Source: Lepidodermella squamata
Taxonomy: Eukaryota > Animalia > Gastrotricha
Direction of reading: 5' to 3'
Assembly: GCA_047495785.1 (NCBI GenBank)
Contig: JBLDXI010000009.1
Coordinates: 4,278,001-4,342,000, forward strand
DNA: 64,000 nucleotides
Below are positions 1-64,000 of the stretch, piece by piece. Below the pieces are notes generated by a model. The model ran no database searches and was not told the origin of the DNA. It was given only the letters and a program-made list of their open reading frames with translations. A program made the translations under genes and the position numbers. How positions within the stretch are numbered: the first letter of the stretch is position 1; each line of letters starts with the position of its first letter.

Positions 1-1937
1 ATAAGGTAGTAGTCATAATAATAATAATCGAAAAATCGGCGCTGATTTATTCTTCTAGAGGTTATCTATGCGCGGTAGTAACGAGCGTGCCGTTGAGTGA
101 TGGAACCGGGCGCGGAGACCGGCGCCCGAATCGGAAGCGGAAACGCAGCCACCTGGAACGATCTTCATTATTTTTCAGCGCGCAGCTAGCCCGGGTTATA
201 GATAAAACTTTGATAATGGCGAAAAATGCGGAAATTGTTTGTTTGCGTAGCGCGTGGCGTTGCGCTCGTTTCGCCCGCATGTGCGCCCGGCGAAAGACGG
301 CCCTCGCTCATAACAAGCCCGATCATTGCGCGCAGGCAGGTCAGTGGTAAAAAACCGGGCGGCTCAGAAAAATCCCGCGCTCATACCCACCCGCTCAGAG
401 TGTATAGGTTTGCTTAACGCGCGTCTCTCTTCAAAGTAACGCGGCGACAAATGTTATTTCTATGAAAGATGAAAGATGATTGCTAAGCACACCAAGTAGG
501 TAAGAGAGAGAGACAAAACACGCGCGCAGGTTTGCAAGCAAAATAAAAACAATGATGATATTATTCATGAAGAGAGATGGGCGAGGCTGAGACACCCTAC
601 TGCGACGACGATGCGCGGTATATAATAATAATAATAATAATAATAATATATTCCGCTACCGGATTTTACGTAAGTGTAATAGAAGCCGCGAGACGACGCG
701 CGAGAAAAAAATCGCGCGAAAAATAATATTTTTACAATCGGCGGAATTTTCATCTTGGTTAGGCAGTAGGCAGTAGGATTTTTCCTCCACCACCAATGCC
801 ATCAGGCCGTAATACTGGCAGACTGCACTTGTCGTTTCGCTTTATCGTCACTAATCACACGCGCGCTTCGTCAAACAAACGTGGCTTGACAGAGGGATGA
901 AGAGCTGCTGCTACTGTTGGAGATGGCCTGTCAACAGATTTATTAGCCGCCCATCATATTGTTATTGCATAACGACGAAGATGCGCACAGAGGCGGAACG
1001 CGGTGACTTATCGCTGCTGGGACTATAAGTGACTGTGATAATAATAATAATCCCTCGGCCGCGAAAAGACAGCAGCGGCGACAAAGGAAACGGGAAGTAA
1101 TGATGATGGCAGGCGCATCGCTCTCAAGCGGCTATTTCCTTAATCAAACACGCGGCTGTGAGAGATAGGCGACGAGCATCAAGTGGCCCGCGAAATGATG
1201 ATGATGATGACATTTCGCCAATAATTAACATTCGCGCAGGGCCTGGTTGTTTATTATTACACATGACCCGAAACGCGTACTTGATAGCGGCAACAACGCG
1301 CGGTCGCGACGGCGCGGCCCTTTGCCCATCTTATAATAACGCAGCAATAATATGACTCATCATTTTGCTTGCTCGGTGAGGAAGCACGCGACACCAGGCT
1401 GTAATTGGGGTGCGCAATTAAAAATATTAGTCGAATCATCGATTTTTTTCACGTAACTACTGACCACCACCACGCGGCAAATCACGCTAAGACGATGCGA
1501 TTGATACAAGTCTTGAAACACGCGAAAAAAACTATCGAATTTCCCCCAACTTCGGGTTTGGTATAAAACAAAACGTCGGGTGTGTTTTAAGGGGGAACAA
1601 GGGCCGAGAAAATGAGAGGCTAAAATCAGCAGGCGACGATATGTAAAAAACTTCGATGCTAGGTAAAAAGGGCCCCGGATAATTGAAATAAAAAAATAGC
1701 CATGATTTTTTCTGGATTTTTAAGGAGGATCGGTTTTTCTCTCGGTTTGATTTTCAGAAATGAAAAGTAATAAATGAGAGATAGTAATATTTTTGTTGTC
1801 GTCATGAGGGTAGAATTATATACACCGATGGAATTTTCTTCTCAATTATTCGCACCTCTTTTCAACGCAAGCAGCTGAAAAAATTGATTAATTTGTTTGC
1901 AAAAATTTCGAAAAAATATTGCGAGATCAAAATATTA

Positions 1938-3957
<2,020 letters not shown>

Positions 3958-6530
3958 TTGATTCGTTGTCTGTGACTTTTGTTCAATTTATTTGATTCTT
4001 TCGATGACTGACTGACTGACGACAAGATGATGAAGAGGATCCGATGAACGAAAATTTGTTATTAAAAACAACTCGTGGTCGGTTTACAGGATCGAAAACG
4101 GTGCGACGGTGACAGAAGAGAAGAGAAGAGAAGGGACTCTTGGGGTCTGCTGTAATAAAATAAAACGCAAAAATTATGAAATTTTCTTGGCAATTATTCG
4201 CCTCAAATCACAAAAATCAAGCTAACTTATTATATATTAATTAAAGATGAAATTAATATAAATTTATTGCCAGAATAGAGAGATACAATTGACCGAAAAA
4301 ATTAAAAAATCTGATAAAAATTTAAATATTCATTTTTGATTAAGGAAATATCACAGAAATGCTTTCAAAAATGTTCAGAATTTTCTAGCAATATATGAAG
4401 GCCTAAATTTTTCAGATGAAAATATTCTAATATTTTCCGAATTAATACAAAATTTCTTCTGTTTTATTAAGCTATCTCTTGGGCTGAATTATTGGGGGAA
4501 AATGCGTTCAAAGTGGGTTTAATTTTAGCTGAATTAAAACAGGGCGCGAAACTGTGGTTGGGGGTGGCTGGCCCCGGAGTATAGTTGAGGGTCACTAATC
4601 GAAATGCAAATTTGGTGTTACTACAAATTACAGCGCGAGAGGTTCTTGCACAGGCCAAAATGGACCTATAGCTGCCGAGTACCAGCCCGTGCTACAACTA
4701 CTACTTGATTTTCTCGCATTTATTACATTGCGGCGCTGGTGTTATTATTATTATTGAAACAAACTCGACTCCACTCCACACCTCGTGTGTCTCTCTCTAT
4801 CGCCGTCAATTTTGCGCCGCCGTATCAGGTTGCACGCGCCTCGGCGCATTTATAACGCGCAACGTCGCGCGCACAATAAACTTGTACAGCAGCAGAATTA
4901 TTTTACATCATTGTTTCGCCGCGCCAACCACCAGCAGCCTCGATTTATACGCATACGAATGCACGACGTTGGAGTTTAACGAAGCGCGGCGTGTGCCAAT
5001 AATAATTCGGCTCGGAAATTGAGTCCCTACACACCTAATTTATGTAGACTTCGAAATTTTCAGAGTTAACGCGAAAATACCTAGCCTAGCGTTATAACTT
5101 GATTACAAACACATCACGCTTGAATAATTATTCAATTTTACAAATAATATGTAAAAACTCTGTATATTACCTTGAGTTATATATATATATGTGAGTGATG
5201 ATGAGATAGGAAGAGAGCAACTACAGGTAAGGACGGGGGAATTTTTACACAAAAACGTTCACCCGTCCAACAATCCTCGCTCGAAGAATTTCCTGGTTAC
5301 ACTCCCAAAGAAAAATTAATGACAAAATATTTCGCCTAAAATGAAGATGGTATATAGCTGAGTATATTATGGTACTACATATAATAGTGCTCTTCGTCTC
5401 TAGTAGTAATATGAGCGCTTAAGGTTGCAGAAGTGCGTAGATGCCCATTTTCGCCATGGTAATAATGATCGTGGGCAATAATAATTTTATCATCGCCTGG
5501 ACACGCTCTAACGCAGTCATAAATAATAAAGTCTAGGTATAATATAGGCGCCAAGACGGCACCGAAGCGCGCCCATTTTATTGGTGTGTGTGTATAGCCG
5601 AACACGCACGGCGAGCCATAACAATAACAATAATAACACTCTGTACAGCTCAGGACCACTAAAAGTCAGTTTATAATAATAATAATAATTCGCAAGATAT
5701 CGCTTCTCTCCACAGTTCAGTAAATATAAGGCAGCGATGTGCGTCCTAATAATATTAATGACCTATATTAATGGCGGCATCTGGATGCGCGCGCGATTTT
5801 TGCGCGCTTGATTTTTCGCCAAATCCATTTAGAGCCAGCTTAATAATAAGATGAATCGCGCAGCAGGTATATTATAATGTGTGATAACGCGCTGGTTATA
5901 TACAAAAAGTAGGCAGGGCCAATATAATATATTTTAAGTAATCACCCACCCTCTGTGTTACGCTCTATACGCAAAAATGCTAATGCAAACGCATGAACAA
6001 GACAATATAATGTGATATATTGCTAGTAGAGCGTTAATATAGGAAGGCTTATAACCGGTGTCTCAGAGCGTAACCGAAAAATAGTATATATATTTTCTAA
6101 GGCCCGGCGGGAAAACACCTGTGTACATCAGGGTGAGCGCAATGTTGTTATTATTGCGGCCCATTATTACCGACTATTTTTTTCTTTATATTATCATCTC
6201 TGTATAAAATGGCGATGCAATATCTAGGCGCATCAGGTTATAAGGCCTGACTTACAGCGGTAAATAACAAGCGCGATGAATAATCACGGCGCCGGAAAAA
6301 TGATAAAAATAACAAGACTTTTCCGAGTACAAAATTACTCCGCGAAATAATATCAAGTGAAAAAAATGCAGAAAAAATTATTGAAGAAATAGTTGTGGAA
6401 CTTACCAGTGACAACAACGGATCGATAGGTGTTGTGATGAGGTAACGGAAATAGATAGAGAGATGAACACAAAGAGCGACACGAAAAATTTACCACGACA
6501 AATTACTGTCTAATAGAAATTTTTAGGGCG
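3958..6530 (-). other. Probable 5' UTR exons/introns of PCBP
   Basis: Pyrimidine tract plus tandem acceptor TTACAG|CAG at about 4148-4153; consensus donors AAG|GTAAT (about 5170) and CTG|GTAAG (about 6405). Upstream limits are not defined. Confidence 0.4.
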
Positions 6531-6660
6531 CTTCGTGTCTCGGCGGCAGTTTATATCTCTCTCGGTATTAACTTGACGTTTAATACTTGTTTAAACACGT
6601 CAAACACGACGTTGACTAGAAATTCAAGAAAAAAATGACAAGAAAATTATTTAAAGAAAT

Positions 6661-7595
6661 GCCACATATTAGACACCCTAATCCTATCAAGAATAATTAG
6701 AAAAAAATGTCCCTTAATTTTCGGAGAAAATTATTGGCTAATTTTCCCGGCACAATTTTGAGTATGGGGAAGGTAACTGTTGGGAAATAACTCGAAAATC
6801 CAATTTTTTCGGAAAATATTCAGAAAAATTATTCCAAATATTCGCCTATATTAGACACCCTAATCCTATCAGGAATAATCAGGAAAAAAATGCCCCTTAA
6901 TTTTTGGATAAAATTATTAGCTAATTATTAGACACCCTAATTAACCAATTTCGATGGCAAAATTTCGGTGAAATGTCAACTCGTCCGCGACAAGTCATCC
7001 GGTGACAAGTCATCCGCGACAACTCATCCGTGGACAACTCATCCGAAATTAAATAAATATTTAAATAATTATTTTTAGTGACAACTCATCCGGTGACAAC
7101 TGGTCCGGCCCGGCCGAGTTGTCGCGGATGAGTTGTCGCTAAAATTAAATAATTAATTATTTTTTAATTATTTAAATTCTGGGACAACTCGTCTACGGAC
7201 AAGTCATCCGCGCCAACTCATCCTGAATTTACCAACAAATGTTATATTTCGAATTTCGGATGAGTTGACCGTGGACGAGTTGTCCCAGAATTTAAATAAT
7301 TAAAAAATAATTAATTATTTAATTTTAGCGACAACTCATCCGCGACAACTCGGCCGGGCCGGACCAGTTGTCACCGGATGAGTTGTCACTAAAAATAATT
7401 ATTTAAATATTTATTTAATTTCGGATGAGTTGTCCACGGATGAGTTGTCGCGGATGAGTTGTCGCGGACGAGTTGACCGCGGATGAGTTGACGCCCCACG
7501 AAAATTTCGAGTATGGGGAATTTTTAGGAAATAACTCGGAAATCCAAGTTTTTCGGAAAAATATTCCATAATTTTCCTTTATTAGGCACCCTCGT
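6661..7595. repeat. Two diverged ~180-bp tandem units; the second is interrupted by a foldback element
   Basis: ATATTAGACACCCTAATCCTATCA...GAGTATGGGGAA...GGAAATAACTCG.AAATCCAA.TTTTTCGGAAAATATTC occurs at 6661-6840 and again at 6844-6967 plus 7501-7570. Confidence 0.8.
6968..7500. mobile_element. Non-autonomous foldback/MITE (MULE-like) element with 9-bp target site duplication
   Basis: Near-perfect ~180-bp inverted arms (about 7011-7193 and 7275-7457) built from GACAACTCATCCG subrepeats; AAAATTTCG is duplicated at 6959-6967 and 7501-7509. Confidence 0.88.
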
Positions 7596-8719
7596 GCGAA
7601 AATTCCGGGAATATTTTTGTGAAATAGCTCAATTTGGTATTAGGTAGCGAGGCTAATTCCAAAAATTTTCGTAATTATTAAGGCGGTGAAAATGAAAGAC
7701 TGTCCCATATGGATAATCATGGCAATGAGCTGCGATGAGTATAGGAAGGGGAGTAAGGATTTCGGCGCAAAATATATTTGGCGAGCGAGGGAGCAACTCT
7801 TCATCTTGTTGTGTCTACTCGAGGCGCATCATACGGGCGCTCTTCTGCTCATTTACCGCGCGCACCAGTCTAATAATGTGTTGATGCCGATATGATACCG
7901 CGGTTAATATTGTGGACGCGGCCCTCTTTTCAGGGCGGTGTAATGACACAAACACACACACACAGAGCAGGAGAAGGAGCAGGCATGAGGAGCAAATAGC
8001 TTTCGGGGCGACATGGACACCCTGTATTATTAACCGGTTTTATTATCCCCAGGTAAATTACGGTACTGTATAACAGCGAGGCGTGTTATTGCTGAAGTCG
8101 AGTAGCCTGGCTATGTGTGTTTATCTCATCATCAATGCCTCGTCAAGCCGGGCCCCGCAAGTTGACGTTTCGAGAGGTTGCGATATACGTCAACGTTAAA
8201 AGCAGGCCGGTATCTGCTATTACAGCGTAGGATACGAGTATACAGGAAATACAAATTACAGCGCAGAAAAATAAAAAGCTTCCGATGATAGGATGGGGAT
8301 AATGGCTTATTATATGACGCATCATTAAGGGAGACACGCTCGAGAGCGGGAAGTGAATGAATGTTGTCTTGTTCGCTGTATATCATCTCGATTTAATGAC
8401 GTGAAAGGTAGTAGGACAAGTTTGATGGCAAGCCGCGGCAAACAACAACACGGTCAGGGCGCGGCTGAAAAACACAAAGCCAGCCGTTCGTGCACGCTAC
8501 AACGCTTCGACGAGATGACTTGGAGTTGAAAAAAGGAAGGCATGACTTGGAAGCATCGCTGCGAGTTTTTTCTTCGTTTGAACGCTAGCGTAGCTACGAA
8601 TAGACAGCTTTGTGCCGCCAATTGGCTACACGGTCATTTTGGGACACAGGTTAAGAAAGAAGCTGGATCTTATGAGGCCGAAGGATCATAACAAGATTAG
8701 AATGAAAAATTACGAAATT

Positions 8720-9420
8720 CCTAATTCGAACCTTATCCCTAATCTTCTTACAATTGTATTTATATTCCGAATCCTATCTCAAATTCGTTATCAAATTCAG
8801 TAAGTCGAAATCCGAATCGGTTCCTAATTCCTTACATGTCCTGATTCTATTCCTATCAATCTGACCCCGTTCCCCTTCTAAAGCCCATACCAGATCCTTA
8901 CTTATCTTCGATGCCGATGTCTAATTCGAATCCTTCCTATTCTTCCTATTCCTAACGTAGTCCTGTCCCAATTTGGATTCCGTCTTGCGCTATTCATTTT
9001 CAAATAGATGAGGCAATCCTATTCGTAACAATTCCTGTTCGTATTCCTATCTGAGTATTCATATCCTATCCTATCCTATATCCTACCCTATCCTATCCTG
9101 TCCTGTCCTGTCCTGTCCTGTCCAGTCCTGTCCTGTTCGATCCGGTCCTGTATTGTCATATCCTATATCCTATTCCTTTCACCTTCTTTTCCTGTCCTAC
9201 TTTATTCCTATCATGTTGATAGGAATAAAGTGATGATCCAATTATAATTCATAATTGCAATATTCTGGAAAATCGGAATCCTATTCATAATCCTTACAAA
9301 TTTTGCATTATCCTTTCCTAATCTTACACCACTCTCACTTGCCGCATTATCATATGCCACTTATTCAGATTCCCAATTCCATCCCAACTTCTTATCATTT
9401 CCTATTTAATTTCTTTCTAA
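8720..9420. repeat. Low-complexity (ATCCT)n/(GTCCT)n pentamer-derived tract
   Basis: Pure ATCCT/GTCCT run at about 9063-9135, with degenerate TTCCTA/ATCCTA copies around it. Confidence 0.7.
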
Positions 9421-12400
9421 TTTCCTGAAGTGATCAAACGGAAAAAGGTTAAGAGGGTACAGAAAGCGAAGGTTGAAGTTGTCATTTCAAAAATGAATTG
9501 CTGGCTGTATCTAATTGAACCGCAAATTATAGGAAGAAAATTTTTCTAGGTCACGGACCTAGAAAATGGCTGACTGGCCGAGTAATAAAGAAAAAAGATG
9601 ATCAATGGCTATAGAATGGACTGTGACGAAAACAAAAGCGGGGCTGATCTTTGTCAAAAATTGATGATTTATTCATCGAATATCAACGACGATGGCGATA
9701 CGGAGTAGGTAATTACGTTTAAGACGCCGAATTTTGATATATAATGAGTTGTCTATGTATCATCGTCGTCCTTATGCTGCTGATCCTGGCAGCGGGGCGG
9801 CGAAAATTTCGAAAAGTTATTATTACCGCATATACTGTATATACGCAAGGCCGTGTTTACGAGTGACTAACCCGGCGAGGGGCGATGAACAAGAAGCAGC
9901 CAGCAGCCACACCCGGCCGCGTATAGCCGATGGCTATGCGATGTAAAGCGAACCGCTAATTGGTGAGTTGGTTGGTGCGAGAGAGATAAGGAATGAAATG
10001 GCGATGGCATCATCCTATATACTGGAGGGTACGGGGGACCAAGTTACAAAACGAAAGACTGACAATAATTTTCGGTCGTCGTCGGCGTTGCTGCGGCGAA
10101 AATTCAATTTTCGAACCCGGGGCCGAAGCTGCGAACGGCTATTATTACTACTACTACAGCGATAATAAAGTGCGTCGGCATTTCGACTCATCCGCGATCA
10201 AAAGCAGCACGGGCCAGGAAATGTAACGGCGCTTGAATCGATTTCAATTTGCCGCGAAAAACGCGCGCGGGCATTAACGCGTCTCATTATATATTGCTTT
10301 TCAATTTGCGCGCGCGCGCTCTCGCTCAAAATTTTAAAAGTAAATATATATAATGCGCTGCTGCTGCTGCTGAGAAAATAATTTATTTTCAATAATGAAG
10401 ATGAAAAAGACGCCGTAGCCAATAATAATGGAAGAAGGGGCGAGGTCGGTACGCGCGACTTTTGTTGTATGTTGAAATGTTTAAGAAATACTTATAGCTT
10501 CTAATCGCTTATAATAGTAGCGAGTAGTATTGTAGCCGGATGCGCGCGCGAGTCGCGAGCCGCGATGACCCCGCCGCTCGCGCAAATGTTCACTTGGCAT
10601 GCAAAGGCGCGCGCGCGCAATATTTACGCGCAAATTGACGGTCAAACAAACACGTGCGCGCCTATAGGTAGAGGCAGAGGCAGCTTTAGGCCTGATCGTA
10701 AAAATAGATACATTGTATACAGCAGCAGAAGTCGAAGATTATCGCGCATCTTCTTGTTCAAGTAGCCATATACCTATCTATCTATAGGTATTTCTCATTA
10801 TCACGGCCTGGGAAAATAAATACCAGCAGTCATCACGGCTGAGTGGCAGATAGATACATGAGTGGCGATAAAATCAAAATCTGCTACGTTCGATTGTTTT
10901 CATAAACGTTAAGTATATTGGTAATTAACATCGCCGAATTCGAACCCGGGGCGTGGTTTTACAGATTTGCGAGATTGGCGATAAACAGGTATTGTTATAG
11001 GTTAACTGGGTCAAAATAATAAAGCCGAAAAATATCTAAATAAATACGAAAAAAAATTTCCTACAGCAAAAATAAAAAAAAATAAAAATAAAAATAAAAA
11101 TAAAAGGAAATAAAAAGGAAATAAAATGAAATCAAGCAAAATTCCACACAAAATTCGGATATAATTTACATAATATAATTTGAATGCAGAGTGAAATGTA
11201 TTAGGGGACTTCTCAGGTTTGAGATTCCCCAACTCACTGATAGAAAATACGAAAAATTGAAAATAATTAGGAGATTGCTATATTGTCCCAAAATAATTTG
11301 ACACCTTCCATGTTTTTTATCAAGTCAAACCACCCAACCCAATCGAATACTGAGAAATATACTAATAAACTCTTAATTATGACAAATTGTACTAATAAAA
11401 CGAAAAAATTCTTCGAAATTGCGGAAATATTTAGGATTTGATTTGAAATCGCACTCAAATATTTCCGGAATTTTTAAGAAGTGATGACCCAGTAATTACT
11501 TGATTTAATAAAGCGCGCCTAAATTATAGGCCTGACTTGGATTGATACTTATTCGCAAAAGCGAATATTATAGCGAATGAGTGCGAGCGAGTCCCAAAAT
11601 TCGGTGAGTCCGATGTACTAGCCGAAAATAGAAAGTGGTGTTTATCGCCCTAATACCAGCCCAGCGGGTCAGAAGCAAACCAGCATGCCTGCCAGCCTGC
11701 CTGCCAAACGTGAGGAGGTTGAAAGCCGGCAACAGTTGGCAGGCTTCAAGCGAGCGCACGCGTGCGCAACAGTCAAGTGAAAAATTGCCGGCAAAAGCAA
11801 TAAGTTAACAACAATTTGTAACATTGCGTAGATGGACACACACGAGAGAGATGCGCATCGCATCGCTCACAGGGGCCGCGCCGCTCACGTATCATCAACC
11901 GGCCCCCAGTGTAAGAAGATCTATTAACTAACATGAGCGATTAATTTCTTGATTGATTGTCGGCGCACGCAAAGTGTGTGCGCAACAGCTGTGCGCACAC
12001 CGCAATAAAAGTGCGCGCATCATCAATTTGACGCGCGTGAAATTTTTCAAACGCGCACACGGGTCAAGGCCAAGTGAGCGACTATATTTATTATTACACC
12101 ATGTGGGCAACAACACGGGTTGTATCTGATGAGAAAACTACCAAGGGCAGGCACGCTCCAGTTGTTGCTAGCACTCACTGAGATCATCAATCAGCCGAAC
12201 ATTCAGCGATGGATATATTGTTATCATTATTGCTGTGGCGATTTACCGTGTACTACCACCTATCTGCTGGATGTAACAGGCAGATTGATAGATAGATAAG
12301 CCTGCGAAGTGCTAGTCGAGTGATGACGGCTTGTAACCACTCCAGAGATAACCCCCCGGCTGGTTATTATTATTATTATTGCTATTTTTCGAAAAGGCGC

Positions 12401-15400
12401 GCGCTATTTTCCAGGTATATTCAACATCAACAGGCGATGGAGATTTACACGGTATAAAACAGGCGGAATAGTATACTACCTATAACATAAATAGCTGTGT
12501 ACATTTTGGTTATCTCGCGGATGGTGGCTAAACTTGACTGACATGCATTAATACCAGCTGTAAAGCCGAGCGCGAGAAATCTAATAATATAAATAATACG
12601 ATGCGAATAAATCGAAAAATTGATTTTTATGGCGATTCCCACCACTCTATATACAACATGTGGGCATGCTGTTAACTCAGGGCTGCGGGTTTTTTTTTCG
12701 CGCGCCGTGATGAGATAAAATGATTATTTTTGCAGTTGAAAATGATGATTTTAAGGCGGAGAGAAAAAAATCAGCGAAAATTGAGTAATGTTTACATGAG
12801 AGCGTGGCTATAAGTGCCAAGTTGGACGCAAATAATGAGGAAAAAATTCGACGAAAAATGCAAAAATCGACGATAAAAACTGATTTTTTGCTGCAATATC
12901 TAATGCACTGTCGAAAGTATAATGAAAATTTGCTCAGAAAATGCTCATTAAAATGATGAATCTGAGAGGTGAAATTTGGGACATTATCCAAGTAGATATT
13001 ATCTTTGATTGCTGTGGAACGAAATTTCAAAAGATGGCACCAAACGCAATTTTTCGAATATTTTCCTCTGATCACGTTCCGAAGATGAGGATCAGGACTT
13101 ATAGTGAAAACCACGGATATTTTCAGCGCAATTTATTTGGAATTTTTAAAATCAGTCCTATAATTCAAGAAATTTCAGGAAAGGCAGCATTGGGCGAAAT
13201 AGCTATTTAAAATTTGGCTCCGCTAAATATAAGACTAAATATTACTAGGAGTATAATTCCAACAAGAAATAAGATGAAAAAAAGCATCTCGTCCTCATTT
13301 CAGTGATGAAACTTGGAAAAATTAGAAGTCTTAAGAATCACAAGTCTGGGAAAATTCTGACTAATCAGAAGTATTCGGAGTTTCAAATTTCGAATATGAG
13401 ATCCTCACTCGACGTGAATGCCTCAAATTAGGAATTTGAACGTTTCTTCTTTCTTCTAATAATTGAATTTTTTTAAGAACTTGGCTGGAAAAGTTCGCTA
13501 ATTTTGTCAGTTAGCAGCACCATTTGAGATTTCATTTAGCAAAACTTACGCGGGATAAATCGGAGAGTCGGTAGAGCTAGAAAGTTTCCCAGGAGAAATT
13601 CACTATTTTTCAGGACAAATTTTAAAAATATACGCCTATAAAATCTCTATCAAAATTTGCCTTTTTTTCGAGATTTTCAAGATTTTTTTTAATTTTGTAG
13701 CAAACTCATGCTTAGTAGAAATTGAATCGGGAAAAATAGGCGTGGTAATTAATGAAAAATAATAAACCGGTACTGGAAGTGAAAAAAGGTTATAATAATT
13801 TCAACTGTAAGTAATAGGCGAAGGCCATCGCATAATAGTAGACTATATGGCGGCGCGTGTCCCGCCTTTTCGTACTCTGACATTTATACCATTATACGAC
13901 AGTTTTTGGCGTTTAGTAATGCCATTATACGCTCACTAAATAAAGTGCGCGCGAGCCTCATATTATTATTAGTATTATTACAATTATTTACAGTGCGAGG
14001 CGCTCCTTTCTGCTCTCGCAAAGATCCGCGGCGCCAAAGTCTCGCGAGAGGCGCGCGCGGTATAATAATCACGCGCAATAATGCGCGCAGTACAGTTATG
14101 CGTATAATATTCCCGATTTATATAAAGGATTTATCTTCAGACGCTCGCCACGTCCAGAAACCCTGGGCCACGTTTATGCAAAATCGCCTCGTCAACCCAC
14201 TTAAAGTCATCCGAAAGTCATAATACCTAGATAATAAAGGCCTATTTGCTCAATTTATACTCACTTGAAAATAATAGTAATATACATAGATAAAGTAAAC
14301 AAAGTTGCGAGAAAATCAAACCTGTTATTATTGAGTTGACGGCTGGAGACTTTTTCTCGCTCAGGGTAAAAAGGCGTGGTTAGAGTAAGGATAAGGTGAG
14401 GCGGCTGAGTTGTGGGTTACGTGGCTCGGTCACCTGCGATCGGCTTCGCTCGACTTGGCTCGCTGTTTTTCCGGTTGATATGCTGATTTATAATCGACCA
14501 AATTATCGATAATAAATGAGTATAATAAAATGATAATAAGGAAAGGTGCTTAAGATCGACTTTTCCTCCCTCTAAAATTTATTTTCAAAAATTTAAAAAT
14601 AAAATCCTAAATTATTTTGGCAACCAAATCTCTCGACCAATTAAAGAATAATAGGAGCTGCAAAAACAATGAAAAAAGTATCAAATTTCTTAATACAAAG
14701 AGATGAAGCTTGAAAAAAATTTGAGATAGTAGGTTTAGCATAATTGTATCATATAAAATGGTTTTCGCGTGAAAAAATTATTTCTATATAAAAATTTGAG
14801 TATCAAATAATGCGTAATTTTTATTTTCTCAACGTAAAAAATAGCGAGGCTGCTTATAATTGGCGCCAGGTTTTGAGCGCTTACTCAACGCATAAAGCGG
14901 GTAATACCGGTATGATGGTGCTGCGGGGATAAAAAAGTTACACACAAATAAAAATTCTTCGCTGCGTTACAACACGTGTATGAGGATGCTCAAGACCAAC
15001 TACTATGGGTACCATCGTGCCGCGTGATACAACGGCCGCCGAGTGACAATAGCGTGAGAGCGGAAAAACTTCAAAATAGTAGATATGACATCGTCTGAAT
15101 TATATCGTTCGTCTCACATTTTTGCAGCGTGGCTCAATAGCATGAGATTGAAAAATTGAGCCGAAAAATCGGTTTTAGGCCTAATTTGGATTCTGAGAAA
15201 TAACTAAAACAACGCGCCAGAAAATAACTAATTTTATTGCTGTATTTAATTTCCTAATTAAAATTTTAGTCTCCTTAGCCGTTGTTGCGCAAATGACGCT
15301 GCTAAATTGTCGTTTGTCCGGTCGAAAATGATGGCGTTTCGCTCCGGTGAAAATAGAAATGAATCAATTCAGAAATTTCCAGAAAAAAAATAGAAAAATA

Positions 15401-15405
15401 ATGTA

Positions 15406-15971
15406 CCGTATTTTCCGTAATAGCTTCAGGGGGCATTGTAATTTCAAAGCTTCGAAAAAGGGGGGTTGTAAACGTGTTACAATTGCGAGCATGCGACTTT
15501 ATTGTTTCAAAGCAAGTTTTCAGGTGTTAAAATTGAGTAAAAATTAGAATAAATTGATAATTTTTGAACTAAAGTCAACAGCTTTTCATTAAAATCGAGA
15601 ACTTCATCGTTCGATTGCGAGTTTTCAGCCATTTTTATGCAAATTATTGAAATTTTAAAATTTGGTTTTCTTCAAATCATGAATGCTAGGAAATCGACAG
15701 CTACTTTGGCAATTTTCGTTGCTGAACTTCTCTCACTCGGCTATGTTTCGCCATTTTCTATCAAACATGCCCATCAAACGCCTCAGAAATAGAATTTCAA
15801 AAATTTAGGCGCTATTATTTTTAAATGCGATTTTCAAAGTTTGAATTAAAATTTAGGTCCCGGGTAGCTATTGCGAGTATGAGGCTTTATTTTTTCAAAG
15901 GCCTTAAAAGGGGGGTTGTAAACGGGACGGGCGGTAATAACGGGTATATGAAGCTATTACGGAATATACGG
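15406..15971. mobile_element. Tc1/mariner-pogo-type MITE
   Basis: TIRs CCGTATTTTCCGTAATAGCTTCA (from 15406) and TGAAGCTATTACGGAATATACGG (to 15971), 1 mismatch in 23 bp, flanked by TA on both sides. Internal direct repeat AAAAGGGGGGTTGTAAACG; no transposase ORF. Confidence 0.85.
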
Positions 15972-16153
15972 TATCTGCTTGTGAATCTCGAAAGGTAAAG
16001 AAATGTAGGACATGAGAATGAAAAATTGAAAGCCAAATTTCAAATTTTGCCGGTTTTTTCATGAACTGTGATAAAATAACTAGCAACGCGACAAATGAGA
16101 CAGGCATTTGAAAATATGATTTTATTGCTGAATTTAATTTCGAAATAAAAAAA

Positions 16154-16625
16154 GAGTGACTCTGCTCGTACAAATATATGTACGAGATTTTTGCTAGTCG
16201 TACATATATTCGAATGAAAACTTAGAATTTCAGCCAATTACTCAATTTCAATCCTGGCAAGTTTATTTTTTGCGGGCAAATGCCTCTAACAGGGTTCCAC
16301 ACACCTGCACATTTTTACCCGTCCATCGGTTATGGTTCCTGACAATACCGACTTCGGGTAATTTCGGGTTTCAGAGTGGCTAATTATGGGTATTCACCCT
16401 ATGCATGCCAAACTTTGAGGGGAGGTTGGTCACGCCTCGATGCACATATGGTTAAAATTTGGAACATTTGCGATCAAAATTGATAAATCCATATAATTTC
16501 AAAGTTCAGCAGAAATATTTTTGAAATATATGTACGACTAGCAAAAATCTCGTACATGTATATGTACGAGCAATATGTACGAGCAGCAAAAATCGCGTAC
16601 ATATATATGTACGAGCAGTCATTCC
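16154..16625. mobile_element. Inverted-repeat (MITE-like) element
   Basis: Left end (G)AGTGACTCTGCTCGTACAAATATATGTACGAGATTTTTGCTAGTCGTACATATATT is the reverse complement of AATATATGTACGACTAGCAAAAATCTCGTAC...GTACGAGCAGTCATTC at 16526-16625. No TSD resolved. Confidence 0.6.
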
Positions 16626-17745
16626 GTAAAAAAATGCTAGCTGCAGTTTCCTCAGCTGTTGTTGCGCAAATGGCGCTGCTCAATCGTCGCTTGGTGAAAT
16701 TTGGCCGAAAATTCGTTTCGCTCGGGTAAAAAATAAATATTCATTCACTTTTCGTTTAGAAAATTTCCGAAAAAAATAGAAAAACATGGGGAAATAAAGT
16801 ATTTGCTTTTGATCGAGAAATAAAAAAAGTGGGACATAAGGCTACATTTTAAATAATACATTCTTTTGTAAAATCTCCAAAATTTCGAAATGCAAGGAAG
16901 CCTAGACTTTATTGAAGAATTTTTCATGTTAAAAATAGAACTTTTTCGGCGAAATGTGCTCAAATGCTTTTTCGGTGTTCAGTGCCCGGCGGACAATAAC
17001 AGTGTTCCAGGACGAAAACCATTAGCAATGACGGCGTTGTCCTGTGTTCGTTCTAAATAGCCGCAATTTTCCCGGCAAGCAGCGTGCACCAGTTAAAAAA
17101 CGTGAAAAGGTAGCTGGGTGGCGCGTTGGCAACGCACCTGCTGAAAAAGTGCAAGGTGGATCCTCACTCGAGATGTTTGTCGCACCCGAGGCCCAAAAAA
17201 TAACCTAATAATACGCACAGGGTGACTACAGCAGCGGTCAGTCGTCTCGACTCCTCGAGAGTAGTTATTATTATTATTCTAAGCAAGGTTATTGCTATTT
17301 ACAATCTTAAATAGGGGTGCCGCTGCGCAGCTTGGTCTGTCAATAGCCATTGAAACACCCTGCAACCCCGAAAGAATCATTCCGCCTCACTTGCCGGCGA
17401 ACAAATTTTTCGCCGTCTTTGAAAAATCTTTCAAATGATAATAATAAAAGTCCACATCTTCATCAATAACCAGCCTTGCATTTCGAGTGTATTTACTCGC
17501 CTAATACCGCCTCTCCACCGCCGCAAAATCGACACTTGAGACATACAAAAAGACAGTGGCTTTTATTTAAAAAATCCAATAATAATTGCGTTCTGGAAGT
17601 TGGAATTAATTAAAGGCCGGGTTTGATGATTAAATTAATTAGAAAAAAACAGGTAATAGTTTGGGACATTCACCAGGAGGGAAAAAAATTGTAAACATCA
17701 GAACGCAATTTGATGTCATAATAATAATATATATTGTTTTTTTCG

Positions 17746-19705
17746 TTAAATTTGTTCGTTGTTCGGCAATTGCTGGCCGTTTGGTAGGAAAAAGAACGAC
17801 GAAGCGTTGCAGATGCGGCGCAGTTGGGCGCGTTTGTTCTGGAACCAGACTTTCACCTGCGCTTCCTTAAGGTTCAACTCGACGGCTATCGCTTTACGTC
17901 GCGGCTCGTTCAAATAGTGATTGCACTCGAATTCTTCCTGAAAGAACAAAAAAGGAATAAGAATTTTGAAAAACGGATAAAGCTAACAAGCTAGGAAATT
18001 TTTCATCTTTAAATCACCCATTTTATTTGATCATATAAATCAGAGGGTGATTTTTTTTCAAAAATTAGAGTCTCGAAATTTCAGAATTTTTCAATTTTTC
18101 TTGAAATTTTCAAACAAATTGTGAGCTACATAAAAATTCAAATATTTTAATTTAAGAAATTTTGGGATTTTTTTAAATTCTTCAATAATTAAATTTTTAA
18201 ATTTAAAATTTTTGAGAATTTCATTTCTTAAATTCCTGAATTTTTCAAATTGAAACAAACATTGAACCAGTTCTCAAATTCTCCGTTTTCGAAGTATCCC
18301 AGTATTTTCAGATCATAATTTAATCTAGGTCAAAATCGAAAAATTTGTTGAATTAAGAAAGGGATTCTTTCTACTAACCTTTAGGCGCTTCAGCTGCTCC
18401 GCGGTGAAAGCTAGGCGGACCCTGCGTGACGACCGTGGCGAATCCGGCGGGGATTTAGCGCCACTCGATCGCGAATGGCTGGATCCCAAATGGCGCGAAC
18501 TGCCCGATCGACGCGCCTGCTGCTGGCTCGAATGTAGCGAATGGGAATGTTGCGAACCCGGCAATTTAACGCCGCTCCTATTCGGTACCACCGTGGTACC
18601 AGGGGTACCAGCCATCTGTTGTTGGTGGTTTATGGCCTGGGGCCGGTGGGTATACCTCGTGTAGTAGATCCAAAGTGGCCAAGTTGTGTTCTGGGAGTAG
18701 ACTTTACGAATTTCAGCCGGTTTGCTCAAGCCGTTCCATGAAAAATGGCTCGAATTGCTGTTACTACTGCTGTTGATACCAGTAGGTGATGACAGGGATG
18801 ATTGGGGGTTATTTGACAGGCTGTTGTTCGATGAAGCGAGATTAGAGATCGACGGATAGGAAGAGGCGCCATCTAGCTTTTGACCAGAAATCGTAGAATT
18901 CGATGGGCTTGGCTCTAAAAGATAAAAAAATATGAAATTTATGAAATTATTTACTATATTCTCTCAATTATTTAAAACTTGAAAATCTTGGTTAGCAAAA
19001 CTGAGAAACGATATTCAAAGGTAAACATATTTTTTTTAAAACAAATCAAGCGTCTTCTATCGATCGAGTACCATGTGATTGATGACATTTTAATTGATCA
19101 AACATCTAAAAATATATTCCAATTGTGCGACTTGTTGTCTGATATCGCGAAACTTCGATTTTAGTAATTTGCGTGAGTTATTAATTCATTATTAGCAAAA
19201 AATGATTGATAGGAAAAATCACGGTCTCCTATCGAACAAAGGGTACTTGATCGATAGATTTTCAAATTTTTCAAATTTTCTAAAATCTTCAAATTAAACG
19301 ATTGGCCATAATTTAAAAATTTGATAGGAAAATTTACGGCCTCCTATCGAACAAGGGGTACTTGATCGATGAATTTTCAATTTTTTCATTTTTTTCTAAA
19401 AAGCTTAAAATTAAACGACTATTCATTATTTTAAATTTGTTAGGAAAAATCACTGCCTCCTATCGAGCTAATGGTACTTGTTCGTTAAAATTAGGCTTAC
19501 CCTCTTTGGGCAGATTCAACAGACAATCGATTAGGAACCGCTTGCCACGTTCGCTAATACTTGACTTGGTAGTTGCGTCGGGAGATGTCGGGGCAGTGAC
19601 CGCTTCGATTGTTTTCGTCGTTGATGAGTCATCATCCACCATAATCTCGACATCGTCGGAGGCGGGGGGTTTCGAGTCACACGAAGAAACTTCAGAGTCC
19701 ATCAT
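17746..19705 (-). CDS. en: Engrailed-family homeobox protein, divergent (~310 aa)
   Basis: Exons 19705-19501, 18914-18379 and 17937-17746 join in frame. They encode EH1-like FLIDCLL, EH2-like WPLWIYYTRYTHRP, and the homeodomain RRVRLAFTAEQLKRLKEEFECNHYLNEPRRKAIAVELNLKEAQVKVWFQNKRAQLRR. Confidence 0.9.
19208..19490. repeat. ~115-bp minisatellite (about 2.5 copies) in engrailed intron 1
   Basis: GATAGGAAAA.T.ACGG.CTCCTATCGAACAA.GGGTACTTGATCGAT starts at about 19208, 19323 and 19439. Confidence 0.8.
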
Positions 19706-21169
19706 AGCAGGTAAGACCGACTCAAACTTGGCGTTATTGGCTATGCAGTTTTTGCGGAAAGCAATTATTCTCGCGAAATTACTCATCATAAGTAATGGCT
19801 TAGGTAGTTGGTTGATTATTGGAAAGGCCGAGCGAATTAGAACCATAATATCAACAACACCAGGTCATTAAAAACATGCCAAAAATGCGATATAGCAACC
19901 GTGGTACTGACAAGATGTGTAACAACTTGATAGGCTTGATAGTCCGCAGTGATTATCGAGCGATGAAAAGCCGAAAGATGATCATTGTTGCAATTTGCGC
20001 TTATATAAGCTCGCGCGCTAACGGGCCTCTCTCGTCAGGCGGCCAACGAAGCGCGCAACGATACGCTCGGGCGCGCTATCTGCGCGATGTTGCGCATCAT
20101 TGCGCTAACAATTATAGGTTCATTATTTTTTGCCCCGATCAATCGTGCGGCCAATATAGTATACTTGTTGATGCTGCGGTGGGTGTGCGCGAGCGATTTT
20201 CACGTCAAGCTCAGTTTCGCAACATGTGTTACTTGTCGATGAGCGGCGAGAAAAAACCAGTCTTCGATTAGCGTCACTGTCAGAATCGAGGTAATTGCTA
20301 TTTGTTGTTGTTTTACCTTTATAAACTCATGCACAGCCTTATCGCGTCATCCATGATTGTTCCGGGCTATTTACTTCTATGTCTTCGGTCACACTTAAGA
20401 CTCCACGAAACTGGATTCCACCCATTTCATAATTCCTCAAGACAAAGGACAGTTTTCAGCATTCAGCATTCAGCTGTTGTCGAAAACACTAAGCAACGGT
20501 GTATTCGAAATTCAGCTCCAATTTTCGACAAGACAACTGCATTGCCAATCGAAGCAGAATGTAATTGAATTACCTAAGTGATGACAGGTGTCTAATTGTT
20601 CCGCCAATTAAGCGTGTCAAAGACATAGTAAAGTCAAAGACAAATACCCCGCCATTTGTACTTTCCTTGCCACTAGCTTCCATTCATCACCAATCGAATC
20701 AGCAACAACTCGTCCCCCGTAAGCCAGCGTTTAACCAATTATTGCCTGGTAATTGGGCAAGGGTTAAACTCGGAATCTAAGACTTTTCACTTGCCTGTCA
20801 TAATTTAGCGCGACTTGCTTACCGATTGAGTTTTACCTTGTTCCCAGTATAATTACCCGATAATTTGTTGGCTAGTCGTTTTTTGCTGGTGCAACGTGTC
20901 ATTGCGCTATGAATCAAATTAAGCTGACTCGTGCTCTCTGTCACGCGCGATTTGCCTGAACAGTTTATTAAAAATAACGAAGAGTCCACGGTTGAACGAA
21001 TGGCTATAAGCAAGATATCCGTTTTCGGCTCTAGCGTGAAAACGGACTAATGCTCATTTTAGAACAACGAGTGAAGTGGCCTGAGAAATTAATGATCAAG
21101 AACATGACTAAAGACTAAACAAATCTGGACGAAAATAAAACGCTACGACCGAAATTCATAATTTAAAAT

Positions 21170-22549
21170 TCATCTAATTGGTTTTTTGTTAACTACAACG
21201 ATGACGCTGTTGTTTGGGGATGAAGATCTCGTAGAAGGTATTGGTATAGGATCAGCCGAGTCCAAATTCATGCCGTCGACTGTTTGGCTTCCTTCTTGCT
21301 TCTCGGGTTCGGATGAGGATTCAGTCTTCCGCTGGCAAGAGAATTTCGGGAAGCAGCGGTCGCGGTAGGTTGCCAAGACGTCCATTGCATCGATGTGGGA
21401 AAGAACTTCGTTGATAGTTCCGAACAGGGTTGACATGAAAATGAGGCCAAAAAATAGCCACAGAGATAGAAATACGCGGTACAGAGACTCTGTCCAAGGT
21501 TCTCGGTTGTAGGTTGAATCGTTCTCTTCAAACCCAGCCATAAGATCCCCAAATCCTGAGCAAAAAGTCGATTTGTTAGGTCTATTTAATCAGAAATAAT
21601 TTTCCTTACCAATGGTTGATAACGATATGAACCCAAAGTAAAGAGCTGTTGCGAAGTTCCACTCCTTCTCCATGAACCAGAACAGGAAAGCAGGACAAAC
21701 CAAGAAAAACAGAGAGCCAGCTAGTGATACCATGAAAATCGCGCAAATCGTCTTTGTGCGGAATTCATCTTCAGATTTGCGCATCGAATTCCGCTCGGCA
21801 AGTCGTTGGCAGGTCGCTACCAATTGCCTTCTCAGCTCTGCAGCTACAGCGATAAAAAGAGGTATCCCGATTACGGCGTAAATCACCGCACAAATTTGAC
21901 CCAGCGGTGTCACAGGTGCCATTTTCGCGCCAAATCCTACAGTAGCCAATAGGCCAATGCAGAAGAGAAGTGACCCAGGCAAATCCCATCTGTTGCTTGA
22001 TTTCGAACTCAATCTTTGATAATCTATATTAGCTCGGACCTCCTTAGTCGCGTTTCGGTAGTAAATCGTCAACAGCTGTCGATGAAACGTGCCGTAGTAG
22101 TAGTTACCAGCAATTGTCTCGCTAACCAGTTCAACCGAAATGTTGACAATTGAAATTTGATTTCCGTTCCTCGACGTGAATTCATTGATATCAGCTATAT
22201 TGTCGAAAGTCGCGTTTAGCAACTCGGCCTCGTTGTCGACTGCGCTAATTTGCTTGACAGGCGTTGCGATTACTCGGTAGTCCTGATTCTCCAATAGGCT
22301 GAAAGTGACTGTACCAACTGCAAGCCAAACGGCGAGCAGGAAGCAGTACACTCCGAAAATTAAGTTAACTTGATGAGATTGGCACTTTGTTAAGCTGAGG
22401 GAATTGACTGATCCTGAATACGGACTTGAAACCCGTGAGAAGATAGGTGGTTCTCTATTGACTGGTTCGATCAAAGGCGAATCAGAATGGTTACCAGAAC
22501 CATTCTCCGCCGGGCTGTCCGATTGACGTTGGCAACATTTAGCAGCCAT
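21170..22549 (-). CDS. K2P potassium channel 1 (~441 aa, 2 coding exons, outlier of the array)
   Basis: Exons 22549-21610 and 21555-21170; P1 TVGFG, P2 TIG|FGDLMAG; four hydrophobic segments. Confidence 0.9.
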
Positions 22550-23362
22550 TGGTTTTGATTTAGGAGGGTAAAGCGGCTTTTTGCTCAAGTCTGAAAATAG
22601 TATCAAATTCATTTTAAATTCATTGAAAATATTCGAAAGCTTGACGCGGGGAAAATGGGAGTGTCTTAATGAATGTTTATGCTAATAGGTCACGTAAATT
22701 TTAAGGAGGAAGATAAACAAAGGGTGGGTGTTTAAAAATTGTACGAAATATATTGCGCGTGAAATGATTATTACCTGCTGATGCTGCTGTGACCGACGTC
22801 AGCATAATAATTGTTGTCGCAGTTTTCACTGTTTATCGCGCGATTTCTTTTTGAAGCCGGCACGCGCGGCGAGCCATAAAACAGTTGAATAGAGGAGTAG
22901 GCGCGAGATGCAATATCACCCGAAAGGTGCGAAATATTGTGCGTGTGCGCGACTCTCCTCCTAAATGGTCGTGATCTTTTTTACCGCTCGCAATGAAAAC
23001 ATTAGAGCGCGAGGCGAAGGTAAATAATAATAACAATCATTAATCCTGTCAATTTTACAGGCCGTCGCCTTAAAGCGAGACTCGCTGCTCTACGTGTAAT
23101 GATCATTTTTCGATATCATTGCACGATGCACCTGGGTGATATTAATGAAGTGCGTTAAAAAGGCACGCCTCAAGTGCGGTCTAATGACACTGCGTGTGCG
23201 CGCGTGCCGCGGTCAATGCTGGCAACAGTAAAAAATTAATTAAAAAATTGTGCGACTGCACGCAACTTCCATTAATTTGGTACAAAACTCGCTAAGAGAC
23301 CCGAAACATTAATTCAGTACGTTGCTGGGCACGTTGAGAGTTCATTTGATCTCAATTGTTTA

Positions 23363-24636
23363 TTAGAGTGTATTTTCAGGTGTGCTTCGATCCACTACCT
23401 CATCTTCAAAAGCATTTATCTCCGTAACGGTTCCATTGTTCTTCCTTTTACATCTTCGAAGCCATTGTACAATTATATTGACGAGTAAATTCAGTCGAAT
23501 TTGCATTTCGTCCAAAATTATTGAAGTGTATGACATGCCGACGAATGTGAAAACGGACAAGAAAGTTCTGTACACCGCAAACTGCCATCGTTCAAAAAAT
23601 TTGTCATGCATGTTCTGACCAGCAATCAAATCACCAAATCCTGAAAAATATCAAGTGAGAATTTTGTTCGCACATCAAAGTTCAAACCTATTGTCAACAC
23701 AGTGATGAAGGTGTAGTACCAAGCGGACACGTAGTCCCATTTTTCCATGTAATGAAAAAAGCCCGACGTTCCAAAGATTAGAGCGAAGTATGCCGCAAAT
23801 AGGAAGATTTTCGTGACTAGCCAGGACCTCTTCTTAATCGATGCATTCTCATCCTCCGAAATCACTTGCACGACCTCCGAATAGTTGCTAGCTCCATCGT
23901 TAGTTGGATTAACCCGCAACTTCATGTCGACCCAATTCGAGTAATCACGTTTTAATCTCAGCGTCACGAAATACCGGATGATTCGTATGAACACATTTTG
24001 CAGCGGCTTGGAGGTCAGTAATGTTAGCTCCTTTATTTTCCCGATGGCGTTTAGGCAGATTGGTATCCCGATAATAGCGTAGAAAACGCAGAAAATCTTA
24101 CCAAACGTTGTTACAGGTGCCAAGTTGCCATATCCTATAGTAGTAACTACGGTCTTTGAAGCAAAAATAATTATTTCAACATCATCCAAGGTAAGAAAAC
24201 TGACCACACAGAAGTACAGTGATCCAGCGATATCCCATTTCGCTGTAGTAAGGATACTGTCTAGCTCATCAAACGAGCAGTTTGGGACCAACGTGACGAC
24301 AGCTCGTTGAAAAATGATTTCAGTGTAGCTTGACGTTGCATTTTTGAAGGTTTGGACCGACAGCAAATTGATGTTCTGCACGTCAAGACTTCGTAGGTTA
24401 ACCCCGTTCTCAAAGATCAAAGTTTCCTCAGAGCTGTTTTGGTACTGAATGACCTTCGGGCAGGTCGAGTTGTCGGAAATTTCTGCTATATAGTTCCGCC
24501 TTTGTTCAAGCTCAGCTGGGTGTTCCACGAAATGGAAACAGATCATGCCAAAACCGAGCCATAATACGTTCAGCAGATAACTGATCAATGCACTGATTCT
24601 AATCTCACAGGCAACATCTATTTCATCATCACTCAT
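23363..24636 (-). CDS. K2P potassium channel 2 (~391 aa)
   Basis: Exons 24636-24205, 24153-23688, 23640-23363; P1 TTIGYGN, P2 TIG|FGDLIAG. Confidence 0.92.
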
Positions 24637-24750
24637 TTTTCATGCTTAAAAGAAGTGAGAGACTGTTTAATGCGAACAAGCTACACTCTGCAAGTGTCTT
24701 CTGATTCAATATTTGCTTTCTCCTGATATCTCGAATTACGATATTTTTAT

Positions 24751-25759
24751 TCACGATTTATTATTGCGCCGACATATCTTCAATACAGCACAGCCTATGC
24801 TGTAGTTGATCAACATTTCTATATGGTCAAAAATGATTGACGTGAAGGCCATGCCAATGAATGCCGTTACTGATGTGAAGACTCTGTAAAGCGCCAGTTT
24901 CCATGGCTGATCCACAACGTCAGTTATGTATTGCCCAGCAACATAATCTCCGAACCCTGGATTCATAAATAAAGCATCAAATCAGGATAAAAGATCTTTC
25001 CTGGATCTTACCAATTGTTGAAACAGTGATGAAAGAATAGTAAAGACTTGTTAGGAAAGACCAAACTTCGGCGTAGGAAAGTATCGTCGTTGTCAAAAAG
25101 TAGTAGGCTGCATAGATGATCATAAATATGGCGTAAGTTCCCACCCAGCAGCGAATAATTAGCTTCTTGCTGGTCTCAGGCAGTTCATCGGTTCCGACTT
25201 TCTTGCATCGGGATAGCAAAGCTGCATGTAGGACTCTTGCGTGGGCATAAACTGATTCGCGAATTCGACTAATAACATTTAGGCAAATAGGTATGCCGAA
25301 TGTTGCGTAGACTACGCAAAATACTCGACCCGCATCGGTTTGCGGGCTAAAATTGCCGTAGCCGATAGTGGAAATTACTGTCTACAGCGAAAAAGTGATT
25401 TAGCAATAAGAACGCGACTCGAGGCTTACTATGCAAAAGAAAAGTGATCCTGCAAGCTCCCATTTCGACTCGCCTTGAGTTTCATTCTTTATCCGAGAGC
25501 AGTCCACAATTTCTGCCAATTTCAACGTTTCAGCCTTGGTTAGAGCAGAGTTATAGCTCGAATTAGCTGCATACAGAATAATAGGCGTTTCGAGGCTGAT
25601 GTTGCTGCATTTCGCTAGTTTATCGCTAAGAATTCTAGATTCATTCGGCCTCTCGATTATGTGAAATATCGCCATGCCGAAGACGAGCCATATAATTATT
25701 AATCCGTAGCTCAATAGAATACCGAATCGCAATTCTGATAGGGTTGGCGAATCAGCCAT
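24751..25759 (-). CDS. K2P potassium channel 3 (~301 aa)
   Basis: Exons 25759-25430, 25381-25012, 24956-24751; P1 STIGYGN, P2 TIG|FGDYVAG. Confidence 0.92.
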
Positions 25760-26001
25760 TAATTTAGCCAAACCTATACATTAATAGTATATTACCTCGG
25801 GATTTATCAAGCTACTGAGGACTGAGGATATCAGAAACAGCAATGACATACAGCAAATGAGCAAACGTAGCTTGCCATGGCACGAATGCAGTATTAATGG
25901 ATTGTCGGCTTCAATCAATTGAAGCCCAAATAATTCCATCGGAAATTTGTTTACACTGACATGGCTTATAATAGATTTCAGAACAATCGTGTTTATCCTC
26001 A

Positions 26002-26048
26002 TAGAGAAAGAGAGAGAGAGAGAGAGAAAAAGAGAGAGAGTCTCTCTC
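26002..26048. repeat. (GA)n microsatellite
   Basis: Interrupted AG dinucleotide run followed by TCTCTCTC. Confidence 0.8.
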
Positions 26049-26539
26049 ATAGGTGTTCTGTGAATCTATGGGAGCAAGACGATATCTTCTACGAAGCCTA
26101 TAAATAAATACTTAGCAATAAAAATCACTGGAGAAGAACATGCAGACCTTCCTCTTAACGAAAAATCAAATTTCCGCCAACCTCGATAGCTCTCGATCTT
26201 TGAATTCCTTCTCCTTGAGACATATACTGAGTGATCAATTAGCAAATAGTCAACTAATTTCATCCCTGTTGATAAGAAAGTTTCGCGTAGGCTTGGTGCA
26301 TTCCTTGTAAAAAGCCAGCTTAATCCTTAGTCAACCTTTCAAGGAAACCCAGTTTTATGACCACGTTTTGGTTGAAAACTGTCTCAAATCGTATCAAAAA
26401 TAGGTAAAATTGAGAAGAAAACAACCATGGAAGGGTGTTTTTCCATTTTCCACGCCAGATTTATTGATGGCCAGAAAATTTCCGGCTAAACCTAGTTGTA
26501 GAGATTTGCAGGTTCTGCATCTGCATCAATAATGCGAAT

Positions 26540-28705
26540 GCTTTAGAAATTAAGGAATTCTTCCCGGTGTTGAGGGCAGAACCGAGAATTCTGCCCGCTG
26601 AAAATGCCCGAGGGCGTAGCGGAGCGCAGCGAAGCGAAGCCCGAGGGTATTTTCAAGGGCTGAATTCGAGGTTTTGCCCGAGACACAAGGGAAGAGTTCC
26701 TGTTCCTTCCCAGTTGGTTATTTTCGTTAATCCGACACTCGGACGAGTGAAAATGGGGAATGGTGTATAGTGCGTATGAAAGATGACCGTTGTTAATAAC
26801 GAAAATAAGAAATCCAGCTTAAAATTTGTAGCAAATTTTTTTTTGAATTTTTTTGTTCGTTGTTCATTTCCTTGTTTTATTATCAATTGAATATTGCGAA
26901 TTTCCGTCGAATTTTCAATGGAGATCACTTTTGATATTGGCGACCTGGGCCTCGGTGCTCTCGCTGACGGCTCCGTGGAAGTGAAACAGCGCGAAGAATC
27001 CGATCCAATTCGACTTCTCGAACGAGAACTTGATGCTGATATCGAAGAAGAAGAATCCGATGAAGAGGGTGATACGTCGGAGTTCATTCAAGAAGTCGAA
27101 AATTTCGTGGCTGGTTTTGAAGCAAACGGCACAGCTCAGAAAACCAAGCAGCACTGGAGCCGATTTGTCGCATTTGTCGAGCAGCGATTCCACATTTCGG
27201 AGCAACTATTAGTTGAACTTACGGTCAAGGATATGGATCTCTATGTCGCTCTTTTTCTCAAGCAGTTGACGAAGACTGATGGTAGCGCGATGGAGCCGAC
27301 AACGATTCGAGGCATTTATTCCTCCATCATTCGCCATCTCCGCGATGTGACGAAGAACGAAATCAACTTCACCATGGCGAGAGTCGATTTCTTCTATAGC
27401 ATGAAAATGCTGAAATCCAAGTTTGTCGAATCTAAGCGTGCTGGAAAGGGAAATAAAGCCCGAGCATCTGAATGCCTAGAACGAGAAGATATTGATAAAA
27501 TGCGTGAGGCGAAAACGCTGACTGATGACACGCCAATCGGTTTGATCACGATGCTGTGGCTGGTTTTCACCGTGTATTTCGGTCTTCGTGGCCGTGATGA
27601 ACATCTACAAATGAAGTAGGTTGTTGGATTGCCATTGAAAAATTGTTAAATTGGCCATTTTCAGGTTTGGTGATGTCCAGCTAAAAACCGAATCTGGAGG
27701 TCGCAGGTATCTCGAATTCAACGAGCGACAGACTAAAACCAGGAATGGCGAATCAACCCACTCAAAACTGGCACCACGAGCATACGAGAACGGTGGCTTT
27801 TTCTGCCCGGTTCGATTGTTCCTTATTTTTTGTGCAAAACGACCGGGAAAGTTTTCGCGCCCGAGTGACCCAATGTATGTTGGTTGCCTGACCCGATTTC
27901 GACCCGACGGCCTCTTCTACAAATGCCAAAATTTGGGCAAGAACCCCCTTGGATCGCTCCTCAAGGACGCCGCTGTCGGTGCTGGTATTACCAAACGAAT
28001 CACGAACCACTCGGCTCGAAAGTTTCTCGTCTCAACCCTCTCTGAACTCGGTGTCGATTCTCGAAAGATCATCCAGATTACTGGTCATGCATCGGTCGAT
28101 TCTCTGAACAGTTACCACAAACTCAACACCTCTGAACGACGAAGTATCAGCGACAAACTGGCTGTCGGTTTCGGTGATGGACAATCAGCTGCAGTTTCGG
28201 GTGTGTCTGCACAAGAGATCAAGCCAACCGAAGGATTGGTGGTGGCCGAGTCGCATTTCTCGCAAACGCTGCTGCTTCGAAACGTCGAAAATGACCCGCG
28301 CGATGAGCCACCCGTAAAGCAAGCTAAACCCATGCCGATCTTCAATTTCTCGAATTGCTCCGTCGTTATTAACAATTAATCCGGCCCAAACACTTGTTTT
28401 AAAGTTTAAACATTCTAATAAAGGTTATTCACTTGTTCACTCGTTTGGTCAGAGTCTGAAGGTTGTAGTAAAGGGACTGGGAACGGAAATTGAAGTTGTG
28501 CAACATTATTTCAGGTGAGAGGTTTTCCCGAATTTTCGAGAGCATTAATTGATTTTCGAAAATAAAAAATCCACCCTAATCGTTTGAGCGGGCAGAAACA
28601 GCGGGCAGAAACATCGGGCAGAATCACTTTTTCCGTCTAGGCAAAAAATAACCAACTGGGCAGGAACAGAACGGAGGATGCCTTGAAACTAAAATGGCTT
28701 TAGAA
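26540..28705 (+). mobile_element. Crypton-type tyrosine-recombinase DNA transposon, apparently full length
   Basis: Single YR gene; terminal direct repeat GCTTTAGAA (26540-26548 and 28697-28705); 25-bp subterminal inverted repeat (26700-26724 and 28645-28669, 1 mismatch); ~106-nt hairpin at 26574-26679; three CGGGCAGAA repeats at about 28589-28623. Confidence 0.82.
26918..28379 (+). CDS. Tyrosine recombinase (Crypton/DUF3504-like, ~470 aa)
   Basis: Exons 26918-27615 and 27665-28379 (49-nt GT-AG intron). Catalytic set present: FGLRG (R), TKT (K), TNHSAR (H-x-x-R), ITGH (H), LNSY (Y). AATAAA at 28417. Confidence 0.88.
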
Positions 28706-28929
28706 TAACGCTCAAATTATGATGAATGAAGCAATGAAAATATTGTTGGTCTCGTTTGGCATTGTTTTACCGCTTCGATCGCTCGAGTTGCATAGACAGC
28801 ACTGTCTTATCAATAAATAATGTTACCCTCCTTTTACGCGATGTGACTAACACATACAAGTATTTTAATATAAATCGAAATTTTGATTAGACAAAACGTT
28901 CAAACACATTGCACAAGGAAATCAATCGT

Positions 28930-29090
28930 ATATCAACTAATCGGATGACATTGTTTGATTAAAACATTAAGCGAGTGCGCATTCTGCAGATTTCTGTTCT
29001 TTAGAATATGTTTTTTTGATTGCTGCTACTTGAATTATTTTCGCACACTGGCAAAGCCGTTAAGTAATGCCGCCAATCACGTTATTGAAG
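28930..29090 (-). pseudogene. Degenerate remnant of the 3' end of K2P gene 5
   Basis: Aligns by eye with 33180-33340 (TTCTGTTCTT...TGTTTTTT.GATTGCTGCTACT...TTTTCGCA.ACTGG.AAAGCC). Confidence 0.7.
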
Positions 29091-29158
29091 AAAGCGGGGT
29101 AACTTATTTCATCCGACAACCAAACATGGGACTAAAACCTGCCGCATTGCTTTTCCAT

Positions 29159-29535
29159 GCGTCCCCCACAGAGCAGCAGGCTTCAAAGCAGGGTAAACGC
29201 TCTATACAGTCCTCCCAGCAGGCGCTCAGGCTTAGCCTCTGATTTTCAACCAATGGACTAACATGATGGTCAGCCATTCTAGCTTTTCATACCAAAAATT
29301 GAGGAGCATAAGTCATGGAAACTCCGTAATGTAGCTCAGACCTCAGTTTGGTCGAAAAAGTCGTTTTTCGAAAAATTTTCAAAATTCATAAGCGGGGCTC
29401 TTAAAGATATGATGGGTCCACATTCAGAAAATTACGCAGAATTTTATCGTAATTAATTCGATTTATTGTTGCGTGGCGTTTGCACCGCTTTTTGAGTTTA
29501 TCCTGCTTTGAAGCCTGCTGCTCTGTGGGGGACCC
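29159..29535. mobile_element. Mutator-like MITE with 9-bp TSD
   Basis: ~40-bp TIRs GTCCCCCACAGAGCAGCAGGCTTCAAAGCAGG.TAAAC; TSD CTTTTCCAT at 29150-29158 and 29536-29544. Confidence 0.88.
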
Positions 29536-29880
29536 CTTTTCCATATTTTCAAATAATTACAGAAAAAAATGACGACTCGGATCACGTATAAATCTATCTA
29601 CATGAAGTTCTGCCGGCTCAGGGGTAAAATAGGGTGTATAAATGGGCTAGGGAAAATTCGAACTCGGGAAAATCTTAATGAAAATTTCATTTAAAGCCGA
29701 GATCGTTTTTATCGCGGAGGTTCGCGGTGGGCTATTTTAAAATCTGTCGAAATCTAAGAAGATGAAACTTTTATCTTCACTGGGACTGAACGTTTGTACA
29801 ATTTCGGAAAATGAGGAAGCCAAAAATTGCCGAATCGATACTCGCTTATCATTTTGGATTAGAAAATGTTGACATTTTAT

Positions 29881-30892
29881 TCACGATTTATTACGCCGGC
29901 ATATCCTCAAAGCAATACGGCGTATGGTGTAGTTGATAAACATTTCCAGTTGTTCGAAAATTATTGACACGAAAGCCATGCCAGTAAATGCTGTAACTGA
30001 AGTGAAGACTCGATAAAGCGCTAGTTTCCACCCTTGGTCCACAACATCATTTATGCGTTGCCCGGCAACATAATCTCCAAACCCTGCGTTTATAAGGAAA
30101 TGAGCTTCAGTTAGTGTAGAGTTTCCGATGATCTTACCTATTGTTGAAGCGGTGATGAAAGAATAGTAGAGACTCGTAGGATAGGACCACATTTCAGCGT
30201 AAAAAATAATGGTGGTTGTAAAAAGGCAGTAAGCTGTATATATCAGCCCAAATAAGATGTAAGTTAAAACCCAGCAGCGAAAAATTAGCTTATTGCTGGT
30301 CTCAGGCGTTTCTTCGCTGTATACTCCACATTTTTTGAAACGAGATAACAGTGCTGAGTGAAGAACTTTGGCGTGGGCGTAAATCGACTCACGTATTCGG
30401 CTAATCACATTCCAACATATTGGTATGCCGAATGTTGCATAAATCGCACAAAATGCTCGACCTATATCAGTCTGTGGACAAAAGTTGCCGTAGCCGATAG
30501 TGGAAATTACAGTCTACAACGAAAAATTCTGGAATGGGAAGATTTCAGGATTGAAGGCTTACTATGCAGAAGAGGAGTGCGCCTGCAAGCTCCCATTTCG
30601 ACTCGCCTTGGGTTTCATTCTTGATCCGAGAACAATCCACAATTTCAGCCAATTTCAACGTTTCAGCCTTGGTTAGAGCAGAATTATGGCTCGAATTGGC
30701 TGCATATAGGATAATAGGTCTTTCGAGGCTGATATTGCTGCATTTCGCTAGTTTATCGCTAAGAATTCTAGATTCATTCGGCCGCTCGATTATGTGAAAT
30801 ATCGCCATGCCGAAGACGAGCCATATAATTATTAATCCGTAGCTCAGAATAATACAGAATCGCAACTCGGATAGGGTAGGCGAATCAACCAT
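29881..30892 (-). CDS. K2P potassium channel 4 (~302 aa; recent paralog of gene 3)
   Basis: Exons 30892-30563, 30513-30138, 30083-29881; STIGYGN / TIG|FGDYVAG; exon 1 is nearly identical to that of gene 3. Confidence 0.92.
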
Positions 30893-33222
30893 TAATTATC
30901 CAGAATGACCTATGAATATGTGTAAGTGAAGAATTGTTTATCAGCGAATATGCTCGTGGAAATGTTGAAATGACATACAGCAGGCGTTTAATCGAGCAAA
31001 CATATGTCTTATCACGCCGAAAAACGATTCAAAATTACAGTCAATGTTGCATTTAATGCTGAATATTAACTTGGCTTCTCAAGTTATTCTAACGAGAATA
31101 AGTTCACATTATGGCTTTATAAAATTCATTTTAATCTAGTTTTTTTCTTTCAGAAATGCAGGGTTCGTAAATGCATTGAAACAAGATATTTTAAAGAGCC
31201 TACACGAAATAATCAGCAATTTAAAACTCGGGGGTCGAACATGTAGACCTGCCGGTAACAAAAAATCAAATTTCCGCTAATGCTCTCGCTACGTTCGCGC
31301 TTGATATTTATACTTTACTTGCCCTCCAGTTTTACGGAGTGACGCCGCATTCCCTTGAAAACTACAAAATCCCTCATCAAGTTTGGCGCAGTGCCAATTA
31401 TCGAAGGGGGAGAATGCTATAGCGAAAAGTGGTTATAATTGCGAGTATCAATTTTTACAATATTTATTCGAGAATTTCGATATCACTGGCGCAGCTTTCA
31501 TCGTCAGTGATGTCTTTAGGGCTCCAGGGCCAGTTCGTCATCTGGCAGATAACTATTTGCCAGGCGACATAAGCTTTATAAATCTCTATAGGCCGTAGGA
31601 ATCTTCGCTTGGCTTCAAAATGATACCATAGTTGCAGAGGATGCGCATCGCTATGAAAATAGCGAGAGCCTGTGCCAATACAGCGTTTTTCACACCTTCT
31701 TTGAAAAGTGGGAATTGCAAATCCATTATTGGTATGTCATTGTCCCCCAGGGATACTTACATGCCAGATCGCTTCTCGTATAACGGCACTGCCACAGTTT
31801 GCAAGGGAATATGGTACAAGTGAATGATTAAGAGGGCTGTGATCAAAAGAGTAATCGATTTTCCCTCAATTTATTTATTGCTTACGCTAATTTAAACCGC
31901 TCGCGCTAAGTTGCTTGCGCAGCAAAAATACTGTCATTTTTTGCTGATATTTGCGTATTTGTAATAATGTATATCTCTTAAGCTATGTGCGTCAGTTGAG
32001 TCATTTTCTTCATTCGACTTATCCGTTTCTTAATTTTGGCATTGCGCTCGCAGGTGAAACACTGCCTTTCCAGTCTGCGTAACCGATGGCCTCGGAGCGA
32101 AGCTCCAATGTTTCGTTGGCAATGGAAAGCTAGTTTCGCGAGATAAAAATCGTGATATGCAACCTACAAAAGTTAACTGAATTTTCTATGCGCCAATAGC
32201 GCATTTTTTGGCCACAAAATACCTCTATGCTGATATCTTCCTATTGTAACTAAACAGGATTACAAATTGACACTCTCGCGCCTTGTTTCGCAAAAGTTTT
32301 AGCGCCTCGTAAATGCTGCCAATTCAATTTGTCATCAAATGATCTCGAGCTTCTTATCCAGTGGAAGGGCTATTTGGTGCCAGTAAGAAGGTAAAATAAG
32401 TACGATCACAGCTCTCTATTAGTAGCGTAATTTTAACATTGTGTTCAATAATGCTTCGCCGATTATAGGGTAAGCTCGATGTAATTCTAGTTCCTAGTCT
32501 TGTAACTTGTAACTGATACTGTGATACTGTGATAACTGATATCGAGCGCCTTCTTTTACTGTGCCCGAGCATTTCCTCCCTTCAAACCTGAATATTGGCA
32601 TTAGTCGTCTCCAGTTCGTTTCGTCTCCAGTATAATGAGAAAAACGCCCTTCAAAATGCCTTGATATTCCTTTAAACAACAATGTGTCCGGAATCGTTAA
32701 TAAAAACCGTAAAAAATGCTATTGCTTTTATAGCGGACGGTCTCACACCAAGCGAAACAAGCTTAGCGGTATTTCGCCAAATTATGGCCAAAAAGTGTCT
32801 TAAATCTTATCAAAATTACGCAAAATCCACAGGAAATCCGCCCGATTACCCAATGGGCTTCTCGTGCTGCGTAGAGACAGCACCGCCTTATCAATAAATA
32901 ATATTGCTCTCCTTTCACGCGATGTGACTACAGCACTGCTGTAACTGCACAAGGTCGGATCCAAGGCCACATTTAATCATCGAGGGATTCAAGTTTTTTG
33001 CCTGATACAGATGCATAGCTCTCAGTCTGAAATCGATCTGCGTTAAGGAGGGCGTGTAGATAGCGGGGATGCAGTTATCGGGCAACACTGTGACAAATTA
33101 GTATTTCAACATATAGGTATCGAAATTCTTTCCCAAGAACCGACAACTCTCAAACACAAAAAATCGACATCAGACCTCACATCAACTAATGGTATCATGC
33201 TGTTTAATTTAAATGCGTTCCT

Positions 33223-34465
33223 TCAGCATCCTGAAGTTTTCTGTTCTTCAAAAGATGTTTTTTCGATTGCTGCTACTCTGATTCTTTTCGCAGACTGGTA
33301 AAGCCATTTGGCGATTGTGCCAACCATATTGCTTAAGCGAGTTTCAAGGGCTATGATGATGATGGAGGTATAGGACATGCCCATGAAAATGAATACTGAC
33401 AGGAAATTTCTGTACAGAGCAAATTTGTAGTAGCTCGTGAACAGCTTATTCATATCTTGGCCAGCAACCATATCTCCGAAGCCTAAATTAAAAAACACAG
33501 CGTTTCCTAGCTTAGTTAGGCTCATGGAAGCTTACCAACTGTCAAAACTGTGATAAAGGTGTAATAGAAAGCTTCGATGAAGTTCCACCCTTCGATGAAG
33601 ATAATGAAACCAGCTGCTCCGAAAATGAAGCCGAAGTAAGCCAGAAGTAGAATGGCACAGGTTAGAATCCAGGCGCGAGTTTCGATTTTCAACTGCAGCT
33701 CGTGCGCCCTTTCCGAATTGCTAGACAAATCATACAGTTGCAAGTTTAACCAGGCTGAAATATCTTCCTTTGATCTTCGTGCAATAGCAAAGTTGAAAAG
33801 TTGTATCAAAGCTCGATGCATCCTCCAGGCAAAATGGTATGTTAATTTTCTAAGCCTCGTGACAGCATTGAAGCAAATAGGAATTCCGATAATTGCATAT
33901 AGGACGCATAGAATCCTCCCTGTATCTGTTGCTGGATACAGATTTCCATAGCCAATTGTTGTCACTAGAGTCTGATATTGATGATATGTTCAAAGATCAA
34001 AACAAGAAATCTTTTTATACTTACAACGCTGAAGTACAAGGAACCGGCTAAATCCCACTTTGAGGTTAATTCGGAGCTACCCAGCTCTCCAACCGTACAA
34101 TTAGGGACTAGCCTAATCACGGTTCTTTGAAAATCGACCTTCAAATACGTTGATGTCTCATTTGTGAAGGTTTTCAGCGATATCAATTGCAAGTTTCTCA
34201 CGTCGCCAAATTTGTAAGCTGCGGCCAGGTCGAGAATCGTTGTCTCAACTGTGTCGTTATCATATTGAATCACCTTAGGGCAACTTTGGTTTTGAGACTT
34301 CCTGGAGATTAAATCCATAGCCCGCTGAATTTCGGCCGGGTGTTCGATGTAATGGAACGTGACCATCCCGAGGATGAGCCAAACAGATAGGAACACATAG
34401 CTGAGGGCTGCCCCTATACGTGCCTCGCCAATGTTAGGCTCCTTTTCAACAATAGGGGATGTCAT
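33223..34465 (-). CDS. K2P potassium channel 5 (~378 aa; closest to gene 2)
   Basis: Exons 34465-34025, 33971-33536, 33482-33223; TTIGYGN / TVG|FGDMVAG. Confidence 0.92.
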
Positions 34466-34667
34466 ATTAATTTCGGGGAAAAACGGGAGTGGACAGTATA
34501 TAATTGAAAAGCAGGACTGCTTTCTCAAACAGCTTTCCGATCGGCGTCAAGATTTCGGTAGCTACAGCGATAGCTAATAACATGTTTGCTCATTCAATAT
34601 TGAGAATGACTGGTTACATTTATTTATTCACCAAAAAATCGGGTCAGAAAAGTAATAATGTTTTTTC

Positions 34668-35696
34668 CTACTTCCCGCCTCTGCAAATCAACTTTACTAT
34701 ACGCGCTATTAGTTTGCTAATCAACTTTTGTATTTGCTCTAGAACAATGGAGGCGATTGCCATACCGGTGAAAATATTGACTGATAGAAAAATCCGGTAA
34801 AGCGACATCTTCCACCTGGCATCCAAGACTTCGTTCATCACTCGCCCGGCTATGAAGTCACCAAAACCTGAAAATATCCGACATTTGATTTGATTTCTCT
34901 CAGGGGTAACGACTCACCTATAGTTGTTAGTGTGACAAAAGTGAAATAAAGACTCGGGAAATATTCCCAACTTTCGACTCCTTTGATAATCGCTGTTGAC
35001 CCAAGGACATAGGTTACGTATAGCACTGTAAGTAGGAAGTAAGCTGCGATCAAACATCGGAGATTTAGCGAATTCGAAGCCGAATCTTTGCCTCCCACTA
35101 CTTCTGTTTTCACCACGAATCTTCGGTACAAAGAGGCTTGCAAGCGCTTTGCGATCGCATGGATAACTTTTCGAGTCAGACTTATAACATGCCAGCATAA
35201 AGGGATTCCAATGATTCCATATAGGATGCAACATGCTCTCCCAGCCACTGTTTGAGGTGAGAGATCTCCGTATCCTATCGTAGTTACAACTGCCTGAAAA
35301 AACGACAATTATTTTCAATATCAAATCAGCAGTACTTGAAAAACAAACGACGCTGAAGAAAAGCGACCCGGGCAAGTCCCATCTCGACAAATTTTTCTTT
35401 ACATCAATTCGAAGAAGGGAGCAAGATATCAAGTTTGAAATATTGCCTGCTGTCGCATTACGATTGATCCGACTCTCCTCCATCGAGTACTCGACATTGC
35501 TCATTTCTATCTTGTCCAAACTTCTGACGCTAGTCTTGAGGCTAGTGTGATTGAAACACTTGGCTAGCCACTTATCAGGTGGATTTTGCTCGCATGGAAA
35601 TTCAATGAGATAGAAAGCCACCATCCCAATTACAATCCATGCAGCAAGAATCAAATAGCTTATGAAAAATGAAAGTTTCAGCTCTTTTCCTGACAT
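34668..35696 (-). CDS. K2P potassium channel 6 (~307 aa)
   Basis: Exons 35696-35349, 35293-34918, 34867-34668; TTIGYGD / TIG|FGDFIAG. Confidence 0.9.
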
Positions 35697-35789
35697 TTGT
35701 GGCGAAAAAAGCAAACTGTGCCCGACTTTGAATTTGATAACTGGCAGCGAAAGTACTCACTTTCGCGTGACTTCCTTCCTGGTCTTTAT

Positions 35790-36797
35790 TTATTTCTTAT
35801 TGCGTCGGCATATAGCGAACACCATGCGACTTATTAAGAAAGAGATCGATCTTTCTAATTGATCGAAAGCTATTGATGCCAGGGCCATGCCTACGAATAC
35901 GTTGATTGAGATGAACACGCGATAAAGGGCCAACTTCAATGATGTGTCAATGGATTCAGTTATATTTCTACCAGCAATGAAGTCACCAAATCCTGTGAAA
36001 ATTACTTGGTTTAAATTGGTCTCGTAAATTGGTCATAAGCAATTTTACCTATGGTTGAGATTGAGATGAAAGAGAAGTAAAGACTTGTTGTATAAGGCCA
36101 ACACTCCGCATAATGGATGATTGCTGAAGTTGCCAGGACGTAGCCAGCGTACAACGTAACAAGGATGATATAAGTCAAAACCCAACAAATGAGGACCCTT
36201 TTGTCGATTTGACTAGCACCCGTAATATCTTGAACGACCGTTTTTTTGCAACAAGGTACATCTAGGAGCTTCGAATGCAGTTTCTCCGCATGGAAGTAGA
36301 CCGACGATCGGATACGATTCATTACATTCAAGCAGATTGGTATTCCAAAGAATGCGTAGACAACACAAAAAGCTCGACCAGCCTCAGTTTGGGGCGCAGA
36401 GTTGCCGTAGCCTATGGTTGATACTACCGTCTAGGAAAGAATCACTAAAATTACACGGAAATTTCCAAAAACTAATGTGGCTTGCAATGCAAAAGAAGAG
36501 TGCCCCAGCCAGTTCCCATTTCGACTCTCCATTTGTTTCATTCCTGAACTGATAGCAATTGACTATATCTGGAATCTCAATCTCGGAAAGCGAAACATTT
36601 GACCGCAAAATTTTGTAGGACTTGGAGATGCTGAGGTTGTTGCATTTCTCGGAGACGTCACTGATCATTTTTGCTTCCGGGGGCTTCTCGATAAAATGAA
36701 AAATTATCATGCCGAAAGCGAGCCATATCAGGAGTAAGAAATAGCTCAGGATAATGCCAAAACGGTGCTCTGCAGCAGTCGGAACTTCCTGCGCCAT
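35790..36797 (-). CDS. K2P potassium channel 7 (~298 aa; GC-AG intron 1)
   Basis: Exons 36797-36486, 36430-36049, 35992-35790; STIGYGN / TIG|FGDFIAG; the first donor is GCAAGC. Confidence 0.87.
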
Positions 36798-37119
36798 GTT
36801 CCTGCCCTAAAAGAAAAATAGAAAGCCAGACATTGCTCAAGATTTCCTAATTTCTCAAGACTTCCTAGCCTTGAGCAAAACTCTAGAAATAATCAATTAT
36901 CCAGCTATACGAGTGGATTAGAAAGGTGTTAAACTATGTGGCGAGCTAAAACGCAGTTTCAGCATTGAAGTTTTAATTGAATGTAAATATCAGTCTATTT
37001 CGCGATGAATAGGCGTAAATTATCGCCTTTTGAGGGCGAGGTAGGTTTATTTACCGAGTTTATTGATAAAACAAACGATTGAAATGGAGATCATTACGCA
37101 TTTATCGCCGCGAAACAAT

Positions 37120-38211
37120 TCAGACCCTAGCTTCCCCTGGGGAGATATACACATCAGCATTTGCAGGTCTCTCATGAGACTTATGACGATCGACGATTAG
37201 TGAAACGAATCTCTTAACAACAAACGATATCAAATTTTCAACGTGGCTGAACATTATTGAAAGAAGAGCAATTCCGCAGTAAGTGTAGAGTCCAAGGTAC
37301 ATTTTGTATAAACCCAGCATGTGGATCGAATCAACTGCTGAAGTTAAAGTCTGTCCAGCAACCAAGTCGCCGAATCCTAGGAAATACAATGTAATAGAAA
37401 CAGATTTTTCAAATAAACGGCTCACCAATAGTTGATAGAGTGACAAAGTTGTAGTAGAGGGCTTGAAGGTAGCCCCAGCCCTCCACATACTGGATAAGGG
37501 CAGCCGTTACTGCTACAACACTCAAATAGCCTAGGCTTAAAGTAATACCGACAATTGTCCAAGTTTTCTTTTTCCATTTCGAATTACTGCCGATTCCTAT
37601 CCATTTTGAGGCAATCCACTTTTGGAATCTCTTCGCCGCGATGTTGACACTATCCCGTAACCGGCTGGTCGCATTCAGACATAGCGGTATGCCGATGGTC
37701 GCGTAAAGGACACACATTACTCGGCCTAGATTGGTAGCCGGGGCAAGAGTTCCATAGCCAATTGTAGTCACTACAGTCTGCAATTAACAAAATGAGTAAT
37801 CTCTCGCAAAACTTTCAAAAAAGCTAAAACCATGCTGAAAAATAGGGCTCCAACCCAGTCCCATTTTGAAGACTGATAGCCACCCACATCAATATCTGTA
37901 TTCACTACGGAAGTTGAATTTTTATAGGTAATATTGAGATAGACAGATGTCGCGTTGCGGAAGATCTCCATTGATTGAATAGAGATGAATTTGAGCAGTT
38001 GCTTCCCGCTAGGTTGATTGAAATAATCAGCTGGATAAACCGAACTTTCGATTGTTGCCATAGCGTTCTTCATTTTCGAGATGTTGGTTGCAACTTCATT
38101 AGGATGCTCAATAGCGTGGAAAATTACCATTCCAACCACAAGCCAGAAAAAGAGTAAACCGTAACTCAAAGTAACAGATAAGCGACTCTTTAAAAGCTCA
38201 GCCCTCTCCAT
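37120..38211 (-). CDS. K2P potassium channel 8 (~329 aa)
   Basis: Exons 38211-37831, 37777-37426, 37376-37120; TTIGYGT / TIG|FGDLVAG. Confidence 0.9.
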
Positions 38212-38361
38212 TCTGATATTAAAAGCGCAACTACAACTTCGCTTTGTTAAAATCAATGTGTTTCTCTAGTTACAGGAAACACACTAGTCCCCTGCGATTT
38301 AGCTTTATTGCATTATAAATGTTGTTTTAGTATTTTGGAGCAGTATCACAAATCAATCTCA

Positions 38362-39556
38362 TCATAAGCAGGCAGGCTCGAACTGCGGTTCGACTTGAGG
38401 CGGAGAAGCTCCTGGTTTTTCACCTGGCTGTGCGTTCTGACCTGGTTTCTTACAGCACTTCATCATCGGTTCGACAATTTTGTCCACCAGCATGCTGATC
38501 CACGTTTCAACGTGCGAGAAAATGATTGATAGCATGGCTATTCCAACGTATGTATAGGCTGATAGGTAAAATCGATATATGCCGAGCTTTCTCACGGTGT
38601 CAACTGCAGCGGTCATCGTTTGCCCAGCGACAAAGTCTCCAAAGCCTGGCGAACAAAACGTGTAGAAAATATCGGCTCTTATAATGTTATAGATAGAACA
38701 GACCTATTGTTGAAAAAGCAATGAAGGTATAATATATAGCAAGTCCATAGTTCCACGCCTCCACGTATTGGATGATAGCGGCGGTTCCGAATACCAAACC
38801 CAAGTAACTTGAAGCTAGAATAGATATTGTTAAGATCCACGCATTTCTGCTGCTTCTCTTAGAAAACTCCGTTTGATCGTTGACCTCTTGCTGCTTCTCC
38901 CGATTTCTGTGTTGAGTATATTTAGCCAATAGCCACAGTTGCATTTTCTTAGCACCGTGATTAACTGACTCCCTCAGACGTCCAGTTGCATTGGAACAAA
39001 GAGGAATTCCGATAATCGCGTAGAATACACACATTAGTCTGCCAGCCTGAGTTACAGGTGCTAACTTTCCAAATCCGATCGTGGTAACAACAGTCTAGGA
39101 AAAATGATATTACGTTTAATGGTGACTGTAATTGGGATTCAATATGTATGGTTATACCATGCTGAAAAACAGGGCACCCAGCCAGTCCCATTTGGAGACT
39201 GCGTCGTTCTCCCTCGGCTGTGTTTTATTCCCGTAAGAAATCGACATTTTTGCGTAATTGACGATCAGGTAAGTCGAGGTAGTGTTCGTGAAATAATCCA
39301 GCGCGTAAATGTTCACATTTCGCAAGATATCCATCGGAGGTCGTTGCTTGAATTGATTCATATCGAGAATCACTGTTTCCAACTTGTCGAGGCTCGAATC
39401 GCTCTGCTTCGCGTCTTCCTCACCCTTCTTATTCACCTCCATCTCGTTGGGATGCTCGCAGAGATAGAAAATGAACATTCCAACAACGAGCCATACTGCT
39501 AAAAGGCCGAAACAAACGGCTACTGAAGCACGCTCTTCGCAAGTTGTTTCAGTCAT
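38362..39556 (-). CDS. K2P potassium channel 9 (~357 aa)
   Basis: Exons 39556-39158, 39094-38704, 38645-38362; TTIGFGK / TIG|FGDFVAG. Confidence 0.92.
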
Positions 39557-40361
39557 CTTTCAGCCAGCGGAAATGCGATCCAATACCAAGTACAGGAAAT
39601 GTCAATAGATGGTAGATGTGTATGTTTTTCAAGTCACTGTGTCGAGCTTCGCACCTGGTGTAGGTAATTTAATGGAAATCAATATCAAGGCTCGGGGGGT
39701 TAAACGAAGACGTCAGCTAGGAATATTGAATAAATATGGCAACGTGGCACATTTCTTTCGACTCGCCTAATGTTGTCCGGTATCGTCATAAACTCTCGTG
39801 GAAAGGGAAGAATGAGCAATGTTAGAATTTCAGCAACGTTAGAAAATAATATTAGAGACAATTGGATGATATAGTCAAACCAAACTTCTCTGGCTAGAGA
39901 CCTCTGTATAATATTTGTGCAAAGATACTATACGTAGCTCTGATAGCCCGATAAAAGCATGAGAACGAACCCCTCAAAAGACTAACGACACAGGCGCAAA
40001 TGGGACTCAAGGATGTCAGAAGAGCCATCTCATACAGCAGCTGCAACGTGGGCAGTGTCAGGATTCCATTACAGCTGCAAAATGACAACTGCAGAAGGAT
40101 TACAGCAATGTCACTGGCGAAATTAAGGTTGAATGTTTTAAATCAATTCGAGGAGTTTTTCCACGAGGCTACATCAGTTCGAAAGAGGACTCTCACCTGT
40201 TTTCCTGACCTATCGCTCTTTGTCATGCAATTCAACGTTGGCAGATAACAGTTATACAAATTAGGGAATACTCTGGCCCATTTTATCATTTCAAAGTTTC
40301 ACTTTTTATTGTGTTATACCATGTTTTAGCAGTTCACAAGAGTATCAAAAAATTAATCTTA

Positions 40362-41567
40362 TCAAAAATAGACAGGCTCAATTTGCGTTTCGACATGGCT
40401 CGGTGAGGCCACTGGTTGATTTTCATCGGGTTGTGCGTTTTGAGCTGGCTTTCTACCGCATCTCATCATCGGTTTTACAATTTTATCCACCAGCATGCCG
40501 ATCAGAGTCTCAACGTGAGAAAAAATTATTGATAACATCGCTATTCCAACGTATGTATAAGCTGATAAGTAAAATTTATAAATGCTGAGCTTTCCAATCG
40601 TGTTAACTGCTGCTGTCATCGTTTGTCCTGCAACAAAGTCTCCAAAGCCTAGAACCAAAATGTGTCAAAAATTGACGAATCTAATATTTGTAGGTAAAAC
40701 GGACCTATTGTTGAAAAAGCGATGAAAGTATAGTATAAGGCATGGCCATAACTCCAAGTCTCAACGTATTGGATAATTCCCGCAGTTCCGAAAACCAGTA
40801 CCAAGTAGCTCAGAGCGAGAATAGAAATGGTGAAGATCCAAGCATTTCGGTTGTATTTATTAGGTGGCGAATCTTTGTTTCCAGGTTGATTGTTTCGGTT
40901 CTTAAATTGCAGGTATTTCGATAGAAACCATGCTTGCATCACTTTTGCTCCATGATTGACTGACTCTCTCAGACGTCCAGTAGCAGTGGAACATAGCGGA
41001 ATACCAACAAGTGCGTATATTACACACATCAGTCGGCCGATCATTGTTACGGGAGCCAAAGTTCCAAATCCGATTGTAGTAACCACAGTCTAGGAAATTG
41101 TGACATTTTAAATTTTGATAGGACAGTCCTTCAAAAAATTTAAAGCTTACCATACTGAAAAACAGAGCCCCGCTCCAGTCCCATTTCGAGACTATATAAA
41201 CAGTCTCATTCTCATTCTGCTGCGAAATTAGCATTTTCTTCACCTCGGAAAACGGCATTTTCACGTAATTGACAATTAGGTAAGTGGAGGTGGCATTTGT
41301 GAAGTAATCCATATTTAAAACGCTCACATTTTGCAGCATAGTCATCGGAGGTCGTTGCTTGAACTGATTCATATCGAAAATCACTGTCTCCAACTGGACT
41401 GGGGCCGGCTCTTTCTGTTTGGCTTCCTCCTCTGCCTTCTTGTTCATCTCCATCTCGTTGGGATGCTCACAAAGATAGAAAATGATCATTCCGACGAGGA
41501 GCCATGCCGCTAAAAGGCCATAACAAACTGCGACGGATACACGCTCTTCGCAAGTTGCTTCAGCCAT
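40362..41567 (-). CDS. K2P potassium channel 10 (~362 aa; paralog of gene 9)
   Basis: Exons 41567-41151, 41089-40705, 40648-40362; TTIGFGT / TIG|FGDFVAG. Confidence 0.92.
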
Positions 41568-42063
41568 ATTTCAGCCAGCTGAAATGCGATCCGATACTAA
41601 GTACAGGAAATTGCTATACATGTGTGAGCTGCATTCAAGTAACTACGTCGAGTTTCACACCTGTAGTGAAGTAATGTAAAGGAAATCAATAACGCATTAA
41701 TGCTGAAGTTTTAGCAAAGACGTAAGCTCAAAATATTCAATAGGGGTAACTGCTCATGCGTGTATTTTCCAAAAGAAAGACTTGACTCACCTCCCTTCCG
41801 ATGTCAGTGGATTTTTGTTTACTCAAGTCTTAAGTGGTGCCAAGAAGGAAGGAAGAATTAATTTATAACTGTAGCTTTGAAATTAGAGATAATTGTAGAG
41901 AAAGACGTCTGAATTCAATTGTCACGCAAAACAAATAAAACTGATGTGTAAGTACTGCATGCTTTATTCTAACTATTGAAGTTCTGCATTCATCATGAAG
42001 GTGACGGCGGTCATAAAAAACATACTGAAAAAAAACTTATTCATTAGTGTAAATGCATCGCGG

Positions 42064-43178
42064 CTATGCCGCTGTCTGCATTTCATCCGAGCTGTTTTTT
42101 CTTGCACCGACCTGATTTATCGGCTGCTGTTTCGAACATTTCATCATAGGTCTCACGATTTTGTTAACCAGTTGCGTTACCATGTTCTCAACGTGACCGA
42201 AGAGAATAGAAAACATGGCGATTCCAGCATAAGTATAGACTGACAGATAACATTTGTAGACGCTTAGTTTTCCAATAGTGTCAACAGCCGCAGTCATTTT
42301 CTGCCCAGCGACGAAATCTCCGAAGCCTGAAAGATGAATGCTGATTAGACTTTACTTCAAGTCTTCTGAAAAAACTTGCCTATTGTCGAAAATGCGATAA
42401 AGGTGTAGTAAAGAGAGTGGCCGTAGCTCCATGTCTCTATATAATGAATGATTCCAGCTGACCCAAGGATGAGTATAGCGTAACCAAGGCAAAGGACCGT
42501 TATTGTCACAGACCAAGCTTTCTTGTTCAAACTGGCGTCATTCTGATCGGGACTTTTTGTCAATTTTCTGAGAAACCATGACTGCATTCTTTGAGCACGA
42601 TCATTGACCGACTCCCGTAGCCTAGCTGTTGCGCTAGTGCATATAGGAATTCCGATTATTGCGTAGAAGAAGCACATGAGCTTTCCGATAATTGTAGCAG
42701 GCGCCAAAGTGCCAAATCCAATGGTCGTAACCACTGTCTAAAAGGTCAAAAGATATCAACAAATGAGGCTAATATGGATTCGGACTTATACCATGCTAAA
42801 AAATAAGGCACCACTCCAGTCCCACTGGGAAGTTTTGTAAACTGCGGGATCATTCTCGGTGTTCATCGTTCTTGAATAATTGACAATCAAATAGGTCGCA
42901 GTTACATTTGTAAAATAATCCATCACGGCAATGTCGATGTTTTGAAGCCTAGATCTAGACATGTGCTGCTCGAGTTGAGCGATATCAAAAGTTACCGTTT
43001 CTGTAGTGATTTGACTAGTCTGGCTGCTTTCTGACTGCGCCTTCTCAAGCTCGTAAGGATACTCGCAATAGTGGAAGACGATCATGCCGACAAGGAGCCA
43101 AATGGCGAGGAGAGCATATGAAACAACAACTGTTACTCGCCTTTCACACGGCGGCGGTCTAGTTTCGTCGTCACTCAT
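42064..43178 (-). CDS. K2P potassium channel 11 (~335 aa; GC-AG intron 2)
   Basis: Exons 43178-42792, 42737-42380, 42326-42064; TTIGFGT / TIG|FGDFVAG; the second donor is GCAAGT. Confidence 0.88.
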
Positions 43179-44159
43179 TAAATTTCAGGCGGCTTAAAAC
43201 TTGAGTGCATTTCCAAGAGTATTGAGCTTCGACTGGATAGGCCAACTAGTGGTAGTCAACGGTTCTGTCACACTGTAAACAGTACATTCGATGGCCTCTT
43301 ATTAGCAGCATGACATCACGAATTCATTATGCATGTGTAAATATGCGATAATGCGATATAGCAATAACTAGGGGTAAGTATAGGCTGAATGCAGAACAAT
43401 TAACTGCATAGCAATGCTGATAATGTAACGCATATTTTTTGCCTTCGTGGTCAAAAAAATGACATACCTTCTCGCAAGATTGGCAGAGTAGGTAGTATTC
43501 TCAGTTGTACGTGAGTCCATTCATCCGCATTTAAATAGGATTGGTTCGCCGCACTTGGTAGAGGATAGTTAAGAGGGATGAAACTCCTACGGGTAGTACT
43601 CTATCGCCGTTTCACCTCTCCACGGATGAATTTTGTCATCTTTCAGCAAAAATGAATTGTACGTACCCATTCACTAAAATTGCTGCCTAGGGGTAGATTG
43701 TTCGATGCGATTCGATGCCTATTGTAGAACAATGGTCACCAACGAGTTCAGGCCGAGAATGCGCGCTCTGGCAAGAGATGCCCACTATAATAGAATGAGA
43801 TTCAATGCGTACCTTCAAACTCGACTTTGAAGGTGTAGCCGTATGTTTCAGTAGTGGGGTTTACAAAATATAATGAGTAGCAAATTCCTGTCGGAACATA
43901 CTGAGACGCTCATATCCTTTTCTAGGCCCTGAGCGTAAACTGGAACCCATATTGAGGTATGAATGCTGGAGCTAAGGCCAGGTACTCGCAGCTTTCCAGT
44001 CCATTACCCGCAAAGTACCAATATTGTTTTAGCGGCTTGTTCGACCGCAGGCCGAAAGCCTGAAAACCGAATATCGCTGGGGATCTATAGGGAGCGAGTC
44101 CACCTCCCATCTCTCCTCCTGGTCCCCTTAAAACCGCGTAAGCGAACACGGAGTGTGTG

Positions 44160-44235
44160 TCGGCCATGGTGGCTCAGAGGTTGTAGCCGTGCCTTCTCAG
44201 AAAGGCAGCCCGGGTTCAATCCCCGGGTACGACAC
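44160..44235 (+). repeat. tRNA-derived sequence (pseudo-tRNA or SINE head)
   Basis: Pol III A box TGGCTCAGAGG and B box GGTTCAATCCC at tRNA spacing, with a TGCCTT/AAGGCA stem; irregular anticodon loop. Confidence 0.5.
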
Positions 44236-44447
44236 TTTTCGAGCACTCGTGTAGCGCGTTACAGGATCGAACTTTGTAGAGGCTATACCTGTTCACCACA
44301 AGTCCCCCGCCCTAGGAGAAATCCACTTTTCAAGCAAAAAATGGAATGTGTTACTGCAGCTTTCTTTATTTATACTGCTAAGTTTTCATTCATCACCTCA
44401 TGAAAAACATAATGTGAAACAGTTTATTTATTGGCGTCCATGCGATC

Positions 44448-45561
44448 CTAGGCGGCTGGCTGTATTTCATTCGAGCTATTTTTGCTTGCACTGATTTGAT
44501 TTTTTGGCGATTTTCTCGAACATCTCGTCATAGGTCTGACAATTGTGTTAACAAGCAGAGTTACCAAAGACTCTAATTGGGAGCAGAGAATTGAAAACAT
44601 GGCGATGCCACCATAGGTATAGATTGACAGATAGAACTTGTAAATACTCATTTTTCCAAACGTATCAACAGCTGCCGTCATTTTCTGGCCAGCGACAACA
44701 TCTCCGAAACCTGGATGATAAATGCCGATTATAGTTTTGACTGCAGGTCTCTTGAAATGCCTTACCTATTGTAGAGAATGCCACAAAGGTGTAGTAGAGA
44801 GAGATGCCGTAACTCCATGTCTCAACATATTGAATGATTCCAGCGGATCCTAAGACCACCACAGCGTAACTAAGGCAAAGGATCGTAATCGTAACTATCC
44901 AAGCTTTCTTGCTCAGGCCAGCGTCATTCTGCCCGGAAGTTTTGGTAAATTTCGGGAGAAACCACCTATGCATTCTCTGTGCTAGATCGTTGACAGTCTC
45001 CCGTAGCCTAGCTGTTGCGCTATTGCATATAGGAATCCCAATTATTGCGTAGAAAAAGCACATAAGCCTCCCGATATATGTAACTGGGGCTAAAGTTCCG
45101 AATCCGATGGTCGTAACCACAGTCTATAATAGCTTGAACGTTAAAATTCGATGTTTGCATTGATATCGACTTACCATACTGAAAAACAAGGCTCCACTCC
45201 AGTCCCATTGAGAAAACGTGGTACTGTTATCGCCATTTTCCGATTTTGGAGTCCTTGAAAACGTGACTATCAAAAATGTCGAAGTCGCATTCGTGAAATA
45301 ATCCATCGCCACAATATCGATGTCTTGAAGTTTGGATCTTGACATTTGCTGCTCGAGTTGAGTGATATCAACAGCTACAGTTTCTGTAGTGATTTGACTA
45401 AGCTGGTTGCTTTCTGATTTCGCCTTTTCAAGCTCGTAAGGATGCTCGCAGTAGTGGAAGATGGCCGATCCAACTAGGAGCCAAATGCTGAGGAGGGCGT
45501 AAGAAGCAGAAACGGATAATCGTTCTTCGCACAGCGATGGTCTATATTCGTTGTCACTCAT
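44448..45561 (-). CDS. K2P potassium channel 12 (~335 aa; paralog of gene 11)
   Basis: Exons 45561-45175, 45123-44766, 44710-44448; TTIGFGT / TIG|FGDVVAG; exon sizes are identical to those of gene 11. Confidence 0.92.
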
Positions 45562-46081
45562 AATTTTCCTGTCGGCTCATAACTTGATAATGCAATAAAG
45601 TGCATTAAACCTGAGCAGCCACCTATTGGAAATCAATGATATTTGCACGGATATAAGTAATTCGATGGTCCTCAAAATTTAATTTTTAGAGGGTGCGATT
45701 TATCAGGACATCGTCGTGTTATACGTTTTCATGGGGTTACTGTAATAGATTACAGTGATATATGAGATTTTCTCGTGAACAATAAAAACTGGGTGGCTCC
45801 CATAGCAGCTTCTTTCAAACGCAACGTGAGGTATAGAAATATGCATAATAATTCACTGCCTAGCAATACTATCGCACCGTGTTTTATGCCTTCGTGGTCA
45901 TAAAATATGCATATCTTCTCGTTAGTTTGACTCAGTAGTAATCGTAAAAGCGCGTGAGCCTATTCACCTGCAGCTAAATAGGATTATTTTGCTACGCTAC
46001 TGCTACTCAATTCATGTTTTACTCAATGAGATTAAAATCAAATAGTAAACAATCCTGATTTTTTATTTACAGATGAAATCA

Positions 46082-47300
46082 TCATTCAGAAATGTCTGAG
46101 GGGCAGCTGCGAATCCGTATTTCTTCAGGCAACAAATCATTCTTTTCTCGGCATTTCCGTCTTAGACAAATACAGCAACATGACGCAACGATGTGATCAA
46201 CAAATTTTTCGAAAATTTTCTCAAGTGACCCTAAGATGATTGACGCAAGGGCCATTCCAACAAACGTAAACATGGAGACGTAAATTCTGTAAGCATTACG
46301 CCAGTATAAGTCAGATATTCCATCCGAAGTGTTGTGTCCTGCAATCATGTCTCCAAAACCTTGAAAAAATGAATGCTTAAATTATATTAGCGTGCATATA
46401 GTTTAGTTACTGACCTATTGTTGACACGGTAATGAAGCAGTAGTAAAGAGTGGATTTGAAAGTCCAGTTTTCGACGAAGCTAATCAGCAGACAGCTTGCT
46501 ATCATGAAACTCGCATATGCTGATGCAAGTATACTATAAGCTGCTAGTATAGATTTGACCCTCAAAGCATCTAGGGAAGCATCAGATGGTTTTTCAGAAA
46601 TAGCCATTTTCGAATACCAGATTTCAAATAGCTTTTGGTTGATGACATCGGCTAGTAGCTGAATATTGGTCCTGATTCGCTTTATGACACCGAAACAGAT
46701 AGGAATTCCGAATATGGCGTACAAAACGCAGACAATTTTCCCAGATTCGGTCGAAGGGGCGAAGTTCCCGTATCCGATTGTCGTCACAACGGTCTGATTC
46801 ACAGAAAAAATGAGAACTCCGATCATATAGAGGAGAACGTAACTTACCAGGCTGAAGAAAAGTGATCCCGTATAGCTCCACTTCTGGACACCCTCCTCTA
46901 CAGCCGCAATCTGATTCTGGGTTTCATTCGTGGCTACCGAGCTTGTTGGAGTCGGCAGAACACTCAGTTTGATGTAAGTCACATTCGCATAGGTTGAGGT
47001 CTTGTTCTCGAAGCGATCCACCACAATATGGCTAACATTGTCCAGGAGGAAGCCGAGAGCGGACAACGGCGGGTTACTTTGGCCTCCGAGGTCTACGATG
47101 AATGACCTTGATTCTAATCGAATTTTCTTCGGAGTAGCCGGGCCTTGAGTCAATGGATCTTGGGTCGGCTCAGGAATGAATAAGCTCGGGGTCTCAACTT
47201 TGTTGAAAATGACCATTCCGAGGCTGAGGTAAAGGATTAAGATGACAAAGCTCACGACAGTCGCAAGTCTAGACCGGCATAAAATTTGGTGGGAATTCAT
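46082..47300 (-). CDS. K2P potassium channel 13 (~369 aa)
   Basis: Exons 47300-46848, 46793-46415, 46359-46082; TTIGYGN / TIG|FGDMIAG. Confidence 0.92.
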
Positions 47301-47548
47301 CTTTCAGGCGATTTTTTTTAGAAAATAAAAACTGAGAACTCCACGCCAGTTTAGTTAAATAAGAGCCTGGTATTTACAGATCGGCTTTACTCTCAATCAT
47401 AAATAAGTGTGAGAGTTTGACACTCGCAGCCAATCGATAATAGCCCTCTCGGAAAGAGAAAAACTCTCCAGGGATTTGCATTTTTTCACATTTCAAACAA
47501 TGCGCATAAGGGCAATTAAACAATCGAGGTATTATGAGCGGGATTTGG

Positions 47549-48656
47549 TCAATCAGCGGGCAGTCCTTTATTGTCAATAGCCGGCTTACTAACAACGCAT
47601 GACGCTGGATTACTGAGGGATTTTATGGTTCGATTAACTATCCAGGCGAATGATTTCTCGAGTAAGGCCAGAAGCACCGCTGTCCATGAAATGCCGAGAA
47701 ATACGTATAGAGTGAGGAAAATACGGTACATGATATGAACTGGCAAATTGTTGACAGTTTGCTTCTTTTGCCCGGCTAGTAAATCACCAAAGCCTATATC
47801 ACAATAAATTGAAAAATCCGTTTAATTTAGCAACTAGGAACTCACCTATTGTAGTCACTGTAATGAAAGTGTAATAAAGCGAGGAGAGGTAAGTCCATTC
47901 TTCGACATAGCAAATAACAGCCGAAGTCCCGAAAATGAAAGCCGTGTAAATTGCGATGAAAATTGAGTAGGTTGAAAACCACGCGAAATTATCATTAAAA
48001 TTCTTCTTTGTCACGTGATAATGAAGGAAGGGCACCTCAACAGACTCTAAATGCTCTGATTCTATATAGGAAAGAATCATTTGCTGAGTTTGATTCGCCC
48101 TATATTCAATCATGTCCTTCATCCGCCCAATGGCGTGTAAACATATCGGAATCCCAAATATCGAGTAGAGTGAGCAAAGAATCTTCCCTAAGTCAGTCGA
48201 GGGAGATAAATGGCCGTAGCCTATTGTTGTAACAATCGTCTGAAAATGTGGCTTTAGAACATCTTTGCGATTTTATATAAGACTTACGATGCAGAAAAGT
48301 AAGGAACCGCTAACATCCCATTTAGCAGTTCGGCTTGCAGAGTCCTCTCCTGCCCGTCTGTATTCAATAGTCACGTAACTTGAGGTGAAATTTTTGAAAG
48401 TCTCAACCGAGACGACATCGATATCTCGCAGCAATTCCGAGTAAGGATTTTGCCGTATCTTGAAAACATCGAGCGTTAACTTATTCGTGTTATTGCCACG
48501 TCGAGCTGGAGCATGATCTTCATTCTCAGACGGACACTCAACGTAATGAAAGATGAAAGCTCCGAAAACAGACCATGAAATGAGTACCAAATATGTTATG
48601 AAAATTGCGTTGCGAATTTCGTTCATACTCGCAAGTTTGAGCGGCTCGTCAGCCAT
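47549..48656 (-). CDS. K2P potassium channel 14 (~335 aa)
   Basis: Exons 48656-48288, 48239-47846, 47793-47549; TTIGYGH / TIG|FGDLLAG. Confidence 0.9.
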
Positions 48657-48846
48657 TTTCCAGACCCTTCTGCTTGAGAGACAAATGCATTTCCTTCCGC
48701 TTCCATCTTAAAACTGTATCTATATCACTGTTTACCTAGATTCGGTTGAAATGCGATGAATGCATCAGCTGTAACACTCAGGATTATTTTCACTTTTTGT
48801 TTACTCAATGAACCCTGTAGCATTAACATAAAAGGGGGTCGTGCAG

Positions 48847-49963
48847 TCAAAAATCATTGTCATATCGAGACTTGGTGCGACCCAGAGGTGTATGAGAGTT
48901 ATCTAAGGAGGTTTCGCCATCACCGCGTTTTTTGAAGCAAGTCTTCAAGAGAATTAGATTCACCAGCTTCTCGCAAAGATACTCTAAAACACCGAGGATA
49001 ACTGAAGTGAAGGCCATTCCAATGAAGACGTAGACACATAAGAAAATCCGATAAACATTTAGGGCAGAATAGTTCGAAAGAACCTCCAACCTCTGTCCGG
49101 CCACCAAGTCGCCAAAACCTGATAACGAATTTTAGATGAAACTTCACCTAAAAGTTCAATCCTTACCTATCGTTGTAATGGTGATGAAGTTGTAGTAGAG
49201 TGCCGATAGGAAGGACCATTTCTCGACGTAACTCATGAATGCTGAGACGGATAATACGAGAGTAACGAAAAAAGTGACCAAGATGAAATATGCCAACACC
49301 AATAGTCTAAATTCGTGTTGATTATGGATCACATGCACTGCGATGTTTCGGCGGAACCTATGCTTTGAGCGGAATAGGCGGCACAGATTTCGATGAATAT
49401 CGTTCACGTGAAAGTGGATTAAGTCTCTCAGGCGGCTTAAAGCATGTGAGCATAGTGGGATTCCTATCACCGCATAGAAGGTCACTGTAACTTTGCCAAG
49501 GTCAGTAGCGGGCGCTAAGTGGCCATATCCTATCGTTGAAATTACAGTCTTCAAAACATGAACAACTAAAATTCTCATCTTTCTTGGAGAATGAACTTAC
49601 GAAGCAAAATAGAAGCGATCCCATTATGTCCCATTGGTATGCCTCGAAGTGATCATCCTCGTGATGTGAACCTTTCGTCGCCGCAAAAGTAAGTTCGACA
49701 TATCTCGATGTTTCATTCCGGAAGAACCTGATTTGAATTGCATCGAAACCAGACAGTTTTAATCTATCCCCATCGCTGTTCGTATCAAAAATAACCGTGA
49801 AATTCTCAGTTTTCTCATGCGAAGGTGAAACCACTGGCGACTCTATGTAGTGGAAGATTATCGCTCCAAAAAGTCCCCAAACGCCTAGAACAAGTAGGCT
49901 GATGAAAAGTGATGTTCGAATAGCCCATAGATTGGGCCTTTTCTGCGTCTCTCCAGAGTCCAT
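48847..49963 (-). CDS. K2P potassium channel 15 (~338 aa)
   Basis: Exons 49963-49601, 49548-49167, 49118-48847; STIGYGH / TIG|FGDLVAG. Confidence 0.92.
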
Positions 49964-50143
49964 CCTGGAACAAGTGCTTCATACTAGCTGTTCTCAAAGG
50001 CGCCGGCGCACGTCAAGTAGAACGCCTCCTTATTTGCACAAATCTGAAGTGCCGCTTGCAACTAGGGTCAAATCAAGCGAATCCGCAAGAGAAAAAAACC
50101 AAGTAATCAGGTCGCGGTCACTACCAGCTTTTATTACAAAATA

Positions 50144-51271
50144 TCAAATCGACGAAACATATTGTTGCGCTTTATCCCATTTCAACTCCTCAACTTCTTC
50201 GATGGGCTCTTTCACGGGTTTAGGACCTAGTCTGAAGCAGATGGCAGTTTTTAGCTCATTCACGAACCATCCGTACAGCTTCAAAAGACCAGTTAGACTC
50301 ATCAGAGAGAGCACCCCACCGTAGAAGATGATTGCGATAAGGAACAGGCGATATACGATCAGCAGAGTGGGATCGGCAAAGTTCTCGCTTTTCTTACCGG
50401 CAATCATCTCCCCAAATCCTGAAATATTGGATAGAACACCGCTCAATTTTTGAAAAATTGTATGGCTCACCTATAGTCGAGATCGTAGAAAAAACGAAAT
50501 ACAAACTGTCGACGATGTTCCAATTTTCCAAATGAGAGATTAAAGCCGAAGTACCGAGAACAAAACCGAGTGTGAACAATAGAAAAATAAAAACGAAAAA
50601 TGCTGTAATTTTGACTTTAAGCCTCGTCCTAGCTGCCTGAAGCCGTCGTTTGAGATTCGGGCCAAGAAACTCTTCCTCACAGGGTATCGCTTGAACTGGG
50701 TCATGTGCGGTGTAGATTTTGTTGAAAATTATGCCAGAATATAGGAAAACTGTGTTTTGAACCTGCCAGATCGCGTGGAAGCACAATGGGATACCAATAA
50801 TTGCGTATGGTATTGTTAGGACTTTTCCTAATTCACTCGTAGGAAAAAGGTGTCCGTAACCAATTGTTGTCATAATAGTCTAAATTTTCTAGGAGTTATT
50901 CAGAATCCTTTGTAGGCAGAGTTCAAAATACTTACGAAGCAAAAGAGAAGTGAGCCACTGAAGTCCCACTTCGTCTCAGCATCCTCGTCTTTAAAATGAG
51001 TTACCTCGGAGAATTGGATTATTACGTAACTTCCAGTCTCGTTTACAAGAATTCGAGCTGAAGTTAAGCTGACAGAGGGCATAATCGGCAAGACTGTATC
51101 ATTCTGGGAGTTTTTGATGGCCAGTGTTCGAATTTTCGGGCGAGAATGGCTCGTGTCCATCTGCGATTCAAGCATGCTGAAGACAGCGGCGCCTACAACA
51201 GCCCAAGCGGCTAAAATCGAACAGCTCAGGCAAAGAGCAGCCTCAACTTCGTACTTTTGCCTCTGTTTCAT
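50144..51271 (-). CDS. K2P potassium channel 16 (~339 aa)
   Basis: Exons 51271-50936, 50879-50471, 50418-50144; TTIGYGH / TIG|FGEMIAG. Confidence 0.9.
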
Positions 51272-51610
51272 ATCTCAGATTGATGATGGTCAGGCGAGAC
51301 AAAGAAATGCAACGAGCACAACTGAGACATTTAATCTGTTTGCCTGTGCGCGCGCATCCGTCGATGGCCCTTGGCCACGGCACTCGTAGCTGTCAAGTAT
51401 CCATGACTCCATTATCTTAACTCATTGCGCTTTGTTTGCTTGGGATTCAGAGATAACCAAATTACGGATTTAGAAATAATCTGCTGAAAATAGGAGAGCT
51501 TATATGCAGGTCACGTTAGCCATTTTTTACTAAGAATAGCATCCAGCTTCCTTGCGACAAAAATTAAATTGAGATAAGACAAACCATCCTATATTTGATG
51601 AAATCATCTA

Positions 51611-52868
51611 TCAGCTTATAACATTCGCAACATTTTCTGATGGATAAATTCCGTTTTCATTTGTAGCGTAACTTTTCTGTTGATCAGTTTCCACAATTGT
51701 TGGCACTCGCCTCCTCAGACAGCATCTCAGCATCGCACGGGCGAATTTGGTAATGTACTTGTTAGCTAGCCCTTCCATTTCGGACATCATGACTGACGTG
51801 AAGGCCATTCCGAAAAACACGAAAGTTGCTAGGAATAACCGGTATAAAGTGAAAGAACCATAAGACGCAAATAGCTCCATTTGTTGACCACCGACCAAAT
51901 CGCCAAAACCTATGAGAAAACTGAGTCAACTAAACTTCAAGCGTAGAATACTCCCTTACCTATAGACATGACAGTGATAACGCTGTAGTAGAGAGATGCA
52001 ACGTAACTCCATTTCTCGACGTTTTGAAAAATTCCAGAAATCATGAGCAGAAGTAGTAGATAGGTTAGGATTAGCAGGAAATAGGTCATTAGCCATAGCC
52101 TGGTCTTAATTTTGGTATTACCCCGCCCTGGCACTTCATCAACAGCGGCATTTAGCTCGTTCGAACTAGCAAATCGATCGGCCTGTAGCTCAATCCAAGT
52201 TCCTTCGTTTCGATTCAGGATCTTCAAATAAAGCTTCCTGATCAGACGAAACAGTCCAAGGGCGAATTCTCGACAGAATTTTCTCAGTCGAGATATGACA
52301 TTTAGGGCAAGGGGTATGCCAATAATTGCGTAGAAAACACACCAAACTCGACCAGCATCAGTTCTAGGCGCCAAGTTACCGTATCCTACAGTTGTTACTA
52401 TGGTCTGAAAATTAGCCCTCAAGTTTCGCGGCATGAGCTGTGACGAAATTGACTTACAGTACTGAAGAACAATGACCCAGCCAAGTCCCATCGAGTCGTA
52501 GTTTTGTTCTTGCTAGGAACCACTGGTGCTCGCGTGAAAGTGACATTGAAAAAGTTGGACGAGCCATTTTGGAAAGTTGCTATCGATATGATGTTGACAC
52601 CTTCAATAAGGAAAGCCCCGAGGCCATTCGACGTGAGATTTGTGTCAATAACTAAATTTTCAATCTTTCCCTGCGGCTGCTTGCTCACTGCAGTTGGATC
52701 GGCTGAAAGCATAAGGTAGTCATCGGTATTTTTTGACTCAATGTAATGGAATGAGACCATCCCAAGGCACAGCCATAGCATGAAGATGAGATAGCTAACA
52801 GCATTTGCTGTTCGGATTTCGCCTATAGACAGCGGAGTTGTAGAAACTGTGCTGCTATCCTGTGTCAT
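51611..52868 (-). CDS. K2P potassium channel 17 (~384 aa)
   Basis: Exons 52868-52458, 52404-51960, 51909-51611; TTVGYGN / MSIG|FGDLVGG. Confidence 0.9.
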
Positions 52869-53079
52869 AGTCGTATTTCTGAGAGCAGTAAAAAGCTGAC
52901 AGTATACACGCGGTCTGCATATTAGCACTTCTACTACTATTACTACTATACGTGCTATAGATGTGAGCTGAAAAGCAGGCTCAAATTAATCACTACGTCT
53001 TTATACGTGTGCATACGTGCAAACACACGATTCTTTCATGAATATAGGGCGCGCATTACATTAGCAAGGTGGAGAGTTT

Positions 53080-54171
53080 TTATTGAAGCCTATCGCCCAA
53101 CGGTTCACAGATTTTAGCGTCATTTTCTGCTGAAAAGTTATCAGTTTCTTTCGTTTCTTCAGCATGAATAATTTCTTCCATGGAACTCTGACCGCGACAC
53201 ATTAGCAAGACGGCTTTGTTGATTAGGAATTCGACCAGCTTCTCCAATTCGTGAAGTATCATTGAGGCGAAAGCAATACCGCCGAAAACGATGAAAGATA
53301 GGAAGATTCGGTAAATGCAGACCGCAACGATGCTGCTGAAAACATCCATCTGCTGGCCAGCAATCATGTCACCAAATCCTAATTCAATTCTTTTAAATTC
53401 GTTTCTATATGCTGTGAAAATCGTACCTATTGTTGTTACTGTTACGAAGAGGTAGTAGACTGTATCGAGAAAATCCCAATTTTCAATCCAGCTTATCAAC
53501 CACGATAACAAGGTGACCAAACAATGGTAGGCCAGTACTAGAATCAGACCGGTAACGGTCCACGTTCGAAAAATCGACCCGGCACGAAACTTCGCGGCCG
53601 ATTTCTCGAAGATTCTTTTGTGGATGTGAGATGAGAGTCGAAGGACTGCTTTTCTTATTTGCCCAACCACATTGAAACAAAGCGGGATTCCGATGACTGC
53701 GAACCAAACGCATATCACTCGACCGGCTGTTGTTACAGGGTACAGATTGCCGTAGCCAATCGTCGTCACAACAGTCTATCAAATTTTTCCTTTAGAAAGA
53801 ACATTTTTTCTGTTAGAACTCACCAAACTGAAGAAAAAGGAACCCAATAAGTCCCATTTCGATGTTGTCTGAGCACTGCCAGGTTTGATGAAGGTGATAT
53901 TGATGTAGGTCGAAGTGATATTGGTGAAGACCTTTGCGGATATCAATTTGACTGGTCCGATATCGGGAATAGTATAATCGGAGTACTCGACCACAATGTT
54001 TTCGGTAGCATTTTGCTCAAGATATTTTTTGTTCTCTGTTTGCTCTCCTGGCGACTCCACAGTATGAAACAATATCATTCCAATACCTAGCCAGATCAGC
54101 AACAGGATATAGCTAAGTAAGAAAGTTGCTCCCGGTAAGGCAACATTTTTCGAGTCTCTGCGACCAATCAT
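53080..54171 (-). CDS. K2P potassium channel 18 (~331 aa)
   Basis: Exons 54171-53824, 53775-53427, 53378-53080; TTIGYGN / TIG|FGDMIAG. Confidence 0.92.
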
Positions 54172-55077
54172 TAAAAATCTCTAAAATTTCCGAAGCACAG
54201 TAAATTTAGCAATGGAACTCTACTTATCGCTCCGCGACAAAAAAGGAGAATTAAATGTTATCGGAAAAAAATAAGACGCCTTATGTTTATGGCTTGGCCT
54301 AAACACAATGGTTAGACATATGGACCCATGGGATGTCAGCTTTATTAGAAGCGGCACTATTCATACTACCGCATAGGATAGATCGATTTTATTTCCGTAA
54401 AAATGACTGGGGCTAGCGAATGATTGCTGATTGACCCAATAATTACATCCGGACTCAATAAATAAATTTGCCTGCTTCGGCCCTTTGGTGCTGATGGTAT
54501 GTGAAATGAAAAGGTATCTAAGTTGCACCAGGGTGATGCATATAAAAATGTCACCCTGATGATAAATCTGTCTTGTTCTTATTTCAAGTACAATTTTATC
54601 AAAGCAACCAAAGGGTAGCCCCGAAGTGTCGCATGGGAAGAAGTCCATTGATTGGCAAGCGCATCAATTTAATGAGGAGTTTTAAAAACTGGGAGAATTC
54701 TTTTTCTAATGAAACTCCTCGTTAAATTTATGCGCACTCCAGTCAATGGACTTCGCCCCTTGTGGCCCGTGGTTTTTTGTGGTCACCCTACAGGAGCTGA
54801 AAATGCGCCATGTTAGAAGGTTCACAGTGAAATTAGGCCTATTCAGAGGGAAATTAGGCAATCTCGGATGGCACGGAATGAAAAAACGAATGGACGATGA
54901 ATGACCGTCGAGGTCCCTTCGCATCTCCTAAAAACTCGGGGAGACACAGCTGAAGAGTGGAAGAAGAAGTGATCCTGTACGCTATTATATGGGAAAACAG
55001 ATTAATTAAAATCCATCTGAAAATAGAAATATATTTCTCTTTTGCATCAATCATATAGGAGAACAGGTTTTGCTTGT

Positions 55078-56184
55078 TTATTGCGATTCCAACAATGCAA
55101 CATCTTTCGATTCTTCAGCTAAATTGTGTTTACAACTCACAACTTCAGCTGGCTTTATAACAGCAATTTCAGACTGGTCTTCGTTTTTACGACGACAAAT
55201 TATCAGCACAAGTTTGTTAACCACACGCTCGGCTAGCTTTTCCAACTCATGAAATATTATCGAGGCGAAAGCCATTCCACAGAAGACGATGAGTGATACT
55301 GATATGCGGTAGAGGCCATATAGCCAAATGTTGGCGAACATCTGCCTCTGCTGGCCCGCGATCATATCCCCAAATCCTAAATATACATTTTATGGAAGTA
55401 CTGGGGAAAAAAGGGGTATTATCGTTACCTATAGTTGACAATGTTACGAAGAGGTAGTAAAGAGTTGCGGGAAATGACCAGTCTTCCACCCAACTGATTA
55501 AGGTGGACGAGCATGTTATGAAAAAATAGTAGAGCACCAGCATCAAAATGGAAGTGATTATCCAGCTGCGTTGATTTATTGGATTGTTCACCGCCCCTTG
55601 CCGCCTTGACGCAAATCTTTGCATCAGAGTAGTGACTCGGCTATTGAGATTATGAGCGAATCTTAACGCGGTCTTTCGGACTTGGCCAATTACGTTGAAG
55701 CACAGTGGAATGCCGATTACGGCAAAAATCACGCAGGCAAATCTTCCTAATTTTGTTGAAGGAAACAAATTGCCATAACCAATTGTTGTCACAACAGTCT
55801 GAATTAAAAAGAAATGTCTCCTTGAATCTCTGTAATCACAGAACTTACCATGCAAAAGAAAAGTGAGCCCGGTAAGTCCCATTTCGTCGGCTCCGTATTG
55901 CAAGTCTCATTCTCTATGAAGGTCACATTGAGGTAGGTCGACGTTTCATTTTTGAATGTTGTAATGGATAAGAGTTTAAGACTTTTCAATGCAAAAGAAG
56001 CTGCGTCCAATTGTGCAACAATCAAACTTTGCACTACTGCCTCGTTGCTGCCCTCTTCTCCTGGAGATTCGATAAGGTGGAACGCTACCATCCCCACCAG
56101 CAGCCATGTTAACAGTAAATGGTAGCTGACGAACAAAGTCGTTCGGGGATAATCGAATCGCTCTGTGCCAGCGTCGCCGATCAT
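55078..56184 (-). CDS. K2P potassium channel 19 (~334 aa)
   Basis: Exons 56184-55849, 55798-55429, 55376-55078; TTIGYGN / TIG|FGDMIAG. Confidence 0.92.
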
Positions 56185-56629
56185 TGTAAATCCGCCATAG
56201 TTTTCTATCTAAAAATCAATACCTATACGAGTAGGTTCTGCTGATTTCGCACTGATGCAGTGGGTAAATACGTATAGATGATAGCTAGTAAAAAAATTAT
56301 AAGAGGGGCACACACATACATAATATAACTCTGAGGTTATTCGTAAATAGATCGCCGCTACTGATCAATCACTCTCGATACCCCTGTTTTCTTAGAGAAA
56401 TACTCTCAGTAAAATATGTATGTTGGCGTAGTGGAGTACATGTATGCATGTGTGAGAAATCGATTTCAGCCTCGTACTTTCTTATATATCCCGCTGCGAG
56501 AAAACATACGTTTACAAGGGTATGAAGCCCGTAATTATCGGCAAATAGCGTATACGATTCCCTATAGAATTTAGCAAATGGCACACAATCAAATTTGCAT
56601 AATTTCAAAAAATGACTTTATTCAGCACC

Positions 56630-57805
56630 TTATTCTTTATCGTCGCATTTTCTAACATCCAATTCGATTATCTGCTGTTCTTCCTCGATCAAGCATTCCC
56701 TAGCCGCGGCTGATTGCTGAATGCCGATTTTAGATTGCGTTTCGGCAACGGCTTTTCGTCGGCAAATTTTCAGCACGAATTTACTGACCAGGCCATCGGC
56801 TATTTTCTCAAGCTCGTTAATTATCATTGAGGCGAATGCCATGCCGCTGAAGATTATGAAAGACAGAAAAATTCGATAGATGCCAAATACCCACAGACTG
56901 GGAAATATTTCTCGCTTCTGGCCAGCTATCAAATCCCCAAATCCTGAAACAACAAATAATTATGAAAAAATCGAAAATCTCAATATTTACCTACCGATTG
57001 TAGTCAGAGTGACGAACAGGTAATATTGAGTCGTTAAAAATGCCCAGCCTTCAACCCAAGAAATCACCGTGGAAGCCGACATAAGGAATATGCAGTAAGC
57101 AGTGAAGAGTATAACCGAGGTTATAATCCAGCCGCGGTATCTGATCACCCAGTTCAGGCCCAGGCTATCTTGATTTTTTGATGGAAATCTGGCAAACCAC
57201 GCGGCCTGTACCTGACAAACGCGTTTGTGAAGGCGAGAAGCTATTCGAAGTGCAGCTTTTCTCACATGGCCGATGACGTTGAAGCAGAGTGGTATGCCTA
57301 TTATTGCAAAGATTACGCAGGCCGACCGGCCGAGTCGCGTTGATGGGTATAAATTCCCGTAGCCAATGGTTGTCACAACAGTCTATACACAAAAAAGAAA
57401 AATTATCGAATATACCAGACGAATTTTGAAGAAGCTCACAAGGCTGAAGAAAAGAGACCCAGGCAAGTCCCATTTCGAGGTTTTCCTACTCCTGGCGCCT
57501 TGATTGCATTCTTTAGACCTTATGAATGATACATTGAGGTAGCTGGACGTAGCGTTTGTGAAGGAAGCAATCGATAACAGCTGAACTCCTCCGAAATCGG
57601 ACAATGACTTATCCGATTGGTCCACGACCAAATTCTCAACTTCATTTTGCTGGGTCGAAAGTTTGTTCCTCTCTTGTTCCGGTGGCGACTCGATTAAATG
57701 GAAAGTTAACATGCCCAGCAACAGCCAGAGGACAAGCAAAATATAGCTGAAGACTAGGTTAATCCGGGGATATTCGTGTTGCTTGCCGGTGTTGTCGACG
57801 ATCAT
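56630..57805 (-). CDS. K2P potassium channel 20 (~355 aa)
   Basis: Exons 57805-57440, 57382-56995, 56943-56630; TTIGYGN / TIG|FGDLIAG. Start chosen by alignment with genes 18/19; the ORF stays open upstream to 58024. Confidence 0.9.
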
Positions 57806-58783
57806 GGCGAGGCCAACTTCAGGGTTGAAAATCGATCGCCAATTCGTCGTCGATTTTTCGACTCTCGGGTTGACCTCCCGGCACGAGTTACATCGACGTA
57901 GGAGTGGATTTTGAGCCGGTTGAGCTGGCCTGTTGGCGGTCAAAGCCCGACCGCTAAAACTGCTCAGCAAAGTTGCGGCAGTTTTGTTGTACCTATAATT
58001 TGATCTACTGTATGTTGAATGCATCGGTAAAATAATAGCAATACACGAATGGAGAAAGTTGGCGCAAATGCGTAGGTATATTATTATTGAGGATCGTAAA
58101 TCATGGTGGTTATCATGAAAACGCTATGTTTTGCTTTTATGGTGATGGCTGAAAGATGAGTTTCAGTAGGGCTTAGATATGCGGGTAAGAATGCAGTTAC
58201 TCATGCAGTACTCACTATTACACTCAGTTCATGCGCGTAATTTCCTTCAAGCTGCACGCTTTTATGCCAAAGTGTGCAACTCGTGTGTATTTTTTAACGA
58301 AAAATCGATGCAAGCGTGTATAAGCTAATTATATTTATATCCCAAGGCACGAAAACGGATCATAATTTACGTTAAGAGGCGTGTGCTTCTATAATTGCTG
58401 TACTATTATTGAATGTTGCGGAATGCTCAAAGACCATTGAGTGAGAAACGCATGTAGTAAATTGATCCTCGGGATGTGACCAAAATGACCAAATGGTCGA
58501 TGCAATTAACTAGCTGTCTTGAGCTGAATTTTACAAATGCTTTCAACTTATTGCCTCTCGATTTCACGTAAGATCCAATTCCCAAATGTGTTTTGTATTC
58601 AGAACGTAGCTTTTGTGGCGATGGTTCCGTCATATAGACCCTGCAAAATAGCGCATGAGAAGCTCCATGGTCTAGGGGCTAGTAGCCCGCGTTTTTCTGA
58701 TTCCCGGTTCGATTTCCGGCCTTAAAAAGTTTTTGCAATTGTGCGATTGAGCGAAATAAGAGTTTGCCGCCGGAAATCAAGAA

Positions 58784-58857
58784 CGGCTCAGGGGGATCGC
58801 ACCCTTGATCTTCAACTTACTACATAGGCCGACGCTATACCACTAAGTTACTAAGCC
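58784..58857 (-). pseudogene. tRNA pseudogene / tRNA-like sequence
   Basis: Minus strand GGCTTAG...CTGAGCC forms a 7-bp acceptor stem; D-arm-like TAACTTAGTGGTATAGC; mutated T loop GTGCGATCC; oversized 11-nt anticodon loop. Confidence 0.55.
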
Positions 58858-59409
58858 GAGTCGGAGTATTTCGGCAGCGGTAGCATTATTCGTAGAGAGC
58901 GGAGAAACCTAGCTAGATAAGTGTTTCGAGAAAGCTTGGGGGCGCTCGTTTGCTGGGAAATTGGCTAGAACGCTGAGAAAGTTTGTTAGATGAATGCGAA
59001 AGTGACTCAAAAACTGAGCGTCTCCAGCAGGACTTGAACTCACTCGGGCAGAGTGACTTCATGGTGTTGTGCTCATGCCTAGTGGGTATATTTTGTTTTA
59101 TCGATCAGAATGGCCTAGCAATCAATGCACACCGTGATGGTTGCATTCAGTTTCTATTGGAATGAGTTCGAATCCCACTTCACACATTGCAGTTTTATTT
59201 ATATCTTGAACCAGGCAAACATAGAGGTGACAAGCCGCTATTAATAGTATTGTAATGAGCGGCTCGGTGGTGTAGTGATTCACATCTGCAGAATGTCGCC
59301 GGTTGAATACAGCTTCAGAGCCGGTCAGAAATAGCTAAAAGCTTTTGTTGGCTTGGTGAGGGTTTGAGCTGGTAGGCGAGGCACCGGCGGTTGATGAGGT
59401 CTGACTTCG

Positions 59410-59785
59410 GTGACCAGTGTGACTCTGGCTATATCGGAATGACGGAGAAGAACCTTCACCAGCTCGGCTATACAGTCTAGCTCAATCGGAAAGCATTTGC
59501 GCTCACAGGAATCGCCTGATGGCTTCAACCTTAACGCTTGTTTCAAGAAGTTACGCAAACGCAAAAACAGATGAGACTGTTTATTGCACATTGCACGAGC
59601 AAAAACTAGCAATGAGCACGTGCAATCCGATTCTAGCAAATTGAAGCTATTTTAGTGCTACATATTCATTATTTTTTGTGGAGTTTCTTTCTTTTCGTTT
59701 CCTTTCACTGATTTTATTTTGTTTCGCTTTCTAGTCTGATGATGGCTCGCGGGAGGGCTGAAACGTTACTCCTAAATAAAATCGA
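59410..59785 (+). mobile_element. Penelope-like retroelement 3' remnant (degenerate GIY-YIG endonuclease plus 3' UTR)
   Basis: DQCDSGYIGMTEKNLHQ (from 59412), then frameshifted SSIGKHL...FKKLRKRKNR*DCLL...QSDSSKLKLF* (to 59655), resembling the C-terminus of Penelope endonucleases; followed by a hammerhead motif and AATAAA. Confidence 0.72.
59733..59770 (+). ncRNA. Minimal type I hammerhead ribozyme
   Basis: AGT-CTGATGA-T-GGCTC(GCGGGA)GGGCT-GAAACGTT-ACT: conserved core, wobble-rich stem II, palindromic ACGT stem III and 3-bp stem I. Confidence 0.68.
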
Positions 59786-60042
59786 ATCTCGATATATCCC
59801 AGGCAATCGTCGATGATCGAGCCGGCGATGGATTATACTCCCCATGGCCCAGGAGATTCAACAGCTCACCGCCGGTTTGATTTGATAACAACAGCAATTA
59901 CGCTTAAATTATTCATGGTTAGTCTAGTCCGTTACTTGAGTTAAAAATGAAAAACATTCCATTGGCGCAGTCAATAATCGAATCTGAAAGTGCTGCTTTT
60001 TTACTGCAAAATATAACAAAAACTTCAGCTGCCTGAATTAAT

Positions 60043-61313
60043 ATGGCACACAAAGTTTGCATTGGTCTAATCCTTGCTGTACATCTCACAGCGGCCCAAC
60101 AATCCGGGTTAGTAAAATCGGACGCCGATATTATCGATAAAAGGAGCTACTCGCGAGAAATCTCCGACTACTTCTTCTCTGAGGCGTGTCCCCTTGCTCG
60201 GGAGATCGAACTTGACACCGAGTTGGTGCAGCGAGGCCGACTCTCCGACTTCCCTCTCAACACTTCAGTCTCCATTAATATGCACAGATTGATTGAAGTT
60301 GATGATCTATCACAAAGGTAAGCCATGATAGTTGGAGCTTGGAGCAAAGCATTGCTAAATGATTCAACAGTTTGACAGTTCTCGCGAGCTATTATCTCTA
60401 TTGGTACATGCCACCATCAGGTTGCAAAGCAATGAACGCTAGCGATTTCCCGAGCATGTCGAATGAATCCTCGATATATGTCGCGAGTGACACTTCGAGA
60501 TCGTGGCGACCTATTGTTGAGCACATGAATGCCATGGAAAGAGGCGACATTTTATCGGGCGAGCCTGCTGATCTCCGCATTTTCTATTTGGCATCTACCA
60601 ATCCTGTTTACGGCTACATCCGCGTCTTCAAACCGATTAAAACGTATTGTTACGGTTTTGATCTGCGCTACTTCCCTTATGACAGGCTTGATTGTTCGAT
60701 TGAGTTGGAACCTAGTTACTCTGTCAGTACCATCAAAGTTACAGAGGCTTGGTTTAGAGTTTATGACTATAAACGATTCGTTTCTGATACCGATATTTGG
60801 GATCCAATAAGAAGTTCCGTGTCTTACAATATTAGCCAAAAGGGGAAGTACGACCATGTTTCAATGAAGTTTTCCCTGCAACGAAGATACTACTACTATG
60901 TCGGGAACATTTTTCTACCCCTGTTCGCAACAGTAATCCTACAGATGTGTGCTTTGATTATGCATCCAAAACACCCTGATAGGCCCACTTATTGCATAAC
61001 AGTTGTTATAGCATTGTCCTTTCTTCTGGCTCTAGTTTTCAGCCAAATTCCGCGTACGTCTCAAACTGTTTATTTGATCGGTGTGATTATTATCAAAGTG
61101 CTGTACTGTGTCTTACTTACAATTTACTCTTTAATTGCTGGCAACGTTGCTCGGTCGAAATGGGGCTGTCAGCAAGTAGCTATAGGTATGTTTCGATTAT
61201 CCAAGGTTCGATTTCTCGACGCAGCAGTGACTGCCTTCTCATTCTTCTCTTTGCTTATCATCGACTTTTTTCTATTTCTGAAAATGACTGGGCAGTTGCC
61301 TTCTGATAACTGA
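60043..61313 (+). CDS. Divergent Cys-loop (pentameric) ligand-gated ion channel subunit (~405 aa)
   Basis: Exons 60043-60317 and 60371-61313; signal peptide; RLIEVDD, WRP and CYGFDLRYFPYDRLDC motifs; pre-M1 LQRRYYYYVGNIFLP; M2 PDRPTYCITVVIAL; SQIPRTS M2-M3 loop; RFLD before M4. Confidence 0.9.
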
Positions 61314-61676
61314 TAGTGTCCGGAATAAATCTTAATCCCCGGTATTAATTGTTTGTTGTCTGAAGCATTTATATCATTTTCGGTGGGATGTTTACCTTTT
61401 CAATGTTTTGATGTTAGCCTGGAATAAAAGCTCGGTGTCAAATCTGCATTTGTGTGTTGAATTAAGAATTTCATAAGTCATTAACAATTTAGATCCGTGA
61501 TGAAACGGATTTCGAGTTGGCTGAAAAAGCCTGGTCTATTTAATAATTTATGATTCTATTTCGAATACCTGTGATACAACTGTTATACGTTTCCGCCCTC
61601 GGAAATGACACGACTTAATGCACTTGCACCGAAAATTTGCGTTGGTTCGCATCGAAAGTTGACTAGCATGCATTAA

Positions 61677-63485
61677 ATGAAAATGGTCTTAAAGTCCATC
61701 CATGTTGTGCTTGTCGGCATTGCCGCGGTAAGTTGCCGGTTTGGTCCCGTCAGGGACTATATCTACCTTGACAAGACCTCGGTCATTTCGCGCGAAAAAG
61801 AGATTGAGGCTAAGAGCTATTCGAAAGAAATGTCGGATTACTTTTTTAATAAAGCGTGCCCTCTCGCGCGAGAAATCGATCTGGACATCGAATTGGTGCA
61901 AAGCGGACGACTGTCTGATTTCCCGATAAATATTTCGATGATCGTTGTTTTCCACCGGCTAGTTGAAGTTGACGATTTGGCTCAAAGGTAAGATTAGATA
62001 GGCAATGAGAGATTTAACAAATATTATTTTGAATAGCTTGAAAGTTCTCGGGAGCTACTGGCTGTATTGGTACATGCCTAATTCTGGGTGCAAAACCATG
62101 AATGCAAGCTACTTTCCTGCTATGTCGAATCAATCAACGATCTGGGTAGCGAGTGACACTTCAAAATCTTGGCGGCCGGTACTCGAGCACCTGAATACAA
62201 TAGATAAAGTCGATATCATGCATAGCGATAAAGACCTGCGCATCTATTACAAAGCATCAGCCGACCCTGTCTACGGTTATATCCGCGTTTTCAAAGCCAT
62301 ATAAACCTACTGCAGCGGCTTTGACCTGCGCTTCTTTCCCTTGGACCGTCTCGACGTCATCAAGTTGGAACCTGAATACCGAGTCGATACAATCAAAATC
62401 ACAGAAGCGAGTTTCGGGGTATATGACTTCAGCAAGTTTGTTTTAGATACCGACATATGGGACCCTGTAATAGATTCGGTAATAGATTCGGTAATATTAG
62501 CAAAAGAAGAAATTTTGACCATTTATCGATGAGCTTTTCGCTTAAACGGAGGTCATACTATTACATTGGGAACATATTTTTGCCCATGTTTGTGACTGTG
62601 ATCCTACAGATGAGTGCGCTGATTATGCATCCAAAACACCCTGATAGGCCTACATATTGCATTACAGTTGTCTTAGCCCTTTCTGTCTTGTTGTCAATAG
62701 TTTTCTCTCAGATTCCACGAACTTCGCAACAAGTTTACTTGGTTGTAATGGTCATCGTGAAACTTGTTTACTGCGTTGTTTTGACTATTTACTCTTTGAT
62801 TGCTGGGCTAATTGCTCGAACTTAAAAACTTAAAAACTTAAACTTTATTGACGTGCAATTATCACATGCATGATTGCAGCACATAGTAAGGCATACTTAT
62901 CATAGACACTCAAGTGTTAATCTAGTGGCTATTACTGGCCGAAGGCAGAGGATGTCGGTTTTGCTGCGCCGTATAGGGTGTGAACCAGAGGGTGTGATGT
63001 CGCAGATCAACGGGTATTGCTGTCCGTGTCGGCGTCCATCTTTTGCACCATAGAACTTTTGCACCGTGCGACACTGCAAGCTCCATTGGCACCATACCGA
63101 CCTAGACGAGTGTCGTGAGGCTTCGCTCGGCTATTGCTGACCGAGGTGATTAGTTCCGACGAGAAGGATCGGCGACCGAGGGTATTGCTGCTACTCAGCC
63201 GGAGCAGTAGGGGTAAAGTGCTCTGCTCAGTTACACACGCGCCGTGACTCGGAGACGAACCACTGACCTTCAGAGAAAGCACAGCGGACGCTTAACCACT
63301 AAGCCACGTGCTCCCCAGCACGAACGAAGTGGGGACGTCAGCGCGTTTATTGTGGACTATTAGCATTTTCCAAAGTTCGCTTTTTCGATGTTGGTGTCAT
63401 CGCACTCTCCGTAGTACTCATGCTCCTAATAGATACTCACCTCCTTTTGAAAATGAATGGTCAGCTACCATCAATCGATACCTGA
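61677..63485 (+). pseudogene. Pseudogene paralog of the Cys-loop channel, split by a SINE
   Basis: Same intron position (61988-62036). Lesions: in-frame TAA at 62302 (AAA in the paralog), loss of the second Cys-loop Cys, a frameshift next to a GTAATAGATTCG duplication (about 62467-62492), and a SINE at 62822-63317. The M4 segment ARTKWGRQ...KVRFFD...KMNGQLPSIDT* resumes at 63318-63485. Confidence 0.88.
62822..63317 (-). mobile_element. tRNA-derived SINE (~495 bp)
   Basis: Minus strand: A box TGGCTTAGTGG, B box GGTTCGTCTCC, body, then AATAAAG and a (TTTAAGTT)3 tail. TSD GCTCGAAC (62814-62821) / GCACGAAC (63318-63325); the host reading frame continues across it. Confidence 0.85.
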
Positions 63486-64000
63486 AGCAAAGATGTTTGT
63501 TTGAAGACGTAAGCACAAAGAAATCGCCAATCACACGAAGCTTTTGTTCAGGTTTCAGGTTAACAAGATGTTTTACGTTTTTGCTCTCAAAATGCCTTTT
63601 TGATTGTATATCAATGTATTAATATATGAAGCAACTTGTTGTACGAAGGTTCGACTTGGGCCTTATTCAGAAAACCAAAGGAACTTGAATTTGCGCCATC
63701 GCTGATTGCGCGGCCGGTATTCGTAGAAAATGTGCTACTAGTGAATGTCCAGCTATTCCCTCGAGTGTTTCGTAATTGACGGGAATTTTTCGGTGTAGGT
63801 TCAAAATCCCAATTTTTCAAACGAGCAAGTCCTTCTTTATTCGGCAGAAACCTGTTTATTGGACAGTAATTCAGTGGTCTTCAAATCGCTGGGTTCGGTA
63901 GCTTCCTTTGAAATTGTTTGATCGCATTTGCAGTTTCTATGGCAAAGCAAGGAAACGATATTCTTTACCAATCGCTTGACCAATTTCTCCAGGCCATGAA

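What the first reader, a model, noticed from the sequence alone, without database searches (positions are those of the whole stretch)
21170..57805. Tandem array of 20 intact, co-oriented K2P channel genes: a receptor-family-like expansion
Seen: 20 complete 4TM/2P genes in 36.6 kb, all on the minus strand. Genes 2-20 share the same two ~50-nt introns (phase 0 in pore helix 1; phase 1 inside the P2 filter Gly codon). Divergence ranges from near-identical pairs (3/4, 9/10, 11/12) to very distant paralogs, yet no stop or frameshift was found in any of them. Known: human has 15 dispersed KCNK genes, and large co-oriented arrays with birth-death turnover are typical of chemoreceptor or immune receptor families rather than leak channels. 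Inference: a lineage-specific K2P family selected to diversify, plausibly sensory; K2P heterodimerisation could multiply its specificities.
Basis: partly seen in the sequence, partly recalled or inferred. Interest (0 to 1): 0.9.

Follow-up and report, generated by a model that had tools for sequence, protein, structure and literature searches.

The report
Twenty potassium channels with unusual cap
A tiny invertebrate (probably the gastrotrich Lepidodermella squamata) keeps 20 intact, side-by-side genes for two-pore potassium channels whose outer cap is predicted to be built of beta strands instead of the usual two helices; the cluster is old and conserved, and a sensory role is possible but untested.

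Summary
The array is real: 20 intact minus-strand K2P genes (21170-57805), 19 sharing two ~50-nt introns; public RNA contigs show splicing in three. Genes 2-20 form one clade (100/99) within a family found only here and in one metagenome animal, whose matching locus has 2 genes, not 20. Corrections: the 'near-identical' pairs are only 73-82% identical (dS 0.6-1.0), dN/dS is 0.15-0.27 in every region including the outer loop, and the only relic is an 83-nt fragment. That is an old, stable cluster under purifying selection, not receptor-like turnover. K2P expansion itself is known (47 in C. elegans). New: two AlphaFold models predict the M1-P1 loop as strand-helix-hairpin, with no PDB, Atlas or Pfam match, rather than the helical K2P cap; paralogs also differ at two known gating positions (proton-sensor site, TM2.6). 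Best reading: diversified K+-selective background or polymodal channels. A ligand-sensing receptor family remains possible (about 0.2). The scan's notes show no earlier report of this family on other DNA.

The parts
21170..22612 (-). K2P gene 1 (462 aa; P2 intron only; one-residue insertion after filter 1; older sister branch, ortholog P0001)
23363..24636 (-). K2P gene 2 (391 aa; two Cys in cap; sister of gene 5)
24751..25759 (-). K2P gene 3 (301 aa; short cap lacking the third strand, two Cys)
26540..28705 (+). Crypton-type tyrosine-recombinase element inserted between genes 3 and 4 (not part of the family; ends taken from note s1-405024)
28979..29061 (-). Decayed copy of the 3' end of gene 5 (83% identity), left by the tandem duplication that made genes 3 and 4
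29881..30892 (-). K2P gene 4 (302 aa; 82% identical to gene 3)
33223..34465 (-). K2P gene 5 (378 aa)
34668..35696 (-). K2P gene 6 (307 aa; Asp after filter 1; intron 2 seen spliced)
35790..36797 (-). K2P gene 7 (298 aa; GC-AG intron 1, junction seen in RNA contigs)
37120..38211 (-). K2P gene 8 (329 aa; intron 1 junction seen in RNA contigs)
37918..38052 (-). Predicted strand-helix-hairpin core of the extracellular cap in gene 8 (residues 54-98); the same block is in exon 1 of the other genes
38362..39556 (-). K2P gene 9 (357 aa; Lys after filter 1; Ser at TM2.6)
40362..41567 (-). K2P gene 10 (362 aa; Ser at TM2.6)
42064..43178 (-). K2P gene 11 (335 aa; GC-AG intron 2; Thr at TM2.6)
44448..45561 (-). 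K2P gene 12 (335 aa; natural Asn at TM2.6)
46082..47300 (-). K2P gene 13 (369 aa; longest cap, 104 aa)
47549..48656 (-). K2P gene 14 (335 aa; His at the proton-sensor position)
48847..49963 (-). K2P gene 15 (338 aa; His at the proton-sensor position; Ser at TM2.6)
50144..51271 (-). K2P gene 16 (339 aa; most divergent; His after filter 1, Glu after filter 2)
51611..52868 (-). K2P gene 17 (384 aa; Ser for the inner Thr of filter 2)
53080..54171 (-). K2P gene 18 (331 aa)
55078..56184 (-). K2P gene 19 (334 aa)
56630..57805 (-). K2P gene 20 (355 aa; an upstream in-frame ATG at 58024 is possible)

Best explanation
An old, lineage-specific tandem expansion of one K2P subfamily (sister to the TREK/TALK/TWIK/ORK1 group), made by unequal crossing-over and since kept by purifying selection. 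Shown: intact genes, one clade, splicing of three of them, dN/dS 0.15-0.27. Predicted: the loop above the pore is a glycosylated strand-helix-hairpin domain, not the two-helix cap. Inferred: the proteins are K+-selective dimers gated at the filter; paralogs were kept because they differ in basal opening (TM2.6 hydrophobic or polar), acid sensitivity (His in genes 14-16) and cap shape, and they set the resting potential and polymodal responses of different cell types, as the expanded TWK family is thought to do in nematodes.
For: Both filters canonical in all 20; whole fold matches solved K2Ps (Z 19.8 to TWIK-1). Genes 2-20 plus the relative's gene 100/99, whole family 100/94. Neighbours tend to be sisters, and a breakpoint relic flanks genes 3/4. 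Pooled dN/dS: cap 0.20, membrane and pore 0.15, cytoplasmic 0.27; 18 silent to 5 replacement differences among the listed coding differences to run X1. Strands predicted at matching positions in two models from different alignments; column hydrophobicity of the hairpin has almost no helical period. His after filter 1 is the proton sensor of TWIK1/TASK (PMC9184524); Asn or Ser at TM2.6 raises activity (PMC6377628). Nematode K2Ps are expanded and cell-type specific (PMC12749960).
Against: No current, cell-type expression or ligand data. Cap models are monomers from shallow alignments (22 and 10 rows); strand pLDDT is 84-95 in one but 62-71 in the other; a per-sequence strand-moment test was not significant (p 0.23). 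A cap re-built into a new fold suggests more than a leak role. Saturated dS hides any early positive selection. Outgroups were a limited sample.
Confidence: 0.55

Rival explanations
1. A receptor-like repertoire: the beta cap is a ligand-binding module, and each paralog (or heterodimer) is opened or shut by a different external chemical or peptide in sensory cells.
For: Cap fold unlike any solved K2P cap; a conserved hairpin scaffold (32% mean identity) among variable segments, 56-104 aa in at least three architectures; cap movement is coupled to filter gating in TWIK1 (PMC9184524); tenfold more copies than at the relative's locus.
Against: No excess of replacement changes in the cap (0.20 against 0.27 in cytoplasmic parts); caps of genes 3 and 4 almost unchanged while their membrane parts diverged; no pseudogenes or young copies; 2-4 glycosylation sequons per cap may shield it; several genes appear in a small whole-animal RNA set.
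Confidence: 0.2
2. A co-expressed battery for ion and volume homeostasis in epidermis, gut or protonephridia, possibly transcribed as polycistronic units; copy number and heterodimers give dosage and robustness.
For: Eleven of 19 gaps are under 450 nt, the shortest 93 and 114 nt; all co-oriented; another agent reports spliced-leader RNA in this genome (s1-421969, unchecked); 8 of 20 genes have a strong splice acceptor within 40 nt of the ATG against 17% of random windows.
Against: The acceptor excess is weak (rank test p 0.10; 5 of 20 in a downstream control); the genome is compact anyway; most genes have their own poly(A) signal; 30-40% identity is far more divergence than dosage needs.
Confidence: 0.17
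3. Largely redundant copies that piled up in a duplication-prone genome, or an amplification or assembly artefact.
For: The scan notes many other tandem channel clusters in this genome (unchecked); if this is the Lepidodermella assembly it came from whole-genome amplification (PMC11660948).
Against: Redundant copies decay: none has, over dS well above 1; dN/dS 0.13-0.23 per pair; no near-identical repeat; independent RNA contigs match several genes.
Confidence: 0.05

Closest known systems
Vertebrate TREK/TRAAK, TALK/TASK2 and TWIK K2P channels (KCNK2, 10, 4, 16, 17, 5, 1) and arthropod ORK1
   Same: 4TM/2P layout, both filter motifs, long SF2-M4 loop; best sequence and fold matches; sister group in the tree (96/92).
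   Different: Only 26-42% identical over the pore core; cap predicted as strands, not the helix pair that defines the solved caps (PMC8436263); no conserved apex cysteine (0 Cys in 11 of 20 caps); late-M2 Gly replaced by Arg/Lys in the family and the M3 Pro lost in genes 2-20.
Nematode TWK expansion (47 K2P genes in C. elegans)
   Same: Lineage-specific multiplication of K2P genes in a microscopic animal, with most functions unknown (PMC9049526, PMC12749960).
   Different: Independent origin (TWK-18/TRESK-like hits lie in another clade, names automatic); here 20 copies sit in one 36.6-kb co-oriented block; I found no paper describing such an array or a beta cap.
Chemoreceptor and immune-receptor tandem arrays (birth-and-death families)
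   Same: Large co-oriented cluster, neighbours related by local duplication, strong copy-number difference between species.
   Different: No pseudogenes, no recent copies, no raised dN/dS in the outer domain; no ligand or sensory expression shown.

Membership tests
K2P (KCNK) channels | Four membrane helices and two pore loops per subunit | tested here: met
   Alignment of all 20; two Ion_trans_2 stretches; fold match Z 19.8, rmsd 4.5, 232 aligned to TWIK-1 for the gene 1 ortholog
K2P (KCNK) channels | K+ filter signature T-x-G-Y/F-G in both loops | tested here: met
   All 20; gene 17 has Ser for the inner Thr of filter 2, gene 16 Glu after filter 2
K2P (KCNK) channels | Extracellular cap made of two helices per subunit | tested here: not met
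   Predicted only: two AlphaFold models give three strands with short helices; no K2P cap among fold matches; lower helix propensity than 37 outgroup caps. Treated as a variant feature; needs a solved structure
K2P (KCNK) channels | Dimeric, K+-selective background current | not testable with these tools
   Needs electrophysiology
Any named K2P subfamily (TREK, TALK, TWIK, TASK, TRESK/TWK-18, THIK) | Nests inside the subfamily clade | tested here: not met
   Forms its own clade (100/94) beside the TREK/TALK/TWIK/ORK1 group; THIK not sampled, TASK and TRESK only by automatically named or unnamed proxies
Birth-and-death receptor arrays | Tandem, co-oriented, monophyletic cluster with copy-number difference between species | tested here: met
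Birth-and-death receptor arrays | Pseudogenes and recent duplicates | tested here: not met
   Youngest pair dS 0.63; one 83-nt relic only
Birth-and-death receptor arrays | Diversifying selection on the ligand-facing domain | tested here: not met
   Cap dN/dS 0.20 (0.15-0.26) in the three youngest pairs; site-level and deep-branch tests not possible
Birth-and-death receptor arrays | Sparse expression in sensory cells and ligand specificity | not testable with these tools
   Only whole-animal contigs
Trans-spliced operons | Unpaired splice acceptor before each ATG and leader-bearing mRNAs | tested here: inconclusive
   8 of 20 strong acceptors, p 0.10; no leader seen, which could not show 5' ends

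The most novel reading that the evidence does not exclude
The family has replaced the K2P helical cap with a beta-sheet domain that binds external ligands, making it a repertoire of ligand-gated potassium channels used as chemoreceptors, with 20 subunits combining as homo- and heterodimers.
Probability: 0.18. Interest if true: 0.9.

Novelty: new variant of a known kind. Interest (0 to 1): 0.6.

Why it matters
The helical cap is described as a hallmark of K2P channels and its purpose is still debated. A natural family that keeps the pore but rebuilds the cap, in 20 intact versions with natural changes at the proton-sensor and TM2.6 positions, is a ready-made series for asking what the cap does, whether M1 domain swapping needs it, and what rules govern heterodimers. 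It is also a second, independent K2P expansion in a microscopic animal beside nematodes, which makes the idea that tiny high-resistance cells favour many K2Ps testable. If the cap binds ligands, it would be a new kind of chemoreceptor.

Tried and rejected
Assembly or amplification duplicate: rejected. Positive selection on the cap: not found. Operon with trans-splicing: inconclusive. The conserved Asn/His in M2 first looked like the activating TM2.6 change, but the paper's numbering puts it at TM2.7; only gene 12 has Asn at TM2.6. Fold and feature searches for the cap gave nothing clear (best Z 5.1, coiled coils; TM at most 0.43; Atlas features at most 0.85; no Pfam); these models included M1, so the cap alone was not folded, and a blank does not prove a new fold. 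Whether the expansion post-dates the split from the relative is undecided: its gene groups with genes 18-20 (96/86) but a clade of genes 2-20 without it is not rejected (AU p 0.11). The relative could not be named from SNF5 or its sample id; its habitat is unknown. No synteny with the relative beyond the K2P pair. Paper searches found no K2P tandem array, beta cap or gastrotrich channel study. Joined spliced models were used only in local scripts; database searches and folds went exon by exon or by natural open frames, by reference.

Full report
Observation. A six-frame scan found the K+ filter motif at 20 places on the minus strand. Genes 2-20 have a phase-0 intron in pore helix 1 and a phase-1 intron in the second filter's Gly codon, 47-63 nt; two donors are GC. 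Gene 1 has only the second intron. A family HMM finds the 59 expected exons and nothing else. The block is 57% coding and lies between an engrailed-like homeobox gene and tandem Cys-loop genes. Contigs of a probable RNA run skip gene 6 intron 2 exactly and carry the exon junctions of intron 1 in genes 7 and 8; only genes 5-9 were laid.

Source. Not told; inferred to be the gastrotrich Lepidodermella squamata. The scan lists 1993 windows on 147 pieces; the published assembly is 122 Mb, 157 contigs, 43% GC, made beside a C. elegans assembly (PMC11660948); the best holder run has a 100-Mb sister run in its study. Other agents reached the same guess, which is not independent proof.

Age and selection. 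Most pairs are 30-40% identical. Pooled by region, dN/dS is 0.20 in the cap, 0.15 in membrane and pore, 0.27 in cytoplasmic parts. Among the listed coding differences to run X1, 18 are silent and 5 change a residue (only the 40 best-supported sites were shown). The youngest event is readable: a unit from gene 5's 3' end through gene 4 was duplicated, leaving an 83-nt relic at 28979-29061, and a Crypton element now sits inside the copy. So the array grew by local unequal crossing-over long ago and has been stable. That is not birth-and-death turnover.

Relatives. An exon-1 profile against 1.84 billion proteins found this loop type only in proteins from a few metagenome assemblies, apparently of one unidentified animal. 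There the ortholog of gene 1 (P0001, 35%) sits directly downstream of one gene with the same two introns, with no other K2P in 9 kb upstream: two genes where the window has 20. That animal has seven more family members at four other loci, including runs of two and three. In a 60-sequence tree of the pore core, genes 2-20 plus the relative's gene are one clade (100/99), the whole family is one clade (100/94), and its sister is the TREK/TALK/TWIK/ORK1 group. Fourteen redundant outgroup rows were left out; THIK was not sampled. Whether the expansion began before the two animals split is open (AU p 0.11).

The cap. Solved K2Ps have a cap of two helices per subunit, usually with an apex disulfide (PMC8436263). 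Here the M1-P1 loop is 56-104 aa with 2-4 glycosylation sequons, one nearly invariant at the tip of a conserved block. AlphaFold on gene 8 exon 1 gives strands at 54-60, 76-85 and 90-98 (pLDDT 84-95); a separate model of P0001 from another alignment gives strands at the matching places (pLDDT 62-71). Column hydrophobicity in the hairpin peaks near 140 degrees with little at the helical 100; family caps have lower helix propensity than 37 outgroup caps, though their strand moment is not higher. Nothing in PDB, the Atlas or Pfam matches the loop, while the membrane part matches K2Ps well. Genes 3, 4 and 7 have lost the third strand and carry two cysteines; genes 2 and 5 have a different cysteine pair. 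I put about 0.75 on the cap really being beta-structured; it is a prediction from monomers and shallow alignments.

Gating positions. Both filters are canonical, so K+ selectivity is likely. The residue after filter 1, the proton sensor in TWIK1 and TASK (PMC9184524), is His in genes 14-16 and Asn, Thr, Lys, Asp or Ala in the others. TM2.6, where Asn or Ser raises activity (PMC6377628), is Leu, Phe, Trp or Ile in most genes, Ser in 9, 10 and 15, Thr in 11 and Asn in 12. The next residue is polar or Gly in all of genes 2-20 but hydrophobic in 128 of 132 outgroups; its effect is unknown. A late-M2 Gly is Arg/Lys family-wide and the M3 Pro is lost in genes 2-20. These point to paralogs with different gating, by inference only.

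How it most likely works. Each gene makes a subunit of a dimeric K+ channel gated at the filter. The paralogs differ in basal opening, acid response and the domain that roofs the pore, and so tune resting potential and responses in different cells (0.55). The receptor reading, with the cap as a ligand-binding module, is not excluded but has no support from selection (0.2). A co-expressed, possibly polycistronic battery for ion balance fits the short gaps, but the acceptor test was inconclusive (0.17). Artefact or redundancy is unlikely (0.05).

Novelty. From memory, human KCNK5, 16 and 17 are also neighbours. I found no paper on a 20-gene K2P array or a beta-strand K2P cap. Verdict: a real, new variant of a known kind; interest 0.6. 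Following the operators' note, joined spliced models were not sent to any search or fold tool; genes 2 and 13 were used as natural open frames that read through intron 1.

Noticed in passing
window 26540-28705 (+): Crypton-type element: two exons with Phage_integrase and DUF3504 hits, inserted inside the gene 3/4 duplication unit; already noted as s1-405024.
   Followed up: partly
window 29161-29533: 38-bp inverted repeat pair (97% identical) bounding about 370 nt, MITE-like.
   Followed up: no
window 17749-19864 (-): Engrailed-like homeobox gene with a very divergent EH2-like motif, directly downstream of the array.
   Followed up: partly
window 1938-3987 (-): KH-domain gene of the poly(rC)-binding protein type, with long introns and a 14-kb gene-poor region between it and the homeobox gene.
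   Followed up: partly
window 60037-62825 (+): Two tandem, divergent Cys-loop channel-like genes (weak Neur_chan hits) upstream of the array.
   Followed up: no
window 38202: One contig of run X1 lacks a base in gene 8 codon 3-4; a null allele, a homopolymer error, or a sign that gene 8 starts in an upstream exon (an acceptor lies 1 nt before the ATG).
   Followed up: partly
window 25430-25759 and 30563-30892: Exon 1 of genes 3 and 4 is far more alike (cap dN 0.014, pS 0.28) than the rest of the genes (dN 0.12, pS 0.45): gene conversion of exon 1 or strong constraint on a shared cap.
   Followed up: partly
window 6975-7492: About 520-nt palindromic stretch (90% self-complementary) in the non-coding region; may be an element or an amplification fold-back.
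   Followed up: no
L011 5376-8956 and L006 8067-11110: The relative has its own small tandem runs (three and two genes) of mostly intronless members of the same K2P family.
   Followed up: partly
L001 7259-9674: SID-1-like RNA channel gene near the relative's K2P pair.
   Followed up: no

What the first reader, a model, noticed from the sequence alone, without database searches (positions are those of the whole stretch)
23363..57805. Non-canonical, hypervariable M1-P1 ectodomain with a shared F-x-N-x-T-S-x-Y-h-x-h-x-F/Y motif
Seen: exon 1 encodes a loop of roughly 60-100 aa that differs greatly between paralogs, but 15 genes (2, 5, 8-20) keep a motif: [164 protein letters not shown]. It reads as alternating hydrophobic strands around an N-glycosylation sequon. 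Genes 3, 4, 6 and 7 lack it and have a Cys pair instead; genes 2 and 5 have both. Known: the canonical K2P cap is two alpha helices, often with an apex Cys. Inference: the cap is replaced or extended by a small beta-rich module that could be a ligand- or matrix-binding sensor.
Basis: partly seen in the sequence, partly recalled or inferred. Interest (0 to 1): 0.85.

Follow-up and report, generated by a model that had tools for sequence, protein, structure and literature searches.

The report
K2P channel array with glycosylated beta-hairpin cap
Nineteen neighbouring potassium-leak-channel genes of an unidentified small animal share a short conserved motif in their outer loop that is best read as a sugar-bearing hairpin turn, and the loop seems to be built from beta-strands instead of the two helices that cap every such channel solved so far; this rests on sequence and low-confidence models only.

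Summary
On the minus strand, 23363-58024 carries 19 intact three-exon K2P genes. RNA contigs confirm the introns of genes 18-20. The Asn is invariant in all 19, so genes 3, 4, 6 and 7 keep F/I-x-N-x-T and lack only the strand after it.

My reading: the core F-x-N-x-T is an "enhanced aromatic sequon", a known N-glycosylated reverse-turn module. It sits at the tip of a beta-hairpin, and the rest of the motif is the returning strand. Two AlphaFold2 models give the same order, M1, strand, short helix, strand, turn, strand, pore helix, with no helical cap. One is exon 1 of gene 19; the other is a full-length relative. Loop confidence is low (pLDDT 44-70). Composition, short Pro/Gly-rich post-M1 segments and a missing apex Cys in most paralogs agree.

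"Hypervariable" means relaxed constraint (22% identity; dN/dS about 0.3), not shown diversifying selection. Nothing supports a ligand or matrix sensor. A metagenomic relative has one orthologue with the motif, so the array is a lineage-specific expansion. Verdict: new variant of a known kind, moderately interesting, needing a dimer model or a structure. The scan also noted this array on the same stretch (s1-404889).

The parts
23363..24636 (-). K2P gene 2 (391 aa). Exons 24205-24636, 23688-24153, 23363-23640. Motif FKNATSSYTEIIF at 24310-24348. Two loop Cys.
   Evidence: Pfam Ion_trans_2
24751..25759 (-). K2P gene 3 (301 aa). Exons 25430-25759, 25012-25381, 24751-24956. Keeps only I-K-N-E-T (25478-25492), 8 residues before the pore-helix Trp. 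Two loop Cys.
29881..30892 (-). K2P gene 4 (302 aa), a near-copy of gene 3. Exons 30563-30892, 30138-30513, 29881-30083. I-K-N-E-T at 30611-30625.
33223..34465 (-). K2P gene 5 (378 aa). Exons 34025-34465, 33536-33971, 33223-33482. Motif FTNETSTYLKVDF at 34130-34168. Two loop Cys.
34668..35696 (-). K2P gene 6 (307 aa). Exons 35349-35696, 34918-35293, 34668-34867. N-R-N-A-T at 35451-35465. Three loop Cys. No returning strand.
35790..36797 (-). K2P gene 7 (298 aa). Exons 36486-36797, 36049-36430, 35790-35992. F-R-N-E-T at 36534-36548. Two loop Cys. Intron 1 has a GC donor.
37120..38211 (-). K2P gene 8 (329 aa). Exons 37831-38211, 37426-37777, 37120-37376. Motif FRNATSVYLNITY at 37924-37962, with a second aromatic sequon Y-L-N-I-T.
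38362..39556 (-). K2P gene 9 (357 aa). Exons 39158-39556, 38704-39094, 38362-38645. Motif FTNTTSTYLIVNY at 39254-39292.
40362..41567 (-). K2P gene 10 (362 aa). Exons 41151-41567, 40705-41089, 40362-40648. Motif FTNATSTYLIVNY at 41265-41303.
42064..43178 (-). K2P gene 11 (335 aa). Exons 42792-43178, 42380-42737, 42064-42326. Motif FTNVTATYLIVNY at 42876-42914. Intron 2 has a GC donor.
44448..45561 (-). K2P gene 12 (335 aa). Exons 45175-45561, 44766-45123, 44448-44710. Motif FTNATSTFLIVTF at 45259-45297.
46082..47300 (-). K2P gene 13 (369 aa). Exons 46848-47300, 46415-46793, 46082-46359. Motif FENKTSTYANVTY at 46974-47012. Pro-rich segment after M1.
   Evidence: Pfam Ion_trans_2
47549..48656 (-). 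K2P gene 14 (335 aa). Exons 48288-48656, 47846-48239, 47549-47793. Motif FKNFTSSYVTIEY at 48360-48398.
48847..49963 (-). K2P gene 15 (338 aa). Exons 49601-49963, 49167-49548, 48847-49118. Motif FRNETSRYVELTF at 49685-49723.
50144..51271 (-). K2P gene 16 (339 aa). Exons 50936-51271, 50471-50879, 50144-50418. Motif LVNETGSYVIIQF at 51011-51049. P2 filter ends G-F-G-E. Longest branch in the tree.
51611..52868 (-). K2P gene 17 (384 aa). Exons 52458-52868, 51960-52404, 51611-51909. Motif [13 protein letters not shown] at 52536-52574.
   Evidence: an RNA contig of X2 reaches 52458-52642
53080..54171 (-). K2P gene 18 (331 aa). Exons 53824-54171, 53427-53775, 53080-53378. Motif FTNITSTYINITF at 53890-53928.
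   Evidence: both introns are skipped in RNA contigs
55078..56184 (-). K2P gene 19 (334 aa). Exons 55849-56184, 55429-55798, 55078-55376. Motif FKNETSTYLNVTF at 55918-55956. Exon 1 was folded: strands at residues 51-57, 70-78 and 83-90, with the turn N79-S82.
   Evidence: both introns are skipped in RNA contigs
56630..58024 (-). K2P gene 20. Exons 57440-58024 (or from the ATG at 57805), 56995-57382, 56630-56943. Motif FTNATSSYLNVSF at 57524-57562.
   Evidence: a 1206-nt RNA contig spans 56667-57980 with both introns removed
21170..22612 (-). K2P gene 1, a different type. It has no intron before P1, a P1 filter T-V-G-F-G, and a long strand-like loop containing Y-Y-R-N-A-T (an aromatic sequon with Tyr).
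   Evidence: its orthologue P0026 lies next to the array-type gene in the relative

Best explanation
These are ordinary-pore K2P leak-channel genes whose M1-P1 ectodomain is probably not the usual two-helix cap. It is more likely a small, heavily N-glycosylated beta-meander: strand 1 (consensus E-T/N-h-h-h-D), a short variable connector, strand 2, a tight turn, and strand 3.

The conserved motif is the end of strand 2, the turn and strand 3. Its core F-x-N-x-T is an 'enhanced aromatic sequon'. There, a Phe two residues before the glycosylated Asn stacks on the first GlcNAc, which raises glycosylation efficiency and stabilises the reverse turn. In strand 3 the alternating L/V/F side chains form a buried face. 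The Y/N/T face is exposed, and in six paralogs it carries a second aromatic sequon (Y/F-x-N-x-T/S).

On this reading the motif is a folding and stability element of the ectodomain, not a binding site. The rest of the loop drifts under relaxed constraint.

Shown: gene structure, expression of three genes, motif conservation, sequon enrichment, absence of an apex Cys in most paralogs, and the lineage-specific expansion.

Inferred: the beta fold, actual glycosylation, and that two such modules roof the pore in the dimer.
For: 1. AlphaFold2 on exon 1 of gene 19 (15-paralog alignment) gives M1 helix 12-39, strands 51-57, 70-78 and 83-90, a helix at 58-63 and the pore helix from 103. The hairpin has pLDDT about 68-70. 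The invariant N79-x-T81-S82 falls exactly in the turn between the two strands.
2. AlphaFold2 on the full-length relative P0004 (53-row alignment A6) gives the same order: E65-69, H77-82, E90-98, E102-109. M1 extends only to residue 57. The membrane core has pLDDT above 90 and pTM is 0.70. The model matches TREK-2, TRAAK and TWIK-1 at E about 1e-9.
3. [quoted passage not shown] Phe is at i-2 in 15 of 19 paralogs, Thr at i+2 in 18 of 19 and the Asn in 19 of 19. Of 58 loop sequons, 25 have F or Y at i-2. Relatives keep an aromatic residue there too: Y-R-N-A-T in gene 1, Y-T-N-A-T in P0008, F-N-M-T in P0002 and W-N-D-S in P0004.
4. Loops carry 2.3-6.3 sequons per 100 aa, against 0-1.3 (mostly about 0.4) elsewhere in the proteins.
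5. The last 55 aa before the pore helix hold 33% V/I/Y/F/T/W against 24% in 33 ordinary K2Ps (p 4e-5), and 36% against 44% helix-formers (p 1e-5).
6. The post-M1 segment is short and contains Pro/Gly (up to 7 in the first 25 residues). Twelve of the 19 loops have no Cys.
7. A profile of exon 1 matches solved K2Ps only over M1 and the pore helix, not over the loop.
Against: Loop confidence is low: pLDDT 44-55 in the full-length model and 52-70 in the exon-1 model. The alignments are shallow, about 26 loop sequences. Both models are monomers, although the cap is a dimer structure.

The composition test uses related paralogs, so its p-values overstate the evidence. A hydrophobic-moment scan did not discriminate strand from helix; strand 2 peaked at 130-145 degrees.

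The nearest named relatives are TALK-type K2Ps. They carry F-L-x-N-x-T-C/S at what I take, from my own knowledge of K2P structures, to be the tip of a helical cap. So a sequon at a hairpin tip does not by itself prove strands. No glycosylation data exist.
Confidence: 0.55

Rival explanations
1. A diverged but still helical cap. The motif marks the apex turn between cap helix 1 and cap helix 2, as the F-L-x-N-x-T-C/S apex does in TALK-type channels. On this view AlphaFold2 simply failed on a shallow alignment.
For: The nearest named relatives are KCNK16/17-like. Their caps carry F-L-x-N-(F/Y/H)-T-(C/S) before the second cap segment. Loop pLDDT is low. The basal relative P0003 has a long helix-prone stretch after M1.
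Against: Neither model puts a helix longer than 6 residues in the loop. The segment after the sequon (T-Y-L-N-V-T-F-I and the like) is beta-branched with i/i+2 hydrophobic alternation. The post-M1 segments are too short or Pro-rich for a cap helix of about 20 residues in several paralogs. In genes 3, 4 and 7 the sequon lies only 8 residues before the pore helix, leaving no room for a second cap helix.
Confidence: 0.15
2. A mostly disordered, glycan-covered linker. Only the sequon is conserved, because glycosylation is needed for ER export, as in mammalian K2Ps, and there is no defined fold.
For: Low pLDDT. 22% loop identity with large length variation of 55-104 aa. High sequon density. N-glycosylation of the M1-P1 loop is studied in mammalian TREK-1 (paper listed, PMC6829520, not read here).
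Against: Conservation extends 10 residues beyond the sequon (S, Y, V, F/Y columns at 0.7-1.5 bits) and to a first strand-like block E-T-h-h-h-D. These hydrophobic positions would not be kept in a disordered linker. The same strand pattern recurs in distant paralogs of another species.
Confidence: 0.2
3. One reading: the module is a ligand- or matrix-binding sensor, and the array is a receptor-like repertoire.
For: Nineteen intact paralogs have been kept over saturated synonymous divergence. The variable connectors flank a conserved scaffold. According to other agents' notes, the same genome holds other tandem arrays of channel and receptor families (unchecked).
Against: There is no similarity to any binding domain by profile or fold. 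dN/dS in the loop is 0.04-0.45, with no sign of diversifying selection where it is measurable. The conserved residues are the structural ones, not a pocket.
Confidence: 0.1

Closest known systems
Animal K2P (KCNK/TWK) two-pore-domain potassium channels, nearest named members TALK-type (KCNK16/17-like)
   Same: Four transmembrane helices and two pore loops. Filters T-I-G-Y/F-G and T-I-G-F-G-D. E-x-P-x-E at the end of M1 and W-D-x-x-G-S-L-F-F at pore helix 1. An M1-P1 ectodomain of 55-104 aa with N-glycosylation sequons. About 30-37% identity to named K2Ps.
   Different: The M1-P1 loop is predicted as strand, short helix, strand, turn, strand rather than a pair of helices contiguous with M1 (against the review PMC8436263). 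Most paralogs have no apex Cys. The loop profile finds only 22 proteins in 1.84 billion.
Enhanced aromatic sequon (Phe-Yyy-Asn-Xxx-Thr) of N-glycosylated reverse turns (rat CD2 adhesion domain, Pin1 WW, acylphosphatase; Culyba 2011, Price 2011, as summarised in PMC4259341)
   Same: The same five-residue pattern: aromatic at i-2, Thr at i+2, placed at a predicted turn between two strands.
   Different: It is known from natural and engineered soluble domains. I found no report of it as the conserved core of an ion-channel ectodomain. Glycosylation and the Phe-GlcNAc contact are not shown here.
Cap-free two-pore relatives (plant TPK, fungal TOK1)
   Same: Two pore domains per subunit, without the animal-type helical cap (my own knowledge; the TOK1 preprint listed was not read).
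   Different: The genes here are clearly of the animal K2P type by sequence and fold, and they keep a long ectodomain rather than a short loop.

Membership tests
K2P (KCNK) channels | Two pore domains per subunit with K+ selectivity-filter signatures | tested here: met
   All 19 models have T-I/V-G-Y/F-G in P1 and T/S-I/V-G-F-G-D/E in P2. Pfam Ion_trans_2 matched with two stretches in genes 2 and 13.
K2P (KCNK) channels | M1-P1-M2-M3-P2-M4 topology and fold | tested here: met
   The alignment of the 19 models shows constant-length blocks for M1, P1-M2 and M3-P2-M4. The model of the full-length relative P0004 matches TREK-2, TRAAK and TWIK-1 at E about 1e-9. The array genes themselves could not be folded full-length.
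K2P (KCNK) channels | Extracellular cap formed by a pair of helices per subunit, one contiguous with M1 (PMC8436263) | tested here: inconclusive
   Both models give strands and only a 6-residue helix in the loop. M1 extends at most 7 residues past the E-x-P-x-E point. Loop pLDDT is only 44-70 and no dimer was modelled.
K2P (KCNK) channels | Largely conserved disulfide at the cap apex | tested here: not met
   Twelve of the 19 loops have no Cys and three have a single, non-aligned Cys. Genes 2-7 have two or three. Some accepted K2Ps (TASK) also lack it (PMC4726246), so this does not exclude membership.
K2P (KCNK) channels | Functional dimer giving a K+ leak current | not testable with these tools
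   Needs expression and electrophysiology.
Enhanced aromatic sequon | Aromatic residue two positions before Asn, and Thr two positions after | tested here: met
   F at i-2 in 15 of 19, N in 19 of 19 and T at i+2 in 18 of 19. A second Y/F-x-N-x-T/S occurs in genes 8, 13, 17, 18, 19 and 20.
Enhanced aromatic sequon | Located in a reverse turn between strands | tested here: inconclusive
   In the gene 19 model, N79-S82 is the turn between E70-78 and E83-90, at pLDDT about 68-70. In P0004, W-N-D-S lies between E90-98 and E102-109, at pLDDT about 50.
Enhanced aromatic sequon | Asn actually glycosylated, with GlcNAc packed on the aromatic ring | not testable with these tools
   Only indirect support: the predicted extracellular location, and sequon density several-fold higher than in the rest of the protein.

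The most novel reading that the evidence does not exclude
A lineage-specific K2P subfamily has replaced the hallmark helical cap by a dimeric, glycan-tipped beta-sheet roof. Its 19-gene expansion with variable connectors would then be a repertoire of extracellularly tuned, possibly ligand-sensing, leak channels: K2Ps used like a chemoreceptor family.
Probability: 0.1. Interest if true: 0.9.

Novelty: new variant of a known kind. Interest (0 to 1): 0.55.

Why it matters
The helical cap is treated as the defining extracellular feature of animal K2P channels. It shapes the bifurcated ion exit path, enables domain swapping and explains resistance to classical pore blockers (PMC8436263).

A natural K2P clade that builds this roof from strands around a glycosylated hairpin would show that the cap is replaceable. 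It would offer a compact natural test of what the cap is for. It would also be a conserved natural example of the aromatic-sequon principle, which is otherwise known mainly from protein engineering.

The 19 diverged, intact paralogs are a ready-made mutational series for loop-swap electrophysiology.

Tried and rejected
- Word-based protein search with the gene 2 loop found nothing.
- Two metagenome DNA scans found nothing.
- Foldseek/PDB and ESM-Atlas shape searches with the exon-1 model gave only weak generic beta-alpha-beta-beta hits (ACT-like, uL23), TM about 0.3. I treat these as chance. The uL23 hits of the PDB profile search, E 0.2-1, are likewise chance.
- The hydrophobic-moment scan of the alignment was not discriminating: a known helix also scored at 180 degrees.
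- Alignment A5, with every exon as a fragment row, misplaced exon 1 and exon 3 onto the second pore repeat and was discarded. A6 was checked before use.
- Full-length folding of an array gene was not possible. Spliced proteins have no reference, and the read-through ORFs of genes 2 and 13 carry intron residues inside pore helix 1.
- Taxon identification failed. A USP protein of the relative has no close named homologue. The genes flanking the relative's K2P pair are not in the window. Rfam found nothing in the window.
- No pseudogene fragments lie between the genes.

Full report
**What is there.** The minus strand of the window from 21170 to 58024 carries 20 co-oriented K2P genes.

- Genes 2-20 (23363-58024) share one structure: three coding exons and two introns of 47-63 nt.
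- Intron 1 is phase 0. It lies two codons after the F-F of pore helix 1.
- Intron 2 is phase 1. It splits the Gly codon of the P2 filter, T-I-G|F-G-D.
- All 19 reading frames are intact (298-428 aa). P1 reads T-I-G-Y/F-G (T-V-G-Y-G in gene 17). P2 reads T/S-I/V-G-F-G-D, or G-F-G-E in gene 16.
- Pfam Ion_trans_2 matches the exon-2 regions.
- Contigs of one public run (X2) skip exactly the predicted introns of genes 18, 19 and 20, with GT..AG ends. A 1206-nt contig covers gene 20 with both introns removed. The DNA-like run X1 shows no such joints. These three genes are therefore transcribed and spliced as modelled.
- No pseudogene fragments lie between the genes.

**The observation.**

- A pattern for the motif finds it in frame in exon 1 of genes 2, 5 and 8-20, and otherwise only once, out of frame. 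Shuffles expect 0.15.
- In the 19-gene exon-1 alignment the Asn is invariant, Thr is at +2 in 18, and Phe is at -2 in 15. The following S, Y, V and F/Y columns have 0.7-1.5 bits of entropy, against about 3 bits for the loop background.
- Genes 3, 4, 6 and 7 therefore keep F/I/N-x-N-x-T and lack only the segment after it. In genes 3, 4 and 7 the Asn lies 8 residues before the pore-helix Trp.
- These four genes form a clade (support 87/89) inside the array clade, so the loss looks secondary.
- A second conserved block lies upstream, E-T/N-h-h-h-D.

**How variable is the loop.** Mean pairwise identity by region:

| Region | Identity |
|---|---|
| M1-P1 loop (55-103 aa) | 22% |
| Cytoplasmic M2-M3 linker | 18% |
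| M1 | 44% |
| P1-M2 | 59% |
| M3-P2-M4 | 39% |

For the pairs where dS is not saturated, loop dN/dS is 0.32 (genes 9/10), 0.31 (genes 11/12) and 0.04 (genes 3/4). That is relaxed constraint, not measurable positive selection.

**Relatives.** A profile of the 15 motif-bearing exon-1 peptides was searched with HMMER against 1.84 billion representative proteins. It found only 22 hits at E below 1e-3.

- The best hit, P0001, is exon 1 of a three-exon gene on metagenome contigs (L001-L004). It has the same intron positions and the motif V-F-T-N-S-T-S-T-Y-A-K-I-I-V.
- That gene lies just upstream of an intronless orthologue of window gene 1. The held contigs show a single array-type gene at that locus. 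In the tree it groups with genes 18-20, inside a 99/99 clade that holds all array genes. The array is thus a lineage-specific expansion of an older, motif-bearing gene type.
- Further intronless relatives from the same samples are P0002, P0003, P0004, P0008 and a tandem trio on L007. They have different loop sequences but the same pattern of short beta-branched blocks. They usually carry an aromatic residue next to a sequon: F-N-M-T, W-N-D-S, Y-T-N-A-T, and Y-R-N-A-T in gene 1.
- Together they separate from ordinary K2Ps with 98/91 support.
- Named K2Ps are only about 30-37% identical; the nearest are KCNK16/17-like.
- The organism could not be identified. Other agents' notes call it an unidentified small-intron animal.

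**Fold of the loop.** A profile of exon 1 aligns to solved K2Ps only over M1 and the start of pore helix 1. The loop positions 52-105 find nothing.

- *Exon 1 of gene 19 (alignment A2).* AlphaFold2 gives M1 helix 12-39, strand 51-57, helix 58-63, strand 70-78, strand 83-90 and the pore helix from 103. pLDDT is 90 in M1, 68-70 over the hairpin and 52-63 elsewhere in the loop.
- *Full-length relative P0004.* No spliced array protein can be handed to the tool, so I folded P0004. Its loop has the same three blocks. Alignment A6 combined the family's full-length members, the 20 exon-1 peptides and cap-less parts of 24 ordinary K2Ps, and I checked it by eye.
- *Result for P0004.* pTM is 0.70 and the membrane core has pLDDT above 90. 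M1 ends at residue 57. Then come strand 65-69, helix 77-82, strand 90-98 and strand 102-109, but with pLDDT of only 44-55 there. The model matches TREK-2, TRAAK and TWIK-1 at E about 1e-9 over about 190-215 columns (up to 317 in a few rows), which I take to be pore helix 1 to M4.

Two different targets thus agree on strand, short helix, strand, turn, strand, and neither shows cap helices. The confidence is low, and both models are monomers of a structure that is dimeric in nature.

**Independent sequence arguments.**

- The 55 residues before the pore helix are richer in V/I/Y/F/T/W (33% against 24%) and poorer in E/A/K/Q/R/M/L (36% against 44%) than in 33 ordinary K2Ps. The nominal p-values are 4e-5 and 1e-5, though the paralogs are not independent.
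- The stretch between E-x-P-x-E and the first strand block is often only 8-15 residues and holds up to 7 Pro/Gly. Twelve loops have no Cys.
- After the sequon, L/V/F alternate with Y/N/T, the classical pattern of a strand with one buried face.

[quoted passage not shown] There the Phe ring packs on the first GlcNAc, glycosylation becomes more efficient and the turn more stable (PMC4259341, summarising Culyba 2011 and Price 2011/2012).

- In the gene 19 model, F77 ends strand 2, N79-E80-T81-S82 is the turn, and Y84 to I90 is strand 3.
- The loops carry 2-4 sequons each (2.3-6.3 per 100 aa, against 0-1.3, mostly about 0.4, elsewhere). Of 58 loop sequons, 25 have F or Y at -2. These include a second Y/F-x-N-x-T/S inside the motif of genes 8, 13, 17, 18, 19 and 20.

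I therefore read the motif as a glycosylated hairpin that scaffolds the ectodomain, not as a binding site.

**Caveat from the nearest relatives.** TALK-type K2Ps carry F-L-x-N-x-T-C/S at what I take, from my own knowledge of K2P structures, to be the tip of their helical cap. The sequon may mark the same topological point, the tip of the M1-P1 excursion, in both. This keeps a diverged helical cap alive as a rival, at about 0.15. A largely disordered glycosylated linker is the other rival, at about 0.2. It is weakened by the conserved hydrophobic positions beyond the sequon. The sensor idea has no positive evidence.

[quoted passage not shown] I found no paper describing a strand-built cap, but the searchable library is limited.

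The genes are K2P members by pore, topology and fold. The cap feature is at best inconclusive, and the apex disulfide is absent in most. I class this as a new variant of a known kind, with moderate interest, pending a dimer model or a structure.

Noticed in passing
window 24751-25759 and 29881-30892 (genes 3 and 4), with 26540-28705 between them: Genes 3 and 4 are mosaic. Exon 1 is 93% identical at DNA level (dS 0.13-0.36), but exons 2-3 are only 77-79% identical (dS 0.7-1.1). This suggests gene conversion of the 5' part. A tyrosine-recombinase (Crypton-like; Phage_integrase and DUF3504 hits) element lies between them.
   Followed up: partly
window 23363-58024: The gaps between the stop codon of one gene and the start codon of the next are very short: 93, 114, 150, 180, 190, 202 nt and so on. 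This leaves little room for promoters and UTRs. It may indicate polycistronic transcription; another agent's note reports candidate spliced-leader RNA genes in this genome. No leader was seen on the RNA contigs laid here.
   Followed up: partly
window 21170-22612 and L001:11442-12575: Gene 1 is a different K2P type. It has no intron before P1 and its P1 filter is T-V-G-F-G. Its intronless orthologue sits directly downstream of the single array-type gene in the metagenomic relative, so this adjacency is older than the array.
   Followed up: partly
window 36480-36485 (gene 7, intron 1) and 42374-42379 (gene 11, intron 2): These two introns have GC donors (GCAAGC, GCAAGT). Genes 8, 9 and 11 have weak GT donors in intron 1 (GTTTTA, GTATAA). 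Only the introns of genes 18-20 were checked against RNA.
   Followed up: no
window 23626-24636 and 46407-47300: Intron 1 of genes 2 and 13 is in frame and free of stops. This gives read-through ORFs of 336 and 297 aa that would insert 17-18 residues inside pore helix 1.
   Followed up: no
window 57806-58024: Gene 20 has an in-frame upstream extension of 73 codons from an ATG at 58024. The RNA contig reaches 57980, so a longer N-terminus is possible.
   Followed up: partly
window 50408-50419 and 52378-52395: Gene 16 ends its P2 filter with G-F-G-E instead of G-F-G-D and has the longest branch in the tree. Gene 17 has T-T-V-G-Y-G in P1 and S-I-G-F-G-D in P2.
   Followed up: no
L007:5376-8956 (also L008:7478-11056): The metagenomic relative has its own tandem trio of K2P genes of the P0004 type. 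Their loops end in h-h-I/L-R-F strands after a turn; two of the three carry a sequon there.
   Followed up: partly
window 43963-44403 (+): A 146-aa ORF lies in the 1.27-kb gap between genes 11 and 12. It has no K2P similarity and its nature was not examined.
   Followed up: no
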